Assembly (NCBI GenBank): GCA_965178125.1 | Contig: OZ237736.1 | Location: forward strand, 434,001-498,000 | Length of the DNA stretch: 64,000 nucleotides | DNA from: Bilabrum cf. latius | Taxonomy: Eukaryota | Direction: 5' to 3' | Shown here: positions 1 through 64,000 of the stretch, piece by piece | How positions within the stretch are numbered: position 1 is the first letter of the stretch | Layout of the letters: the number at the start of each line of letters is the position of its first letter | The notes under the pieces: model-generated | The model's database searches: none | The model's input: only the letters and a program-made list of their open reading frames with translations | What the model was told of the DNA's origin: nothing | Position numbers and translations under genes: made by a program

Positions 1-1
1 C

Positions 2-306
2 CAGGCAAGCGAGACTGACGACAAGGGAACCGCGAAGCAAATCGCAGCTCTGCGCCAGGAGAACGAAAGGTGGCGCGCGGTGGCAAAGCAGCTGTCAGCT
101 CGGCTAGGGATCAAGTTGCCGTCTTGAGTGTTGTCTTGCAATCTGTATTTGAGTGCAATGTGATCGAAGCATGGATGGTCTACATTGGTAAGTGCATTTC
201 GACCTTCTTGGATCTAGGTTCGCAGGCCCATGCTTGCTCAACGCGGATACATGGGCTGGACAAATTCGGAGCCAACTTGGAGTTAACGCCGATGCGACGC
301 GTGGCC
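2..306 (+). repeat. Segmental duplication of 3149-3511 (3' end of a small ORF plus downstream sequence)
   Basis: 2-189 is nearly identical to 3149-3336. 210-306 matches ~3413-3511 (ggatc.aggttcgc.ggcccatgc...aaattcggagccaacttggagttaacgccgatgcgacgcgtggcc). Confidence 0.9.
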
Positions 307-380
307 GTAGACCGTGCAGTCATCCTGCTCGCTGCATCGACTGCAGTCCAGGAAGCACTGCTGTAGTACCGCAAATTGAT

Positions 381-771
381 ATGCTTAAGAAGTCAGATCA
401 AACTATCAGCGACACTAGCAGCGATAATCAACCTGCGAGGAAGAGAAATCGCGTATTTACACCAGACCGTCGGCAACAAGTTCGCGAAGCTAGCCGTCTA
501 CTTCGATAGAAGCGCAGGCAAGAGATATAGCAGCTACGGGATCGAGTTGAAGAGCTTGAAAAGGAGAATGCTGATTTGCACGCACAACTGGTGCAAGTAC
601 CCGTGTAGACTAGCTCGCTCGCAGTGGGCCAAACTGTCTTCCGTAGTGGAGTAGCAGCTCTAGAACCGCCTGTTACACAATTAAGGGAGAAATCTTAGGA
701 ACGTCCTGCTAGACATCCTATTGGAAGTGGCATACAACAGCAAGGTGCCGCCCTGCTTTCGCAATATACCG
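381..771 (+). CDS. bZIP-like transcription factor, paralogue 1, first exon (TAG read as Gln)
   Basis: ARKRNRVFTPDRRQQVREASRLLR*KRRQEI*QLRDRVEELEKENADLHAQL is a basic region plus leucine heptads. A G|GTGAG donor at 771/772 has the same phase as in paralogue 2. Downstream exons were not resolved. Confidence 0.7.
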
Positions 772-1580
772 GTGAGTGGTGAAAGAATCGTGGCAGATCG
801 AGCCACGCCAGCGCTCGCTCGCTCGAGAATTATCACAGCTCATATTGTGGCTGCAACAGACAGTCACGCTGCTACTTCGAAATTGATGTTAAATCATTTT
901 CATCGTTCACAGGTAAAGGTGTTTTGCACATGGAGTCGCCGGAAAGACCAGCAACTCGTGCGGCGAAGGGCAGATTTGCGGCGGTACTGCCTTGCAACAG
1001 ATCACGTGGATTTCACGTCGTCACAAGTGAAGACCGCGCTTCAAGTACCGTTCAAGCCCGAAAACTTAGAGGAGTATCCTGCGCGCTGGACTTTCCGGGT
1101 ATTCGAGGCGCTGCACCGCCAAGTGATTAGCTCCCAGAGTCTCAGGCGCCTAGATTGATAGCAGTGCCGATTCAACAGCCGGCACAGACGTTCATCAAAG
1201 CGCCCAACCCTTTGCTACCAACAGCACTAGCAGCTGTCGATGATTCGGTTCTGCTGAGACGACAAAACTATTTGCGACCGCCGCTGAAAGACTCGCATCT
1301 GCTGCGCGAACCAGTGCATTCAGCTGCAAATCCCAATGGAAGATTACCCGGCGAGTACACGGGGATACAAGGAGCGCCATTTGTCTCGCAGTCCAGCCAT
1401 CACTACATGCTCGGTGGATCGACTGGGCGGCCTTGGTCAGCCGCCGCCTCGAGAGATTACCCGGACCTTGGCCATCGGACAGCGGCATGGCAGAAATAGC
1501 AGCAGCAACACCAACAAGACATCGGTCGCGGTGGTGCATCACATATGCAGGCAGACGGGCAAGCAGGCAGCCTTCCCGTG

Positions 1581-1662
1581 CCTCCCACCATGGCAGCATC
1601 CGGATCATGGCCATCGTCAGAACCTCCCACCATGGCAGCATCCGGATCATGGCCATCGTCAG
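1581..1662. repeat. Tandem duplication, 40 bp identical, 42-bp period
   Basis: cctcccaccatggcagcatccggatcatggccatcgtcag occurs at 1581-1620 and 1623-1662. Confidence 0.95.
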
Positions 1663-3010
1663 GACGAGCTTTGAGAACGTCCACCGAGCAGCCGAAAAGG
1701 CAGTAGCAACAGCAGCACGGCAGTGGTGCGTGGCAGTTTAGGCTATCCCTTTTCGGGCCGAAGCAGACCAGCGTTTCCTGCGGCATAGCACCCTGCTCAG
1801 CACCGCCGCCACCCCCGCCCGATTCCTCGTCATCATCGACCACCGCAACGGTGCCAGAGGCCCGATCAGGGGCTGAGGCTGTAGCGTCAATAAAACTCAG
1901 CTAGCACACTGCTGATGAACACAAGCATGTCTCTGTCGTCACCAGCGCTTCCCAGTCCAGGTCACCCAGCAGCAGGGAGTCCAGCAGCTCGATTCAGTGG
2001 CACGCAGCTTCGGAGCGGGAGGATAGGCGTGGTTCACATTCGTCGCAAACCGCCCCCGGGACTGATAATCAAGAGGATTAGACAGCTCGGTCCTACGGAC
2101 CAGCATCTACTTTGGGTCCCGATGTTGCGCTGCTGCGACACCGCGCGAGGAGCACCCAGCAGTACGCTAGGGCACCGATAGGTCCATCGCATGGTGGTGA
2201 TACAGCCACAGCGCCGGGGCTGCCCTCAGGCTGCAGGGGGTCATCCTCTTCCTCGTCTTCGTCCTCCACCTCAGCATCGAGCATCTCGCATAGCACTGGC
2301 AGACTGTAGGGATGGGGTTGGCAGTCGAGGCACAGACACGTAGCGCCAAGCAACACACAGCAACGCCCTATGCTGCAGTAGATTGAAGCACTTGAGGTAC
2401 GGTTTGGGCTGGCACCTGCGCGCGGTCAGCCTCATCAGGGCGCTGTGCTGCAAGCTGGCGATTCCATGAGAACCGACATTACTAGTAGCTTGGCGCAGCT
2501 CACCGCAGCTGTGTCTCAGATAGAATTGCAGTAGCTACAGTAGCCATAGCAATGGTTGACGCGTTCTGCAGGGCAACTGCGAGCGGGGCACAGGCATGCA
2601 GAGGATATCTGCGCGCAACTCGAAGGCAAGGGGGAGCCCACTGGCACGGACGAGCTGCGACCGCATCATCACCCGGAGGCACATGTAGTGTAGCAGCCGC
2701 GCTTCTCGTTGAGCGGTTGGAAGCGGAAAAGGTCTAACTTTGAGGTGGGGGGGGGCGCAAATAACGGTTGAGTGAGTGGACTATTGCGGAGTTGTTGTAC
2801 TGTCACAAGCAGGCCGCCCACAGCACCACTGGCAGAGCCACCCGCACCGGCGCACGAGCTGCAGCGTGGCATTGCACAGCAAGGATCCGCGGCTCATAAT
2901 AAACAGGCGTCAGGGTTTGTTGAAACTGCAAACAGAAGCAGCGTCAAGTTAATACTGGCTTGAACATTGCTAGCGCTGCCAGTGGTGCGCATTCGAGTGG
3001 ATCGGCGGCG

Positions 3011-3274
3011 ATGGCGGCTGAATCAGATGGCGGCAATTGTGATGCCGACGGGAAGAGTCCCTCCAAACGAGCACGCGTAGAAGCCGTCGAGAGCAAAGGA
3101 CAAGGCAGCAGCACCCCCATGAAGGGAGCGTCCGGCGATAGCCACTGGCAGGCAAGCGAGACTGACGACAAGGGAACCGCGGAGCAAATCGCAGCTCTGC
3201 GCCAGGAGAACGAAAGATGGCGCGCGGTGGCAAAGCAGCTGTCAGCTCGGCTAGGGATCAAGTTGCCGTCTTGA
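3011..3274 (+). CDS. Small hypothetical protein with a C-terminal coiled coil
   Basis: ATG to TGA; ends EQIAALRQENERWRAVAKQLSARLG. The 3' part is duplicated at the start of the window. Confidence 0.4.
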   Translation: MAAESDGGNCDADGKSPSKRARVEAVESKGQGSSTPMKGASGDSHWQASETDDKGTAEQIAALRQENERWRAVAKQLSARLGIKLPS

Positions 3275-4448
3275 GTGTTGTCTTGCAATCTGTATTTGAG
3301 TGCAACGTGATCGAAGCATGGATGGTATACATTGGTCAGCCAATCGAAGCTGCAGTTGGACCTTGCAACTACTAACATGGACAAACATTATTTTGTGGGT
3401 TTGCACGGAATAGGATCCAGGTTCGCTGGCCCATGCGATGCTGGTTGCTTTGTGCCTAGTTCTGGATAAATTCGGAGCCAACTTGGAGTTAACGCCGATG
3501 CGACGCGTGGCCCCATTGCGAAGCCCCACTGCTCACTGCATCGACTACTGCCAAGCAAGAACTGCTGCAGAAACGCAAATCGTTCCTACCGGAGCCCGGC
3601 CGGTGCCATGCTCACCTAGGATGCCCTGCTCGACGTTAAGCGCGCTCTCTCAGCACGCGATGTCGATGCGTCAGCAGACTCCATCTTCGACGCGAGGTTC
3701 TACTCTAGCAAGAAATGGCGAGCGCCGCCCCTCAGCGCCCGAGCCGCTCAAGTCTAATTGTGACCTCTCAACTTCCTCGTCCGCATGCGGTCGGGTGATC
3801 CGATCCCTGATCCGATCCCTGATCCGGGGAACTCGCACACGCCCCACCTCAACCTGCCCGGTCTGTGTCTCCCTCTTCCCATTCACCGTGCCGACCAGAT
3901 AGCCCCACCAATCATCTCCTCCACTAATCCTCCACCCACTGGAGTACCATCACCCTCCCTACTCCTCACTCGTCCTTCTCGCCCACCCCTACTTGCCACC
4001 ACTCCTGCTCGTACCTCGCCGGACTGGTCTCCTCGACCGCTCACTCCTCCGCTTTATTGCGTTGCATTTAATCCTGCACCTTGAACGGGTACTGCGCCCA
4101 ACACAGGACCTCAACCTCAGAATCCCATTGGCTTCACCAACCATCTGATCTACACTTAGCCGGCCACACTTTGTGCACACATCCGTGAAGCACGCACAGA
4201 TGCATGCTTGCTGCACCTTAATAACACTGCTAAGAATATAAACGGGAGCCTAAGAGGACTTGTACTTCCCTGGGGCGACTGGGGCGAGCTTTGTCGCATT
4301 CCGTCTGCATGTTGGTTCTGGGTTCTGGTCTAGTCGGCGTGGGTGTGACAACCCGAGCCGATGGCGATAATGCCGATCTGATGCCTGAAGGCAACACTGC
4401 TCGAGGACTTCTAGTCTTTGTAAGGAACATAACAAGTTCAGTATTGAA

Positions 4449-6589
4449 ATGCCCGGTAAAAACAGTCCAGTCCATCCCAAGGATAGTAACGACGGTCCTC
4501 CTCCGAAGAAAAGGAAGCGCGTGATTACTCCAGATCGGCGGAGGCAAGTCAAGGAGGCAAGTCGTCGCCTGAGACAGAAGCGAAGATAGGAGCTTGAACA
4601 TCTGCAAGAACGTGTACAATTTCTAGAAGACGAGAACCGCAACTTGCGATCCCGCTTAGCGCAAATGGCGCAGCGAACAGGCCAGCTCCCAGGCGGGGCT
4701 GCTCAACAGTTTGGTTCAGAACCGGCTGCTACACTCCCGGGAGGCAACGAATCTGCGAAAAAGAGCGCGCACTAGAATGCATTTGCATAGGTTCCACCTA
4801 CAGGCGGTGAGTTTGGACGAATGTCCCATCTACAAGCCTGACGCCCGATGGATGTGGAGCGCCAGATGGATGTGGAGTTCTCACACTCCACATCCATCGG
4901 AGCAGCATGCAATAAGCTAGACGAATTCGGTGCCTCGCAGCTGCCCTTCACACTTCTCCTTACTTTCTAACAGCAGATCAAGATGCTACGTACCCAGAAT
5001 CCGGGAGAAGCTCAGCGCCTGATGCGGTCAGCATCAGTTCGCCAGTCGAACCTGTGGCAGCGATTGCACCGGAGCTCATGCCCAAAGACACAAACAGTGA
5101 CGCAGTCGAAACCCACGCATCTGCGGCATCATATTATTATGGTGGATTTCACGGGACAAGCGACTTTCGATAGACAAGATTGGCTGAATAGGCTGGCCTT
5201 GCACCACTGTCAGCAAGCATCAGCGATTCCTCCCGATCGATAGGAGCAGAGACCCGCCAGCCAACAAGAGCACAGTCTCTAGTGCCAGAATTTTCTGAAT
5301 CGCACAGGCCATTGCAAGCACTGCAGCATTTGGGGGTAGATGCCTCGCAGCAGCTTGTGCCGCCAGAGCTGCCAGATTCCGGGACGCCCCGGCCGTACCG
5401 AGGCCTCGACGGAGCGGGGGTGGGCGCCGGCGGTCCTGTTACTTCTTCCTCCTATGGCGCGAGTCACTGGCATCACATGCATGGTAGAGGCTCCATGCGA
5501 ACGGTTCCCAAGGCTGCCCCAGGCCAGCCCCCAGGCATGCAATGGCACCAGCAAGGAGATGGCATGCATGACAGCATGGCGGTTTCCAAGGCAGGTCTTC
5601 AGGCAGGCGGGCACTTCAGTGCAAGAACGTCGTCGGACGCATTGTCCTTCGCTTCGTCAAGCACCGCACTTGCTCCCATTGCTTCCCTGCAAAGGGGTCG
5701 GGAGCAGGACCCGCATCGCGCGTGGCAGTCGAGGCTCTCCCTCTTTGGCTCTCGTACTCGCCACACTACCAACCCGACACGCTCGCGTCCACCAACCGGA
5801 TCCGAAAGCCACTCGGCCGTCGTCGGGGGGACACAGAAAGTCAGCACGGACGATTCCATGACCAGGCAGTCGCCGATGAGCCGCGACTCGAGGTCGTGGA
5901 ACTCGGAGCGGCAGCTTGGATCAAGGCAGGAGCCGAGGCCGGTTGTGTTCACCCGAGGCTAGGACCCTCCGCTGGTGCAGTACCGATCTGGCGCAGGACC
6001 GATTCCCCGGGGCTTGGTGGTGCTGGACGGTGGACCCTCCGCTGATCCCCGACTCCCGGGTCTGGGGGGTCATGCGCAATTCGGCGGGCTGCAGCCCTTA
6101 CACCAGACCCACCGCGGAGTACCAACGATGTCTGCATCGTTGCAGGCGAGCTAGCAGTCGCTGCATGAGGGGTCCATTCGACAGCAAGGAAACGATCATG
6201 ATGCCACAGGCACAGGCACAGGCACAGGCACTGGCACTGGCACTCGTGGATCGCAGGTGATATCGTCTGCTGCGAGCTTGAGGGACTTGCGGGGTCACCA
6301 CGGGTTGGTGTACGGAAAGAATAGTGGTTTTCCCGTCGACCACGGCCACAGCACTGCCACTGGCACTGCAATCCAACAGCAATTCGGCGGCCAGCAGCAG
6401 CAGCACAGTCGGATTGGGTATGTTGGGCAGATGCAAGCGGGAGCCGGCGATGCGGCAAGGCTAGGCATACAGTAGTTGCAACCGTACCAAGCACCGGCAC
6501 CGGCAGCCGGTGCCTTGCAACGGCAATTTTCACTGCTTGGCAGGAAGCGGAAGAGGAGGGAATCATCCGGTTCGGAAGCCGGGGTCTAA
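4449..6589 (+). CDS. bZIP-like transcription factor, paralogue 2 (predicted intron 4807-4973; TAG=Gln)
   Basis: KKRKRVITPDRRRQVKEASRRLRQKRR*ELEHLQERVQFLEDENRNLRSRL. A GTGAG...ctaacag intron joins in frame to ORFs 5282-5962 and 6257-6475, which are broken only by TAG. Ends at TAA 6587. Confidence 0.7.
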
Positions 6590-7184
6590 ACGGATATGAC
6601 TCGTTTTTGCCAGTATGGACAGCTGTAAACTTGCTATCCTGCTGGTGGTGACAATACAGGCAAACAAAAGCGTTTTGCATCTTTACGCTGCGTTCTGCGC
6701 AGCATCTTTCGCGTTCGCCGAAAATTGAAAATTGATTCAGCAGCCAAGACAAGGACAGCATCAATACGCTGCGTAGATTTCACTGGAAATCTGAGCTTCT
6801 ACCGACTTGAGATAATATGGGTACTTCTTTATCGTTCAAGATAGCGGAGATAATCTCAGCGAAGCCTTCCTTGGCTTCGAATCCGGCCAATCATCTCATC
6901 GGCCGACAATTTTAGCCGGTTGAAAAGTCACAATCTGCTTCCGATCATTGCAATGAGTACCCTAGCAGGAGTCTCTGAATGTACGAACAAGTGGTGGAAT
7001 GGATAGGATACCAAACTGAATTGTTAGTTCCGTAATAGCATGTGTTGCGGTGCGCGGCGCCTCGGACTGGCCGACAGCTGCCAGTTCTCGTTTTTCCAGA
7101 ATTGATTTGACGAGGTTGTCCTAAGCTTAGCAACCTTCAAGTTTCGGGCAGGTCTTCTTTGAAAACTTCATTTTAAGAGATCAT

Positions 7185-7785
7185 ATGCCGGAGTAGCAGG
7201 ACCAAGACAAGACAGAACGGCGACGTGCATAGGTTCGTGTGAGCGTAGTATTGCCCCAGCCACTGCCCAAAATCCTGTCCTAATCGCTTGAAATATGGGC
7301 GGTATTGGACGATAATGAACATATCTCTCTTAAACGGGGTCGATACGATGGTCTCTGCCCCTACTTTGGCCGATTTTATACCAATCCTTCTTGCATCGCA
7401 GACCGCGTCTCGACGATTTAGAGAACGCAGGAGGCAGGAACTGGACGGACTAAGGACAATCGTTCAGGAGCTCAAGGATTAGAACGAGCATCTAAGGACG
7501 CAGCTACAGACGAGGGGGTCTGCTGGCCTGTAGGGGCTTGCTTCTCAGCCAGCCGTCAGCGGCACCGCAGCTGCCCACCCCGGGCCTGTGGCGAAGCTCC
7601 CCGTACCAAAACCTATCGTACTAGACGCATCGGGAATCGTATTACCCCCTAGAGCGGGCTTAAGTGCCGTTGGCCAGTGTGAGTCTTCTGAAGTAGGATG
7701 TGGTGAATCGCACGAATTTTGTGGATTAGAGGCAGACGTCGGACAATCAGTTCCGGCTCTTCAGTGCTCCAAATGCGTAGTCTGA
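7185..7785 (+). CDS. bZIP-like transcription factor, paralogue 3 (predicted intron 7239-7401; 3' end uncertain)
   Basis: Spliced product: DKTERRRA*VR|TASRRFRERRRQELDGLRTIVQELKD*NEHLRTQL. Intron boundaries are GTGAG...GCAG. Confidence 0.6.
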
Positions 7786-8561
7786 GTCGCTGCACTTGAA
7801 GTGTTGATCATAACTACAACGTAGGCAGCATTGCTTGCAAGTACCTGAGCATCCAGTGCCATTTTGATTGCATTATACTCGCAGCGCACCAGCTCGGCGG
7901 TAGCGGCCAAGCCAACCAGAACCCCGGCGGTGTCGCAGCGCCGGAGCCTCCAAGCGCAGGAATTGCATACCGCACCAATTTCCAATCTCAACGTGGATTC
8001 GGGCATGCAGATGAATACTCACAGGCTGCTTACTAGCCCGGAGGCCCTGCTGTGCCCCAAGGAGCTTGGCAAGCTGGACCTATCCAATTGCAGCATCCCA
8101 GCCGCGCTGCTTAGGCTCGTCTGGACACTTTGTCGTAGCTTGCCAGTGCTCGGCAAGCTTAGTCGCTACAGTATCCGCATGGTTCATCATTGTTCGCATT
8201 CGGAGCAGAGCAAAGGGGCGCATCATTCCCGGTAGCCCGGCACGGAAGCCAGCCGTACGGTGGCTACGTCCAGCCATAGCTGCAGCAACTGCAGACCTCA
8301 ATTATTCGACCAGCGCAGCCGTTTGGACAAGGTATGCTCCAGTGGAGAAGCGAAAATGCAATGCTGCAATAGTAGCAGCAGCATGAAGCCGTGCATTCTC
8401 TCCATCCCGGCCGGCCAGCTGCGGTAGCCGGGGCCGTTTCCAACTTTCAAATTCCAATGCGAGGAAGTGGTACGCTTGAAACGGTCAGGTCGCAGGTTTC
8501 TACTGGATCGCAAAGAAATTAGAGCCTCACAGCGAAGGAGGGCACCGGATTGCGGCTTCTC

Positions 8562-11500
8562 ATGCAGCACTTGCCGCCTCATCTCCACAGCTCTAGTTCC
8601 ATTGGCACCGGATCAGCAGGGCGGCAGAAGCCCGCAATGGGCGGCGAATTCCGTCTTTCTGCCGAGCATCAGACTCTGAAAAATTCGCATACGCTGCCAG
8701 GTGCTTGCCTGCCCGAAGCAAGTGCCGGGCGCGCCGCCTCGATGACCCACCTTGAAGCGTCGTCGCAGCCGGTGGCGGGGACGGCATCGTCTGTTCCACA
8801 GCAAAGTGCTGCTCTGGCTAGCGCAACATTCAGCGCAGCTAGTGTTGGGTCCCCGGGGACGCTGAGACAAGGACAAGGCCGACATTTGGCCGAGTCTGTC
8901 GTACCCGACAAAAGCGGCGGGCTGTCTCTACTGCAAGCGGTGGCGACCCGAACGCATGAGCCCCCGGTAGCCCCAGACAACTCAAGCAACAACGAAGCGA
9001 GATCCTCCATGCAGTCTCAGCCGCCCAGTGCCGCAGCCAAACTCCAAGAAGTGGGGCCATCGAGCATGCTGGGCAACGGCGACGGCGAAGGGGGCTCTGC
9101 TGCTGGCAGCACCAGCATGGAGGAAATGGGGGGACGCACGCTTGGTTCTATCGCGGCCGGATCCATCGGTGTAGATTCGTTGGGACCTCATGGTGGTGCA
9201 GGGGACGATTCAAGCTCGGCAGGACAGAGCCTGATGATGCTGCTGTCCAGCAGGATGCACCCGTCCTCCTCGTCGTCTGCCTGCTCCCAGGTGCAAGGGG
9301 GGGCATCCACTGGGTCCGTGCCGCCCCCCGCCGCACCCCACTCGTTCGACAGCCTGAATCTCATTGGTTCGATCTCAGGGACCGAAAAGCTTGGACGGGG
9401 CCATCCAGCCATGGCTGGCAGCGAGCTGGAAATCTCCTCCCAGCCTTCGCTCGGGGCCAGCAGTGGGCGGCCGTTCTCCTTCCAGGCAATGCGCGGCGCC
9501 AGTTCCGCCAACAACCCCATGCCACCTGGATCTGGAGCATCCATGGGGAGCTCGCTAGGCATGCCGCCCGGTCAGGCCATGATGGACGGCGCGGGTCCTG
9601 GCAGTGAGCCTTCTGAAGCCCCACGGACTGCTGTAGCTGGAATGAGTGGCAGCAGTCTTGGCGGGGCTGATGGGCTTAGCGCCCGAATCGCAGTCACGGC
9701 CAGCAGTGTCCGCGGAAGCGGGTCACGGGAGGGCGGCAGCCGCGCCACCTCACGCGATGGTAGTACGACTGCATCTGCGCTGGTCGAGCAGCACAGTGCT
9801 GGCAACATGAAGAAGTCCGGCGCTGGTGATCGGAGGCAAGTGGGCAGCAAGGCCAAGCGAGGTCAGTCATCCCACCACGGACAACAAACGGTTGGGGCGG
9901 ATGAGGCTCTAGTCGGAGGTCCCAGTGACGAAGGTGCTCCTGCAGCGAAGCGCAACAGGGTCGAGTCGAGCCGCTGGACGAGAGACAAGCAGGCAACCGT
10001 GCCCACAATGGTGGGGGAATCTTCAACCAACGTCAGCGACAGGCACGTTACACGCCGAAGCAGGAGCGGTGGCTCGGCTGGCAAAGAGCGGCGGCACGCG
10101 TCCAGTTCAGGCAAGTGGTCCCAGATGGACGGCAATCGCCATTGGGACGACGGCAGGTCCTCCCAGCATTCCTCAAGCGTGGCTTCGGGCCGAAGCATGC
10201 CATCGCTGCCATGGTTTGACCCTAAGATCAGAGCCGGACGCAGCAAGGTGGGTGGCCCTGTGACCACCGCAGATCCCGCTGCTGCTTTGCCCTCTGGTCA
10301 GGTATCTGCGGGTGGCCTTGCAGGTGCCACTTCAACGGAGGAGGGCCAGCAGGTGCTCGACATGGTCGCACACGTGATTCGTGGAGGATTCATGCGGCTC
10401 ATGCACCTGCTACCGCTCCCTGGATGGACCAAGCGCGGAGACTCGGCGGATGGTGGCGAATGGTACTGCAGGGAGCTTCACAGCGAGTGGGCTGATCTGG
10501 GGGGAGCAGCAGCAGCCAGAGGGGCCCTCCCCGGATGGAGCAGCGGAGGCGCGCACCCGCATGCCGGTCCAAAGCAAGGAGGACATTCTACCGGCGGTGC
10601 ATCCTCAGGCAGCAACGGAGCTGCGGGCGCGAGAGGCAGCAAGGGCACCGGTTCTGGGAGCGTGTACGCTCTGGCGAGTGGACGCGGGACATCGTCAGCA
10701 TCAAGAAGCTAGCAGGGCTCCCACGGCGGGGATGGTGGCAGTAGCCGTGGGCATACTGGCAGCGGCGGAAACGGCAACAGCGGCAGTGGCACCGGGAGTC
10801 GCGGCATGGGGGTAGGAAGCGATCCTTCGGCCGGCACGCAACAGGCCGACAAATCCACCGGTGGATCCATTGGATCGGGGCAGAGCACCAGCGGCGGCCA
10901 TCTTCGAGCCGCAGTGGGTGCCGGAGGCACTACGACAGGGAACAGTGGCAGCGGCTCGGGGAGCGCCGGTGGCTCTGGGTCCAACTCAGGGAACAATTCA
11001 GGGAACAATTCGGGGACGGGTACAGGGGTGGAGGGTGGCAGCGAGGGTGACGGACAGGAGATCATGGCCGACGATGGTGCGCTGGCAGATGAGGGGACGA
11101 CCACGAATCCGGCCCAATCACCAAGCGAGGGACTGCACACCAGCTCTGGCCAAGAGTCAAGTGGCCCTTCCCCTATGTCCTCCACTGATGTGGCCCGCGC
11201 CGGGGCTCATCCGGACGCGTGGGGCGAGGCGAGGGGCAGCGCCCAGACTGACGGCTCCAAGCCCTTGTCTGGGTCTGAGTCCAGCACTGGCAACCCTGCT
11301 GCTACCGGTCCGAATGCCACCAAGCAAGCAGCTGCAGCTGCTGCGCAAAATAGCATTTCTTCTGGCTAGAGTCGGGACGGTGACGCTGATAGGCCAGACA
11401 CGGCCTCGCCTGCAGGGCAGTCCCTCCCCTTGTCTGGCACGGCCGGTTCGATTCGTCGCAGCGGCGGCGACAACTCATCTGAAGGCAGAAGCAGCAGCGG

Positions 11501-13991
11501 CCCGCCGAGCTCCAGGTCCTCCGCCGGCAGAGGGAGTGCCGTAGGTGGCGCTGCTGGCGGCCCCGCCGGCCCTCGCGGTCACGTGGGCGGAGATCAGCCG
11601 CTTGTCCCGGCCACGATTGCTGCATTGGACTACCCGAGCCGCGCCGCCAGGCGCGTGTACAGGTTGCAGCTGACCGTGGACGCGCCTCCCGAGCAGGTCA
11701 ACGCCGCCATGCGCCGGCTCTTCTCCCAGTCTTCGCACACGCACTCCAGTCTTCCCACCGGGCTTCAGTTCCAGGCCATGCGGGTTGGCTCAGTGGTGCC
11801 CATCCAGCCCCTGTGGAGCCCAGAGCTGACCGTACCTCGCGGGCAGGGAAGCAGTCAGAGCGTGTCTCTGGACGACTCAACGGGCAAGACGGGCCTCCAT
11901 ACCGACACGAGCAAGAGCTCCCGAGGCTCGTCCTGGACCTCCCAGGACCAGGAAGTGTCCAAGCAGGAAACAGGAGTGCTGTTGCCGGCCGTCGATCCCG
12001 AGGGCCTCCCCACTCCCTTTCCAAGTGAGCTCGGCGTCGTCAGGGTGCCGAATGCTGCTGTCGCCAGCGCATTCAGCGGCAACGACTCTAGCTCGGGCGG
12101 GGAGAGCAGGACGGGCACAGCGGCGAGCGCGCCGAGGGCACAGGGCAGCACGGTGACCTCCCTCTCAGGCCGCAACTCACCGCAGGTCTCGCCCAGCGAA
12201 GCATTGTCCTCGTCCAACGCGCCGAAGAATAGCAAGAGCACCCAATAGAGCTCGTCTTCCAAGGCTACAGTGGCGGCAGCTGGGAATCGGTCCACAGGCA
12301 CCTCAGGCTCTTCCTCTCGCGGGGCAGAGAGCACGGAGGCGGACAAGGCCCTCGGAAAATCCAGGTCAGTGGACGTCATTATGCGCCGGACCTTCCATTC
12401 GGCCATGCCCCAGCCGTTTCAGAGCACGTACGTTGTGCAGTGCGCCGACAGAGTGGCGCTGCAGAGATGCCCGTACACGTCAAGGAGAGTGACGCTGACG
12501 ATCCTTCAGCTAGCGGGCAAGACCGCATAGCCCTCCGCGACCCATGACGCCATCTACGGAAGCGGTGGTCCCGCACTGCAAGGCGATGCACCTGGAGTCG
12601 GGGCGGCTGGCTCGGGAGACAAGACCGAAGGGGGATCCAGCGGCCCCAAGGCGGGGTCCGACGACTCCAACCGCGTGGCGGGCCCCATGGGTTCGTCTTC
12701 TTCCTCAGGACCCTCGTCCGGTGATGGTGGTGGCGGAGGAGGCCGCGATGGCAGGGGTGGCAAGGGCAAGGGGTCGGGCAGCTCGAGAAGTGACTCAACC
12801 GATGCCTCCAACCGTGCCAGCCACCACCATCGGCCTCATGCTCAGATCTCCATGGGACCGTCCCTGCAGCACAGGCTGCCTAGGATCAGCGTGGGCGTGG
12901 CCTGCTCCATCAACGTGCATCCGAGCATGGTACCTCCCGCGCCTGGAGGTATGGCAACTGCGTGCTCGGCGCTCTGGGCCGGCTGGATCATTGTGCCCAC
13001 CGGCACGGGAGGCAGCAAGGTGGTGATGCTCTACAGGGAGCAGCCCCTCGATGGTCCTCGCGTTGTTCCCCAGACGGCCGTCCAGTCTGCCCTTGATGCC
13101 ACCATCTTAGAGCAGGGCGTGATGGAGCCCGCCTAGACATACTCTTCAGCGTCTGCTGGAGTTGGTGGCAGCGCCGCCCGGTCGAGCACGTCTGCGGGAG
13201 GAAGCGAAGACAACTCGTCCTCTGGTCGAGACGGTGCTGCGAGCGCCAGCGCAAGTGGCAGCGGGCTCCGCAGCGGGCGCACGCTCAAGCTGGGCTCAGA
13301 CGCGTGGACTCCGAGGGCGAGCACTTCCAGTTCGTCGGGTGCCGGTGCAGGCACCGGTGCCGTGTCTGTGGTGCTGGCCAAGCAGGTCGATCCAACTGCT
13401 GGCGGGATGCGAGGTGCCGGCGCACTGCAGCTGGATCAAGATTTCGCCAGCGTGCCCGGAGGTGGATTTGCCGCGGTTTCTGACGTGGTGCCAGTCACTT
13501 CTCGGTTCTTGGGCGCCGTGCAGCGGCTGTCGAAGGAGCTTACAGCGAGCCGCGGAGACCGTGGCCCCAAGGCGGCAAGGAAGAAGGGCAGTGCCACTGG
13601 CAGGAAACGCAGCGCCACAAGCGCTTCGATGGCTTCTGGCTCGGGACGGCGTCGTGGCGTGGTTGCTGTCGGGCCGCTACAAGCGGCCGTAGTTCCCCAG
13701 CAGCAACCACCGCAGAAAATGGCGGCGGCGTCTTCCTCGTCATCCGCGTCGTCAGGAGCGGCTTACACGACCGCGACGCACAGTGAGGGGCTGGAACTGA
13801 AGACAGGCGAGGACACTAAGAGCCAGGGATCGGCTGGCACGCAGGAGGCGCAGCGTCAGGTGCCCATGGAAGGGGAAGGTCCGCCGAAGACCAAGGCTGG
13901 GCGAGGTCGGGCCAAGCGGGCCACGCAGGGCGCCAGGCAGTCCGGGAGGGGCAGGGCCTAGGCCCACGGGCCGTCCGGAATGCGCCAGTGA
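8562..13991 (+). CDS. ~1800-aa Gly/Ser-rich protein with a fragmented START/SRPBCC-like domain (TAG=Gln)
   Basis: Six ORF-track ORFs (8550, 10806, 11430, 12270, 12675, 13362) share one frame and all end in TAG; the first TGA is at 13989. START-like blocks: YRLQLTVDAPPEQV, HSAMPQPFQSTYVV, SINVHPSMVPP...GWIIVPTGTGGSKVVMLY. Confidence 0.7.
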
Positions 13992-14333
13992 GTGTGACGA
14001 GGGCATGCACTTGCAGGGCGTGCTGGTGATTGAGTGCAGAGGGTCAGGGAGGGTGAAGACCTGAGGTGTCACGAGGTGGGTGGAGCGAAGCAAGGTTTGC
14101 AGGTTTGCGCAAGCTATACGGCGGTGCTCTTCTTAATGCAAGGAGCCCCGTGTCTATTTCAAAAAGCTACTTCTAATTTACATTACCGAAAGTTAGAAGT
14201 ACTGTCTACCTTCACGCGGCGCTCAATACTGTTGCAACTTGCTGTTGCTGCTCAGGTAAGGCGTACTTTCAGGAATCTGGTTTCATTCCTCAGCACGATT
14301 GGAAGCGCACCAACAGTTTCAAGTTTCTATCGA

Positions 14334-17024
14334 ATGAGCTCAGCTGCTCACTAGGAATCCGATGATGTGAAGCATGTGGCTGGAAGGAGCTCATCGCAGT
14401 CGAGTAGCCATCGTGCTGGCCGGAAGCGATCTCGCTCCGATCGCGACGGGCGGCATTCGGACAAAAGCCGACATCGCGGATCTCATAGGGACCATGACTA
14501 CAGACCATACAGTGGCTCTGACGATGAATCAGACAGACGCGATGGCTCAAGGTCCAAGCGACGCAAGAGAGAGCGTTCGTCGAGGCACGGCAAGAGGTCG
14601 TCGTCTCGAAGAGACCGAGAGCCAAGCCGTGAGGATAGAGACCGCAGCAGGAGAAAAGACAGGCATCGAGAAAATGATAGGTCAGATCGTGGGTCCAACC
14701 GACGCCGACATGGAGAATCACGCCGGATACCCGAATCAAGCAGGAGGCGCGACAAGGAATCCAGCTAGAGCCGCCGTGATCGTGAGCCATCGCGCCGCAC
14801 TCGCGATTCAAAGGAAGTTGAGAGTGATGCGCGTCGGTTGCCTAGCACAATGGCGGCGCCCACTGGATCAGGACCGAGCGCCTGGTCTCAGCACGTGGAC
14901 AAGCTCGGCTACACCAACGATGACAATCCGTTCGGAGACCCCCAGCTGCACAAGCAGTTCGTTTGGAAAAAGAAAATCAAGGCGTAGATTCGAGATGGGC
15001 GGCGAGAGCGCCCACCGACCCTCGCCGAGGAGCGACAGCGCCGCGACGCCCTGCTGCAGGAAGTAGACGCAGTGAAGCAGCGGCGGGAGGCGTTTGAGCA
15101 AGAAATGATGCAGCGCGAGAAGGAAAGACGAGAGGAGGAAAAGCAAAAAGAGATGGAGCAGCACGGCGAGTGGACTCGCATGGAGGAGCGCTTCTTCGCC
15201 GAGCAGCTACGCCGGAGGAGCGCCATCCGCATCCGAGAAGGAAGGGAGCAAGCCATCGATCTGCTCGCCAAAAACGTCCTGGTCGTCGAGTCCGGGGTGC
15301 ATGATGACCCGGACCAAGCCGCGGGAGGCGCCTCTCGTGCCACTCATCACATCGACCCCCTCGACCCGGCCCTGGACGTCTCCGTCAAGCAGCCCTGGCG
15401 CGTCCTTGAAGACCTCCTCCTTGACGAGCTCAAGGAAACGGGCGTGCGCCTGAGAGAAATGCAGAAAGCCGAGGATCTAGCCGCGCAGCACGACGCCCAG
15501 GCCAGCGCTGAGGCAGCCGACAAGACCGCAGCCGCCGCTTCGGCCTCGGGAACTGGAGCAGGTGCTCACCGAAGCAGCCGCGCCAGCTCTTCTTCGCCTA
15601 GCTAGGCTCATACTGCACGGCTGGCAGAGACAGCGGCCGAGTTCCTCGGAAATGGCGGCTCGTACGGCGAACCTCTCCCTCCGCATAAGCTGTGGGGCCT
15701 GCGTGCGGAGCACGACGAGATCGGTGGACCGACAGGAGAGCACGTGCCGTCCTTGCGAGCGGCTTTCCAGGCGTACTGGTCGGCTCTCAGCGTGGTGGTT
15801 GCGGATCACATCAACCGAGAAGCGATTCGAGAGCAAAAAGGGACCATTGTAGGGGCGGGCGGCGTGTCGTCATTGCTGGCAGACGAGGTTGACGAGCTGC
15901 TCAGTGGACGATCCCCGGGCGAACTTCGAGCAGCTGCTCCGGCGGTGCAATCACGGGCAGAGGCCGCCAGAGCCATGGCTGCCTCTCGCAAGATTCACGG
16001 CGGAAACGCGGGGATCGAGAGCGCGGGTCTTTGGCCTGCCCTTGCCCGAGCGATGGAGTACTACGAGTGCCAGGGCGTGCTTCGGCAGCTGCACAGGGCC
16101 ATGCTGCGATGCAGGATCAAGCAGCTGAGGCGCGTGGAAGAGCGCATAGCTGCCCAGGATCCGTAGCTGGCAAAGGCCGCAGAGAAGCTGCGAGAAGACA
16201 GAAAGGCCGCACTTGACGCGGTCAGGCACCGAGCCGTCGCGAGCGGGGCGGCGTCTGCAGCAGATCCATCGTTCGACGCTGCCGCAAAGTTGGCAAGAAC
16301 CGTCACAGATGCTGATTTGGATGCTGATTTCTTCTTAGTGCATGCGGATCGAGCGGGCGCGGATACCGCGTCAGAGTTCCGGCAACAGGCAGAAGAGACT
16401 GAGCGTGTCTTGAAGCTGCGGTCCGATTCAGCCACTAGATTTGCCTCTAGAAGGAAGGAAGCCGCTGCAGCTTCCGGCGCGGGCTCCGATGGAGAGCACA
16501 CTGTTGCTGTGGAAGAAGCCATTCGCAGCGGACTGGGAGAGGAGGAGGCAGACAAAGGGGACTAGGACGAGGTGCAGGTCGGAGGCAGCAAGGGAGCAGC
16601 GGCTGCCGGCGGCATGCTCGCACAGATCGGCACCGGAGAAGTATACGGGATGGACGATCGCTATCGCCCGCGCAAGCCGCGGTACATCCATCGGGTCCGC
16701 ACGGGATACGACTGGAACTCGCACAACAAGGCCTACTTCAGCATCGACAACCCGCCCCCCAAGATGGTCCAGGGATACAAGTTCCAGGTGCTGTACCCGG
16801 ACCTGATCGACAAGAGTCAGGCACCCACCTATAGGATCGAAGCTGCCGATCACAGAGATTTTTGCATCCTGCGGTTCTCGGCTGGGCCGCCGTACCAGGA
16901 CGTTGCGTTCAAGATTGTCAACCGCGAGTGGGATACGGTGCCGAGGCACGGGTTCCTGTGCCGGTTTGATCGCGGGGTTTTCAAGTTGTTCTTCAACTTC
17001 AAGAGGTACCGGTGGAGGAAGTGA
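14334..17024 (+). CDS. CACTIN: Cactin (splicing factor), 896 aa with TAG=Gln
   Basis: RS-rich N-terminus, GYTNDDNPFGD..FVWKKK, RSAIRIREGR..IDLLAK, and C-terminal RPRKPRY..TGYDWN..NPPPKMVQGYKF..AGPPYQDVAFKIVNREW. One frame with six internal TAGs; ends TGA. Confidence 0.95.
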
Positions 17025-17193
17025 GGCTGTCGAGCTCCTCCGAGGGTGGTCGCTTCGGGTGCGATTGGGAATCCAATTTGGGATTCTTGTCTTCTTCTTG
17101 AACTATATTTGCACCCTTACGGCAGTACTTCCATATGATCACATGCATACTTTTCAAATTATACCCGGGAACGTGCGGGTATCGGATTTTGGA

Positions 17194-20100
17194 TCACCCG
17201 GTTCGCCTGGCCGCGCCCTGCAGCAGCTTCGCTCGGCCTTTCCTCACGCTGGGAGACAGCGCCGCACCTGCGCCTCCCAGCGAGCCCGCCAGCGACGGTG
17301 ATTTCATGCTGGTGTCCGGCGCTGCGTCCTTAGCCGACTGGTTCAGAGAGGCGCGCATGAATGAAATCTCATTCGCGCCACCTTTCCCTGCTGTGCTCTT
17401 CCCCAGCTGCGGTCGCACGGGTGAGAGCCGCTCACTTTTGGATAGAGCCGGCGACAGCGCCGTGAATCGTGACCCCCCAGTCGCCCCCATCGCAGCCGAC
17501 TTCCCAGAGGCGCCAAAGTCTGGCTGCGGAAAGAAAGGCGACTTGGACGGCGCGAAGCCTCCAAGGCCACCCTGCCCCGCCGCGCCCTTCTTCCCAGTGC
17601 TTGCCACGGTCCGCCTCGTCGCCTTGGAGCTAGCGATCGGCTATCGGCCTAGTTGTTTCTCCCGCAGCGCAGTCGCTGATGTTGTCCATGGCGCCCGCAT
17701 GGCAGGCGACGAGGACGCGTGGTGCAGCTACCGTCGTGCATCTGGCGTACCCGGGAGAAGCGTCTCTGGCGCACTGCCGGCAGTTGCACCAGGCGATGGG
17801 CTGCTCCTCCTGCTGAGCATCTCAGCCATCGACACAGGACCAGGCCTAGCATTGGAAGCAGAGCCAGACATGCCTGAATTATCCACGGAGGATCCGTCCA
17901 ACAGACTCCTGTTTCTTGCCATGCCCTCAGAATTCACCGCGGATCGAACACGTCGCAGCACAGGGGTGGCTGACTGCCCTCGTGACCCGGCAGCGGCAGC
18001 GCCGGCGGCGCTATTCACTCGCCCGCTGCCAGGATCCCCATCGCCTCGAGCAGAGCCGTGGGACGACGACGTGCGACTGCGTCTGGCAGAGCCAAGACCG
18101 CCTTGGCCCGCTCCGACACCTCCAAGCGCCAGCGCTGGCACCCCGTTGCCGGCTTCCGACCCGCTGCCCAGCGGACCTGTTCCCAGGTTTCTTGAAGACC
18201 CGCCCGTGCCCGAACGCATCTGTCTCCGCCGCTCCATAGCTTTGCCGGCTTCTGATCCTGCCCTATCTGTCGGTGATTGCAGCTGCGTGCCTTGGAGAGC
18301 TCGCTCTGCAGCCCTCTGCCGCCGGGTCGCCCGGTTTCCCTTGGCAAAGCTGGTCTCGTTCTCGCTGTCATTCGCATTCCTAGCATCGCTTGAAGCAGGA
18401 ACACCTTCCGAAGGGCCACCTCCCTGCTACCCGTCTCCATCGACTCCGTCTGCTGAACGATCACCATCAGGACTAGCGGCAGCAGCAGCGGTGACTCTCT
18501 TCGCAGGTCGCTTCAGCAGGCTGCGTGACGTCACTGAGGCATCAACATCCAGACCGAGCATCTAATCTATCGTCTGGGCAGTTCCGCTGCGACCGTACTT
18601 GACAATAATGCCGTTGTACGTGTCTGCTCGCGCTCGCCCCTTTGGCCTGGTGACGCCCTTCCTGCCCTTTAGCATGCGCAGCATCTGCGCAGGCAAAATC
18701 CCACGGCCGAGGCCGTCCTTGCCCACGACGATGTGGCGCCTGCCCTTTCGGTCCTTCTGCACACACTTGGGCCCGAGTGCCTGCCTCAGGCGGTCCAGGA
18801 TGCTCCTCATCTCTCCGTCGGTCATGCCCAAGTCGGCATCGTAGTGGATCCGCTTCTTCTCGTTCTTCTTGCCCTCACCGTCGTTCTACTGCCCCCCGCT
18901 AGCACCGCCGGCATTCTTGGACTGCGACTCGGTCTTTTTCTTTTTCTTGTCCCGCTTGGTTCCGTCGGGATTGAACCTGGAGTCCAAGATCTGCTCCATG
19001 ATCTCGCCCTGGGAGAACTCCGAGTGCTCTTTGATCTCGAACAGCGAGCTCCTCTTTCCCCTGGCCGCCCCGATGCCTGGACCAGTTCCGCCGGATCGCT
19101 CGTTGGACGACACGCCCCGCCGGCCCGGCTTGATCAGTGCAGTCATGGAGTTGGCCGTGGCATCGAGCCCGCTGCCACCGCTGTCGGCGCTGACAAAACG
19201 CACCCGAGCCACGCCGTCGCTGTGTTCCCTGCCGCTGGCAGATCCGGCCTTGCCCTGCGTCCCGTCATCAGCGGTTGGGAGCGTGTCCGGCTGCCCGTCT
19301 GCGCTTCCGGTGGCGCTGGCGCTTCCGATGGCGAGAAGGGTCTTGTCTGCCTCGTGCGTGCGCCTGCTAGTGCAATCGCTGGCCTCTCGAGATGGAAGGG
19401 CAGGACGCGGCACCGCGGACTGGTCGCTGCTCCCGCCCGCGCCCTTGCTATCACCGGCACCCTGCACGCTTGCAGACGACTCTTCTTCGGCTGCCTTACT
19501 ATTCCTGGCCATGATTTCAGCCTGCTTGCCGAGTATGGTCCCGGTGCGGATGCGCTCTGCCTCCTCGTCAGCGTCTCTTTCGATCCTCGACCACACCTTG
19601 GCGTCCATTGCCACGGCTTCTTCCTCGTCTTCCCGGATGGGGTCGCGCGTACCGATCGTGCCGAGCGCGCGCTCGACCCGATTGGTCCGCGCGACGACGC
19701 TCTTCCAAAACTCCTCGCCAAAGACTAGCTACCGGATCTTTCGCTGGATCGCGATGACCGGCCACAGCAGCTGCTAGCTGCTCGACACCATCCGTCTCCA
19801 GTCCTAGAAGCTGATCGTGAATCGGAGGTATGCCCTCTCCCCGTCCGTCATAAAGTCATTGTTGTCGCGAGCCTGCCTCTCTTTACGAATCGACTGGAAC
19901 GCCAGCTGCAGCGGCCGGTCGGCCTCGGTCTTGTCGGTCAGTGCCTTGCGAAGCCGAGGCGCCGCGCGCATGAGCCACCGCCAGTCCACGTACCGTGACC
20001 CGTAAGCAGCCCCCCCACCAGTGTTAGCCCCGGCCTCTCTGGCCTTGGCAACAGCCCCGGCCACCCCACTGGCAGGAGCCCCCCTCCCTCCACACCGCGA

Positions 20101-21060
20101 TGATGATGTGCCGCCACCCAAAGCCGAGAGGCCTCCGGATGCACCGCCCGCGCCTTCTCTCGCGCTGTCCAGACCATCTGGAAACTCGTCCAGGTCGTCG
20201 TAGAGAACACCCCTGACTGCAGTGTTGGCGGAGGGGCGGCGCTGCCTGGCCGCTTTCGCCGCCATGGTCGCCTCGGCTTCGAAATCGGGCATCTTTGGGG
20301 CGATATCTCGCTTGGATTCGCCCTTCTCCTTGAGTTCTCGCCTAGACTGCTGCCTCTTCTACTCTGAACGGGTTGTCACGGGCCCTGCGGCCATTGCGTC
20401 GAAGAGCAGACGCTCGAGGTCGCCCCCCTCCGCAGTGCATAGCCTCTCGATAAACCGGCAGAACTCGCTCGGACGAAGGTGAGGGATTCGGTCTCGCGGC
20501 TAGCCAAAAAGGATACAGTATATGAACAGAACCGACGCTGAATAGGACAGGCAAGACTACCCCAGCCAATGCTGCAGGTGATCTTTCGTGACCAGCCGTG
20601 AATCGAATGCTCGGCTGCCAACCCCTGCCTCGGCATCTGACAGCTTGCCATTCTTACGGATGTGCCCCCACAGGTTAGTTAAATACAGAATCTGTCGCCT
20701 GGTCAGGCACGTACCTCCAGGCGACGAGAAGTATGCAAGCGCGGCATCGGACACAAACGCTTCGCCACAGCAGTCCTCACACACCCCTGACGGGCAGCAG
20801 CCCCCGCATCCCCCTTTGCTTGGGACATTGCGTACAAACATGTCGTCATCATCGTCGACATCAGTTGCTGTCCCGTGCGCAATCCCACGGACGGCCCGCG
20901 GATTCGGCAACGAACGCTGAGTCTTCGATGAGCTTGCGCCTGCTGCCATTGCCCCGGAGTCTCGCAGCCTAGCGGTGCCGTCATTTTCATCTGTACGTTC
21001 ATTTTGGGCCGATGAGCTTGCTGAGTCTTTCGCTGCGAGTGTTGATGCTGCAGTGCCCAT
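17194..21060 (-). CDS. ~1290-aa hypothetical protein, possible N-myristoylation (MGTAAS) and degenerate EF-hand-like region
   Basis: ORFs 20557, 19804, 18886, 18562, 17728 and 17194 share one frame. The upstream five end in TAG; the last ends in TGA. Not every gap was checked codon by codon. Confidence 0.65.
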
Positions 21061-21351
21061 CGCGGATGCAGTGTGCCGTTCAGGTGTGGTGCAGGTTACA
21101 CGACAGGTCGCAGTCGTCGATCTGCACCACAGGTGCAAGGTGCAGACTAGAATTAATAAAACGAAGATGGATACACGCTAAGTTTGAAAGCAAGTGCTCG
21201 ATGATCTATGCCGTCGCTGGCTGACTCTGGTCGCAAACCGCCACACTGCTATACGCGGCAGTGCAGTGCATCAAATTCGACCGTCGCCCACGCCTACGCA
21301 AGTACCAACTAGCTTGCTGCGTTGACGCGTACTAATCGGCCCAAGAACACT

Positions 21352-22260
21352 TTAAACTTCCTGACTCGTCCCAACATCGACCCGAGCATGGGGTACCCCC
21401 TGCGGATTCGCTTCCCCTTTTTCAAGCTCATTGTGCGCAGGGCTGTCACCGCAGCAGCAAACGCAACAGCACTGCAAACAGCTCGCAGGGCAGCACCCCA
21501 GGCAGCAGCGGCAGCAGCGGCAGCCGTATGCCCAGCACATCCAGCTCCCAATTGCTGCTCCCAGCGCAGACACGATCCCCAGCCCGATCATTGCACCGTG
21601 GTACCATTGTATCTAGCACGTTTCCCCGCTCCTGTCTCCTCTCCTTTGCCCCAGGATGTCGAAATGCGCGGGGTATACGCCACGTGCCATCAGCGTCTGT
21701 GCCCGAAAACCATCCGTGATTGGTTCAGGGGTGAAGCCATGCTCTTTCGAATCGATCACAACGATGCGGTGTGTATCCGGGGTGCTTGCGTTGATGCGGA
21801 CGTACGCCGCGTGCTTCCCCCTTGCGGAGTTCGCGACAGGGTCGTCTTCGGAGATGACGTGGAACGCGTCCCGCCCATCCGAGGCCGCCAAAGTGAAAAG
21901 ACACTCCCATGGGCATATTGACAGGTACCAGTCGTCGCTCGTCTGCCCGCTGAGCCACGGCCATGGCTACTAGTAGTCTTGGTTGAAGTTCCAGTACCGT
22001 CCCGCTGGTTCTGCTCCCAGTCCTCCCGCGGCTTCTCGTACACGCGAATGGACCACGGCGTGCTTCCAGCCACTGCTACACCCGTAGTGATGCGCGTATC
22101 CAGGGCCTGAAGCAGCTGTGTGCCCCAGCCTCCGCCTGACGTGCCAGTCATCAATGACTCATCATCACGGGGCAGTTGAGCTCTGTGGTGTTGGCGAAGT
22201 TTAGAGTGAGAATAACGGGCTCGAGGAACAGGCAAATGGCCTTGACTTACTCTTCGGGCT
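21352..22260 (-). pseudogene. Frameshifted alpha/beta-hydrolase-like gene with C-terminal TM helix and Cys-rich tail
   Basis: FLEPVILTLNF, then MTGTSGGGWG..ALDTRI..VAGS.P..DWEQ (GxSxGG elbow), then LFTLAASDGR..EDDP..H lie in successive different frames. Tiny introns or sequence errors are not excluded. Confidence 0.4.
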
Positions 22261-22402
22261 CCATGTGCTGGTATAGAGGGCTGTGTCTATTATCCTCATT
22301 GCCAGTGGGGGGGGAACCGGGCCATCATTCGGCCCCACTTGGTCATCGAGATGATGGATTATTCTTTCTCCTTCTCATTCACCGTTGTCAACTTAATGCA
22401 TA

Positions 22403-25400
22403 ATGCGCGCCAAACCTATGAGATTCATAGTCTGTATTATTTGGGTAGTTTCTATTTGCCGTTCACATGCGTTGGGCTTACTTGGGACAGAGTCTGAAGG
22501 CGGACGAGCGAGCATTCCAGCATCGTCGTCCTGCAAAGGACCTTGTGCCCGGATCGACTACCTTTCACGGATTCTCGAGCAAGGTCCAGCCTTATCAAGA
22601 CAAGCCATAGCCCCGAAAGTGGCGCAAAACTTCTTCAGCCCTGCAGACATGGACTTTGGACTCTATGCTCAGCTCGACAGCCAAAGGATCGGTGGGCCGG
22701 TCGTGCGAATGATAGCAGGGAACTTCATGTCACTCAGAAGCGACCCTAACATTGACTATGGCACTGCATTACGAAATCTTGGAGCTTCCGGTGGATCGCT
22801 CGGAAGCAGTGGCTCTCCAGTTCCTGGACACAGCCCAGGCACCTTCGACAGAATGTCCGCTGCTGATGTGCTTGCTGGGCTTGCCAAAGGTGAGACAGCG
22901 CTGCTATACGAGGCGGAGTTGTGGCATTAGTAGTCCGCGTTGCTCGCGTCGTACTTCTCTCGGCAGCTCAAGGCGAGCACTGAGGTGAATGTGTACGTGT
23001 CCCCACCGGCCGCGAAGGAGGCTCTGCATCTCCACCACGACGGCACCTGCGTCATGATTATCCAGACTTCTGGCAGGAAAGAATGGGAGATTTTTGAACC
23101 GGTGCTTCGTCTGCCATACACGCACGAGGACATGGCATCGTACAACAGCGAGGCGGAGCAAAGGCAAGTGCCCCCGCCGACAGACGAGTACTAGGCAAGG
23201 ATACCCCCGCCAGCTGCAGCCTGCCCGGACGTGAAATTTCATAACGCTACTAATGCTCAGGGCACTGAAGGGCATCTAGTTCAGGGTCTCGGCGTGAAAG
23301 AGATGCGGAACGCCAGGAACGGTCTCGGTCTGCGCACCAAGAAGGCGAGAGGGCGACCCCCCAGCGGGCGGCGAACCGGTCTCGGCCCTCGAGACGGGCC
23401 GATACCTAGCTATCGGCTGGTTCTAGAGCCTGGCGATGTCCTTTACCTGCCTCGAGGCACGCCTCACAGGGCCAGGACGATTGGAACGTCTGTCAGCACT
23501 CACATGACTGTGGCCCTTCGCACCGACGCCACGAGCGTGCATGCCGCTGTGGTCAGCCTCATCGCCATTGCAGCCGACGAGTCCAGACGCAGGGTATTGC
23601 AGGGGTGTGGCGGCACTAGTCACTCTACGAAGACGCTCAACGGATACTTGCACTGGGCCCGGAGTGCTGAAGAACTCCGGCTCGCGCCCCTGTGCCACAA
23701 GGCGCTCGAGGCCGCGGGCGGTTCCAAGCTCGAGGCAGCGAGGGCGCTGGCAGACGCTGCCAGGCGCATCGACTACCAGCTGGATATTGCTGTTGCTGAG
23801 AATAGGGGTGTTCAGGTGGACTTGGAGCAGGGAGGTTCCGGTACCCAGCGCCGCGGCATCTCCACGACTGCTCCAGCGGATGCCCTTCTGGATCGTGCGG
23901 TCAGGTCCGTGTTCCCCCTCGGGCTCGTCGGACCTCTGGGTCTGGTGCCCGACCTAGCTGCACTGTCTACCGCGGGCAGGTGCCGCAACGACACGCTCTC
24001 TGGGATTGACCATAGCGACGACGTCGCTCCGGTTGAATCGTCCCGTTCGGCAAGATACCAAGGCCCGAGAGGATTTCAGCTGCTGGGCATGCTAGACAGG
24101 GGTACTGCCCCCAAGAAAGCTGTTGAGGCCGCCATCGCCCGCCGCCCATCCGGTTCGCTGCCCACACACCTGCTGGGCAAGCTGCGAGCAGGTGCCGTCG
24201 GCGCTGATGCTGCCGCCCCTGCGGTTCACCAAGGAAGCGCCAGGCAGCTTGCGTCAGGTCTGTCGCCAGTGGAGGTAGACAATTTGTTGCACCGCAAGTC
24301 GGCATTGTCTGCTCTGTCTTATTCCTTCAAGACAGTTGAAGCCAGGCTGCAGGTCGTGTTTGAGCGAGTAGCTTCTGATTCCGTCAAAGGACTGCGTGGC
24401 AGGTCTAGCAGGTCGAGTTCTAGAAGCAGCAGCGGAAGTACTATGGATCCGTTTCGGTGCTGGATTCTGCTGTCACTTCTTCCGTCGGATTCAAACGTGA
24501 CGACGGTCCTTGAGCGGGCGTGCTTCACCAAGGAGGAGCTGTCTGCTAGACCGGACGATGCATCGCCCCCGCGCTACAACTCCGAGTCTGGGTTTGACCC
24601 AGATACCGGGCTGCCGGCCCAGGGAACTGTTAAGTCGGCTCGGCGCACATTGAAGCCACTCGTCGGCGTGTGTCACGCGGCTCACGCACTCACATTGCGG
24701 CACCTCCACTCCCAGCGGCCCTCACTGACCAAGCAGCACCTTGCACAGAAGCGGGCGATTCGTGCCGCCGCGGAGTCCATCGAGGTATCATCGTCTTCTA
24801 GTGGGAATTCCAGGAAGCGCAGCGGCGCGGACACGGCCGCTATTCAGGCGATTGGAAGCTTGGCCAGTTCGGTCCCGACCGAACGCTCCAGTCGGCTGGA
24901 CTGGGACGGCAGCGCCCTGCCACTTGCAGACAATGGTGCTGTGAACGGTGAACGAATGCTGAGTCACAACGCAGGGATGGGTGCCAAGGGGGCACTCATC
25001 GACAGGTTTGCCTCGGTGCGAACCCTTGATTTTGAACGTACTGCGCTAGAGCGTGCGCCGAGTGTGGGTGCATTGCTGACTGTGGAGAGGATGCGGCTGC
25101 CGGGCGACGAAGAAGACGATGGCAACTCGCGAGGAGGGTCATCTGCCGAGGTATCACCACGAGGGTCTGCCTCCGTCTCTGCTGACGGCTTGAGCATGAG
25201 CCCAGCAAGGGCAAGGCTTCACGATGTGGATCTGTATCCGTCTAGATTAATGGAGCACTTCACAGCTGTGTCCGGAGGACTTGGCGTCAACGTTGCGATG
25301 AACCGATGGGCACTCGGTGCATTCTGCGGGCCTGCAGTCGCGGCGCAGTCAGATCCACTGTTCCAGAACGCCAAATGGAGGCAAGCCTGGGTAGATGGGG

Positions 25401-25873
25401 TCCGAGGTGGGGGTGCGGGGTAGGGCAAGAAAGCCCGCGTTTGGCTCCACATGGAAGGTGTGGAGCCCTTGCAGGTGCCTTGGAGACTGGTACCGGTGGT
25501 GCAGCAGCTGATCTCGTCTGGAGCGGGCGAATCACAGTCGCTAGCAAATGTTGCGACGAGCGTGGACCTGTTCGGAGACAGACGTCACCAAACAGAGTCG
25601 CGATCAAGGTCTGTTGATGAGGCCGTGAAGTCAGGCAACACAGGCCCGCAAGGTGGTTCTGCTCATGCTGAGACAGCTCGCGAGCGGATGGAGGCGCTCG
25701 GGCGGGATGCAGTCATTGGAATCCAGCCAACCAAGCCGGTGCCGCAGGGAACCCGCGGCAAGGTTAAGAAAGTCTTGGTTGGAATCGCGAGGAAGATGCT
25801 GCTGGCAGGCGTACTTCGAGTGTCGGGACAGAGCAGTGCTGACGACGAGCAGCTGGGCGGGTGGGATGATTGA
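22403..25873 (+). CDS. JmjC/cupin 2-oxoglutarate oxygenase (ROX/NO66-like), possible signal peptide (TAG=Gln)
   Basis: VNVYVSPP...LHHD..VMIIQTSGRKEW and LEPGDVLYLPRGTPH lie in ORFs joined in frame across TAGs, including a TAG-TAG at 22928. Ends TGA. Confidence 0.85.
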
Positions 25874-26657
25874 TCCGAGATCCGAACTGAATACTATCAC
25901 TGAAACAGCTGGATCTTGAGAGTACCGCCTTGGCAAATGCAAATGGTCAGTCCCGTGGATGTTGAATACTGCCTCGCGATGCTGGTCGCTCAAGCAGGTC
26001 CGCAGCTGCGACCACCTTGACCTGGGGACATGGAACCTCGCCGGTGCGTTGCGATCATATGCCTTCTACTTGCTGGTTTAGCAATTCCAAGACGGACCAT
26101 GCCAACCTTTGACCCATGCGAGGATTGCTTCTTCGCAATGTCTCGAGCGGACGAAGCAGCTGGAACCAAGCGCGCAAGCGCGGGGAGGCAATTGTAATAT
26201 GCTGATACATCTCTTTGGGCCCAAGCAAAGATCTGCAAAGATTGGGTCTGGGCATGAACGTACGAGGGACAAAGTTCCGACTCTATCTGCGCCAGAATCA
26301 TACCATGACCTGGCGTGTGGGCTCGACTGTAAGCCTCCGATGTGTCTGTGGTGTATTGCTATGATATCTGGCGAAATTGAATGCGCAAACATGGACAAAA
26401 TAGGCCAAAGTTTCATCAATCATGGTGGTGGCGCAATGCTGGCCAAGGGTCTGGCTGTATAGGCCAAAGTTTTGTCCGCACACCATCTACGGCAGGTGCA
26501 GTGCACTATAGCCCTTGAGCTGACGTATCGAGAAGTCGGTCACAGAAGACCGCGTTTGAGATATACTCTGGGTTTCTGATTTCGCCCAGAACGTTTAACT
26601 TTAGCAGTATATTTCCTAGTATCAGTATTGTAGCCAGACACTTCCGTTTCTGTACTC

Positions 26658-29600
26658 ATGCCTCGACGACGCACTTCCTCGAGTGGTTCTTCCGGAGCAC
26701 CAGGGCAGCCTGGAAGGACGAGTCCCTCTCAAGGAGCCACTGCAACAAACATGCGCGAAGTGTTTGCTGAGGTAGTCAGGCGTCGTGCATCCCATTTCGC
26801 GCAGGGTGCAGGCGCCAGTACCCTGGCTGTGGCTGGACGGCGTGCAGCTGGTGGAGCTAGGGCAGCTCAATCTAATGGAAATGAGGAGGATAGTGACTAG
26901 GATTCGCTTTCCAGCGGTACAGAAGATGAACGTTTGCGTCACCGTAGGAGCGGCGCATCTCGAAATTGGCCCGGACCATTCGCTACGGGCCTTGCTATCT
27001 TGAGAGCTAGACGGAGGGCATTGCGCCGGCGCGCAAAAGCGATTCGCTAGAGGAGATCAGATCAAGCGTCTGGGGAATCTGCTGCCCAGCGTCGGCGCGT
27101 GAGTAGTCATGGACCAGGAGGACCAGGAGGATCTGGAGACAGTTCTGGCTCGGAGTCATCAGATGCCTACGATTCCGACTCGAATGCAGCGGTTGACCCA
27201 GACGATGAGGCATCATTCGTACCAATACCAATGTGGAGTCCAGGGGATAGTACTGGTGGCTCGAAAGACGGAGCAGTAGACGGATCGTCAGCTCGATCGC
27301 CGAAGCGCGCACCTGCTCTTGCTCCGCTCGCCCCAGGCCAAAGCGCCGTGCCATCCCTGGTGGATCTATGCATTCGATTTGTGGGTTCTTTCTTTGAACA
27401 TGTGGAAGAGCTCGGACCCCTTCCCAATACCCTCCGCCGCTCGATTGCTCGCTCACTCGCCCTTGGTCGCAAGCTGGACGGACGCTCTGTCCGTCTGCTG
27501 TGTGACGAGCCATGCGACGAGGTGGTGATTCCCGATGGAGCGGCTGTGGCAGAGCACCAGCTCGTGTCTCTATTTCGGGGTCATGGGGATGATGCAGGGG
27601 ACGTGATAGGCGGCATGTAGGGCGGGGTGCCCCTTGTTGGATCTGGAGCGGGATCGTCGCAGGCTTCGTCAAACTCATCTGCGGCTGCGGCCCGGCCAAA
27701 AGGACCCGCCAGGGCGGTAGAGGGCCTGGATTCAGCCACATCCGTCGCAGATGCCGTCCTTGTAGACTCCCTGCCTGATGGCACTGCATTGCGGTGCGTG
27801 TCGCTACACAACTGCGGGAGGGCGCTGACGGACAGGGCCGCGCGACAGGTTGCAAATTCTGTTCCCTGGCAGTCGGGAACCCTAAAGCAGCTTCATGTGG
27901 GTGGTGCGTACCAACTGACAGACGCTGGGATGCTGGCACTCCTGCGTTCAGCTTCCAACCCCACAGGAGCCAATGATGTGCTTGGCAGTAACGGCGTGCC
28001 TGGCCTCGGGGACTTCGACTCGGAGTTGGAGATTGCTGAAGCGAAGGGTTCCGACAAGACATCATCGTCTTCATCGTCGGCTGCAGCAGCATCGGCTGTT
28101 CTCGCCTCTGCACCTATGGATACCCCTTCAGGCACGGATGCTGTTGCTGCTGCGGCTCCTGGCATCGACACGCTTTCCCTATCATGTTGCTCGCTACTCC
28201 GGGGACCAGTGGCTGCACATATCAACGAGATCTGTCCTTCGCTGCGGGCGCTCTCAATTGATGCTTGTGCTGGCCTGGCAGATGACGAGCTCGCTGGCTC
28301 GTGCGACGAAAGCAATGCTGGCAGGATTGATCTTGCTTCTCTGTCGGCCATGACAGACGTAAGGACTGACTCGGATGCCGTGGCGGGAATGAGCAAGCAC
28401 GTGGTTCGCGCGCGAGCACACGAGAACCAGCAAGGAAAGGGGGTCAGTGATGGTCAGCTGCCGCCATCGCTGCGACGTCTGCCGCGCTATGCCGGGGTGC
28501 TCCGTGTCGCACACCAGCTCCGGCACTTGTCACTAACAAGGCTTGCGGCAGTGACAGATGCTGTGCTGGTACCCCTCCTGTCTCGCATCAGGCGCGCAGG
28601 ACAGCTGCGCTCACTCGTCATCAGGGACGTGCCCAGGTGCGGAGACGCGTCCATCCTGGCTCTGTGCTTGGGAATCTCCTCTGAGCCGTCAGGCGATTCG
28701 CACGGTGGCAACGACAGCTCAACAGAACCATCGTAGCAAACCAGCAAAAGCGGGAAACAAAAGGCCAAGGCAAAAATAAAAAGCAAGAAGAGCTCATCAG
28801 CATCGGCATCGGCATCGGCATCGGCAGTCATGAGAGATGACGATACTATGGCAGGTAGCCCGTCAGACCTCCCGCCATTACCCCTTCAACTCCTTGAGCT
28901 GAGCGCGTTGCCTCGCTTGTCTGGTGACGCGCTTCGAGCAGTGGCTGCAAGTAACATCTTGTCGAGGGTCAGGCACCTGAACTTATCCCGGCTCAACGCA
29001 ATCCCAATAGGAGAGGAAGGCCCGCTCGTCGCCTGCATTTGCTCCTGCGGCCACTACGGTGCTATAGCGGCTCCAGAAGAAATGCCTCAGCAACTGCCTG
29101 GCCTGCCACCGAGGCGCTCTGACATGGCAAAGCCGCTTCCACCGCACAAGCTGCTGCTTGACCCGCCGGCAATTTGGTCCCCTGATATCATGGTACCGAT
29201 TGGCGCCGGCACACTTGCAGCTGAGGCGGTCCAGTCCGCGGACGAGCAGCTCGCGGATGTGGCTGACCGTGTAGCTAGGAACAGGCAGGCACCCGACTCC
29301 CAGCTTGGATTTCGTGCTGGGTGCGGGTTGGTGTCAGCTCGGTTCGCGGGTCTCAGGTGCATGACCGACCGATCGATGGCCGCACTAGCTCTGACTAGTC
29401 CGTTGACGCTCCGCTCAATCGACGTGTCGTGGTGCAGGCAAGTGACCGACGCTGGAATCGGCTACTTGGCGCAGTGCTGCGGCCATCGATTGCTGCCATC
29501 CTAGGCGGCTGGGAAAGGTAATTCGGCTACCGTGGGAGGGAAGAGGGACAGGGATGATCTGGTCTCCGAGGCAACTACCGCTTTCCAGTTTGACGACCTC

Positions 29601-29744
29601 GCGACGTCGGAGGGCCTCCGGGAGATTGCATGCTGGGGGCAATCGCACGTATCAAAGGAACTAGCGTCTGCATTCACCCGGGGGAACGGGGCGCAGCTAG
29701 AAATCCGAGGCATGCCAGGTGCGAGAGTGCCGTTGGTGGAGTGA
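26658..29744 (+). CDS. RAD7: Rad7/Rhp7-like leucine-rich-repeat DNA repair protein (TAG=Gln)
   Basis: WPGPFAT motif, VPSLVDLCI..VEELGPLP..IARSL..RKLD, GAYQLTD, and cysteine-type LRRs such as IDVSWCRQVTDAG. Five same-frame ORFs are split by TAG; ends TGA. Confidence 0.8.
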
Positions 29745-29873
29745 TGAAGCGTTGATTAATGATGGAAATTGGAGTTCTTGAGTGTTGCCAGCGGGTTTGT
29801 TGGACCCAGTTCAAAGTTTTTCTGGACACTTTTTTGGCAATTTCTATCATTCATGCAATTATGCAATTTAGGA

Positions 29874-32800
29874 TCACCCCATCAATGCTGCAAGGGCCGG
29901 TGACGAATGCCTTCGCGCTGTTCCTCGACGAATGGATGAGCTCTCACCGGTACTAGGGCTTGCCCTGCTCGGCGCTCCTACCGGCGGCGATCCTGACGGC
30001 TTCTCCTGCGACTTATCTGCACCACGACTCCCAGGAGTATCTGCCAGCTATGCTGGGGATGCAGCGTCTCGGCAGCTCACTTGGCGGCTTGTGCCGTTAT
30101 CGTCAACCGAGGAATCAGACACTGTGCTGTTGGTGCCTTCTCGCAGCCTCCTCGCACCTGCTGCTCGAGGTAACGCTGCAGAACTTGCAGATGTAGCATG
30201 CACCCGGCGCTAGTTTGAAAGCCCTTGGTCAAGCGAACGTTGGGCTGGTGAAGACTGGCGCTGGCCTGCAACCGCTGAAGCACCTGCTCTCCTGCGCGCC
30301 TCCTTGGCCCGTGCTCGCTCCACCTCTCTCTCTTTGGCACGACCCGCGATGGCCTGTGCCACCACTCTGGCATTCTGCTTCACCGTGCTGTTCCAGTGGT
30401 GCTGCAGTGCAGGCCCCTGGAAGGCTGACAGCACCAGTGCCGTGAAGGTCGAGTCGCCCAGGATGAGAGGCACAAGCGGGGAGGGCTCTCCGGTGTGGGG
30501 CTGGGGGTGGCACAGGGCAGCGGCAGCTGTGGCTAGCTGTGCGTGCGGGCTCTGGATGCACACGCACAGCCTGCGGATCAGCCGTTCTCTCAGCGGGCCC
30601 ACCTCGGGCACCTAGGACCCCTCTTGCTCGTCCATGCATGAAGGCGGGCCTTCCGCATCATCCCGGCCATCTCGCGGTGAAAGTGGGCCAACACCGGCTA
30701 CACTGCCTGCGCCTGCCTTTTCAAGGGCCCGTCTCGCTGCCCCTCCTGCCCTCGCCAGCATGCGAGCGTGTCTCCTCGCGTCCTTGGACCCGCCCCTCTT
30801 GCCCATGCTGCCCTGGGACTGCCCCTCGTGGCTGAAGGCCCACGAGTTGAGCGTGGTGGCGAGGAACCTAAGCAGCAGGATCTGCCTCGTGGATGCGTTC
30901 CGGGGCCACCGCAGCAGCACAGTGCCGGCTAGGTACCTCGCAGCCCCCGCATCAGCCGCAGCCGCGGCTGTGGCACACCGCAAGACAGACGAGTACTCCC
31001 CGCACACGACTGGACCGAGCCGGACCAGGCAGTGAGCCACCGCGACAACCAGCCGCCCCGGCCCTACTGCTGCAAAGTGTCGACTAGAGAAGGCACCCGA
31101 AGACAGTGATGATGGGTGTCGGTTCCCCTTTGAAGGCGTGTTGGAAGGAGTTGCAGCCTCTCGCGCAGGTGCGGCGGATACTCCCATCGCTGATTTCAGC
31201 GAAGCATCGGCTGCTGCCGTCCTGCCATTGCCAGCGTCGGGGCCCCCAGCGGTATCCCCAGTCTGATGCAGTTCTTGTCGCAGCCCTACTGCCAACATGG
31301 CCCGCGCGTCTGCGTCTGCATCTGAGTTGGAACGCTACCTGGTGGCAGGCAGCGGGTGTGGGGACGACGATGAGACGTTCGGATCGCTTGCTTCTCTCTG
31401 TCCCCGACCTTCGTGCCCTGCGTAGGAATGCACTGACGAACTAGCCGAGGTTCCGGCGGAATGGTCACCGATACGACTGGGCCTCAGCTGACTTGTCTCG
31501 CCTGAAATCACTCTGCGCAAGGGGTGCGCCACTCGGACGCTGTCATTCCCGTCCCTGCTGGCTAGCCGCGCAGAAAAAGCGCTTCCCTTTTCAAGCACGA
31601 TAGGAGAGTGGATTGCTTCACCGAGCGTACGGGCCGGTAATGGGATGGGTGATACGCCGCTTCCCAGCTCCCTAGGCAGCCCAGCGGTCTCTGAGAGTCC
31701 CGGCCGATAGCTCGCGATCGCTTGCCCGCAGAAGGCCAGCAGTTCCCGCATGGAACCGACCTGCACATCGCTCGCTGGCTTGATCACGACCCCCGTGTCT
31801 GAATCCAAGATGCCCAGGCCGGAGGCAAGGGAGACGGACCCGCGGTGCACTCGCCGCATGATTCTACCGCGCCTCACCACCCTGGAGGCAACTGCAGTGC
31901 TGCCACCTGTCGCAACTGATCCAGCTTCATCCTTAGTAGAGCCGGAGCTAGCCCCAGGCGTACTCTAGTGCCAGGGCGCGGGCGACTGGGAACGTCCCGC
32001 TTCGGAAGGAACACCGCCAGCAGTAGAGCCGCCTTGGGAATCATCCTCACTGGCAGTCATGTCTCCAGATGAAGTCCGTGCGACTCCAAGACCACCGGAC
32101 GCACTGACAACAACAGCCTCGTCTTCTTCGTCGCTATCAGAGTCAGCTAGAGACAGCATGGAGTCCGGGCCTGTTCTCAGCAGCGATTCGGGCAGCTTTG
32201 ATTCGTTCGCCATCGCGTATTGCACCGCAAGCGAGGTCACCCTGACACGCTTGGTGATCGCCGCTGCCACCTCGCACACCACGCGAGAGCGCCACATCGC
32301 GAGAAACCTGTCCAGGTGCCTTCGAGCCACATCCTGAGCACCCTGTCTCTGCTCCTCCGCTTCCTCCCTGTCGTCATCGTCACTGCCCTCTGCATCGCTC
32401 TCGTCTTCTCCCTCCCAACCGTACCCGCCCGAGCTGCCACCGTCATCCGTATCTCCACATGATCGCCCAAGCGAGCCAGTGAACGAACCAGACGATGCGT
32501 ACCTCCTACTAGCAGGATTTGAACTGCTGGTGCCCGCACCAGCCAGCGGCCCGAACGAAGTCGGAAGCTTTGTCACTTCATCGCCACCGGTATCCTCGTC
32601 CAGGCTGCTCTCACGTGACGCGTGGGTGTGTGATGGCGAGCTCAGCGCGAGGCCGGGGCTTGTAGAACTGGTGTGGTCCTTGGAGGTGTCCGCCGGCTGC
32701 CTAGGCGGTGACAGTGGCAGCCCAGTAGGAAGACTCGGCTAACCTACAAGGCTTCCAGAGTGCTTCTTGGCAACTAGGCCGACGGAGCTGTTGCCAGTGG

Positions 32801-35800
32801 GCGTGGCAGGGGGTGTTCGGGCTCTGGGCTGGGCAGCAGTTGCCAGGTCAAGGGCGCTTGGTGCCAGCTGCAAGTCGAGACCTGTGGAAGCGTGCGCCAT
32901 TCCAGACAGCGCCGACATGCTGGGGCTCCTGGGAGGTGGGGACGTGGAAGGCCGCAAAAGGCCACGCAGCGCCCTCGGTGACTTGGCTACATCCGAGGTA
33001 GTTACTGCTGCAGTTGTTTTTGAGGACATGGCAGTTTGTGATGCCCCAGTGCTGTCTTGGGCTTTGTCTTGGCGTAAAATAACGCCTTTACCCGATCCGT
33101 CCTATTCCCAATCGTCCGCAGACAGACCAACCAGCTCTCCAGACATGTCGTTGATACCTTCGTCCAGACAACCACTGCCGTGCTCGCTACTCTACCCCTA
33201 TGCTGCACTGCTGTGACTTGTTTGCCCTTGCTGATCGCTTGCATCCTACCCGGGCAAGCCAGGCCATTCGGGTGCGGCTGCCTCTTGGCCGGCAGGCCGA
33301 TCTGCCGTCAAATCCTCCATAAGGTGTTGCTCCGGCAAACCTTGCTCCCTGGCCTTTTCAAGCTCAGCCAAAGAGGTATGAGACCCACGCTGGCCCGTCC
33401 CAGATCTCACGGATATCAGACCGCGGTAATTGCGCCCCTGGCCACTGACAGCGCCGGACGATTCAAGGTGCGGTGGAAGAAACCCAGAGGCAACGCTCAT
33501 GCCATCAGCGGCGATGCTTGCAGTGGCTGGGCGGCCCACGCTTCTTCCGCCCGGCGCCACCGACTCGGTCTTCTTCGCCCTCAGCCTCCGCTTCCTCCAG
33601 GTTGACCAGCCCCGCAGATCGCGCGGGCGGGGATTGTACAAGCTGTGCAGCAGCTGCAGCAGAAACGTGCGCTCGGTAGCCTTGGCCGACACCTGGAGCT
33701 GGGTCACAGCGCCGGTCAAAACTGGTGAGCTCAGCAGCCAGGGGCCTCCAAACTTGGAGAGAGCCAGGAGCAGATCGTACAGCACGCTGCTGTCGTGCTC
33801 GGAATCCAGGCCTGACATGGCACATCTCGGCCTTCCTTCTCGAGTGGTCTGGGGCTACCGCGCCCTGGAAGATTTCGCATTCGGCTGGTCTTCCCCAGCG
33901 TGCGAACCAAGGGCTTCGGCTGGTGTCCCAGCTGAGCTGCTTCTAGCCCTGACACCAGCATGTCGGAACGAGTCCCCAGTGGCCTAACTCAGAGATGGAG
34001 CGGACGGTGACGGCCGAATCCCGTTGTTCAAACCCGAGCCTCCATCCTGGGACTCGGTGCCACTGCTCTCTTCGTTCGAGTCCACCTAGCCAAATGCGAG
34101 AAGCCTGCCTTGCGCCGGAGGGAGCGCATCGGCCACGTCCTGGTCCACGACCCCTCGCTTTCCTCTACGCCGCAGCCCGGAAGAACCCCCGTCGCTCTCG
34201 CTGCCACTGCCTTCGTCCTCGCTGCTGCTCACGATGTCGTTCACGCCGACCTGCCGGTACCGAAGTCCAAGCACGCCAGACCCACCGCCGATGTCCTGCG
34301 GCCCCGCCTCATCGTCACCTGCCAGTGCACCGTATCGCGAACCACTAGCCTTGTTGAGCAGGCTGATCAGCACGTACTCCTGGGCCTCATCGGTGGTGAG
34401 CAGTCGGCGACCGCTGCCGAGTCGCTCTGACCTCGGCAGCCTGATCCCCCCGTACCTTTTCCACTGCCCCGATGTCAGCATGGTGTGCACGCTGTCGGGA
34501 CCAATGCGCTTGTCGGAGATTGCAGGAGAGCCTTTGCCTGCACTGAGCTCGTTCAGGTCCTCGTCAGCCTCAGCCAGCTGCTGCAAGCGGAGGCGGTCCA
34601 GCTGTGCCTGCATCTGCTTGCGTCGCATGCGCGGGAAGAACGCGCTTTCGGCGTCATGCGAGTTCTATCCGGATCCAGCAGGCGGACTGTTCATCATCGC
34701 AAATCCTGCGAGAGTCACAGACGTGGATTGACGCTCCCCAGGAGTCACGGGAGGCGGAGAAGGCGGCGCTTCGTCGTCTTCCAACTCGTCGTCTGGTGAC
34801 GCCAGCAGCTCGTGAGAACCGCCAGATGGCGGCGCGCTGTCTGGTTCTGTTGACGGCTGCCACTACCTTTCAGCATCGTCTCCGAGCAGACGCGACCGAA
34901 GTTGATCGGCGCGCTTAGCGACGAGTGTCCGTCTCAATTTAAGGGCATGCCACGACGTCCATGGGTCGACCAGGCGAAGCGCGTGCCTATCCTGTGGGGC
35001 AAGCAACCCGGCGTGCGCGGCCGATAAAAGTACCGCAGTGCGATGGCTTCGACGTACGTCAACGTCCTCGCTACTGCTGCTGCCATCGGTGCGCTGCAAG
35101 CCGCGACCGATCCCGGCATAACCATCGCAGGCGCCTTCGCAGGCAGCCATGGCGGCAGGCCCCAGTGTTTCTATCCTATCGCCGACCCGTGCCGGAGATG
35201 GAGCGTCCACTCCTAAAGTTTGCAGCACAGACCTGGCTCTAGGGGCCCCGACGGCCCACCGCAGCAGCCTGAACACCGAGTTGGGCTGGAGGAAGAAGGG
35301 GGCCAGCTGCGGGCTAGGAGGCTCCCTGGCTTCTGCCACTCGCTGAATCGCTGCTAGAAACGACCTGGAGGACGACTATCGAGACGCATGCCCCCTCGAG
35401 CGCCCGGGGCTCTAGGGTTCGGGCGATGACGTTCTGGGCGAGACGAGCTCCATGCCACGAACTCCAGCATTCACTGTACCCGCAACGCTCCCCGCCGCAG
35501 ACTCAGCCTCCCAAGCGGCAGCAAGATCTCCAAAGGAATCGTCCGCGCGGAGAAAACTAGCCATGCGAGACCGCCGTTTCTCCCCTCCACCCGTTGCAAA
35601 CTCCTCCCCCACTGTCTTTTGCACGTTCTCCTGCTCCATGCGGGCGAATCGCCTGGCAGCAGCTGCGGCTGCATGCCTCCTTCGCCAGGATGGCGCTAGC
35701 CCGAAGCACGCATCAACCACTCCTCGAACAACGACCAGGGGAGTATCATTCCGCGTCAGCACTGCTGCTAGCAGAGCCACAGTGTATGCCACTAGTGCGG

Positions 35801-36344
35801 GTGGGGGCAGATTCTGCCTATCCTCTTGCACGGAGAACGGGTCCGCGCGCAGGCCGGGTCGCCCTGCCCTGCTCCGAGGCGGGCTGCGGTACGTCAGCTG
35901 TGCCGTAGACGCAGGCTAGCCCCACCTGCTGCTCGCCTCGAGACGGTTTCCACTCGCAGTGCCAGTCGAAGCAGACGGTGCGGCAGGCAGGGCGAGCTGT
36001 GCCAGGTATGACGCCTCGCCGAACGCGCATGCAAAACGATGCAAGAATCGCCATGATGGATGTGCTCCAGCGTCGCCTGCCTCAAACAGGGCGTACGCGG
36101 CCCGCGTGCTCCCTCTGTGCGCATGCATTCCATCGGGTCGCCTGGCACCGACTGCAGCAGACGGGTGGTAGCTGCCACTCGAGCCTCGAGAAAGGTGCCT
36201 GCCTCTGGCCTGTGGAGAACGCGGCTGGTACTGGGACTGCGTTCGGACTTCTTGCGCTGCAAGACACCCCCTAACGCTATTCTACCATTTATCACGCACG
36301 ACTGGAGGCGCGCTGCCGGAGTCACTCGCGCCCGAGGCCGGCAT
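29874..36344 (-). CDS. ~2150-aa divergent PP2A B56(B')-like regulatory subunit with long low-complexity insertions (TAG=Gln)
   Basis: Ten ORF-track ORFs share one frame and all end in TAG. B56-like blocks: LYDLLL, ERTFLLQLLHSLY, LLRWPRNASTRQILLL, LCVCIQSPHAQLA, HHWNSTVK. Ends TGA 29874. Confidence 0.65.
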
Positions 36345-36852
36345 GGGAGGACAAGGAGGCCTGGGCAGATTCGCAGGGCTGCACGCAGACACGCGCACCT
36401 TGGCGTTTTGTCCGAACCCACCGGCCCATACCTCTTGTCCTCCATTCTGCGGGTACTTTATACGGGCCGTGAATTCAAAATCCCCTGCGATGCGTACTGA
36501 TGAACATCGTTTACATTCGAGTGGTGTGGCAGATCAGCCGCAATCGCGGGGAAACCCGCGGGTATCGAGAAGTAGCAGAGCAGCGACAATGTGAGACTCC
36601 CTATCAACCTACACCAAAACTATCAACAAATGCGGATGGCCAGCGCATGAAAGCGTCGATACCGCGCGGCAATCCGCGGCATCCTGACCTGGATCATATG
36701 ACGGCATGGGTACGCCGTCAGTCCAATCAGCACGAGTCGCTGCATCCAAGCCATCGTAGATAGAACCAATCACAACAATTCCATGGAAAACATCTATTGC
36801 AATACAGCACTAACAAAAACAATCCGCTGCGTGCCGCAGACAGCCCAAATCT

Positions 36853-36953
36853 TGTTATCCGCCAAAATGTGTGTAGTTTTTATATAAGTAAACTCTATTT
36901 CTACTATATAGTAGAAATAGAGTTATCATAACTCCACATTTTGGCGGATAACA
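36853..36953. other. Left terminal 101-bp imperfect hairpin
   Basis: 19-bp outer stem (36853-36871 with 36935-36953), asymmetric 19/10-nt internal region, and a perfect 34-bp palindrome at 36891-36924. Confidence 0.95.
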
Positions 36954-38220
36954 TAAGAGGTCAATATTAACCACTTCACAACATCTTAAGCCGTAGTCCT
37001 TCATAATGTCCTTCACTTGAACATAATAATTTAATAGCTATTTATTCATATATCTACCTAATTTAATACCTTCGCGCCGTTAATGTCTATCTGTTAGACC
37101 TTTACTTTACTTAATCTGTTGAGTGAATCCCTAGCCTAAGTCTTAGGATATGCCCGCCCGAAATTGCGGAAATATATAGTCATTTAAGAATATATGTTCG
37201 CAATTCTGGGCGCGTAGGTGTATTGAGTTTTATATTATGATTTGGTTTTAAGTATCAATTGACATTTACCACTTTAGAAAATAACTAAATAAATACTTAA
37301 AGAGATTGACAGAAGTATTAAAGTCTTTTTAATACTTCCAATGAAAAATTTAAATTAATAAATAAAACTAAACTAATATATCAACTTAATTTATCTCTTT
37401 TTTTATTACTTGTCAATCTATACTTAAATAATTGAATATTTAAATATAACTAGAAGGAGATATTAATCACTTTATAAAGTCTTTTATATGTCATCTCTTC
37501 AAAACTTCAAATATAAGGGTATCCCCTTAAAAATACATCCTTTAATCTATCGCCCGAAATTGCGGTAATATATAGTCATTTAAGAATATATGTGTGCAAT
37601 TCTGGGCGCGTAGGTGTATTGATTTTTATTTTTCATAATTCTTTAAATATGTTAAAGTCCTTTGTTTGAGTATATGATATAAAGGAATACAAAGCGGGAT
37701 AACTTAAAAATGATAAATGTTTTGACGATGACTTTAAAATGACTCAATGAACTAGTTTATGTCAAGTGTATTACTTTGAAATGATTAATCACTAGATTAA
37801 ATGGAAAATATAGGATAATTAAATATGGTATAGTATAATACTAGCGCCCGAAATTGCGGTAATATATTAGGATATTAAGATATATTGTCGCAATTCTGGG
37901 CGCGTAGGTGTATTGAGTTTTATATTTTGTTAATTTTGACATAGTTATCTTATAGAGGTGTAATTTTGTAATAAAGATATTTCTAGTATGTGCTATATTA
38001 AATGTCCAGAAATGACGGCCCGAAATTGCGGAAATATATAAGTATTCTAGAAATTATGTCCGCAATTCTGGGCGCTTAGGTGTCTTCAATAATTAATAAT
38101 CAACTACTTCTTTATTTTGATTAATTTTTTTGACTTACCGTTCATTTTATTGACCACTTAACGGGATATCACAAAAAGACTTAACCACTTGACGAGATAT
38201 TTTAAAATAACTAATAATAA

Positions 38221-38351
38221 ATATGACCGCCCCAAATTGTATCTCCAGATATGACCGCCCCAAATTGTATCTCCAGATATGACCGCCCCAAATTGTATCT
38301 CCAGATATGACCGCCCCAAATTGTATCTCCAGATATGACCGCCCCAAATTG
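38221..38351 (+). repeat. 28-bp tandem repeat x4.7 in the left TIR (mirrored at 59783-59913)
   Basis: Unit atatgaccgccccaaattgtatctccag, which contains the left arm of the dispersed palindrome. Confidence 0.95.
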
Positions 38352-38422
38352 CGGAAATATATAAGTATCAAGAAAATTATGTTTGCAATTCTGGGCGCTC
38401 ACCCGTATTCAATTTTACATAT

Positions 38423-38632
38423 TCACTAACTCATACCACTTGAAGTGGTCCATTTGATCTTGTGTTCATATTTAGAATGTCCTTTAACTTGTATCAATGT
38501 ATTGAGTACTTCTTCTAACTAGTCCTTAACAAATGATTTTGTCTTATGATATGTCTTGGTAGTCTTCACCTATTTAATAACTAATTTACAAGTCTTACCG
38601 ACAATATACTAAGTTAATAAATCTTGTATCAT
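38423..38632 (-). CDS. Small hypothetical viral protein (69 aa, TAG=Gln)
   Basis: ATG to TGA, open only if TAG is sense; divergent from 38641. Confidence 0.35.
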
Positions 38633-38640
38633 AATATATT

Positions 38641-39048
38641 ATGTATGAGATAATTATTGATGGATTCAAATATAAACCCTCTACTCGTAGAAATAAGAAA
38701 TATGATGTATTCAAAAATGGTAAGTATATCACTAGCTTTGGTGATGCACGATATGCTCAATACTTTGATTTGATTGGTAAGTATGGAGATAATAACCATA
38801 TTGACCCTAAAAGACGACGCCTATACTACCGAAGACACGGGAAGACTACCGATACTAATAGCTCAAAATATCACAGTCATAAGATCTTATGGGGAAGTGA
38901 TAATGCTATTAAGGACTACTTAACAAAACTAGCCAATGGAGTATTAGATGTAAAAAGGTATGTTAAAGGGGATACTTTGGAAAAATGGTTAGATGACTAT
39001 AGGTCTAAAGTGGACGCAAGACTCAAGTATTTGAAAATACTGGATTAA
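38641..39048 (+). CDS. Conserved small giant-virus/virophage protein (DUF5754-like)
   Basis: STRRNKKYDV..FGDARY..D..H.DPKRR..Y..RH..S.KILW pattern; ends TAA. Confidence 0.65.
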   Translation: MYEIIIDGFKYKPSTRRNKKYDVFKNGKYITSFGDARYAQYFDLIGKYGDNNHIDPKRRRLYYRRHGKTTDTNSSKYHSHKILWGSDNAIKDYLTKLANGVLDVKRYVKGDTLEKWLDDYRSKVDARLKYLKILD

Positions 39049-39080
39049 TACTATTAAATTAAATACATTTAATAATATAA

Positions 39081-39710
39081 TTATGTGGATGTCTTAGCCT
39101 AATATTCTTTGTCTCTTTTCTCTTTGGCTCTAAGTCTTCTTCTTTCATTCATTTTGTCTTTGTTCCTTTGATAATATTCTTGTTTTTGCTTTTTTATTTT
39201 GTCTTTATTCTTTTCTAAGTATTTCCTTCTCTTGTCTTTATCTTTGAAGTAATTGGTTCGTTTCATTCTACAAATTTTCTATTTATTTACTTCATTATAT
39301 TCTTTGAGATACTACTTAATCTTGCTTTTGTTCTTCTGTCTATACATTTTATTTAGTGTACTCAATTTATCTTTATTGTCTTCACGATACTCTTTTTTGG
39401 TCCTACCAGCTATGCACTTATTCACACACTTATTACTTCGTATATGTCCACCTTCTATTTTCTTTAATTCTTCTTTGTTCTTGCATGGGCAATTCTCGAC
39501 TAATTCTATTCTTACATCTCCTAAATCATAAATATCAAATGATGAGACAAACCCTTTGTATTTTGTTCCGTTCTACTTGTAATACTTATAATCTTTCGTA
39601 TGTCCTCCTTTTCTTTGACTTAAAGTCTAACAAGTAGAACCGTAATAGACTTTTGAAGTGTCATTAAGTGAATATAACTTGTAAATCTTAGCTTTAGAGT
39701 AGTCAGGCAT
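39081..39710 (-). CDS. GIY-YIG endonuclease with basic helical C-terminus (missed by the ORF track)
   Basis: MPDYSKAKIYKL..VYYGSTC*TLSQR..H..RIELVENCPCKNKEEL..EG.HI..CVNK.IAGRT; ends TAA. Confidence 0.9.
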
Positions 39711-39818
39711 TGTTTTATATTGGTTTATATTGTTATTAGTTGTTTTATCTTTAAGTTGCTTTTATGACACTAATTAGACTTAAAAATAATATATTATTAT
39801 AGTATATACTATATTATA

Positions 39819-40349
39819 ATGTGCTATAAGTGCAAAAATTTCATAATCAATAAGCTAAATATTACAGACTGGGATAAGATAGCCCCTTTATTAGTCCCTG
39901 ATGGTAAGAGAAAGAACGAATAGAAGTGTATCTGTTCACATCCTATTAAAACAGTCTTTCTTGTAAAATATCCACCTACTGGAGATATATTTGATTTAGG
40001 TTCTGAATGTATTAATAACACTTTTAACTCTGATCATAAAGTCTACAAATACTGTATGTATAAGACTTGTGATGTATGTAATAAACAAGTAAAGAGAAGT
40101 AGCTGGAAAAGTCATATTAAATCCATTAAACACGAATTAAATAAAGACATATTAAAAGATAAGAGTAGATGCACTGATTGCGATGAGTTCATTGAAAAAC
40201 ATAAATATAAAAAGACTTGTCTTAGTTGTTATAATAAAAAGAGGAAATACTCACAATGTAAGAAATGTGAAAAGTATCTTATTAAACCAGGAGCCACTTT
40301 CTGGTTTTGTTATGACTGTAACTAGAAGAGAAAGAAATATAAGAAATAA
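39819..40349 (+). CDS. Cys-rich zinc-finger protein
   Basis: CICSHPI..LGSECI, CDVC..HIKSIKH and several CxxC pairs; two TAGs; ends TAA. Confidence 0.75.
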
Positions 40350-40389
40350 TGTTTAATTTACGCCAACATATTATATCGTCTTTATATAT

Positions 40390-40623
40390 ATGTACGACTT
40401 GAAAATTATAATGTCTCCCAAGTTTTTAAAAGCTTGTAAAAATAATAAAGTTATTGAAAAGGCTATAAAAGCTATAGAGGACAATTTAAAAGATGAAATT
40501 AAATTATGTTTTGATGGCAATGAGTGGGATATGTCAAATGGATCATAGACTCTTTTTTATAATCTTCAAAGTAAAGAAGAACGAGAAGAAATATTAAAGA
40601 AAAATGGAACAATTACAGCATAA
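40390..40623 (+). CDS. Small hypothetical protein, N-terminus resembling 54993 and 55936
   Basis: Starts MYDLKIIMSPKFLKAC; preceded by the CGCCAA..TATATAT motif; one TAG; ends TAA. Confidence 0.5.
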
Positions 40624-40709
40624 ACAACTAGAAGAAATAACAGAAGACAATATGTTATAAAATCGTTTAATTAACGCCAAAATTTATATCTACTATATAT
40701 ATAGTAAAT

Positions 40710-42365
40710 ATGACTAATAAAGGCAAGACATACACTAGAGGTAAAATATCTTACACGTATGGTGATGAACCGACAAAAAATCAAAAAGATAGTGATAATT
40801 TAGAAGCCACTATTAAGGGACTACTTGATAAAGGATTTGAAGAGGTACCAACTACCAAAGCAAGTATTAAAAAAATACCTTTATATTCTTATGTATCTTA
40901 TGTAAGTAATATCAAGGGAAAGCCACTATTTAGAAGAGGTGGGGTAATTAACTCAATATAGAAGGATGGAGACTATTTCACTTTATATAACTTAGTGAGT
41001 CGTGTTCATTTTAGCGTTCAATAGTCTAACCTAGTTCGTCTTTTTTATAAGATGACTAAAGCTTAGACGAAAAAACTTAATAAACCAACCGGTAAATTAA
41101 TTGAAGTAGAAGATGAGGACGACAAAGACAAATTTAATTATAAACCAATATTAAAGAAACTATATTATGAAGAAGGTAATGTAGTCAGTCGTGATGCGTT
41201 ATATGACCTAGCTAGACAAAAAGATAAACGTATTAAAAGACGACAAGTAGAAAAGTGGTTAAATAACTAGATGCTCCACCAATTGACCAAAAAACGACCT
41301 AAACAGTCAGCAGTAAGTTCTTTTGTACCTACTAAGCCTTTCTCAATTTACGCATTGGACTTAATAGACATGCAAAAGTATTCAGACACTAATGACGGCT
41401 ATAATTGGATATTAAATATAATGGATATATTCACAAAATACCTATGGAGTATTTCATTAAAAGATAAGACATTAGTTAATATAATTCGTGAGATGAAGAA
41501 ACTATTTAAGAAACCTAATTGGAGAAAACCGACTGTTATGTTAAGTGATAATGAGTTTAATAAAGAGGCATATATTAAATTTATGAATGACAATGACATA
41601 AAACCACTATTCACCATCGCAGGAAATCCATAGTCTAATGGTGCAGTTGAAAGACTTAATAGGACTATAAAAGAATAGATTAGAAAAGACTTTGCTATTA
41701 AGAATGACAGTGATGGTGTTTGGCATACGTCATTATAGAGACTAGTAAGAGCATATAATAAGAGAAAACACAACACTATAGGAATGTCTCCACTAGAAGC
41801 AATGAAACCCGAAAATTTAGAAGTAGTTAGATCTAGAATTGAAAATAAGAAATTATCCAATAATTTCGACGGGAATGATAAAGATCTTAATGTAGGGGAT
41901 AGAGTTAGAGTATTACTTGAGAAGAACAAGTTTAAAGGAAATTTATTTAATTGGTCTAGAGAAGTCTTCACTGTTAGATAGAAGACCAAACCAAGAAATC
42001 CTAAGTAGAGGATTAAATATAAAGTAATGGACAAAGAGGGAGAACCTCTTACTGGATTCTTTAATGCTTCACAGTTATAGAAAATAGACAATGTAGAACA
42101 CGAAGATAAGGTAAATGATGACATAGACAAGGAAAGTGAAGAGCCTGAAATTGATAATGTTGAAGGTTTAGAAGTAGAACCAGACACAATAGAGAAGTTT
42201 TTAGATAAAAGACAAAATAAAGATAGACTTATTGAATATTTAGTCAAATATAAGGGATATTCTAATAAGTTTAATGAATGGATTACCCGTAAGAAATTAG
42301 AATAGGATTATGGGAAAGACCAAATACGACCACTTGCGAAAGACTATTCTGATAGATAGAGATAA
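40710..42365 (+). CDS. Retroviral-type (rve, DDE) integrase with C-terminal chromodomain, 551 aa
   Basis: VEKWLNN*MLHQL, ALDLIDM, LNIMDIFTKY, LSDNEF, P*SNGAVERLNRTIK, VGDRVRV, WSREVF; chromodomain IEKFLDKR..EYLVKYKGY..NEWI. Twelve in-frame TAGs; ends TAA. Confidence 0.95.
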
Positions 42366-42595
42366 TTAATCTAGTAATATACTTTATGGCATAATACCAG
42401 CGCCCCAAATTGCGATAATATATTAGGATATTAAGATATATTTCCGCAATTCTGGGCGCGTAGGTGTATTGATTTTTATAATTTTATAATTTTATGTTAG
42501 CCAGTGTATAGATACGACTTTTGAAATATTAAATTTTTCTAGTATTTACCATATTAATATAAAACAAAGTCAAAGAAATTATTTATAATAAGTAT

Positions 42596-43276
42596 ATGGA
42601 ATTGTTAAATATAACAAGATACAAAAATAAAGACCTTCTAAAAAGAGTAGTCAAGTTAAGTGAAAAGTACAAGTGGTCTCGTGATGACTTAAAAATGTTA
42701 TGGATTAACAAGCATTATTCAAGTTTATAGGGTGAAATAGATGATGAAGGGGACGAGATAGCAACTATAAATTTAGTGAGACAACCGTCTAAAATAGAAC
42801 CTATCTAGTTAAAACCTCCACAATTAGAACGACAATAGGCTATATTGGAAGATGTTGAATTAGATAGCGAAGACATAGAGGATAATAAAGAGGAAGACTA
42901 TTTGAATGATACATATAGTGATACAAGTAGTGAAGTAGTGAGTGAAGTCATTGAAGAGAAACCAATTAAAGAGAAACCAAAACCAAAAATCAATATTAGT
43001 GATCTTACAGTGAGTGATAAACCTGAATATGTTTATTGTGTAGAGATTAATGATACAAAGGTATATTTTAACAAAAAGAATACATAGACTTATCCTGATG
43101 CTTTAAGAAGAGGTAAATCACACGCTGATAAAATGAGAAAGCGAGTATTAGGACATATTCATTTTGATGAGACCGATATGTATGACAGCAACTTATGGTA
43201 TGCTAAAGTGTGCTGGGGTGATAGTGATAAAATTCATGATAACTTTACAAAGTTTAAAAATATCTTATTAAAATGA
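42596..43276 (+). CDS. Hypothetical protein with acidic middle region; C-terminus weakly resembles 38641
   Basis: ATG 42596 to TGA, in frame across TAGs. Confidence 0.7.
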
Positions 43277-43295
43277 CCACTATATATATAGGTAA

Positions 43296-43802
43296 ATGAA
43301 AAACACAATTTGGAAGTTTTTAAATGAATACTTTGATGTCTTTAGTTTAATACTTAAAATACGAGACGAAAACCCTAGTGATGTCATAAGTACTATAATA
43401 GCAATGTATGAAGAGAGCGAAATAGAAGACCCAAAAGAGATCCATAAACATATGAGTGAAATACGTCATAACTTGGAACTTAGATTTAAAACAAAGTATG
43501 TTGAAGTCCTAAGCACCGATCACGATGACAAAGCAGAAAGCTATCTCCATCTTAATAATATATTATGTAATATTGAAGGAGAGCAATATGTGGAGGATAG
43601 CAAAATCAAGATGTCCGAGAAAAAACAAGTATTTATAAAGACTTACGGTGATGTGGATAAATTCAACGAGACTGTCCAAGAGATGGAACAAGAAGACGAA
43701 AAGACTAAAACAGGAGTAGAAAAAGAAATAGATCAAAAGTTAAGTCTATTATGTAATACTTCTAAACAACCAGACAATATTTGTCTAGATTATAAATTGT
43801 AA
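43296..43802 (+). CDS. Hypothetical viral protein, 168 aa
   Basis: Clean ORF ending TAA, preceded by CCACTATATATATAGG. Confidence 0.75.
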   Translation: MKNTIWKFLNEYFDVFSLILKIRDENPSDVISTIIAMYEESEIEDPKEIHKHMSEIRHNLELRFKTKYVEVLSTDHDDKAESYLHLNNILCNIEGEQYVEDSKIKMSEKKQVFIKTYGDVDKFNETVQEMEQEDEKTKTGVEKEIDQKLSLLCNTSKQPDNICLDYKL

Positions 43803-43929
43803 TATCAGTATGTATTTTAATTATAAAAATACAAATTGACAGGTTAGATACGACCGCCCCAAATTGCGGAAATATTATAGCTATTCAAGATATATTTGTG
43901 CAATTCTGGGCGCGTAGGCGTATTGACTT

Positions 43930-44568
43930 TTATATGGAATAGCCAAGGTCTAGAGTCGAACGAAGCTTATCGTGAAGCTATTCGTAAGTATTATAAATGT
44001 AATAGCTAGAAGGGTTCAATTCTTTGATATATGAGTTACGGTCTTCTAACATAGACTTCTATTTATCTACTTTCTTATCCTTTAATGTCTTCTAGAATAG
44101 TGAATTAGATGGAAGACATACAACTATACTTTCTTTTTTAAATAACTCATTAGCTAGACTTAACTCTTTAGTAAAAAATATTACTCTCTTCTCACTACCT
44201 TCATTCAACCAGTTATCTTTTACCCATTGAAGGGCTTCTTTACTGGCTTTTCTATTAAGTATATTATAATTACCCCAATCACTTTTTAACTTACATTCGT
44301 CTAGTTTCATAAGTAATTCGGGCTCCTAGACATATACTCCTAGAGTACTATCTAAATCAACAAGTAAACAGTCTTTAGAACTAGACCGTAATATTTGACA
44401 AGCGGTAGACTTACCACTACCTTCAGGCACACAGATACATATTTTTTTACGTTTATGTAAAGGTTTATCCCATAACCACTACCAACAAGACATACCACCA
44501 GAGTATGCTAGAGGTAGTAAGACACTTAAACCTCCTACAACGACACTGCTTGAACTGATTCCATCCAT
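43930..44568 (-). CDS. P-loop NTPase/kinase-like protein with hydrophobic N-terminus, 212 aa
   Basis: VVVGGLSVLLPLAY, then VPEGSGKST..LLVDLD; TAGs read through; ends TAA. Confidence 0.7.
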
Positions 44569-44611
44569 TTTATTATATTAATAAAAAAGATATTTCTATA
44601 ATTAAACTCAA

Positions 44612-45334
44612 TTATCCTGTTAAGAAAATACAAGGTACGACTTTATATTCTACTCCATTAGCATCAGTAGAAGTACCACTTGAAAAGTCTTCATCTACTA
44701 GAGCTTTTGCTACAATAGTCTAATCAACAGAGACTGGTTGAGGATTAGGCGCGTAGACATATCCACTATCAGAGCTATTTATTAAGTAGTCACCCGCACT
44801 TACATCTCCTCCATTTTTATTTACTTTCACAGCTCCATCACCTAAAGATGCCACTAGGACTTTACCATCATCATGGTGTTCTCCTACATATACTCCAAAA
44901 GGTGGTGAATGTTGAGATGCTTGACTTACGACATATTCATTAGTTGTGGGTCCTTTATTAACTACACTATCAAGAGTAACCACTGACCCAATACCAGCTG
45001 GTAAACTAGAAGCAACATCACTACAAGATGCAACATGTGTACCGGTAAATGATAAGAAGTTGGTTGCTGTCATAGTACTGGTTTGAGTTCCATCACCTGC
45101 GACATTAATTGAGATAGATGCACCTGCTGATGCTGAGTTTTTACCTATTCTCCATGTGAAAGACTTAGCATCTTCATTAGTACCACTCATAATATAGGGT
45201 AGTGATTGACCATTGAAGTTAAGTCCAAAGTTAGCGGCTCCATCAAAGCCTTCTGCTTTAATTGATTCTACTTCAATAGACTTACTCTTTAATTCATATT
45301 CATTTTTGTTTAAGAGATTGTATATTCCTGCCAT
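44612..45334 (-). CDS. Putative fibre/virion protein with a peptidase-G2/intramolecular-chaperone-like C-domain
   Basis: SFTGTH..GSVV..FGVY..VASLGDGAVKV..GDYLINS..GY..*TIVAK..PCIFLTG; ends TAA. Confidence 0.6.
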
Positions 45335-45577
45335 TACTTATAATATATTAGCTAGACTAGATATTTTTTTTTTAAATTACGAGATTTTAAAAATTTAGTA
45401 TCTTAAGATATAGTATAATACCAGCGCCCCAAATTGCGATAATATATTAGGATATTAAGATATATTTCTGCAATTCTGGGCGCGTAGGCGTATTGATTTT
45501 TATAATTTAGTCATTTTTAATATAGCCACCTCTTACAATGTAATATTTTTAAATTAAAATATTATAGTATATACCAT

Positions 45578-47191
45578 TTAAAGACTTCTTAACCTATTAT
45601 CCAACCAAGATATTAGAGTATCAAGTCTCTTATTTAGACCTGAACCTTCACCAGTCTTACTTTCACTTGCTCCACTAGATGATTGACCTTGTGCTTCTTG
45701 TTCTTGTTCTTCCCGTTCTTGTGCTGCTCGTGCTGCTCTTGCTCTTGCTTCTTGACCTTTACCAAGATCTTCACCTGCATCGTTTGCTACAAATTCACCA
45801 TCTGGTCTTTGTTCTAATAATGTCCCTTCTGTTTCATCATCTATAGGTTCATTACCTCTTGCAATCTATTCAGCAGCTTCATTAGATAGACCACTTAAAG
45901 CGGCCTGTCTTCGTAAGTCTGGATCTCTTTGTCTATTCGTCATTAGTACACCAGCAGGTGATGAAGGAGTCTTCTGTTGAGGTGCTTTCTCTGTTATACT
46001 TTTAGATCTTTTGCGTCTTTGCGTCATTTTTCTGCTTCTTTGTGCTGCCATCAATTGTGCCATCTATGAGTCTTGTCTTTCACGTCTTTGTTTCAACTTT
46101 TCTTCTCTTTCAGCTTTTTGAGCACTTGTAAAATCTCTTAACTATCCAAAAGCTCTTCGTCGTGATGAATTATCGGCCATACTTTTAACCTTCTTTTCAT
46201 TTTCAACAAACTCTTTACCCATTCTAGTAATCCCTTTCGCTCTATCATCTGCGCTTAAGTCAGTATATCGTCCAGACTTAATTTCATTAAATAGTGGTTT
46301 AAGTTCAGTATGGTAATCCATAGTCGACAACGCTTTACCTTGATAAGTCGGTCCAAGTAATTTAGTCAGTTTGTTTATCATTTCAAGAGCACTTGTATTA
46401 CCTTTTGTTTGGGCAATCTTTCTAAGTGCATTACGTCGGGCTAGCATCCTTCTTTCATCAAAATCATATACTTGCCTGTTTAAATTAAGTCTTCTTAGAC
46501 TAGTTAGCTTGTCAAAATCATCCTCAATTCTTTCAAATGTTTTACTTGGGTTACCTTTTTCATTTTGTCTTCTTTTAATTAAAAGAATACGTGTAGCTAG
46601 GTCATTTAATCTCTGCTTACTCATACCTTCAATTGTTTCAGGTTTAACATTATTATCAATAAGAAGTTGTTGGAGCTACTCTTTGCTTAAGTCACCTTCT
46701 AGGTCTTCTATATCTTTAGGTAAATTATCAATTTCTTCCGCTTCAATAAATAAGTTATTTAATGCGTCGTTAAGTTTTGACTCAGCTTTACCTTTTTGAA
46801 ATAGTGTATTAGATGAGCTCATATATGGAATATTCTATATCATCTTAGCAATAGCTTCAGCATCTTCATCAAGTAGTTCATTATCTTTGGCTAGTCTTAC
46901 AACTTGATCAATATCAGCTACTTTATACTTTTTACCTTTCTTGCTATTCTCTTTAACTCTTTTTAAAGTCCTTTTCATAAGATTTGCTATTCTTTTTAAT
47001 TTTCTCTTTTCTTCTAATGGCATAAAGTCCTCTTCTAATTGAATCTTTTGTTTTCGTTTAGCTTCTCCTATAGCTGCTCTTATGGCTCTCTCTTCGTTTC
47101 TTACCTTTCGTCTTGCTTGACTTGTAGGGGCTCTACTTTCCACAAGTCCATCGAGTAAGTCTTCCAATACTGCTGTTCTTTTTTTAGACAT
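45578..47191 (-). CDS. Large basic coiled-coil protein, 537 aa, possible core protein
   Basis: ORFs 46835, 46142 and 45866 are in one frame and split by TAG; ends TAA. Confidence 0.75.
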
Positions 47192-47230
47192 CGTATAATT
47201 ATATTATGATAATAGATAATATTATTAAAT

Positions 47231-47674
47231 TTACATACCATTTTCTTTTAATATTTTACTTGCTTCTCCTAGACTTACGCCATACTTCTTCATTACCGCA
47301 CTCACTAATTTACCTCTTGCTTTAGCTTTTGGATTAGGTTTCCTCTTACGCTTAGCCTTTCCAAGTCCTACAGTCTTAAGTGCAGCATCAAGAGGGATAC
47401 CAACTTCAGGGGCTACAAACTTAAGACCTGTTCGTATTGCCTTTCCTACGTTACTTTTAATACCTTTTTTAATTGTTCGCCCTACTTTCTTGAATTTTCT
47501 ACCTACTTTTTTAAAAAAACGTCCAACTTTTGAACCACCTTGAACACCATTCATTTGATAGTCTTCAAATAATTCAAGTAGTTTTTGCTTAAATTCGTCT
47601 TTTAAATTGTTGACTTTGGCATTAGAGGGTGATTTACCTAGTTGCTATAGTCTTTGTCTTATGAAATCGTCCAT
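47231..47674 (-). CDS. Very basic putative core/DNA-condensing protein with a GG processing site
   Basis: VQGG|SKVGRFFKKVGRKFKKVG, with C-terminal RGKLVSAVMKKYGVSLGEASKILKENG resembling a motif common in virophage basic proteins. Confidence 0.7.
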
Positions 47675-47708
47675 TATAATAAAGAACTATAATATTTCTT
47701 ATTAATAT

Positions 47709-48527
47709 ATGGTTAAATTAACAAAGTAGTAGCTAAAGTATTATTCACGATTTGATAATAAGATATTCAAGTCTTTTAAAATAAATAGAAGTGATATTTA
47801 TTTAAATGGTTCATATTCATTTACTCATAATATGCTTTCACTTTGGGCTGGAGACATAGACCTATACTCTCCCGTTAAATTGTCTGATGTCAATAGTGTT
47901 ATAAATGAATTAAAGACCTTAAGAGGTAGTAGATTAATACATATTTATAACGTTGAATATGATGATAATGGCGTCTCTTTAGATACATTTCTTGATACTA
48001 ATAGACCTAAAATATTAAAATCTTTAAAATAGTAGAATAATCCTATGATATTCGTTGAAAGTTGGGTCTATACTGGATATATTGAAGAGGTTAGTATATT
48101 ATATGATATTGGAGGTAAGATATTGAAAATGAAGCCTAAACAAGTAGCAGATAGGATGATAGATGACATAAAAGACTTACAAAAAGAACGAAAATATTTC
48201 AAGATATTAAAAAGACTAGATGTTATATATGACGAATTAGGGCAAAAGAAGAAACAGGAAGAGATTGAACAACTTATAAAGAATCCCGATGTAGGCTTTC
48301 TTTACTTGACTATTACAAGATTAAAAAGTTTATTACTTCCAACAGTTCCATTTAAATTAAAAAATAGAGTTATTGATAGACTTAAGAATGATGTACGTAA
48401 ATTAGGACTTATTAAACCAGTTTATCAATACTTTAATACGTTCAATAGTAAAGATGTAAGTATTATAATTAAATATTTAGAAGACTAGCTCAATAAAAGG
48501 GTCGTTAAATTAGTTTCACATAATTGA
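47709..48527 (+). CDS. Nucleotidyltransferase-fold protein (Sputnik V21-like)
   Basis: LNGSYS..WAGDID motif and KYFKILKR; two TAG-TAG pairs in frame; ends TGA. Confidence 0.6.
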
Positions 48528-48721
48528 ATACACCTAAACGCCCAGAATTGCAGACATAATTTTCTTGATACTTATATATTTCCGCAATTTGGGGCGCCCT
48601 ATATTGTGAGATTTTCATTAGATTGACCCGAAAATGTAAAACCTCTAACAGCCTACGCGCCCAGAATTGCAGAAATATATCTTAAATAGCTATAATATTA
48701 CCGCAATTTGGGGCGGTCGTC

Positions 48722-49243
48722 TCACCAGTCACTATAAAATAGCTCGTCAATGTCTTCTTCGTTAAGTTTATTAACTTTTTCTGTCGGATGGAGGGGATTA
48801 TCTGGTCGTATGTCATGTAAATAGCACTTAAGTCTGAAAAATTTTAGATATTCATAAATTAACTACATTTGAAAAAAGTCTTTTTTAAATAACCTTTCCC
48901 ACTCAACGGATTGTTTAAATTGTTCTATACATTCATTTATTTTCATTGAATTAGCATAGTCAAAGTTGAATGTTTTTAAGTGATCAAAAGAAGACGATAC
49001 ATATCCGTTATCATTTAACGTAAAGTCCATATCATAATAGTACTTTTTACTGCAATTGATAATACATTCTCTATACTTACGAGCAATTAGAAGACAAGTT
49101 ATATAATTAGTATAGCAATCTACTCTATCAGTTGTCATCATATTACGCTACTCTTCTGCTTTCTTATAGTACTAATTAACTTTACATGAGTACTTATAAA
49201 ATGATTTAATATATCTTTTTGAAATTAGAAGTTTGTGATCCAT
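48722..49243 (-). CDS. Hypothetical viral protein, 173 aa
   Basis: ATG 49243 to TGA 48722, across three TAGs. Confidence 0.6.
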
Positions 49244-49388
49244 AATTCTATATATTTATATGATATTTTAATCATATTCTTAAGACTGTGCACTCTAAAA
49301 TGAATATTTGAAATGGCTACTTCTCACAATATACCTTTTGAACCCACTAATTATTAGAAAAATAATAAATATTAACATATAGTATATA

Positions 49389-50456
49389 ATGTCATTATCA
49401 TACGATGAAATACCAAATAGTCATTTAGTTGCTTTAAGAGAATACAAGCACAAGAAGAGGAACAAAAGCGTCTTTTTTAGTGAAGATGTAGGGGAAAAAG
49501 TCATAACTCCAGAAGATATAAGTGATGATTTACTTGAAGAGTATTATGGAAAGAGAGCAATTAAATATGAGAAGAATAAAAAAGCATTACGTGAAGAGAT
49601 GTGTAAGCTAGTGAATGGAAATAAAAAACTAGTTAGAAAGACTAACGAGTTAAGAATAGATGATAAGAGTTAGTTTGAAATAGTCCCATTCTTTGATGAT
49701 GAGACCAAAAGACAAATACACTATTTAAGTGGTTAGGCTGGTGCTGGTAAGTCTTATATTGCTAAGTCTTTACTCAAGTATTATCATATGTTCATTCCAA
49801 AGAAGAGGGTTTTAGTCATTACACCAGTACAGGAAACAAATCCAACTTATTTAAAATATGGTAATTTTATTGATATTGATAAATTAGTAGCAGTAGATAG
49901 AAACGATAGTTATGATGACTTAATGAGGAAATACAAAGAAGAAAAGATATTCTTTAGGTAGGAAAAGAAGTCATTAGAACCTCATGAATTAATTAAAAGA
50001 GAGATAGAGATAGAAAGAATGAAACCAACAAGTAAAGACAAGACAAAGGCATCATTTACCACTACTCCATTGTATGAAGAATGGGCAAAATAGGGTCCTT
50101 CTGTGGTGGTATTTGATGATTATGAAGCCTTAAACGGTGATAAAAAGTAGAGAGCGTTATTCTTAATTAAGCGTATAGGTGAAGTTGGAAGACATAGCTC
50201 AACAAATATGATAGTTATAAGTCATTTAACGAATGATTATGCGAATACTAGGTCAATAGTCATGGAAAGTCATAATATTATTTTATTTAAGAGAAATCTA
50301 TGGAAATTTAGCAAATATTTAATGAAAGCATATTTAGGATTTGATGCAAGTCTTATAAATCGTGTTTATAAATTGTTTGGAGAAGGTAATAGATGGCTAT
50401 GTATTAATAAGACTTATAATTTTATCACTTGTCCTAAATAGATGTTCGTATATTAA
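49389..50456 (+). CDS. FtsK/HerA-type (A32-like) DNA packaging ATPase
   Basis: Walker A YLSG*AGAGKS, Walker B VVVFDDYE, EVGRH, ISH, TRSIVMESH, YLGFD and RW; ends TAA. Confidence 0.92.
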
Positions 50457-50475
50457 TTTTCTTAGTATTAAGTAT

Positions 50476-51024
50476 ATGGATATAACCACTGCATTAAGTC
50501 CTGAAGAGGTACAAAGACTATACTTTACATTTACAAAGTAGCATATACCAGTTATAATGTATGAAGAAATAAGTGATACTAATAACATCAGACAATTTCT
50601 AGATGAAAATCCTTTATTTGTCCTTTATTATCCTAACTTAGTAGAAGGAGCAACAATGAGCGGTCATTATACTGCGGTCATATTTAACAAATCAAAGAAT
50701 ACTCTTTATTTTTGGGATAGTTATGGTCAATTACCTGATACTCATATTCCAGTTGTAGGTGGAGTCATAGACCCATAGAAGCTATATGATAGAAGTAGTC
50801 TTCTAATAGATCACGTATTAGATGCTGGTATTAATGTTGACTATTCAAATCAAAAGAATCAACTTATATCTAATAACTCTGCCACATGCGGGAGGTGGTC
50901 AGTGCTCAGACTTCTCTTTCATAATTTAACGAATGATTAGTTTAATAGTCAATTAAAGAAGGCTTTTAAAAAGTATGGAGGAGGACTAGATAATGATGAA
51001 CTTATTACTTTGATAATTAGTTAA
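50476..51024 (+). CDS. Virion maturation cysteine protease (Ulp1/adenain-like)
   Basis: SGHYTAV, YFWDSYG, NQ..TCGRW catalytic motifs; ends TAA. Confidence 0.93.
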
Positions 51025-51384
51025 TATGACATATACCATAAATTTTTAGATATTGAAAATTGATATCTATAAGGTGGCCATATTAAAAAGACTAAAATAT
51101 AAAAATGAATACGGGTACGCGCCCAGAATTGCGGAAATATATCTTAATATCCTAATATATTATCGCAATTTGGGGCGCTAGTATTATACTATATCTTAAG
51201 ATACTAAATTTTTAAAATTTCGGAATATTGGATTTTTTCAATGAGTCAAATAATTAATAAAAACTTTTTTAAAAAGTCATTACGGGTAAGCGCCCAGAAT
51301 TGCGGAAATATATCTTAAATAGCTATAATATTACCGCAATTTGGGGCATTAGACAAGACTTATTTTCTTGATAAATGTTATAGA

Positions 51385-52311
51385 ATGGTAGAGATTCAAG
51401 AACCAGATATCTTTTATATTAACTCATAGGATACTATAACATCTATTAATACTAATAGACCAGTATCAATACATGAACAGCGTCAAGGTAATATCTTGAC
51501 AAATTCACAAAACTACTTATTATCACTTGACCGATGGACTCTTAAATGTCGTATTCCTTTATTTGTAGCAAGTAAAGAAGTAAAGAATAGCGATAATTAG
51601 TCAATTTATAAGATGTCGTTTGTGAAGAAGAGTGATGGAACTACTTACACTCGTAATATTGTCTTAACCAAGTCGTTATATTATAGTCTTAAGACCTTAT
51701 CTAATGAATTTAATAATACTCTTAGTGATTTATGTGGAGATGCTAGTATTCCAACTGATAGTATAGTATTTGAATATCACGGTAAGACTAAAACTTTTAG
51801 TTTCACCCGTTTAGCGGCTTTTACAAGTGCGTGGACTTTAAGTTTTAACTTTCCTTTATTCTCTATATTTGAGACATTTGAATATGATGATGAAGGTAAA
51901 GACATTAAAAGTGATACTTATATAAATCTTTTAGATGGATACAATGAATAGAGTGCTTCTACCTTAGATTAGTTTCCTACTATGGAGTATATTCAAATTA
52001 TTAGTCCATCTCTTCCAATACTTCCAGAATTTACGCCATCATATAAAAGTACATCTAGTACAGAGATACAAAGTGAAAATATCTTAAGTGATTTCAAGAT
52101 AGACAATACAACAGGAACGAGTTTTATTAAAATAAACTTTAGTAGTGGAGGAAATCATAGATGGCAATAGTTCTATAGATCAGCATTTAATAGTTATAGT
52201 ATAGTACCGTATTTTAGAGATACTTTTGGAAACTTATACGAAATACCCTTTACTTTTGGACAAGGACTTAATATAAAAGCTCTATTTAAAAGTAAAAAGT
52301 TAATAACTTAA
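51385..52311 (+). CDS. Minor capsid (penton) protein, 308 aa
   Basis: PDIFYI..E.R..IL..NYLLSLDRW..IPLF at the N-terminus; ILSDF; RDTFGNLY..NIKALFK at the C-terminus. Lies directly upstream of the MCP. Confidence 0.85.
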
Positions 52312-52353
52312 AGTAAAAAATAAATAAATATCTTTAGTCTTAATATATTTATA

Positions 52354-54240
52354 ATGTCTGATATGGATAATGTACCTGTAGCAGCACAAAGCAAAGTCGT
52401 AGATGACGTCTCAGAACTACCAGTAACTCAAATAGCTGACGAAAAACTCAACTTTGTGGGTGATAGTCAAGCTATTACTCTAGGAACTACCCTTGGATAC
52501 TCTTCCAAGTTCCAAAACCACTATGAACCAGATGGTGGTAACTCTAGCGCAACTAATGCATTTAGAAGTAATTACACTTTTGTCGTGCCATCAAATCAAG
52601 GAATGACTGACAGTAATCCCCGTCTAAGAGTTTCATTTGACGTATACATCTATGATAGTTAGAACAATGGAGCAGTAGCTCAAACTGATATCGTCAATAA
52701 GGTAGCCCCTTCTACATTTATGGTAAATTCAATGATCACAAGTTCCACAGTTAAAATGGGAGACTTATCTCGTAGTTCATCACCTTATCAATTAGTCAAT
52801 TTAATAGCTAGAAGTCTTGACCGTGCCACTCTAGCACAAATAAGTCCTGTCTTTTAGGCTGATAACACTTGGGAATTTAATACTGCCGCAAATGGTCTTG
52901 CTAAGTCTGTCCTTCAATGGGGTGTAAATGATGATAGTATTATGGAAGCTCGCGGTCCTGGTAAGAATTACCGCGCAACACTTGAAAAAGTGGATGCTAA
53001 TACTCCAATACCTAATAATAATGTAACACCAACTCAAGACTATGTCAAATTACATATTGAAATCTCTGAAGCACTTCTTGCACGTCCTTTCCAATATATG
53101 ATGGGTGGTAATGCTAGACCTTTTGTTGATCATCCACAATTAAATGTTAATTTACAAATGAGAAATAACTTAATTGATAAGATGTTTAATACTTCAAGTG
53201 ATTGGAATGGAGACTATGCTTTTGCTTTATCCGATTGCTAGATCCATTTTGATGTCTTTACTTATAATACTCATCTTAACTTCTTGAAGAAAGTACCTAA
53301 ACAAATATTCTACAACTCTGTTGACTTTGAACTACATGAAGAGCCTAAACTTGATAATCCTATCACTACTAAAGGTGTCCATACTTTTAATAATTATCAA
53401 CTTTAGACTTGCCCTTCTTGGTTTGCTGTGTGCTTAGTTGATTCTCAATATGGAGAAGCTAGTGGTACACCTCATAGAACACTTGCCATTAACAATATTA
53501 AAGTACAACTTAGGTCTTAGGGTTCTATTTTAGGAGAACTTACACAAGACGATATCTTTAGACTTAGTGAAAGAAATGGATCAAATAGTGAGTATGCTTC
53601 TTTTACTAACTTAGATGTAACTGTAGGAGGTGCTTCTAAAGTATACGGATCTAATGGCTGGCTCTTATTTAGACTTAGTGATTTAAATACTCCTGAAACT
53701 ATTCAAAGCAACAGTGCTGACCCTATTAGTATTCGTGTTCAAGTAGCCTATGACGAACCCCCAACCGCTGCTATGTCTCAAGGATATAAAGCTCAATTAT
53801 TCTGTGCCTATGACAAGATTATCGTGAATACTAGAGGTGCCGCTATTGAATGGCGTGAAGATAGTGCTTCTGTTGACCCTGAGAAAGTGGCTAAACCTTC
53901 TAATTATACATTTTCTAATATGAACTACTCTAAGAACGTATTAGGTGGAAGACGTCGTAAAGTGATGCAATTCTTTAAGAGAGCCTTTAACAAAGCTAAA
54001 GACTTAGGACGTAAAGTGGTAGACTTTGGAAAGAAAGCTAAAGCTAAATTTGATAAAGTGAAACCAGCTCTTCGTAAAGCAAGACAAGCAGTAAGTGAAT
54101 ACTTACCCGATGAAGTGAATGACTTAGCTGAACGTGTTGGAGCAGGTCTTTTAACTAGTGGTGGAAGTCTTTTGACCAGTGGAGGGAAGAAATTAACTAA
54201 GGCTCAACTTATGAAACTTAGAAAGTAGCTCAATATGTGA
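52354..54240 (+). CDS. Virophage-type major capsid protein (double jelly-roll), 628 aa
   Basis: Three track ORFs in one frame; FMVNSMITSSTVK, ARG, ISEALLARPF, NYQL*TCP; basic C-terminal tail after VLGG; size typical of virophage MCPs; ends TGA. Confidence 0.88.
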
Positions 54241-54427
54241 GTCGTAAATTATTAATTAATATTTAAAAGTTATAAATATTGACTAAATTTAAAAACTCAA
54301 TACGGGTACGCGCCCAGAATTGCAGAAATATATCTTAAATAGCTATAATATTACCGCAATTTGGGGCGGTCATACCTTAAGACTAGTTTAAATATTACGC
54401 CAAAAAATATCCACTATATATATAGTT

Positions 54428-54850
54428 ATGGCAGCAGTATCACCGTGTGAAGACTTACTTTATATGGAGTATTCATTCTTATTCTTACCACATAGAGAAG
54501 ACCCAACACTTAAATCTCAAAAGGTTTACTTAGATGATGAATTTGAAGGAGACCCAGAAGAAATAGTAATAGATAAAGACTAGATACAAGTAAATAATAG
54601 AGGTCATATAAAGACATATGTAAGTGAAGGAGGCTTTACAAAGTTAAAGGTAGGATAGATAATTGAAGAGATGGAGCAAGAGGTGCGTAATTAGAATGGT
54701 ATTCATTATGATTGTATTTTTTATCATAAAGTTGAACACGACACGAGCACAGATATTTATAAAGTAGTATGGGGGTGGTATCCAGCAGACTTTCCAACAA
54801 ATGGATGCGACCCTGCTATCTTGTATAAGAAACCCCCTAATATGGATTAA
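54428..54850 (+). CDS. Hypothetical viral protein, 140 aa
   Basis: ATG follows the conserved promoter-like block; three TAGs; ends TAA. Confidence 0.7.
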
Positions 54851-54992
54851 TTATTAAAAACTCAATACGGGTACGCGCCCAGAATTGCGGAAATATATCT
54901 TGAATAGCTATAATATTACCGCAATTTCGGGCGGTCATATCTAAAGACTAGTTTAAATATTACGCCGAAAAATATCCACTATATATATAGTA

Positions 54993-55382
54993 ATGTCAGA
55001 TAAAGTAGATTTAAAAATATCGTTTTCTCAAAGTCTTGTATCAAGTGTAAACCTTGATTGGGATGGAATAGGTAAGATGTTATGTGGAAAAATCACAAGT
55101 AAGATAGAAGGAAATGAGATAGTGTTAAGACAAATAGGTCAACCGACTCCAAAAGATGGAATGATGGAGTTCTCATATACGACCGACTATAAAGCAAATC
55201 AAGTTTTTGAATTACTTAAAGACTTAACTGATGAAAGACAAGACGCGATTATGGGATACGTTCAGTGTAAGTTAAGTGATAGCAACAGGAAAAGAAGACC
55301 ATTAACTGAAGAAGATCACAGACAAATGATTCTGGATGCTATGGATAGGAGTGTTAAAGAATATAAAAAACATATGTCATAA
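54993..55382 (+). CDS. Hypothetical viral protein, 129 aa
   Basis: Clean ORF starting MSDKVDLKISFSQ. Confidence 0.75.
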   Translation: MSDKVDLKISFSQSLVSSVNLDWDGIGKMLCGKITSKIEGNEIVLRQIGQPTPKDGMMEFSYTTDYKANQVFELLKDLTDERQDAIMGYVQCKLSDSNRKRRPLTEEDHRQMILDAMDRSVKEYKKHMS

Positions 55383-55449
55383 TTAAGTCTTAATAATAAA
55401 GTCTTAATATTAAAGTTATTAATATTAAGTCATATCTATGTAATAAAAA

Positions 55450-55770
55450 AAAATTTCTTTGAGCTAGTAATTATACCGATGGTTTGACTACTTGGCGAAG
55501 TCATTCGTAAGTCATTGTTGTAGCGGAGATGCGAATGTCAACCATGGACCGCTATCCCTATTAAGTCTTACGACTAAGTCTGCTACAACCACTTACGACT
55601 ACTTCTACAGTATCCAAACTCCCTTCAAAGACTTGCAAGACGTGTGCTTTGTCATGAAAATGACTTACAGAACGACTTACGGCGATGTCAGTGGTGGGAA
55701 TCGAACCCACGACCTTGACTTTGTGAAACAATCACGATATCACTAGACCAAGACCACAACGCACCAAGAG
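55450..55770 (-). ncRNA. Putative structured ncRNA with a tRNA-like domain (55686-55760)
   Basis: Minus strand has A-box-like TGGTCTAGTG, a perfect T-arm GTGGG-TTCGATT-CCCAC and tRNA-like spacing. There is an adjacent long hairpin (55497-55606) and a T-run at ~55445-55453. Confidence 0.5.
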
Positions 55771-55935
55771 GTAAAAAATATTATATTCAAATAAATTTAA
55801 AAATTCAATACACCTACGCGCCCAGAATTGCGGAAATATATCTTAAATAGCTATAATATTACCGCAATTTCGGGCGGTCATATCTTAAGACTAGTTTATT
55901 ACTTTCGCCAAAAAATATCCACTATATATATAGTA

Positions 55936-56286
55936 ATGTCAGATAAAGAAGATATCAAAATTGAACTATCTCAAAATTTTATAGATGAATGTCTTGTTAA
56001 AGGTGTAGGTGTCGATGATGTAGTCAGTAGTATAGGTAAAAGTATTGAGAATCACTTTGATAAATATGTATGGATGAAACCAAAAGACAAAGGTGATGGT
56101 TATCGTTAGAATGTCTTTAGTTTTAAATTCGACAATATTATCAAGAAACTCGAAAGTACATTGGAACAGTTAGAATATGAAGAGCAAGTGAAACACGTCT
56201 AGGAGCTGATGTATCGTGTTGAAAGAAGTGAATGTGAAAGGAAGAAGAGAGAAGAAAAAATTAAAAAGACAAAAAGAGACCACTAA
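55936..56286 (+). CDS. Hypothetical viral protein, 116 aa
   Basis: Starts MSDKEDIKIELSQ; two TAGs; ends TAA. Confidence 0.7.
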
Positions 56287-56348
56287 GTCATTTTATATAA
56301 GGTATGTATTATTAAGTCTTATTAAGTTTTTTATTAATAAGTCATAAT

Positions 56349-59147
56349 TTAATTTTGTTGTTCTAGTGGATCATTATCCTCATCAACAAATAAAGCGGGG
56401 TCCAAGTCAACCTCTATCTCTTCATCGGGTAATTGAACCTCTTCATCATCAACAAATATATCTACTTCACGAGTCTTTTTCTTGTTAGACCAGATATATT
56501 CCATCTCATCAATAATATCCTAATTAAATTCTACATCATAGTTAATTTTCTTTTTCTTACAAGTCATAAATATGTCTTTCCCAAACATTGATTTATATAC
56601 TTTAAGTATTTCGTAATAGAGACCTTTATCAGTGGATAGGTCAACTTTACTTCTTCTTTGGCAGTCATACACTGTCCTATATTCATCTGTTAAGTCTTGA
56701 TCTAATACTTTCTTTTTGATATTATAATCAAGATTAGTTCTTTTAAGACCCAAAGTATCAATCATCTTATTAAGTAAGACTAATTTTCTAGAACTAGACT
56801 TAGCATTGATAATATCAAACTCGCCTTTATTAATTGCTTTCACAAGTAAGTGTTTATCATCTTGTCTAAAGAATTTATTGAAATTAAATAAATTAGATAA
56901 CTTACCTTTATTAATAAAGTACTCTTTGTATTTGTCAATATCACCTTCATCTAAGTCTAAGTATTTATTGATCTTCTTGACATTAAGACAATTAATATCA
57001 AAATTTTCAAGTTGTTTTTCTTTAATGGTATCTTTGATTTCTTTATCCTTACATCTGGTGATCTTAACAGATAAATCATAAGACACGTCATAACCGGTAT
57101 CAATTAACTACTTGATCATATGTAATTTAGGGTTTGTCTTATAACAATCTACCTTGTAAAGATAATTACGATATAGTTTCTTGAATATGATTTTAACTTT
57201 GCTCATTTCTTCTTCTACTTTGTCTTCTACTTCTACCTCGTTGAAGTCGGGATATGTATCACTGACAAATTTAACTAATTCTTCGTAGTCTTTTAAAGAG
57301 GTAGCCATAAAAGATTTAACTTGTGAAAGACTTTCATATGTGCTAGATCGTCCTTTCTAGTAATCAAAAAATATAGTGATATGTGATGGGTTTCTACATC
57401 TGTTAAGCTATTGAACCATTTGGGGAGGTGTGATAGTATGACCTTTGAAATAACCAAAGACTGGTCTAGTCATAGTGCTATCTATCCCGTAAATGACTTT
57501 AGGTGAGAAGATAATGATATCAAACATATCCATATCATAGTCTTTGTCTTCGCTTTCTGCTGTAAGTATTAAGATTTTATTTAATTTCTTATCTTTCTCG
57601 TTATCTATAATTTTAAGACTAATTAACTCATTGATTATATCAGCTTTTGTCTTACTATCACTAGCAAGCATAAATTTCTTGTGTTTCATTAACTCATCTC
57701 TAAAAGTCTGTTCGTCATTAACAAATACAGTTTTGGTGCCCTTGAACCTGTTTCTGTCATTCCTAATATATTGATAATCTAATTTTAATAATTCTAAGAA
57801 ATATAGAGCATCTTGAGATAAGTCAGCATCTGCTACTATGAACTACTTACAAGTGGTAAGAGCACGAATAAGAGTAATGAAACTCATTGGTCGCCTACCA
57901 TATAAAGTCGTAGAACTTAAACAGTGTTCTAAGATACTATTAAACTCATCTAAAAAGACAATATAATCCTTAAAGTTATAATTGCTAAGACTAACAATAC
58001 TTTCAGGAGTAATAACAATACTATCACCCTATTTGTATTTATGGTCTTGATAGAATTTAGTTGATTTTGGAAGACTACGCATCTATTGCTTACCTAATAA
58101 AATACGACTAACAACTGATAAAAAGCTGTCATCTACTCTATTAAATAAATCATTAGCAGCAGTTGTCTTTCCAGAACCAGCCCCCGACTTAACGGCATAG
58201 TTGATACCTTTCTTAAAGAATTTAATATAACGACCTTTGTCGTCAGCAGTCAAATATCTACGGTCAATCTTCTAATTGACTTTCTTGACTACTTTATTCT
58301 TGAATATCTTGTATCGATAATATAGGCTAAGTCGTTTCTTTTCACTATCTAACTAATTAAAGAACCATTCAACACATTGAAAAGTGGAATTTTCTAATAA
58401 TCGAGTAAAAATTATCTTGTTCTTAGTCGACTAATAGCTTTCTACGTCTTGTTTGCTCCATTCATCAAATATATCATATACCTTATTACCATCTACTGGA
58501 TTTAAGTATTTAGCGATATAACTTGTAGCTCTACAAACTAGATGCCAGTTATATGAATTAGAATAATACTCTTTACCTAATTGATATAAGTATTGTTTGT
58601 ATTCTTCGGGTTTAATCATATAACGGTAGTCTTCAGCTGTAAGTTGTGGTGAATAGATATTTTGTAGTATGAACATCTTGACGTCAGTTGGTATTCTTTT
58701 CACGGATGTCTTTTGTATTAGTTCGTATTTCTTACCGTTGATAGAGCTAGGAGGACACATGATAAAGCTATCATTTGTGATCACATCTATATGTTCTTTT
58801 CTATTTACTGACCTCTTACTAAACTCTTCTTCATACTTAAAATACAAATGATATCCATTGGGAGACTTGACAGTGTAAGTATTCATCTCTTGAATAAACT
58901 TATCAACACTACCATATTCCGCAATAAACTTACCATTTTGAAATTCAGTTTTATTTTTCTCTTTTTCACAATCTAAGTCAAGGACAAAGAAACCTGCACG
59001 TCTTCCAGTTAGTAATCCAACATTAAGATTTGACTTTCTGGTGATAAGTTTAGTAGATTCCAAATTCTACCAAGACTTAATAAGTGGTTGTTTAGAGTTG
59101 TGAGCTATTGAGAAATAAACAGGGTTAGATATGTGTTCGGTCGTCAT
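56349..59147 (-). CDS. Primase-polymerase (PrimPol) + PriCT-like + SF2 origin-binding-protein-like helicase, 932 aa
   Basis: NVGLLTG..FFVLDLD..TVKSPNGYHLYF..IDV..IMCPPS; FDEWSK; KSGAGSGKT, VSRILL, FLDEFNS, VADAD, FSPKVIYGID, MVQ*LNRCR; ends TAA. Confidence 0.9.
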
Positions 59148-59177
59148 TCTAGTATATACTATACTAAAGATAATTTT

Positions 59178-59390
59178 TTAAGTCATTTTCTAGACGCACT
59201 ATTTTGGCTTAAAGGATTGAGATGGATTTTCGCGCACAACTAGAGTATTTTTAAATTTTTCAATTTCTGCTGGGGATTTCCCGATTAGTAAATAACTTAT
59301 AGTCTCTTGAAACTCTATTGGTAAGTCTTGTAATTGATGTATTGGTTTATTGATAACTTGATTATTTGATTTGGTATCTATTAAATCCAT
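59178..59390 (-). CDS. Small hypothetical protein, 70 aa
   Basis: ATG to TAA across two TAGs. Confidence 0.5.
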
Positions 59391-59422
59391 TATTAATAAT
59401 ACTATAATAATAGAATATATTT

Positions 59423-59632
59423 TTAAGTCTTATTTAATCCTTCTGTATCTGGTTCATCCTTAACCTGTTTTCTCTTCTAATAGTACCCCTTCCATTTCTC
59501 TTGATTCTTTTGGTAATATTTCTATTTAGCTTTTTTAATAGCTTCTTTCTTTTTGGTCTCCTATTCCTTGAGTCTTTGATAATCTTCCATAATGTCTTGA
59601 ACCTATTTTAATACATCTTTAATATCTGGCAT
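59423..59632 (-). CDS. Small basic helical protein, 69 aa
   Basis: AIKKAK*KYYQKNQEK motif; ends TAA. Confidence 0.55.
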
Positions 59633-59692
59633 TACTATAGTAATATACTAGATAAATCTTTAAGTTTTTTAAACTAGAAAATGACTTAAAAT

Positions 59693-61281
59693 AAGTGGTA
59701 TGAGTTAGTGAATATGTAAAATTGAATACGGGTGAGCGCCCAGAATTGCAAACATAATTTTCTTGATACTTATATATTTCCGCAATTTGGGGCGGTCATA
59801 TCTGGAGATACAATTTGGGGCGGTCATATCTGGAGATACAATTTGGGGCGGTCATATCTGGAGATACAATTTGGGGCGGTCATATCTGGAGATACAATTT
59901 GGGGCGGTCATATTTATTATTAGTTATTTTAAAATATCTCGTCAAGTGGTTAAGTCTTTTTGTGATATCCCGTTAAGTGGTCAATAAAATGAACGGTAAG
60001 TCAAAAAAATTAATCAAAATAAAGAAGTAGTTGATTATTAATTATTGAAGACACCTAAGCGCCCAGAATTGCGGACATAATTTCTAGAATACTTATATAT
60101 TTCCGCAATTTCGGGCCGTCATTTCTGGACATTTAATATAGCACATACTAGAAATATCTTTATTACAAAATTACACCTCTATAAGATAACTATGTCAAAA
60201 TTAACAAAATATAAAACTCAATACACCTACGCGCCCAGAATTGCGACAATATATCTTAATATCCTAATATATTACCGCAATTTCGGGCGCTAGTATTATA
60301 CTATACCATATTTAATTATCCTATATTTTCCATTTAATCTAGTGATTAATCATTTCAAAGTAATACACTTGACATAAACTAGTTCATTGAGTCATTTTAA
60401 AGTCATCGTCAAAACATTTATCATTTTTAAGTTATCCCGCTTTGTATTCCTTTATATCATATACTCAAACAAAGGACTTTAACATATTTAAAGAATTATG
60501 AAAAATAAAAATCAATACACCTACGCGCCCAGAATTGCACACATATATTCTTAAATGACTATATATTACCGCAATTTCGGGCGATAGATTAAAGGATGTA
60601 TTTTTAAGGGGATACCCTTATATTTGAAGTTTTGAAGAGATGACATATAAAAGACTTTATAAAGTGATTAATATCTCCTTCTAGTTATATTTAAATATTC
60701 AATTATTTAAGTATAGATTGACAAGTAATAAAAAAAGAGATAAATTAAGTTGATATATTAGTTTAGTTTTATTTATTAATTTAAATTTTTCATTGGAAGT
60801 ATTAAAAAGACTTTAATACTTCTGTCAATCTCTTTAAGTATTTATTTAGTTATTTTCTAAAGTGGTAAATGTCAATTGATACTTAAAACCAAATCATAAT
60901 ATAAAACTCAATACACCTACGCGCCCAGAATTGCGAACATATATTCTTAAATGACTATATATTTCCGCAATTTCGGGCGGGCATATCCTAAGACTTAGGC
61001 TAGGGATTCACTCAACAGATTAAGTAAAGTAAAGGTCTAACAGATAGACATTAACGGCGCGAAGGTATTAAATTAGGTAGATATATGAATAAATAGCTAT
61101 TAAATTATTATGTTCAAGTGAAGGACATTATGAAGGACTACGGCTTAAGATGTTGTGAAGTGGTTAATATTGACCTCTTATGTTATCCGCCAAAATGTGT
61201 GTAGTTTTTATATAAGTAAACTCTATTTCTACTATATAGTAGAAATAGAGTTATCATAACTCCACATTTTGGCGGATAACA
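59693..61281 (-). repeat. Right terminal inverted repeat (1,589 bp)
   Basis: Reverse complement of 36853-38441, except for the orientation of the terminal hairpin interior. Confidence 0.95.
61181..61281. other. Right terminal 101-bp hairpin, a direct copy of 36853-36953
   Basis: Same + strand sequence as the left hairpin (tgttatccgccaaaatgtgtgtagttttt...ttggcggataaca). Confidence 0.95.
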
Positions 61282-64000
61282 AATCTAGCATGTCCCATCA
61301 GCAGCAAATCAGACAAGCAATTTCGCCCAAGAGGTAACGAATGCATGTAACCCGCATTTGATGAATATTAATGATACATGATGACTGAATCGCATTCATG
61401 GTCAGTCTTCTAGCTGCCCACAATGCACGATGACTGCACAGCATGTCCGCAATTGAATCTCACCTGCTTGAATAGGCACGCAAAGAACACGAAACTCCCT
61501 AGCACTGGCATTGCATAATACAGCTCTAACACCGCGCCATGCTGCTATGCGCCTGCTGGATGCTGTGGGCAGGAGCTAGCTTGCACCCGCTCTGCTCAGC
61601 GATTCGCGCAATGTTGTGGGCTACGTCGACGCAATCCGCATGTTTGTCCACAGCGACACATCGATATCGGATGCCAATGGGCCTTCGCCATGTACTCGGA
61701 TCGACACGATGAATGGGCAGAGCAAGCAAGCGGAAGTCGGATGATGGAAACCTGCATGCAGATCAATCAGTCGTCGAGATCAATTGCGAGTCAAATTGCT
61801 GCTGGGAGCAGTGTGCAATACATGTGCTAGGCAGTAGTATATATGACAGAAGAACTCACCAGGATTCATATCCATGGCTGGAGGTCCAGAGTTGAGAGCA
61901 ACGAAATTGAGTTGCAAGGTGCAAAGTGCAAGAGCAGCTTTCCGTCAGCACACCAATGGAGTCCAGGTACGCAGTAACCACTTCAGAGACAAAATTAGCA
62001 AGCCAATCAAAAAAGTGGCAAACTCATGGGAAGCCGTGTCGTCACCCTTGTATAATGTGAAGAATGTGGACATGTCGCTGTCGTGATCTAATTGCGCGCA
62101 ACAAAGATTTTACCAGATACGATACCCTGCATTGGCGCGCCTCCCTTATCAGGCTGTGAGTGTGTGCCATGCGTAGAGAGTACTTATGCGATAGAACCCG
62201 TTGTGTCGACTCCCAGGGATTATATCACACTGAGGAGTGTCGAAAGCCACCACCCCGCAAGACTGCGTAAAGATCTACAGGCCGTGGTGCCCTCAATGCC
62301 GCACGTGACGCATGATATTCGGTATAAACAGATGCCACCCAAGTGCTCTGTATCGCCGGTCCTGCTGAATCATCTTGGCTGGAACCCCTTGCACCGCACG
62401 TGTAGCTATGCTATTGCCGGCCATGAGGGGCTCACTAGACCTCGCCAGCACACGCCTGAAGCCGATTTGAGGGGGCGGGGGGCGGGGGGTGGGGGCCGAT
62501 ATGGGAGATGTCAGGGCAGACCCACGGCGAGTCCTACGGCAGGGATTCCCTCGCAACAGCAAGCAGAGACAGACCTGGTGGAGACTCATGGGCAGGGCCA
62601 TGGAAGAGAGAGGGCCCGATGGGTTGAGTCTCAAAACTGCAAGTCGTCACGTCTCAATCTTGGCCGCAAGCGCAACCACCCACATGATGCCACCAATACC
62701 GCAACCACCGACACAGCACTGCACACTGCACCCTGCACTGCACACTGCACACACCGCCGGCGCAGACGTGCGACTCGGAGTCAAAAGCGCCTCGAAACGC
62801 TGTCTAACCCTCCTCACAGGACGGAATCTGAATGAGCAGCATCCCGAGCCTTGCGGAACTTGTAATTTTATCATTCGAAAGCAAGCAGCACGATTTAGAG
62901 CAGATTCTGTCTCGGGCCAACTTCTGGAGCTTGCCAGTTGCACTACAGAGCGCAGCCGCCTACGTCATTCCAGACTATGTGCTTTCTCGTTATCTATAGT
63001 AGCATTCTGGATAGCAAGACTTCGAAAATTTGTTTAAAATTCTAGGCCATGCAGCAAGACGACGCATGTGGGCCCTCGCCAAGCTGTGCTCCGATAGCTT
63101 CGAGGTATCGGAGCTAGGTTCCAGAGAATCTCGAGATTTATGCCTGCTAGAGCCTCCACTGGACAATTTGTACGGTAGAACATACAGTATACAAACTGAT
63201 TCGGTCACGTTGCATGATTTTGCGTTTTAGGTGGCTGGCTCAACTGAAGCCACGGAATTAATCGGCCTAAGATAGCAATTGAGAAAGGTGATTACATTCG
63301 TACAGTCCCTAAGCTAGATGTTACAACAATCTGTGCCGACGTCCAGTCATGCGTTGGAGCGCAGACGGGTGCTGAAGCGTCGTACGGCGGGAGGTGCAAC
63401 CGAAGCATCTCCACCAGTGGCAGGTGCGGCAGTATCTAGTCGATAGCAATCGGATTTCACATCACGCAGAATCAAACTGATCAAGCCAAACAGCAGTACT
63501 CCTTCACTCAAATCAGGTCTTCGTTCAATTGCAAAGAGAGGCAGTCGGCCGTCTTGCAGGGCAACAACAGCAAAGATAGCCAAGCCGGCACAACTGAGCA
63601 GAGTCGTTGGTTCCAAACGCGCTGGAAGCATGCTCAAAGTTGGCCAAGGGACCCCTCCGCAGGTACAGCTTCGATTCATGCGATAGACCCGGAGAAGTTC
63701 CAGTCCTAGGAAGACGAGCACAGGTACTGAACCAGAATAGCAAGCGGCTGCCCACTCGAAGCGGGCACGTTCCCATGCATCCATGCGCGTGACGAGTGCA
63801 GTCCCGCAGCCGAGTACTGGCCACCGGCTTGCGCTGGCAAGGCGCATCCCCTCGGCTGGGCCAGCCACGCTGAAAGCAATGGGAGCAGGTGCTCCTTTGC
63901 TAATTGTCAGCCGCCTTGCTCCTCTGGCAGCGCCGAGACATCCCGTCAAGTCACCGCACAGATAGAGTCCTAGTCGGAGGCATGAGGGGAAATAGCACTT

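Follow-up and report, generated by a model that had tools for sequence, protein, structure and literature searches.

The 64,000-nucleotide stretch of DNA analyzed here (the window) very probably comes from the nucleus of a GC-rich protist with introns, in which UAG most likely encodes Gln while UAA and UGA terminate translation, and an integrated virophage-like element shares this code. A code with TAG as Gln and with TAA and TGA as stops is a rare variant; the type is already known from Iotanema and some ciliates, and the lineage appears to be new.

When positions 1–36400 were translated with the standard code, only three ORFs of at least 400 amino acids were found, with a summed length of 1,958 amino acids. 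Reading TAG as a sense codon gave 15 such ORFs (13,297 amino acids), compared with three (2,051 amino acids) when TAA was read as sense and nine (5,724 amino acids) when TGA was, a gain in ORF length that exceeds chance. By the same measure, the AT-rich element went from 0 to 2,685 amino acids with TAG alone as sense. The open frames reached 2,174 codons and were interrupted by TAG only; no in-frame TAA was found in host or viral ORFs, including those covered by homology, and no frameshifts were found in ORFs read with TAG as sense. Each of the eight long host ORFs contained 4–19 in-frame TAG codons, counted from stop to stop. UGA terminated seven of these eight and 4 of the 18 viral ORFs, and UAA terminated the remaining host ORF (4916–6589, in bZIP paralogue 2) and 14 of the 18 viral ORFs. 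The preliminary description of this DNA had proposed that TAG is a sense codon and that TAA and TGA remain stops, and both the ORF lengths and the stops strongly bear this out for host and viral genes alike. Its statement that the genes end at TGA, and bZIP paralogue 2 at TAA, agrees with the stops read at these ORFs; the figure of 4–10 same-frame pieces per gene did not hold for the B56-like ORF with its 19 TAGs.

All three bZIP paralogues that had been proposed matched Pfam bZIP models, and all lie on the forward strand. Paralogue 1 (192–2771; bZIP_2, 2.1e-07) comprises an exon ORF at 192–779 with 4 TAGs followed by TGA, and a downstream ORF in the same frame (783–2771) with 11 TAGs and a TGA stop. 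Paralogue 2 (4389–6589; bZIP_2, 4.9e-07) comprises a bZIP ORF at 4389–4838 and a downstream ORF in a different frame (4916–6589) with 5 TAGs and a TAA stop. These two share the C-terminal motif FSLLGRKRKR, and paralogue 1 has TGA at the matching stop place. In paralogue 3 (7180–13991; bZIP_2, 1.7e-05), reading of the DNA and the paralogue alignment placed the end of the first basic-region exon at 7238 and a GT..AG intron at 7239–7401; the bZIP ORF (7243–7785) is followed by a long ORF (7800–13991) with 14 TAGs and a TGA stop.

The cactin gene (14334–17024, forward strand; 14034–17024 from stop to stop) has 896 codons, 6 in-frame TAGs, and a TGA stop. Its CactinC (1.1e-50) and Cactin_mid (4e-22) domains lie in one ORF and are separated by three TAGs. 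The match to CactinC covered profile positions 2–125 of 125 and ended at the last residue before the TGA, with six TAGs upstream, so that the TGA stop coincides with the conserved C-terminus of the family. It is followed by a reverse-strand ORF (17194–21270) with 12 in-frame TAGs and a TGA stop, for which no Pfam family was found, and by a forward-strand JmjC/cupin oxygenase of the MINA53/NO66 type (22397–25873; 4 in-frame TAGs, TGA stop), which matched Pfam JmjC_2 (1.3e-15) and the PDB entry for MINA53 (4.8e-11). The earlier identification of the cactin and JmjC genes is thus confirmed by these Pfam matches. The gene called Rad7-like (26580–29744, forward strand; 6 in-frame TAGs, TGA stop) may encode a leucine-rich-repeat protein, as one weak LRR_6 match (E 0.011) suggests. 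The label B56-like, given to a reverse-strand ORF of 2,219 codons (29874–36533; 19 in-frame TAGs, TGA stop), derives from a sub-threshold match of its C-terminal region (E 0.0035), and the label START-like found no counterpart in Pfam. Comparison of the B56-like frame with a diverged homologous contig showed 21 synonymous and 15 non-synonymous codon changes, a pattern indicating that purifying selection acts on this frame.

The AT-rich block at 36853–61281 (24,429 bp, approximately 30% GC) is an integrated virophage-like element. A 5-bp target-site duplication, AATCT, was read directly on its left (36848–36852) and right (61282–61286) sides, and its terminal inverted repeats (36935–38441 and 59693–61199) are 1,507 nt long with 100% complementarity; the element is a true, recently integrated insertion. 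On the forward strand it contains an rve integrase with a C-terminal chromodomain (40710–42365; 12 in-frame TAGs, TAA stop), for which Pfam gave rve at 1e-07 (32.5 bits, 0.1 below the cut-off of 32.6) and Chromo at 6.8e-07. Two candidate genes follow on the same strand, both with Pfam scores below the cut-offs: a putative packaging ATPase (49299–50456; TAA stop; weak AAA_10/AAA_22 matches), whose stop-to-stop ORF has 7 TAGs, 6 of them after the first ATG, and a putative cysteine protease (50359–51024; 3 TAGs; weak Peptidase_C57 match, E 0.0063). The probable virophage-type major capsid protein (52354–54240, forward strand; 6 in-frame TAGs, TGA stop) scored 3.5e-06 against MCP_V20_C, exactly at the curated cut-off, and had no match in the scanned sequence collections. 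A primase-helicase with an N-terminal Prim-Pol domain (56349–59147, reverse strand; Pfam Prim-Pol 3e-13) has 932 codons, 11 in-frame TAGs, and a TAA stop. No family B polymerase was seen in the element.

The virophage-like element uses the variant code of the host. Its 18 ORFs contained 79 TAG, 137 CAA, and 11 CAG codons, so that TAG accounts for 35% of the viral Gln codons. Since CAA greatly exceeds CAG, a TAA that encoded Gln would be expected to be common, and TAA is thus not a sense codon. Related viral loci showed only a single stop codon among all aligned cells, and the recoding is therefore specific to the element of the window.

The alignments of viral genes strongly support Gln as the meaning of TAG. 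Of the distant homologues of the primase-helicase, 16/18, 17/18, and 8/18 had Q at the TAG columns, as did 67/78, 80/80, and 28/80 of the IMG/VR loci, and TAG was also found at the invariant positions Q355 and Q580. At the TAG columns of the integrase, 122/148, 82/149, and 95/138 homologues had Q, where the Q background is 4.8%; the homologue rows of the integrase and of the IMG/VR primase-helicase are related to each other, and their counts are not independent. Across 25 TAG sites with 708 aligned cells, Q made up 28.7% of the homologue residues; where the codon is CAA/CAG its share was 12.2%, and for no other residue did it exceed 4.8%. The empirical log-likelihood was highest for Q (-1891.8), against K (-2048.3), R (-2078.8), and E (-2148.7), which makes Q the best fit by 156 units over K. 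Database copies of the window's proteins (P0009, P0030) show Q at the TAG positions, which reflects the assumption of the gene caller and is not evidence.

The host genes taken alone support Gln only moderately. In 11 comparisons among the bZIP paralogues, TAG stood opposite Q five times, E four times, and D and R once each. The five Q comparisons include the reciprocal swap of TAG and a Gln codon described previously, and both motifs were located in copies 1 and 2, RxKRRQE at nt 504 and RQKRRxE at nt 4572 (x marks TAG); the motif RRAxVR at nt 7221 was likewise found, as were RRQQVR and RRRQVK. The TAG sites of cactin lie in unconserved columns and those of the JmjC gene in variable columns. 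The columns of the paralogues fit Q or E, and these host-only comparisons do not separate Gln from Glu. The reading of TAG as Gln in the preliminary description thus gains strong support from the homologue columns of the viral genes and moderate support from the host genes, where Q and E both fit.

It is improbable, though the most plausible of the alternatives together with the one that follows, that TAG is a sense codon for another amino acid (Glu, Leu, Lys, or Tyr) in the host. Codes with UAG as Leu, Glu, or Ser exist (PMC5304391; PMC11687900), and E or D opposite TAG in five of the 11 bZIP comparisons would agree with such a meaning. TAG density along the host ORFs correlated poorly with Gln content (Spearman 0.11), and its best correlate was Tyr (rho 0.40, p 0.015 uncorrected). 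In the B56-like frame, one TAG corresponds to TTG (Leu) in the diverged homologue, but a change from CAG to CTG is found in the same comparison. Against such meanings, the viral alignments favor Q by 156 to 257 log-likelihood units over K, R, and E, TAG occupies columns where Q is invariant (80/80; Q355, Q580), and residues L (46/708 cells) and Y (10/708 cells) are rare opposite TAG. The viral signal counts against a different meaning in the host because the same ribosomes must translate the virus.

Gln would be inserted by a tRNA-Gln(CUA) that pairs with UAG and not with UAA, acting alongside an eRF1 whose recognition of UAG is lost or weakened; the same mechanism has been proposed for Iotanema spirale (PMC5304391). 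Alternatively, Gln might be inserted without a dedicated tRNA(CUA), with near-cognate tRNA-Gln(CUG) reading UAG once eRF1 no longer recognizes it, which we consider as improbable as another amino acid. Readthrough by tRNA-Gln has been described (PMC13192750), and cognate tRNAs have been reported as missing in other recoded protists (PMC5304391). No tRNA genes, no eRF1 gene, and no matches to Rfam families were found within the window, but in a stretch as short as 64 kb the lack of a tRNA carries no meaning. The load of TAG codons, with 19 in a single host ORF and 35% of the viral Gln codons, requires efficient decoding and speaks against near-cognate reading.

Correction at the RNA level under the standard code, through U-to-C editing that yields CAG or through excision of the TAGs as micro-introns, is less probable still. 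Editing of TAG to CAG would likewise yield Gln at exactly these sites, and the sequencing runs compared include none on record as RNA. However, approximately 160 sites would have to be edited, 79 of them in a foreign element that integrated recently and has perfect terminal inverted repeats, and in both host and viral alignments TAG aligned as a single residue without extra flanking letters. Contigs from four other runs, representing at least three other studies, covered 27, 21, 7, and 4 of the 40 TAG codons in 14034–34033 with zero differences. Assembly errors thus do not account for the TAGs. In one run (X6), contigs that begin and end near gene borders and break between convergent genes retain 21 TAGs unchanged, which is a weak hint against RNA correction because this run was only guessed to be RNA and is probably DNA. 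A pseudogene origin of the ORFs, or sequencing or assembly errors as the source of the TAGs, is suggested only by the fact that the standard code reads these codons as stops and is hardly credible given that only one of the three stops occurs in frame, without frameshifts and in frames reaching 2,174 codons, that the sequence is identical in contigs of other studies, and that changes against the diverged homologue are mostly synonymous (21 versus 15).

The codon table supported here, with TAG as Gln, is formally that of NCBI translation table 15. Code-15 phages are known (PMC9523058) and have a formally identical table, but the present case concerns the nuclear genome of a eukaryote and a eukaryotic virus. 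The nuclear code of Iotanema spirale (Fornicata) has UAG as Gln and UAA and UGA as stops (PMC5304391), and is thus the same codon table: Gln is assigned to UAG only, and UAA still terminates. Iotanema is an unrelated lineage, whereas the cactin of the window groups with that of the stramenopile Cafeteria; the window is GC-rich with TGA as the main host stop, whereas Iotanema has UAA as its primary stop and the evidence for its code is transcriptomic. A T32G change has been reported in the eRF1 of Iotanema (PMC5304391). Among ciliates, Protocruzia tuzeti and two phyllopharyngean lineages have UAG as Gln (PMC11687900); as in the window, UAG and not UAA is reassigned, with several independent origins. 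The window does not look ciliate: it has a GC content of 55–66%, long low-complexity proteins, a 24-kb integrated virophage-like element, and a cactin adjoining that of Cafeteria. Endogenous viruses in Streblomastix strix are encoded with the TAA/TAG=Gln table of their host (PMC10120064), resembling the present element in that TAG is Gln and integrated viruses follow the host code. A code with UAR as Gln (table 6 type) was rejected for the window, as there is no in-frame TAA and TAA is the main viral stop (14/18); a metagenomic cactin (L136), in contrast, shows this pattern with 7 TAG and 3 TAA codons in frame. The rhizarian exLh code also reassigns UAG alone, in that case to Leu (PMC5304391), and this meaning was rejected since L occurred in 46 of 708 cells and was not among the six best log-likelihoods.

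The element resembles the endogenous mavirus-like elements (EMALEs) of Cafeteria burkhardae (PMC8547959) in being a low-GC virophage in a high-GC host, in its terminal inverted repeats and short target-site duplication, in having an rve integrase, a primase/helicase, and a minor capsid gene that immediately precedes the one for the major capsid protein, and in a repeated intergenic motif. It differs from EMALEs in that TAG encodes Gln, a family B polymerase was not observed, its capsid protein had no match in the scanned collections, and the closest primase-helicases beyond its own group are only 31–33% identical.

The host part of the window (55–66% GC, with long low-complexity proteins) tentatively belongs to a relative of the bicosoecid Cafeteria. 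Two cactin trees (63 rows and 611 columns; 37 rows and 388 columns) placed the window with Cafeteria roenbergensis and one further protein (P0182) at SH-aLRT values of 96 and 97, respectively; these are trees of a single gene without sampled alveolates, in which the window is on a long branch (1.24–1.36). They lend tentative support to the earlier suggestion that the host is bicosoecid-like and not a ciliate. An origin from ciliates, whose cactins are absent from the tree, is improbable. The reassignment had also been called perhaps unreported, and in agreement with this a literature search found no nuclear UAG reassignment in stramenopiles or bicosoecids, which is not proof that none exists.

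The possibility exists, at somewhat less than even chances, that this is the first nuclear stop-codon reassignment in stramenopiles, an independent origin of UAG as Gln in a relative of Cafeteria with a virophage lineage already captured by the code. If so, this virophage lineage, in which TAG makes up a third of the Gln codons, would be unable to express its genes where the standard code is used, and any giant virus parasitized by it would be under the same code constraint. The system would then offer a natural test of whether viruses are held back by a change of code, and of how they overcome it.

The GC content of the window was 54–66% at 1–36,500 and 62,000–64,000, and approximately 30% at 36,600–62,000. 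When TAG was read as sense, the GC-rich part was found to contain eight long ORFs, each of which had between 4 and 19 TAGs in frame; seven of these ORFs terminated at TGA and one (4916–6589) at TAA. This agrees with the preliminary description, in which the TAG-interrupted genes ended at TGA and bZIP paralogue 2 at TAA; the peptide motifs cited there were also all found in the sequence. As a control, each stop codon was released in turn and the ORFs of at least 400 aa were summed over 1–36400. The standard code yielded 3 such ORFs (1,958 aa in total) and TAG as sense 15 (13,297 aa, the longest 2,174 aa), while the sums with TAA or TGA as sense were 2,051 and 5,724 aa, respectively.

Pfam domains were recognized across the TAG-containing frames of cactin (14334–17024, forward strand; CactinC, 1.1e-50, and Cactin_mid, 4e-22) and the JmjC oxygenase (22397–25873, forward; JmjC_2, 1.3e-15), and the three bZIP paralogues (192–2771, 4389–6589, and 7180–13991, forward) were likewise recognized. 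These labels of the preliminary description thus stood, but ‘START-like’ and ‘Rad7-like’ (26580–29744, forward) had no or weak Pfam support, and ‘B56-like’ (ORF 29874–36533, reverse) corresponded to a sub-threshold match. The host genes require that UAG is read as some residue. Although the recoding was first noticed in this GC-rich part, the most decisive evidence on the meaning of TAG comes from the AT-rich block.

This block is a virophage-like integrated element (36853–61281) with perfect terminal inverted repeats of 1,507 nt, and it is flanked by a 5-bp duplication, AATCT, immediately beyond each border (36848–36852 and 61282–61286). The element carries genes for an rve integrase with a chromodomain (40710–42365, forward), a virophage-type major capsid protein (52354–54240, forward), and a Prim-Pol primase-helicase (56349–59147, reverse; 932 codons), and its ATPase and protease are candidates with weaker matches. 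An architecture of this kind has been described in Cafeteria burkhardae, for its endogenous mavirus-like elements (PMC8547959). A pattern scan of IMG/VR and a tblastn search against a phage collection gave no match for the capsid protein. No ORF of at least 400 aa was found in the element with the standard code or with TAA or TGA as sense, and four, of up to 942 aa, were found with TAG as sense. The 18 element ORFs contained 79 TAG, 137 CAA, and 11 CAG codons, and they ended at TAA (14) or TGA (4).

Since many homologues exist for the viral genes, the alignment columns under their TAG codons could be read. At the three TAG sites of the primase-helicase, glutamine was present in 16, 17, and 8 of 18 distant homologues, a set that excluded the copy of this protein in the database and two near relatives; two of these columns (Q355 and Q580) were invariant in a 12-sequence alignment. 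The primase-helicases P0010 and P0011 were 83–86% identical to that of the element. When the same sites were compared with 80 IMG/VR loci by tblastn, glutamine was found in 67/78, 80/80, and 28/80. Three TAG columns of the integrase had glutamine in 122/148, 82/149, and 95/138 of 149 cluster representatives, in which the overall glutamine content was 4.8%, and the remaining nine TAG sites fell in variable or gapped columns without a glutamine majority. Pooled over 25 TAG sites (708 non-gap cells), glutamine made up 28.7% of the homologue residues, as compared with 12.2% where the element has CAA or CAG and no more than 4.8% opposite each of its other residues; the homologue rows are related sequences, and these counts are therefore not independent. 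An empirical likelihood on the same alignments placed glutamine first (−1891.8), followed by K (−2048.3), R (−2078.8), and E (−2148.7). Judged from these alignments, the direction toward glutamine at the viral TAG is nevertheless unambiguous. None of the 80 related viral loci was recoded: a single stop codon was found in all aligned cells, and these loci therefore use the standard code.

The host genes gave a less specific answer. In 11 pairwise comparisons among the three bZIP paralogues, TAG stood opposite Q in five, E in four, and D and R in one each. The reciprocal TAG/Gln swap that had been pointed out between these paralogues was found among the comparisons, but the columns fit Q or E, and the host-only case for glutamine is weaker. 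The TAG sites of cactin and the JmjC oxygenase were in variable columns; a TAG pair of the latter lay opposite ‘IQ’ of MINA53, where conservation is weak. A CAA/CAG glutamine was found within two residues of 23 of the 84 host TAGs (27%); the corresponding values for Gln and Leu were 23% and 21%, which is supportive and not discriminating. When TAG density was correlated with amino-acid content over 36 segments of 250 codons, the result was uninformative (rho 0.11 for Gln). One host TAG corresponded to TTG in a diverged homologue, and a CAG to CTG change occurred within the same comparison. Thus, the reading of TAG as glutamine put forward earlier is carried mainly by the viral genes. Because the element has perfect inverted repeats and a target-site duplication, is located in this genome, and writes 35% of its Gln codons as TAG, it must be translated by a machinery that reads UAG as glutamine, and we infer that the same assignment applies to the host genes.

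Four further sequencing runs, which came from three or more other studies, yielded contigs with zero differences to the window; of the 40 TAG codons within 14034–34033, these contigs covered 27, 21, 7, and 4. A diverged homologous contig from two of these runs was compared with the B56-like ORF, and 21 of the 36 codon differences listed were synonymous, a predominance that reads as the signature of a translated frame. These results indicate that the host TAGs are not errors and that the frames are real. None of the runs with the window sequence was recorded as RNA. In one run (X6), depth differences and contig ends were RNA-like, yet the run was rated ‘probably DNA’, and this gives a weak hint only. 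A 5.8-kb contig of much higher depth in X6 and another run, X8, matched the B56-like gene (30276–33755) in its conserved blocks only, with approximately 4% differences and the linkers replaced; it represents either a paralogue or the orthologue from a related organism that is present in these samples. Within 14034–34033, identical sequence was found in runs (X1–X8) of several studies that are labelled as four different organisms, and X1–X4 contained the complete window. The source may be a flagellate that was co-cultured with, or contaminated, the labelled species.

The claim that TAA and TGA remain stops was borne out. The ORFs were defined as being without TAA and TGA, and the in-frame absence of these codons is thus partly built in. 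Single-frame homology, however, covered residues 12–893 of 932 in the primase-helicase and nearly the whole integrase. As CAA outnumbers CAG 137:11 in the virus, a glutamine-coding TAA would be expected to be far commoner than TAG, and TAA is instead the usual viral terminator. All six cactin TAGs lay upstream of the conserved C-terminal domain, which ends exactly at the TGA, and this stop coincides with the C-terminus of the family. The stops of bZIP paralogues 1 (TGA) and 2 (TAA) were both located a few residues past a shared conserved motif. As a positive control, a cactin gene on a metagenome contig with 53% GC (L136, 1–1704) had seven in-frame TAGs, at places with Q in other cactins, and three in-frame TAAs, and ended at TGA. 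This contig is from a different organism, which uses a TAA/TAG=Gln code; unlike it, the window lacks the TAA part.

Alignment of bZIP paralogue 3 with the uninterrupted paralogues 1 and 2 revealed a GT..AG intron of 163 nt (7239–7401), the excision of which restores the basic region as in the other two copies; the host is therefore a eukaryote with spliceosomal introns. A TAG codon is present in the exon, 6 nt before the donor site. In paralogue 1, two same-frame ORFs are split by TGA, and readthrough of this codon was considered and dropped: the frame shifts at the corresponding position of paralogue 2, and a GT..AG intron is proven in paralogue 3, which makes splicing the simpler explanation. 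The flanks upstream of paralogues 1 and 2 are duplicated (1–390 and 2947–3400, 93–95% identical in a translated comparison), and the segmental duplication that produced the tandem pair thus extended into the flanks.

Several further features of the element were observed. Its outermost 101 nt at each end (36853–36953 and 61181–61281) form an imperfect palindrome outside the 1,507-nt inverted repeats; the two copies have the same orientation, as a 100% direct repeat, and look like flip/flop-type termini. Within each terminal inverted repeat, a 28-nt unit is repeated five times in tandem (38221–38360 and 59783–59922). A conserved unit of approximately 60–100 nt lies between almost all element genes on both strands, with a core of GCGCCCAGAATTGCGG, an AT-rich spacer, and CCGCAATTTGGGGC (12 and 8 copies listed). 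It was located at 37126–38425, 42372–42512, 43826–43966, 45396–45536, 48496–48714, 51077–51347, 54268–54367, 54833–54932, 55776–55875, and 59694–60978, and is a candidate for a shared promoter or terminator signal, like the EMALE promoter motifs. In two viral genes, TAG is found 1–4 codons ahead of the real stop: the integrase ends in ...DRxR before TAA (42354–42365) and the capsid protein in ...RKxLNM before TGA (54226–54240). These near-terminal TAGs may once have served as the stops, with translation now continuing to the following TAA or TGA.

The host had been suggested to be bicosoecid-like. A first cactin search gave only 8 matches, dominated by low-complexity words, and the top match of a second one, a sturgeon record flagged as contamination (P0180), was a false lead, as its score was due to a duplicated C-terminal domain with 60% identity. 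Besides sturgeon and mosquito records, the best-scoring named matches to the cactin C-terminus were stramenopiles (Cafeteria, Tribonema, and diatoms), the scores of which barely exceed those of animals. The window cactin grouped with Cafeteria roenbergensis and one further protein in two trees, one of 63 rows and 611 columns (SH-aLRT 96) and one of 37 rows restricted to columns at least 90% filled (SH-aLRT 97), in which the composition warning was gone for the grouped rows. The suggestion is thus tentatively upheld, with the host next to Cafeteria, from one gene on a long branch in a sample devoid of alveolates. A metagenome scan with the cactin alignment found no close host relative among 80 cactin loci (best C-domain identities approximately 60–66%). 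Cafeteria is annotated with the standard nuclear code, and the available portion of its genome paper mentions only mitochondrial UGA=Trp (10.1101/751586).

If UAG is decoded while UAA still acts as a stop, the anticodon would have to pair with a third-position G and not with A, as CUA would, and recognition of UAG by the release factor would have to be weakened as well. We infer this mechanism, for which the same argument has been made for Iotanema (PMC5304391). ARAGORN found no tRNA in the 64-kb window, and no Rfam family reached the gathering threshold there. Reassignments that split UAG from UAA are rare. Those listed in the literature consulted are from one rhizarian, from Iotanema and Scotinosphaera, and from a small number of ciliate lineages (PMC5304391, PMC11687900), and the same code table is used by Iotanema spirale, Protocruzia, and two phyllopharyngean ciliate lineages (PMC5304391; PMC11687900). 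Integrated viruses following the variant code of their host have likewise been noted in Streblomastix (PMC10120064). No nuclear UAG reassignment in a stramenopile or bicosoecid was found in the literature, the coverage of which was incomplete. What looks new is the lineage and a virophage with TAG as a major Gln codon, the code table being already known.

The finding is of high interest for students of genetic-code evolution, and gene callers set to the standard code would fragment nearly all genes of the organism. A further independent case would supply a new pair of eRF1 and tRNA-Gln(CUA), and thereby bear on how the ribosome distinguishes UAG from UAA. A GC-rich, genomically accessible flagellate would also test whether high GC, which makes TAA and TAG stops rare, eases stop-codon capture, and the integrated virophage, with 0/80 related viral loci recoded, would show viral tracking of the host code.

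Follow-up and report, generated by a model that had tools for sequence, protein, structure and literature searches.

The closest described systems are the endogenous mavirus-like elements (EMALEs) of Cafeteria burkhardae (Hackl et al. 2021, PMC8547959), the viral insertions with PLV/Maverick-type major capsid proteins (MCPs) in Streblomastix strix, which use the host's table 6 and whose shared code the authors took to indicate that virus and host have long been associated (Bellas et al. 2023, PMC10120064), the code-15 crAss-like phages (PMC9523058), and metagenomic virophages, of which one clade carries an ochre-suppressor tRNA(TTA) and for which no recoded genes were described (Paez-Espino et al. 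2019, PMC6905037). The code of code-15 phages differs from that of the host, and the phage supplies its own suppressor tRNA or factors.

We analyzed a 64,000-nt stretch of the Bilabrum cf. latius contig OZ237736.1 (the window), which contains an integrated element. Like mavirus and the EMALEs (PMC8547959), it is a low-GC island within a high-GC, intron-poor host, has TIRs, encodes an rve integrase, is flanked by a short duplication of the target site, occurs in multiple copies, and has the genes for a putative packaging ATPase, protease, penton and MCP grouped in one block; pPolB is absent and there is a long primase-helicase ORF, a combination shared with the "mid-GC" EMALE types (PMC8547959). 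It differs from them in that every gene uses TAG for Gln, the MCP is a distant relative of that of mavirus, the TIRs are hairpin-repeat arrays ending in a 101-nt palindrome whose two terminal copies are oriented alike, and the host is another organism, itself recoded. It resembles the S. strix insertions in being an integrated small dsDNA protist virus that follows the stop-codon reassignment of its host (PMC10120064). There, however, both TAA and TAG are Gln and the MCPs belong to the "Metamonada" PLV group (PMC10120064), whereas here only TAG is reassigned, TAA terminates most ORFs (16 of 20), the MCP is of the virophage (mavirus/Sputnik V20) type, and the element is complete with defined borders and differs little from copy to copy. 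With the code-15 phages it shares numerous in-frame TAG codons read as Gln and genes shredded by standard annotation (PMC9523058), but its host has the same code and it has no tRNA. Like the virophages with the ochre-suppressor tRNA, it hints at virophages in hosts with reassigned stop codons (PMC6905037); unlike them, it has recoded genes, with TAG as the codon concerned, and lacks a tRNA. The literature searched yielded no description of a virophage whose code reassigns TAG alone. Viral insertions following a stop-codon reassignment of the host are already known from S. strix, so the idea is only partly new.

Structure and gene content of the element

The element stands out in the GC profile of the window (about 30% GC, 0.29–0.36, vs about 60%, 0.55–0.66, in the host), and its ends read 5'-TG...CA-3'. 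These ends and the 5-bp target duplication (Table 1) are the type of product made by an rve integrase, which the element itself encodes; duplications of 5–6 bp are typical of mavirus. The element has the three features expected of a provirophage, namely TIRs, an integrase of the rve family and a duplicated target site of 5–6 bp. The inverted repeats are identical and about 1.6 kb long. The left terminal palindrome consists of a 19-bp outer stem, asymmetric bulges and a 15-bp inner stem, and its DNA fold (-32.2 kcal/mol, z -13.3) was equalled by none of 200 shuffles. The left TIR arm contains the intergenic hairpin repeat five times and a tandem array (28 nt x 4.7) at 38221–38351. Coding sequence makes up 83% of the unique part, with 20 intact ORFs under TAG=Gln (5,836 codons in total) and no frameshifts in them, and the intergenic spaces are filled with a conserved repeat. 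There are no tRNA genes in the element or in the rest of the window.

Table 1. Features of the integrated element and its borders, in order of position in the window.
Feature	Position	Strand	Length	In-frame TAG	Remarks
Target-site duplication, left copy	36848-36852		5 bp		AATCT, read directly
Whole integrated virophage-like element	36853-61281	none	24,429 bp		GC profile, repeats, end sequence
Left terminal imperfect palindrome	36853-36953	+	101 nt		Direct repeat D9, 100% identity with right end
Left TIR arm	36935-38441		1507 nt		Repeat I1, 100% complementary to right arm; non-coding
Small conserved DUF5754-like protein	38641-39048	+	135 aa	0	
GIY-YIG-like nuclease	39081-39710	-	209 aa	5	
Cys-rich (zinc-ribbon-like) protein	39819-40349	+	176 aa	2	
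rve-family integrase	40710-42365	+	551 aa	12	C-terminal chromodomain
ORF, function unknown	42596-43276	+	226 aa	4	
ORF, function unknown	43296-43802	+	168 aa	0	
P-loop protein	43930-44568	-	212 aa	5	
Gly/Ser-rich ORF	44612-45334	-	240 aa	low	
Highly charged ORF	45578-47191	-	537 aa	low	
Very basic ORF	47231-47674	-	147 aa	low	
ORF, function unknown	47709-48527	+	272 aa	5	Convergent with 48722-49243
ORF, function unknown	48722-49243	-	173 aa	3	
P-loop ATPase, putative genome-packaging ATPase	49389-50456	+	355 aa	6	
Clan-CE cysteine protease (maturation protease)	50476-51024	+	182 aa	3	
Penton (minor capsid) protein	51385-52311	+	308 aa	5	PDB matches
Major capsid protein (MCP)	52354-54240	+	628 aa	6	Pfam and PDB match
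Three small ORFs	54428-54850, 54993-55382, 55936-56286	+			Repeat family D4 upstream
Primase-helicase	56349-59147	-	932 aa	11	N-terminal Prim-Pol and P-loop helicase
Right TIR arm	59693-61199				100% inverted repeat; tandem array at 59783-59913
Right terminal palindrome	61181-61281	+	101 nt		Same direct orientation, identical to left copy
Target-site duplication, right copy	61282-61286		5 bp		AATCT, read directly

The identification as a virophage is based on the MCP and penton matches, the clan-CE protease fold, the rve integrase, the TIRs and the target-site duplication. The MCP matches Pfam MCP_V20_C (PF22031) with 30.4 bits (cut-off 27), and phmmer aligned 466 residues of it (68–533) with PDB 6g45 (E=1.2e-15); the 6g4x chains are those of mavirus. 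The C-terminal tail of the MCP after an LGG motif is basic, and the whole protein has 628 aa vs 630 and 632 aa in relatives. The penton protein matches PDB 6g41 "Minor capsid protein" (E=4.8e-13) and Sputnik 3j26_N "Minor virion protein" (E=4.7e-5). Residues H64, D81, Q129 and C138 of the protease are invariant across six aligned sequences; its Pfam C57 match is weak (16.3 bits), and the best Foldseek matches of its AF2 model (pLDDT 81.7) all belong to clan CE (NEDP1, poxvirus I7L and adenovirus protease; E 6e-6 to 1e-4). The ATPase has the motifs GQAGAGKS (Walker A) and VVVFDD (Walker B) and relatives in six IMG/VR loci; its Pfam matches fall just below the cut-off (AAA_10, E=1e-5, 25.2 bits; AAA_22, E=1.3e-5, 25.9 bits), it has no sequence match in PDB, and its AF2 model reaches a pLDDT of only 51.4. 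Its assignment as a packaging ATPase of the FtsK/HerA type is not secure and remains putative. The gene lies directly upstream of those for protease, penton and MCP, and with this reservation the particle-building genes form one block. The three minus-strand ORFs at 44612–47674 likely encode virion or core proteins, which is an inference; relatives of the 147-aa protein adjoin ATPase and protease genes in two IMG/VR loci (L008, L036) and sit further upstream in two others (L017, L041).

The integrase matches Pfam rve (32.8 bits, cut-off 32.6) and Chromo (30.3 bits, cut-off 25.1) as well as integrases and chromodomains in PDB; D217, D239 and D280 are invariant and E314 almost so in 16 sequences, and its 551 aa compare with 548 and 554 aa in relatives. 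The primase-helicase matches Pfam Prim-Pol (E=8.9e-14), has 948 homologues at E<=1e-3 among 1.84 billion representatives searched, and is exactly as long as a relative (932 aa). In the 19 of 20 ORFs scanned with Pfam, no match was found to PolB, our test for a Polinton/Maverick, or to any DNA or RNA polymerase other than the primase domain. Replication is by the Prim-Pol-helicase, and a protein-primed polymerase is absent from the ORFs scanned.

The remaining genes are less well characterized. The DUF5754-like protein matches PF19058 below the cut-off (E=5.9e-6, 26.7 bits; cut-off 27.4) and has tblastn relatives in 13 of 80 IMG/VR loci; the GIY-YIG-like ORF has no Pfam match of its own, and seven of 11 aligned members of its family match PF01541 (best E=2.4e-9); the Cys-rich protein has only a weak Zn_ribbon_6 match (E=0.044) and the 212-aa P-loop protein a weak AAA_18 match below the cut-off (E=0.0031). 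Family searches gave nothing for the ORFs at 42596–43276 and 43296–43802 or for the convergent pair at 47709–48527 and 48722–49243. Each of the three small ORFs at 54428–56286 is preceded by the same block of about 187 nt, which ends in CCACTATATATATAGT just before the ATG.

Reading of TAG in the element and in the host

The 20 ORFs contain 79 in-frame TAG triplets, no TAA and no TGA, and terminate at TAA (16) or TGA (four), never at TAG. The two off-frames of the same ORFs contain 659 TAA, 448 TGA and 361 TAG; given these counts, the chance that 79 of 79 in-frame triplets are TAG is about 7e-49. The numbers of single-step paths leading to stops are 1473 for TAA, 759 for TGA and 720 for TAG.

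The meaning of TAG was determined by a Codetta-style likelihood test run on two and then on five protein alignments. With two alignments Q scored +11.5 nats and K -6.1 nats, a lead of 17.6 nats; TAG stood at five of seven Q-majority columns (P=1e-8), and 46 of 48 control codons were recovered. With five alignments and 30 TAG columns Q was again best, by 13 nats, with K second; TAG stood at seven of the 38 columns with Q as the commonest residue (P=1.8e-6), and 49 of 52 controls were recovered. The other 23 of the 30 TAG columns are variable positions at which Q is not the commonest residue, and the call of TAG as Gln depends on about seven informative columns. The TAG columns at aa 355, 435 and 580 of the helicase have Q in 132 of 147 (90%), 80 of 148 (54%) and 145 of 149 (97%) homologues, respectively. 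Close relatives (76–88% identity) are known solely as predicted proteins, and their Q residues may themselves be TAG-coded; therefore they are not independent evidence.

TAG accounts for 34% of the Gln codons of the element and CAG for only 5%. As UAG is read as Gln in such a code, a change from CAG to TAG is synonymous. We infer that this codon use reflects long evolution under TAG=Gln with AT pressure rather than a recent accident. All genes of the element are written for UAG=Gln with UAA and UGA as stops; there are no peptide data for the actual insertion of Gln.

Nine long host frames in the flanks (10,455 codons) contain 88 in-frame TAG and no in-frame TAA or TGA, the expected number of TAA being about 38 if it were a sense codon. 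Frames of 996–2,219 codons with 4–19 TAG each, ending at TGA or TAA, flank the insertion on both sides, and the host frames of at least 300 codons shrink from 15,056 to 3,358 codons under the standard code. The flank is eukaryotic by its Cactin and JmjC domains; the host gene models are raw stop-to-stop frames, and only two of five scanned have a Pfam domain. The host thus reads TAG as sense, as does the element, and in both UAA and UGA remain stops, as in a nuclear code with only UAG reassigned (NCBI table 15 type). That the host reads TAG specifically as Gln is likely, an inference from sequence alone. Its only basis is the poly-Q context, in that host TAG is concentrated in poly-Q runs and has CAA/CAG neighbours in 22 of 176 cases, the highest of all codon classes (64 of 900 for Q codons), and one TAG of an adjacent pair (aa 178–179), which in a PDB alignment with a human JmjC protein stands opposite Q, the other standing opposite Ile. 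On this reading virus and host both use TAG for Gln, and the virus has followed the host into the altered code.

The preliminary description, made without database searches, had claimed an intact integrated virophage reading TAG as Gln and matching the code of its host, with ORFs interrupted by TAG only, free of frameshifts and ending at TAA or TGA. These claims held for the 20 ORFs, and its boundaries, 36853–61281, were exact. All TAG codons it named within motifs were verified (integrase aa 308, 187 and 457, the first two at nt 41631 and 41268; GIY-like ORF aa 28, nt 39627; ATPase aa 116, nt 49734; helicase aa 580). Its statement that TAG sits where Gln is usual held only in part: it holds at the three helicase positions given above and at integrase aa 187 and 457, is weak at integrase aa 308 (Q in two of 13 homologues and one PDB integrase) and at aa 28 of the GIY-like ORF (Q in three of 10), and failed at the Walker A site of the ATPase, which is not a conserved Gln (Q in none of four). 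Of the checks it proposed, codon inference on the viral genes favored Q (by 13–17.6 nats), virophage gene searches supported MCP, penton and protease and left the ATPase under the Pfam cut-offs, and a search for relatives with or without TAG gave 80 IMG/VR loci whose helicase relatives have no in-frame TAG. The novelty is smaller than it supposed, the table-6 insertions of S. strix being already published (PMC10120064).

Copies in public runs

Words of the element were found in six of seven listed public runs, at 74–88% of those sampled, in two studies and under two organism labels, and near-identical copies are present in runs from both studies. Two contigs pass from the terminal repeat (place 36953 of the window) into GC-rich sequence unlike that of the window, and we interpret them as other insertion sites. 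Of 16 coding differences shown between the element and these copies, 12 are synonymous and three of the four others lie within one codon. In run X7, which lacks the element, contigs of high depth contain the intergenic repeat as well. Contig depths could not be used as copy number.

Alternative explanations and proposed life cycle

The locus could be a decayed pseudogene cluster with the in-frame TAG being nonsense mutations, as only three of the 20 ORFs are uninterrupted under the standard code. This is all but excluded, since in-frame TAA and TGA are lacking although paths to them outnumber or equal those to TAG, the ORFs have no frameshifts, the TIRs are 100% identical, inter-copy differences are mainly synonymous, and TAG falls on columns with 90–97% Q in 149 helicase homologues. 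Recoding confined to the virus, with a host on the standard code, has a precedent in TAG=Gln phages (PMC9523058) and can be dismissed almost as firmly: long host frames on both sides bear TAG and would lose most of their length under the standard code, and the element has no tRNA. TAG might be sense and yet denote another residue, be ambiguous or depend on context. K is the runner-up in each likelihood test, many of the TAG columns correspond to surface positions rich in K, E or N, and neither tRNA nor peptide has been seen; this possibility is nevertheless very unlikely given the lead of Q over K in both tests, the dominance of Q at helicase aa 580 and 355, and the location of host TAG within poly-Q runs.

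A self-sufficient polinton-like mobile element, which has virophage-type capsid genes and spreads by integration without a giant virus, would agree with the absence of giant-virus DNA from the window, with the multi-copy, transposon-like occurrence, and with the 80 IMG/VR contigs with primase-helicase relatives, none of which has an MCP or penton match by tblastn. We consider it unlikely, as the MCP and penton match mavirus, the penton also matches Sputnik, and the 19 of 20 ORFs scanned showed no DNA or RNA polymerase apart from the primase domain; the intergenic repeat in high-depth contigs of the element-free run fits signals shared with another virus. Mavirus and Sputnik both depend on giant viruses.

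The element is thus very likely a mavirus-type provirophage that is complete and was integrated recently, with TAG read as Gln in its genes as in those of the host. Its full-length proteins would need the UAG-decoding apparatus of the host, presumably a tRNA-Gln(CUA) and an altered eRF1; as the element has no tRNA, we infer that they can be made only in this way. In a standard-code cell 17 of the 20 ORFs would be cut short, and so the virus may be locked to the recoded lineage. By analogy with mavirus and the EMALEs of Cafeteria, it probably stays silent in the absence of giant-virus infection; once a giant virus enters the cell, it would be switched on via the repeated intergenic motifs and replicate at the expense of that virus. 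If such a helper is needed, it should likewise be free of TAG stops. Inducibility and helper dependence are inferred, there being no giant-virus, RNA or peptide data, and the restriction to a recoded protist with a code-tolerant giant helper, also put forward in the preliminary description, remains an inference, no giant-virus sequence having been examined.

A bolder reading, possible as one joint claim, sees in the element the visible third of a system of host, giant virus and virophage that runs on UAG=Gln as a whole. In this reading the virophage would be active now, with near-identical copies inserted at several places and recorded under two organism labels, and code-locked to the recoded lineage; the helper giant virus would be likewise recoded and share the GCGCCCAGAATTGC...GCAATTTSGGGC intergenic signal; and the 101-nt terminal palindromes, one in the flip and one in the flop orientation, would indicate that the free genome replicates via hairpin ends, a mode that we did not find described for virophages in a limited literature search.

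In summary, the element is very likely a virophage whose genome has adopted the altered genetic code of its host, TAG=Gln. If the bolder reading is true, host, giant virus and virophage would all run entirely on a UAG=Gln code.

Boundaries and gene content of the element

The GC content of the window is ~55-66% outside and 29-36% within 36.8-61.3 kb, the latter region being the element (see the table), which starts with TGTTATCC at its 5' terminus and ends with GGATAACA at its 3' terminus. The ends, together with the flanking AATCT, are the mark of insertion by a DDE/rve integrase making a 5-bp staggered cut. The preliminary description had placed an apparently intact virophage at 36853-61281, and these coordinates held exactly, given the repeats and the presence of AATCT at both ends.

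Under the standard code the element offers no more than short open fragments, and standard annotation would drop it as pseudogenes. When TAG is read through, 83% of the unique region is covered by 20 non-overlapping ORFs (116-932 aa), including those for the integrase, the capsid proteins, the ATPase, the protease and the primase-helicase. The ATPase had no match in the PDB sequence search, and its AF2 model (pLDDT 51.4) was too poor for a fold search. For the protease, the PDB sequence search was also without a match and the fold search alone succeeded, the best Foldseek matches of the model being NEDP1, poxvirus I7L and the adenovirus protease. No protein-primed polymerase (pPolB) was seen among the 19 of 20 ORFs scanned, no PHROGs family was assigned to any of the ten ORFs searched, and the window gave no match in tRNA and Rfam scans. 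Relatives of the major capsid protein (MCP) were not found in IMG/VR by a scan with the MCP alone; in JGI metagenomes, a three-sequence MCP alignment led to 171 pattern matches without any being confirmed.

In layout, the element corresponds to a mavirus-like provirophage of the type without pPolB and with a long primase-helicase. The closest known system is mavirus and the endogenous mavirus-like elements (EMALEs) of Cafeteria burkhardae, in particular the 'mid-GC' EMALEs, in which pPolB is likewise absent and the primase-helicase is long (Hackl et al., PMC8547959).

The C-terminal tail of the MCP (residues 527-628; 53932-54240), which follows a VLGG motif, is very basic. The aligned counterpart of this VLGG in the mavirus chain is VMGG, two TSGG motifs occur further on in the tail, and a basic protein of 147 aa (47231-47674) contains VQGG. 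From the alignment with the mavirus chain in PDB, one might infer that these motifs are cleavage sites of the clan-CE protease.

Features of the window: the element, its ends, genes and repeats, and the flanking host frames
Feature	Position	Strand	Description
Host frames	783-36533 and 62832-63998		open only with TAG as sense
Element (GC-poor island)	36853-61281		24,429 bp
Flanking AATCT	36848-36852 and 61282-61286		directly outside each end
Outermost 101 nt	36853-36953 and 61181-61281		direct repeat, 100% identical
Inverted repeat arms	36935-38441 and 59693-61199		1,507 nt, 100% complementary
GIY-YIG-like nuclease	39081-39710	-	no Pfam match of its own; PF01541 in 7/11 aligned members
rve integrase with chromodomain	40710-42365	+	Pfam above cut-off; PDB integrases and chromodomains
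P-loop ATPase	49389-50456	+	Walker A/B motifs; Pfam AAA_10 and AAA_22 slightly below cut-off
Clan-CE cysteine protease	50476-51024	+	H64, D81, Q129, C138 invariant; AF2 pLDDT 81.7
Penton	51385-52311	+	PDB 6g41, E=4.8e-13; Sputnik 3j26_N, E=4.7e-5
MCP	52354-54240	+	Pfam MCP_V20_C above cut-off; PDB 6g45, E=1.2e-15, residues 68-533
Primase-helicase	56349-59147	-	Prim-Pol, E=8.9e-14; 948 homologues at E<=1e-3
~58-nt repeat	37156-38354, 43856-43869, 48582-55875, 59780-60978		terminal inverted repeats (TIRs) and most intergenic gaps
Matches of run X7 to the intergenic repeat	37795-37824, 45538-45574, 51247-51273		
Perfect tandem array	38221-38351 and 59783-59913		28 nt x 4.7, one per TIR
~187-nt block	within 54289-55983		upstream of three small ORFs (54428, 54993, 55936)

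Meaning of TAG in the host and in the element

In nine flanking host frames (389-2,220 codons, 10,455 in all), TAG occurs 88 times and neither TAA nor TGA occurs in frame. Seven of them end at TGA and one at TAA, the ninth running off the window end; two have eukaryotic domains, cactin and JmjC. TAA does not serve as a sense codon in the host: if it did, the CAA:CAG ratio would predict ~38 in-frame occurrences, and none was observed. Host poly-Q tracts include, for example, three separate runs coded by CAA/CAG, each with one or two embedded TAG. The share of CAA/CAG neighbours is higher for TAG (22/176) than for any other codon class (64/900 for Q codons), and in the JmjC protein one of two adjacent TAGs is aligned with Q of human MINA53. 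On the basis of the poly-Q context and this one aligned position, host UAG probably means Gln, and the host code appears to be of the rare UAG-only type. That a UAG-only reassignment is common to host and virus is very likely. The host genes are long, GC-rich and seemingly without introns.

For the element, we applied a Codetta-like test to alignments of the primase-helicase (149 homologues of ~30% identity, found by an all-against-library HMMER search; a relative with 87% identity was excluded) and of the integrase (13 distant homologues; two relatives with 76-80% identity were excluded). Over 18 well-occupied TAG columns, the log-odds were +11.5 nats for Gln and -6.1 for the runner-up, Lys, and the standard meaning was recovered for 46 of 48 control codons. 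Only seven columns have a Q majority, and TAG is the codon at five of them (hypergeometric P=1e-8); for three TAG codons of the helicase, Q is found in 132 of 147 homologues at the column of aa 355, in 80 of 148 at aa 435 and in 145 of 149 at aa 580. The test was extended with alignments of the GIY-like ORF, the protease and the ATPase from IMG/VR loci, using a different pseudocount scheme. Here Q was ahead by 13 nats over 30 TAG columns, with 49 of 52 controls recovered; on the other side, 23 of these 30 columns vary and do not have Q as their most frequent residue. The preliminary description, which had proposed a virophage reading TAG as Gln like its host and codon inference on the viral genes as a check, was essentially right. 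One of the sites it had named as usually Gln, that in the Walker A motif of the ATPase, failed: Q is present in none of four homologues.

One rival explanation is that the element consists of genes decayed by nonsense mutation. In the 20 ORFs (5,836 codons), all 79 in-frame stop triplets are TAG, with neither TAA nor TGA, and the ORFs terminate at TAA (16) or TGA (4), never at TAG. Of the 1,468 stop triplets in the off-frames of this DNA, 361 (24.6%) are TAG; with this share, the probability that 79 of 79 would be TAG is about 7e-49. This pattern is found despite the larger number of single-step mutational paths to TAA (1,473) than to TAG (720), and all but excludes decay.

The Gln codons of the element are CAA (144), TAG (79) and CAG (12). 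Together, TAG and CAG constitute 39% of Gln codons, the G-ending share being 36% for Lys and 23% for Glu. Judging from this codon use, under AT pressure TAG apparently assumed the part of the G-ending codon for Gln, and therefore the element would have resided for a long time in a TAG=Gln code. Since it carries no tRNA, it relies on host decoding. The preliminary description had suggested looking for relatives with or without TAG; tblastn alignments of helicase relatives in 80 IMG/VR contigs (24-34% identity) contain no in-frame TAG and only three TAA; hence the recoding is a derived trait within the lineage of the element.

The TAG share of Gln codons differs between genes: values are 15-19% for the MCP and for the minus-strand ORFs of 240, 537 and 147 aa, and 55-75% for the integrase, the ATPase and the P-loop ORF. 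It is lower in capsid and core-like genes (18/90) than elsewhere (61/145; Fisher P=6e-4); the grouping was chosen post hoc, so this is a hint only.

Terminal palindromes, repeats and upstream boxes

The terminal 101-mer is an imperfect palindrome with a predicted DNA hairpin of -32.2 kcal/mol (z -13.3). Its orientation is identical at both ends; hence, relative to the inverted repeat, one copy is 'flip' and the other 'flop', inverted-repeat symmetry being lost here only through asymmetric bulges. A flip/flop pattern occurs at the hairpin termini of poxviruses and parvoviruses; no virophage with such termini was found in the literature searched. The palindromes may reflect hairpin-end replication; an equally open possibility is a 101-bp unit between two integrase-binding ends. 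A loose end at 36935 in the public sequencing run X1 was considered as evidence of both hairpin orientations at one end; this was rejected, as exactly that sequence is obtained on reading the right end of this element in reverse.

The intergenic repeat of ~58 nt consists of GCGCCCAGAATTGC, an AT-rich spacer and GCAATTTSGGGC, with 17 core matches. Fold z-scores range from -1.5 to -5.0. The arms forming the stems do not vary in sequence across the 15 aligned copies, so covariation speaks neither for nor against an RNA hairpin. Because of this invariance the repeat resembles a protein-binding or processing signal; this role is inferred, and promoter versus terminator remains undecided. In another public run, X7, where the element is absent, 30-nt pieces of the repeat still match contigs of 4-6 kb labelled with depths of ~460-520. 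Possibly, another abundant entity (a virophage or a giant virus?) shares this signal.

The 28-nt tandem array and the 3' arm of the hairpin repeat overlap. The ~187-nt block ends with CCACTATATATATAGT, 1-2 nt upstream of the ATG; a similar box, ACTATATATATAG, is located upstream of the integrase and of ORF 43296. ORFs 54993 and 55936 are apparent paralogues.

Copies, apparent activity and implications of the virophage

The two TIRs are 100% identical within the element. Six of the seven listed runs, from two studies with two coded organism labels, contain 74-88% of the words sampled from a 10-kb stretch. Long public contigs differ from the window at 0-26 positions per 0.7-2.7 kb, and in the subset analysed (40 of 182 rows) 12 of 16 coding differences are synonymous under TAG=Q, which indicates purifying selection. 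Two contigs of run X1 pass from the terminal repeat into different GC-rich sequences, from which we infer other insertion sites. Contig depth labels are ~340-420 for the element and ~32 for the host flank; such labels cannot be taken as copy numbers. Runs X5 and X6 contain the element and lack the flank 35000-36333; this could point to the same virophage in another genome background, as a hint rather than proof. The runs containing the element include no RNA run, hence there is no evidence for or against expression. The virophage is very likely complete and apparently active.

The host flank at 35031-36021 has 14 listed differences from run X1 contigs in ~1 kb, and the element contigs have far fewer. 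The window may derive from a strain or haplotype other than that of run X1.

The closest precedent for the code is the viral insertions of Streblomastix strix, which use the host TAA/TAG=Gln table and for which a long association was inferred (Bellas et al. 2023, PMC10120064). An ochre-suppressor tRNA in one virophage clade was considered a possible sign of host reassignment (Paez-Espino et al. 2019, PMC6905037). Neither a virophage with a TAG-only code nor a recoded giant virus is described in the literature searched, excluding supplementary tables, which may list further recoded elements. The finding itself is real and well delimited.

An altered genetic code has long been proposed as an antiviral barrier. 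The element is a small DNA virus fully past this barrier: one third of its Gln codons are a former stop, and, as inferred from its sequence, it would be unreadable by cells with the standard code. Since it is a virophage, a giant virus likewise adapted to this code is predicted. How fast viruses track a code change of the host, whether the code limits viral host range and whether provirophage defence works in a recoded host are all measurable here. The value of the system lies in the virophage, complete and apparently active, whose host has a rare code, together with the predicted giant virus that would share this code.

Follow-up and report, generated by a model that had tools for sequence, protein, structure and literature searches.

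A 64-kb window of a chromosome of the protist Bilabrum cf. latius was analyzed, and 24,429 bp of it (36853-61281) was found to be an AT-rich virophage insertion. The GC content is 29-35% within the insertion and 54-66% in the flanking DNA. The element has 5'-TG...CA-3' tips and is bordered by a target-site duplication of 5 bp, the pentamer AATCT being present immediately before the left end (36848-36852) and, in identical form, immediately after the right end (61282-61286). The context on the two sides reads ...CCCAAATCT, element, AATCTAGC..., and a 6-bp duplication, AAATCT, is an equally possible reading. Each end consists of a terminal 101-bp imperfect palindrome (36853-36953 on the left and 61181-61281 on the right, both on the plus strand) followed by one arm of a terminal inverted repeat. 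The left arm (36954-38441, plus strand) is non-coding and carries five hairpin-bearing repeats of about 100 nt and a 28-nt tandem array, which is also contained in the right arm (59693-61180, minus strand).

Reading of the genes depends on the genetic code. Under table 11, the longest open frame of the element has 302 codons, and read-through of TAG opens frames of 942, 638, 564, and 541 codons. In the host DNA, too, frames of 2219, 2063, and 1358 codons are open when only TAA and TGA are stops; the host frames at 29874-36533 (minus strand) and 7800-13991 (plus strand), for example, need TAG as a residue, as do all virophage genes. TAG probably encodes glutamine: of the 11 TAG codons in the primase-helicase gene, three align with columns in which 24/25, 20/25, and 25/25 homologues have Gln, and one further TAG codon lies at an Ile/Leu column. 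The virophage would then use the code of its host, and the element would be adapted to a host that reads TAG in this way. Reading TAG alone as a residue yields a compact gene set. Table 6, in which both TAA and TAG are read, was rejected because it opens every frame of AT-rich DNA, and table 4 gave no change in frames. No tRNA genes or Rfam families were found in the 64-kb window; the element is therefore without a suppressor tRNA.

Once TAG is read through, 20 tightly packed genes fill positions 38641-59147. An integrase of 551 aa (40710-42365, plus strand) has an rve domain (8.8e-8) and a C-terminal chromodomain (Chromo, 4e-7), and its PDB matches are retroviral, PFV, and Ty3 integrases and chromobox proteins. 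The rve gene, the inverted termini, the TG...CA tips, and the 5-bp duplication together are those of a mobile element moved by an rve integrase. Four genes on the plus strand, in an order that fits the virophage module, follow at 49389-54240. The first encodes a P-loop ATPase of 355 aa (49389-50456), probably the packaging ATPase, with matches to AAA_10 (1e-5) and AAA_22 (1.3e-5) that are both slightly under the Pfam cut-offs. The second encodes a possible cysteine maturation protease of 182 aa (50476-51024), whose position and size fit; its Peptidase_C57 match (0.0043) scores 16.3 bits, below the cut-off of 24.5, and a PDB search gave no match. The third encodes the penton (minor capsid) protein of 308 aa (51385-52311), which matches the PDB entries 6g41, 'Minor capsid protein' (4.8e-13), and 3j26_N, 'Minor virion protein' (4.7e-5). 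The fourth encodes the virophage major capsid protein of 628 aa (52354-54240), which matches PF22031 MCP_V20_C (3.2e-7, 30.4 bits against a cut-off of 27) and the 'Putative major capsid protein' entries 6g45/6g43 (1.2e-15), as a double jelly-roll capsid protein of the virophage family would. We take 6g45, 6g43, and 6g41 to be mavirus proteins and 3j26 to be from Sputnik.

The replication protein of 932 aa (56349-59147, minus strand) combines an N-terminal Prim-Pol domain (8.9e-14) with a helicase that resembles the herpesvirus origin-binding protein (UL9-like) and the CyRepA1 plasmid replication proteins; matches were obtained to replication origin-binding protein (1.1e-5), ORF904 (2.6e-5), and CyRepA1 (2.1e-33). 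Its gene starts 2.1 kb from the right tip. No PolB domain, by which Polintons and mavirus replicate, was found in the 20 ORFs filling 38641-59147. An HUH/Rep domain, the nickase of the parvovirus type, was absent from the 20 ORFs in Pfam, PHROGs, and NCBIfam searches, and no resolvase, protelomerase, or tyrosine recombinase domains were detected among them. The element also differs from the protelomerase type (N15, phaeoviruses) in that it has no resolvase gene and that its palindrome is imperfect and terminal. Judged by its predicted proteins, the element is a virophage whose capsid and integration module is mavirus-like and whose replication module is of a non-PolB kind; this agrees with the initial annotation of an integrase-mobilized virophage.

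Near the left end, beside the integrase gene and a gene for a Cys-rich 176-aa protein (39819-40349), lies a gene encoding a 209-aa protein of a GIY-YIG nuclease family (39081-39710, minus strand). The assignment comes from its relatives (619 at E<=0.001), PF01541 being present on 12 of the 120 relatives listed; the protein itself has no Pfam match and no PDB match. It is a candidate nicking enzyme, and could be either a selfish homing nuclease or an enzyme that nicks the ends.

The intergenic regions contain a family of repeats of about 100 nt, with 8 copies in 37135-45510 and 12 copies in 48496-60978, five of them in each terminal repeat. Each holds an inverted repeat, CCCAGAATTGCGG ... CCGCAATTTGGGG, with the two parts about 28 nt apart. 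The repeats have one orientation in the left part of the genome and the opposite orientation in the right part, independent of the direction of the neighboring genes. Possible roles for them are as terminator/promoter cassettes or as binding sites of the origin-binding-type helicase. Each terminal repeat has, along its inner edge, a perfect 28-nt tandem array (38221-38351 and 59783-59913; 4.7 copies) that overlaps the arm motif of this intergenic repeat. Another tandem structure, a perfect 42-nt duplication (1581-1662), is present within a host open frame.

A palindromic motif, C(C/T)ACTATATATATAG, stands directly 5' of the start codons of five genes, including that of the integrase (40692-40705, 43280-43291, 54413-54426, 54978-54991, and 55921-55934), and is absent from the host DNA of the window. 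In a shorter form, CTACTATATAGTAG, it makes up the center of the 34-bp palindrome within each end (36903-36912 and 61231-61240).

Two isomers of the terminal palindrome

The 101-mer consists of five segments: a 19-nt stem arm S (36853-36871), a 19-nt segment A (36872-36890), a 34-nt perfect palindrome P (36891-36924), a 10-nt segment B (36925-36934), and a second 19-nt stem arm S' (36935-36953) that is the exact reverse complement of S. Folded back, it would have a 19-bp stem, an asymmetric loop of 19/10 nt, and a perfect palindrome of 34 bp. Its predicted folding energy as single-stranded DNA is -32.2 kcal/mol, compared with -5.5 +/- 2.0 for shuffled sequences (z = -13.3), and none of 200 shuffles folded as well. 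It is an imperfect terminal palindrome able to fold, as in replicons with flip/flop telomeres.

The two copies of the 101-mer (36853-36953 and 61181-61281) are 100% identical over 101 nt in direct orientation, and the 1,507-nt inverted repeat that begins at the inner stem arm (36935-38441 and 59693-61199) is 100% complementary. This bears out the observation made in the initial annotation that the 101-mer is in direct orientation while the rest of the terminal repeat is inverted. The orientation of the 101-mer can be read because the palindrome is imperfect. From the outside in, the left end reads S-A-P-B-S'-repeat and the right end S-B'-P-A'-S'-repeat. Since S, P, and S' are neutral to orientation, the ends differ solely in the placement of A and B, and relative to the inverted repeat they are opposite, inverted-complement isomers (flip and flop), as had been proposed. 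In an ungapped comparison, flip and flop differ at 43 of 101 positions, and S, P, and S' are common to both.

The 19-mer S occurs four times in the window, in each case at an expected terminal place, against 0.02 occurrences expected by chance. With S and S' as exact complements, flip and flop have an identical TG...CA 19-mer at the tip, so that the earlier statement that the outer 19-mer is kept in both isomers is correct.

Terminal junctions in read-derived contigs

We examined Logan k-mer contigs from four sequencing runs, X1-X3 from one sample and X4 from a second sample of the same study; these runs are probably the data from which the assembly itself was made. The contigs were built with k = 31, which is shorter than the 101-mer, and contigs of this kind cannot join an end type to the unique DNA beyond the 1.5-kb repeat. 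A contig covering the left flank, consisting of host DNA, S, and the first 9-11 nt of A, extends to 36880 in X1-X3 and to 36882 in X4, with zero differences from the window in all four runs (depths 25.8, 51.6, 37.4, and 130). These host-depth contigs confirm the left host junction and the left isomer, that is, the orientation of A, in 4/4 runs. The initial annotation had looked to spanning reads for both junctions; the support obtained, exact in every run, is for the left host junction.

The contig of the inverted repeat begins exactly at position 36935 in X1-X3, and in each of these runs a loose end that is the reverse complement of the start of A is found before 36935. The A'-S'-repeat junction is therefore present in the reads, as well as the B-S'-repeat junction. 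Thus, both isomers adjoin the inverted repeat in read-derived contigs of this one sample, and the single assembled copy has one isomer at each end.

The depth of unique element DNA (38431-38700) was 293, 855, 404, and 443 in X1-X4, or 11, 17, 11, and 3.4 times that of the host contig, and the repeat was about twice as deep as the unique DNA in X1-X3; k-mer depths are not copy numbers, and the contrast between 30% and 60% GC may bias these ratios. Further insertions, free virophage DNA, and composition bias are possible causes of the high depth of the element. The element, which exceeds the flanking host DNA in depth by factors of 3.4 to 17 that differ between samples, may be active in the sequenced culture.

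In X1-X3, the contig over 37897-38250 (354 nt of the repeat) has eight substitutions and two indels relative to the window and is at full repeat depth; the differences of this majority variant from the window copy lie at 38040-38076. The variant of the window was found in X4 only, at a depth of 220 versus 770, which is about single-copy depth. We read this as one chromosomal copy of the window variant together with further variant copies whose abundance varies between samples. In the window copy, both arms have this minority variant, from which other copies differ, so the arms are kept alike within a genome. This sameness of the arms stops at the base of the hairpin.

Ends of relatives and of known systems

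The replication protein has 948 relatives at E<=0.001. We surveyed the ends of 80 IMG/VR loci and 80 metagenome loci of these relatives, including 97 true IMG/VR contig ends. An imperfect terminal palindrome was found at one of the 97 ends. It belongs to a 24,202-nt IMG/VR contig (L074, the same as L081) that ends exactly in a 102-nt imperfect palindrome (13772-13873 of L081). This palindrome has a T-shaped fold, with a 26-bp stem and two small arms like the AAV terminal repeat, and about 450 nt of repeat-bearing non-coding DNA separates it from the start of the primase-helicase gene; the stem is present at one end of its contig only. Two other contigs (L002 and L053) end in perfect 98-nt palindromes with a stem of 49, which may be k-mer assembly artefacts or read-through of closed hairpins. 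No comparable palindrome was seen at the 160 locus ends of the metagenome relatives, not all of which are contig ends, and none of 161 relative loci had inverted repeats at both available ends. Seven related IMG/VR records are classed as four with direct terminal repeats, three linear, and none with inverted repeats; the relatives are distant (25-34% identity), and the contig ends examined show no palindromic direct repeats. Terminal palindromes are thus not visibly general in this replicase family, and short-read contigs rarely keep true ends; the survey speaks neither for nor against flipping.

Among described systems, a 2026 bioRxiv preprint (10.64898/2026.07.28.741278) on Halocafeteria reports palindromes in four subtypes of virophages and in one of polinton-like viruses. 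According to the accessible part of that source, they lie within inverted repeats and adjoin target duplications, they are associated with rve integrases and with replication genes other than PolB, and from their presence it is proposed that endogenous virophages use hairpin priming. The Halocafeteria virophages resemble the present element in being integrated, in their size of about 24.5 kb, in being AT-richer than the host, and in having palindromes near the target duplications. Their palindromes are 52 nt long, however, compared with a 101-bp imperfect palindrome in opposite isomers here. The accessible text contains neither 'imperfect' nor 'flip' and reports no scoring of isomers; the GC content of that host is 47%, and the terms 'genetic code' and 'stop codon' are absent from the same text.

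With Nucleocytoviricota (poxviruses, ASFV, and chloroviruses), the element shares linear double-stranded DNA, long non-coding inverted repeats with tandem repeats, and a primase-helicase. The telomeres of these viruses are AT-rich, incompletely paired palindromes of about 100 nt that occur as inverted-complement, flip/flop isomers, which is also what the ends of the element are. By contrast, their ends are covalently closed and a virus-encoded resolvase resolves the concatemer junctions, whereas an open duplex inserted by the rve integrase is the only form seen here and no resolvase gene is present. Parvoviruses and AAV also have an imperfect terminal palindrome in flip/flop isomers, and open duplex ends with the whole palindrome are their replicative intermediate; the likeness to AAV extends to the T-shaped fold of the distant relative described above. 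Parvoviruses are, however, single-stranded DNA viruses of 4-6 kb with an HUH-nickase/SF3-helicase Rep, whereas the element is a 24-kb double-stranded DNA with a Prim-Pol/UL9-like helicase, in which the searches detected no HUH domain. With mavirus, its endogenous relatives (mavirus-like elements), and Polintons/Mavericks, the element shares the capsid and penton proteins, the rve-chromodomain integrase, the inverted termini, and a duplication of 5-6 bp. They have a protein-primed PolB; the element has instead a Prim-Pol/helicase, together with a terminal fold-back palindrome. An exchange of 'end modules' between polinton-like viruses and poxvirus repeats has been proposed (PMC11296320, in its accessible part).

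Proposed processing of the ends

Our interpretation starts from the anatomy of the palindrome, the two isomers at the two ends, the gene set, and the integration footprint, all of which are observed at the locus. We favor, with a probability of about 0.4, the reading that the 101-bp palindrome is the telomere of the virophage, and that the free genome would be a linear duplex whose ends are able to fold back. The Prim-Pol/helicase of the element would drive internal synthesis, and fold-back of the palindrome would complete the ends. A nick at the border between the palindrome and the inverted repeat would be followed by unfolding and copying of the hairpin, that is, hairpin transfer as in parvovirus terminal resolution. 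Each round would invert the asymmetric A/B segment and leave open duplex ends, and the rve-chromodomain integrase would then insert either isomer with a 5-bp duplication. In this scheme we infer the fold-back in vivo, the independent flipping of the two ends, and the nick, for which the GIY-YIG-family protein, a helper enzyme, or a host enzyme would be candidates.

Several features argue for fold-back ends. The palindrome is imperfect, folds strongly, and stands at the two ends as inverse isomers. Only its internal loop, flanked by the perfect 19-bp stem and the perfect 34-bp palindrome, is asymmetric; in functional viral hairpins (AAV, MVM, and vaccinia), an asymmetric internal loop likewise lies between paired segments. 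In the integrated element, the palindrome is fully unfolded as duplex DNA and adjoins the host sequence directly, which is an open end of the kind that hairpin transfer yields and not a closed hairpin. The replication protein is predicted to be a Prim-Pol/helicase, with no PolB. The two arms of one genome are alike over 1,507 bp and the likeness ends at the hairpin, both types of repeat-adjoining junction occur in the contigs of X1-X3, and the distant relative ends in a 102-nt imperfect T-shaped palindrome. The preprint (10.64898/2026.07.28.741278), in its accessible part, ties terminal palindromes to non-PolB replication genes and proposes hairpin priming. Against fold-back stand the scoring of one copy, for which junction resolution or a fixed direct repeat would also predict unlike ends, the absence of an HUH nickase, resolvase, or protelomerase among the 20 ORFs, and the survey of relatives, with an imperfect palindrome at one of 97 contig ends and no inverted repeats in seven IMG/VR records. 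The read check, moreover, covers the left host junction, in runs that are probably the assembly's own data.

The presence of a primase also bears on the proposal that the virus replicates by self-priming hairpin ends. With a Prim-Pol/helicase of its own, the element does not have to use the hairpin as primer; of that proposal, palindrome-mediated processing of the ends is retained as the best reading, in which self-priming may or may not take part. Giant viruses pair a primase-helicase with flip/flop telomeres, and by analogy with them, the role of the hairpin may be to solve the end problem.

The combination of one flip and one flop end in a single genome should arise in half of cases if the ends flip independently. 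It should always arise if a palindromic junction (arm, 101-mer, arm) of a circular form is resolved, if a circle is cut with a 101-bp stagger and filled in, or if the 101-mer is a fixed direct repeat. Copying of one end from the other, by panhandle repair or simple homogenization of the inverted repeat, would give two ends of the same type. One copy with unlike ends therefore fits both hairpin transfer and junction resolution and does not separate them. The open duplex seen on integration fits hairpin transfer or a junction opened by a staggered cut, and closed hairpins of the poxvirus type fit it less well.

A circular or concatemeric form, in which a single 101-mer lies between two arms, could be opened where the 101-mer borders each arm. 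This could happen through staggered nicks that are then filled in, or through cutting of a cruciform, for example by a Holliday-junction resolvase of the helper virus, and subsequent opening. Each such event would yield one flip and one flop end, and a circular monomer would always give the 101-mer as a direct repeat, so that every genome should have unlike ends, as the present copy does. The primase of the element fits internal priming, four of the seven records of replication-protein relatives are of the direct-terminal-repeat, circular type, and poxviruses combine a primase-helicase with flip/flop telomeres that are resolved from junctions. However, those relatives are distant and their direct repeats are non-palindromic where examined, the element lacks a detectable resolvase or protelomerase gene, and an rve integrase could use closed hairpins only after they had been opened again. 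We regard resolution from such junctions as somewhat less probable than hairpin transfer. An arrangement without any role in end replication, in which the 63-bp interior was inverted once by recombination or template switching between the 19-bp arms, or in which a 101-bp direct terminal repeat is simply fixed and the palindrome is an integrase site only, would agree with the single copy scored and with the contig ends of most relatives, which have no terminal palindrome; the 19-bp arms alone account for both ends being integrase substrates. An integrase site requires neither a perfect inner palindrome of 34 bp nor a fold of -32 kcal/mol, though, and the usual outcome of template switching in a quasi-palindrome is a perfect palindrome, not an inverted one. 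In addition, the arms are identical over 1,507 bp while other copies differ, and a process that homogenizes the arms would be expected to erase an old inversion. Such a frozen arrangement is improbable.

Misorientation of the right end by the assembler, with perfectly inverted ends in the true element, would be conceivable in that palindromes are error-prone in assembly and that the read support for a host junction is on the left side; short-read misassembly of giant-virus repeats has been described (PMC13712841, in the part accessible). The A'-S'-repeat junction implied by the right end is, however, present in the contigs of X1, X2, and X3, and even if it came from other copies, both isomers would still exist. 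The left junction is exact in all four runs, the two 101-mers are fully identical, and the target duplication is clean. An assembly error is thus very improbable as the source of the two isomers.

Returning to fold-back telomeres, we tentatively suggest that a virophage lineage swapped protein-primed replication for flip/flop telomeres in the style of giant viruses or parvoviruses and kept its integrase. If so, the same 19-bp stem would be both the base of the hairpin and the end recognized by the integrase, and a helper giant virus or the GIY-YIG-family protein would supply the nick or resolution. One terminal sequence could then serve both a hairpin replication cycle and a retroviral-type integrase. 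The idea of a terminal hairpin had already been proposed; what is new is the footprint of the isomers and the dual use of the terminal stem. The footprint addresses the standing question of how virophages and polinton-like viruses that have no protein-primed polymerase copy their linear ends. In the openly accessible full texts searched, no report of flip/flop isomers at the ends of virophages or polinton-like viruses was found; mentions of flip/flop or hairpin ends, in the accessible parts of the sources, concern giant viruses, as in PMC11788076 and PMC12085832, or stand in reference lists. Within this literature, the isomer pair has no precedent as a concrete sequence footprint of end processing through palindromes in such elements.

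Closer relatives of the whole element were sought in several collections. Scans of IMG/VR with the capsid protein and with the 19-mer S gave no matches, an alignment of the capsid in metagenome contigs gave 171 pattern matches, none of which was confirmed, and a phage collection contained no virophage relative, just the Prim-Pol domains of Enterococcus and Mycobacterium phages. Logan contigs of about 2 kb encode three proteins (P0002, P0003, and P0004), namely capsid proteins that are 88% and 86% identical and a primase-helicase that is 87% identical to those of the element. Since proteins of 86-88% identity are present in other public assemblies, a sister virophage exists elsewhere.
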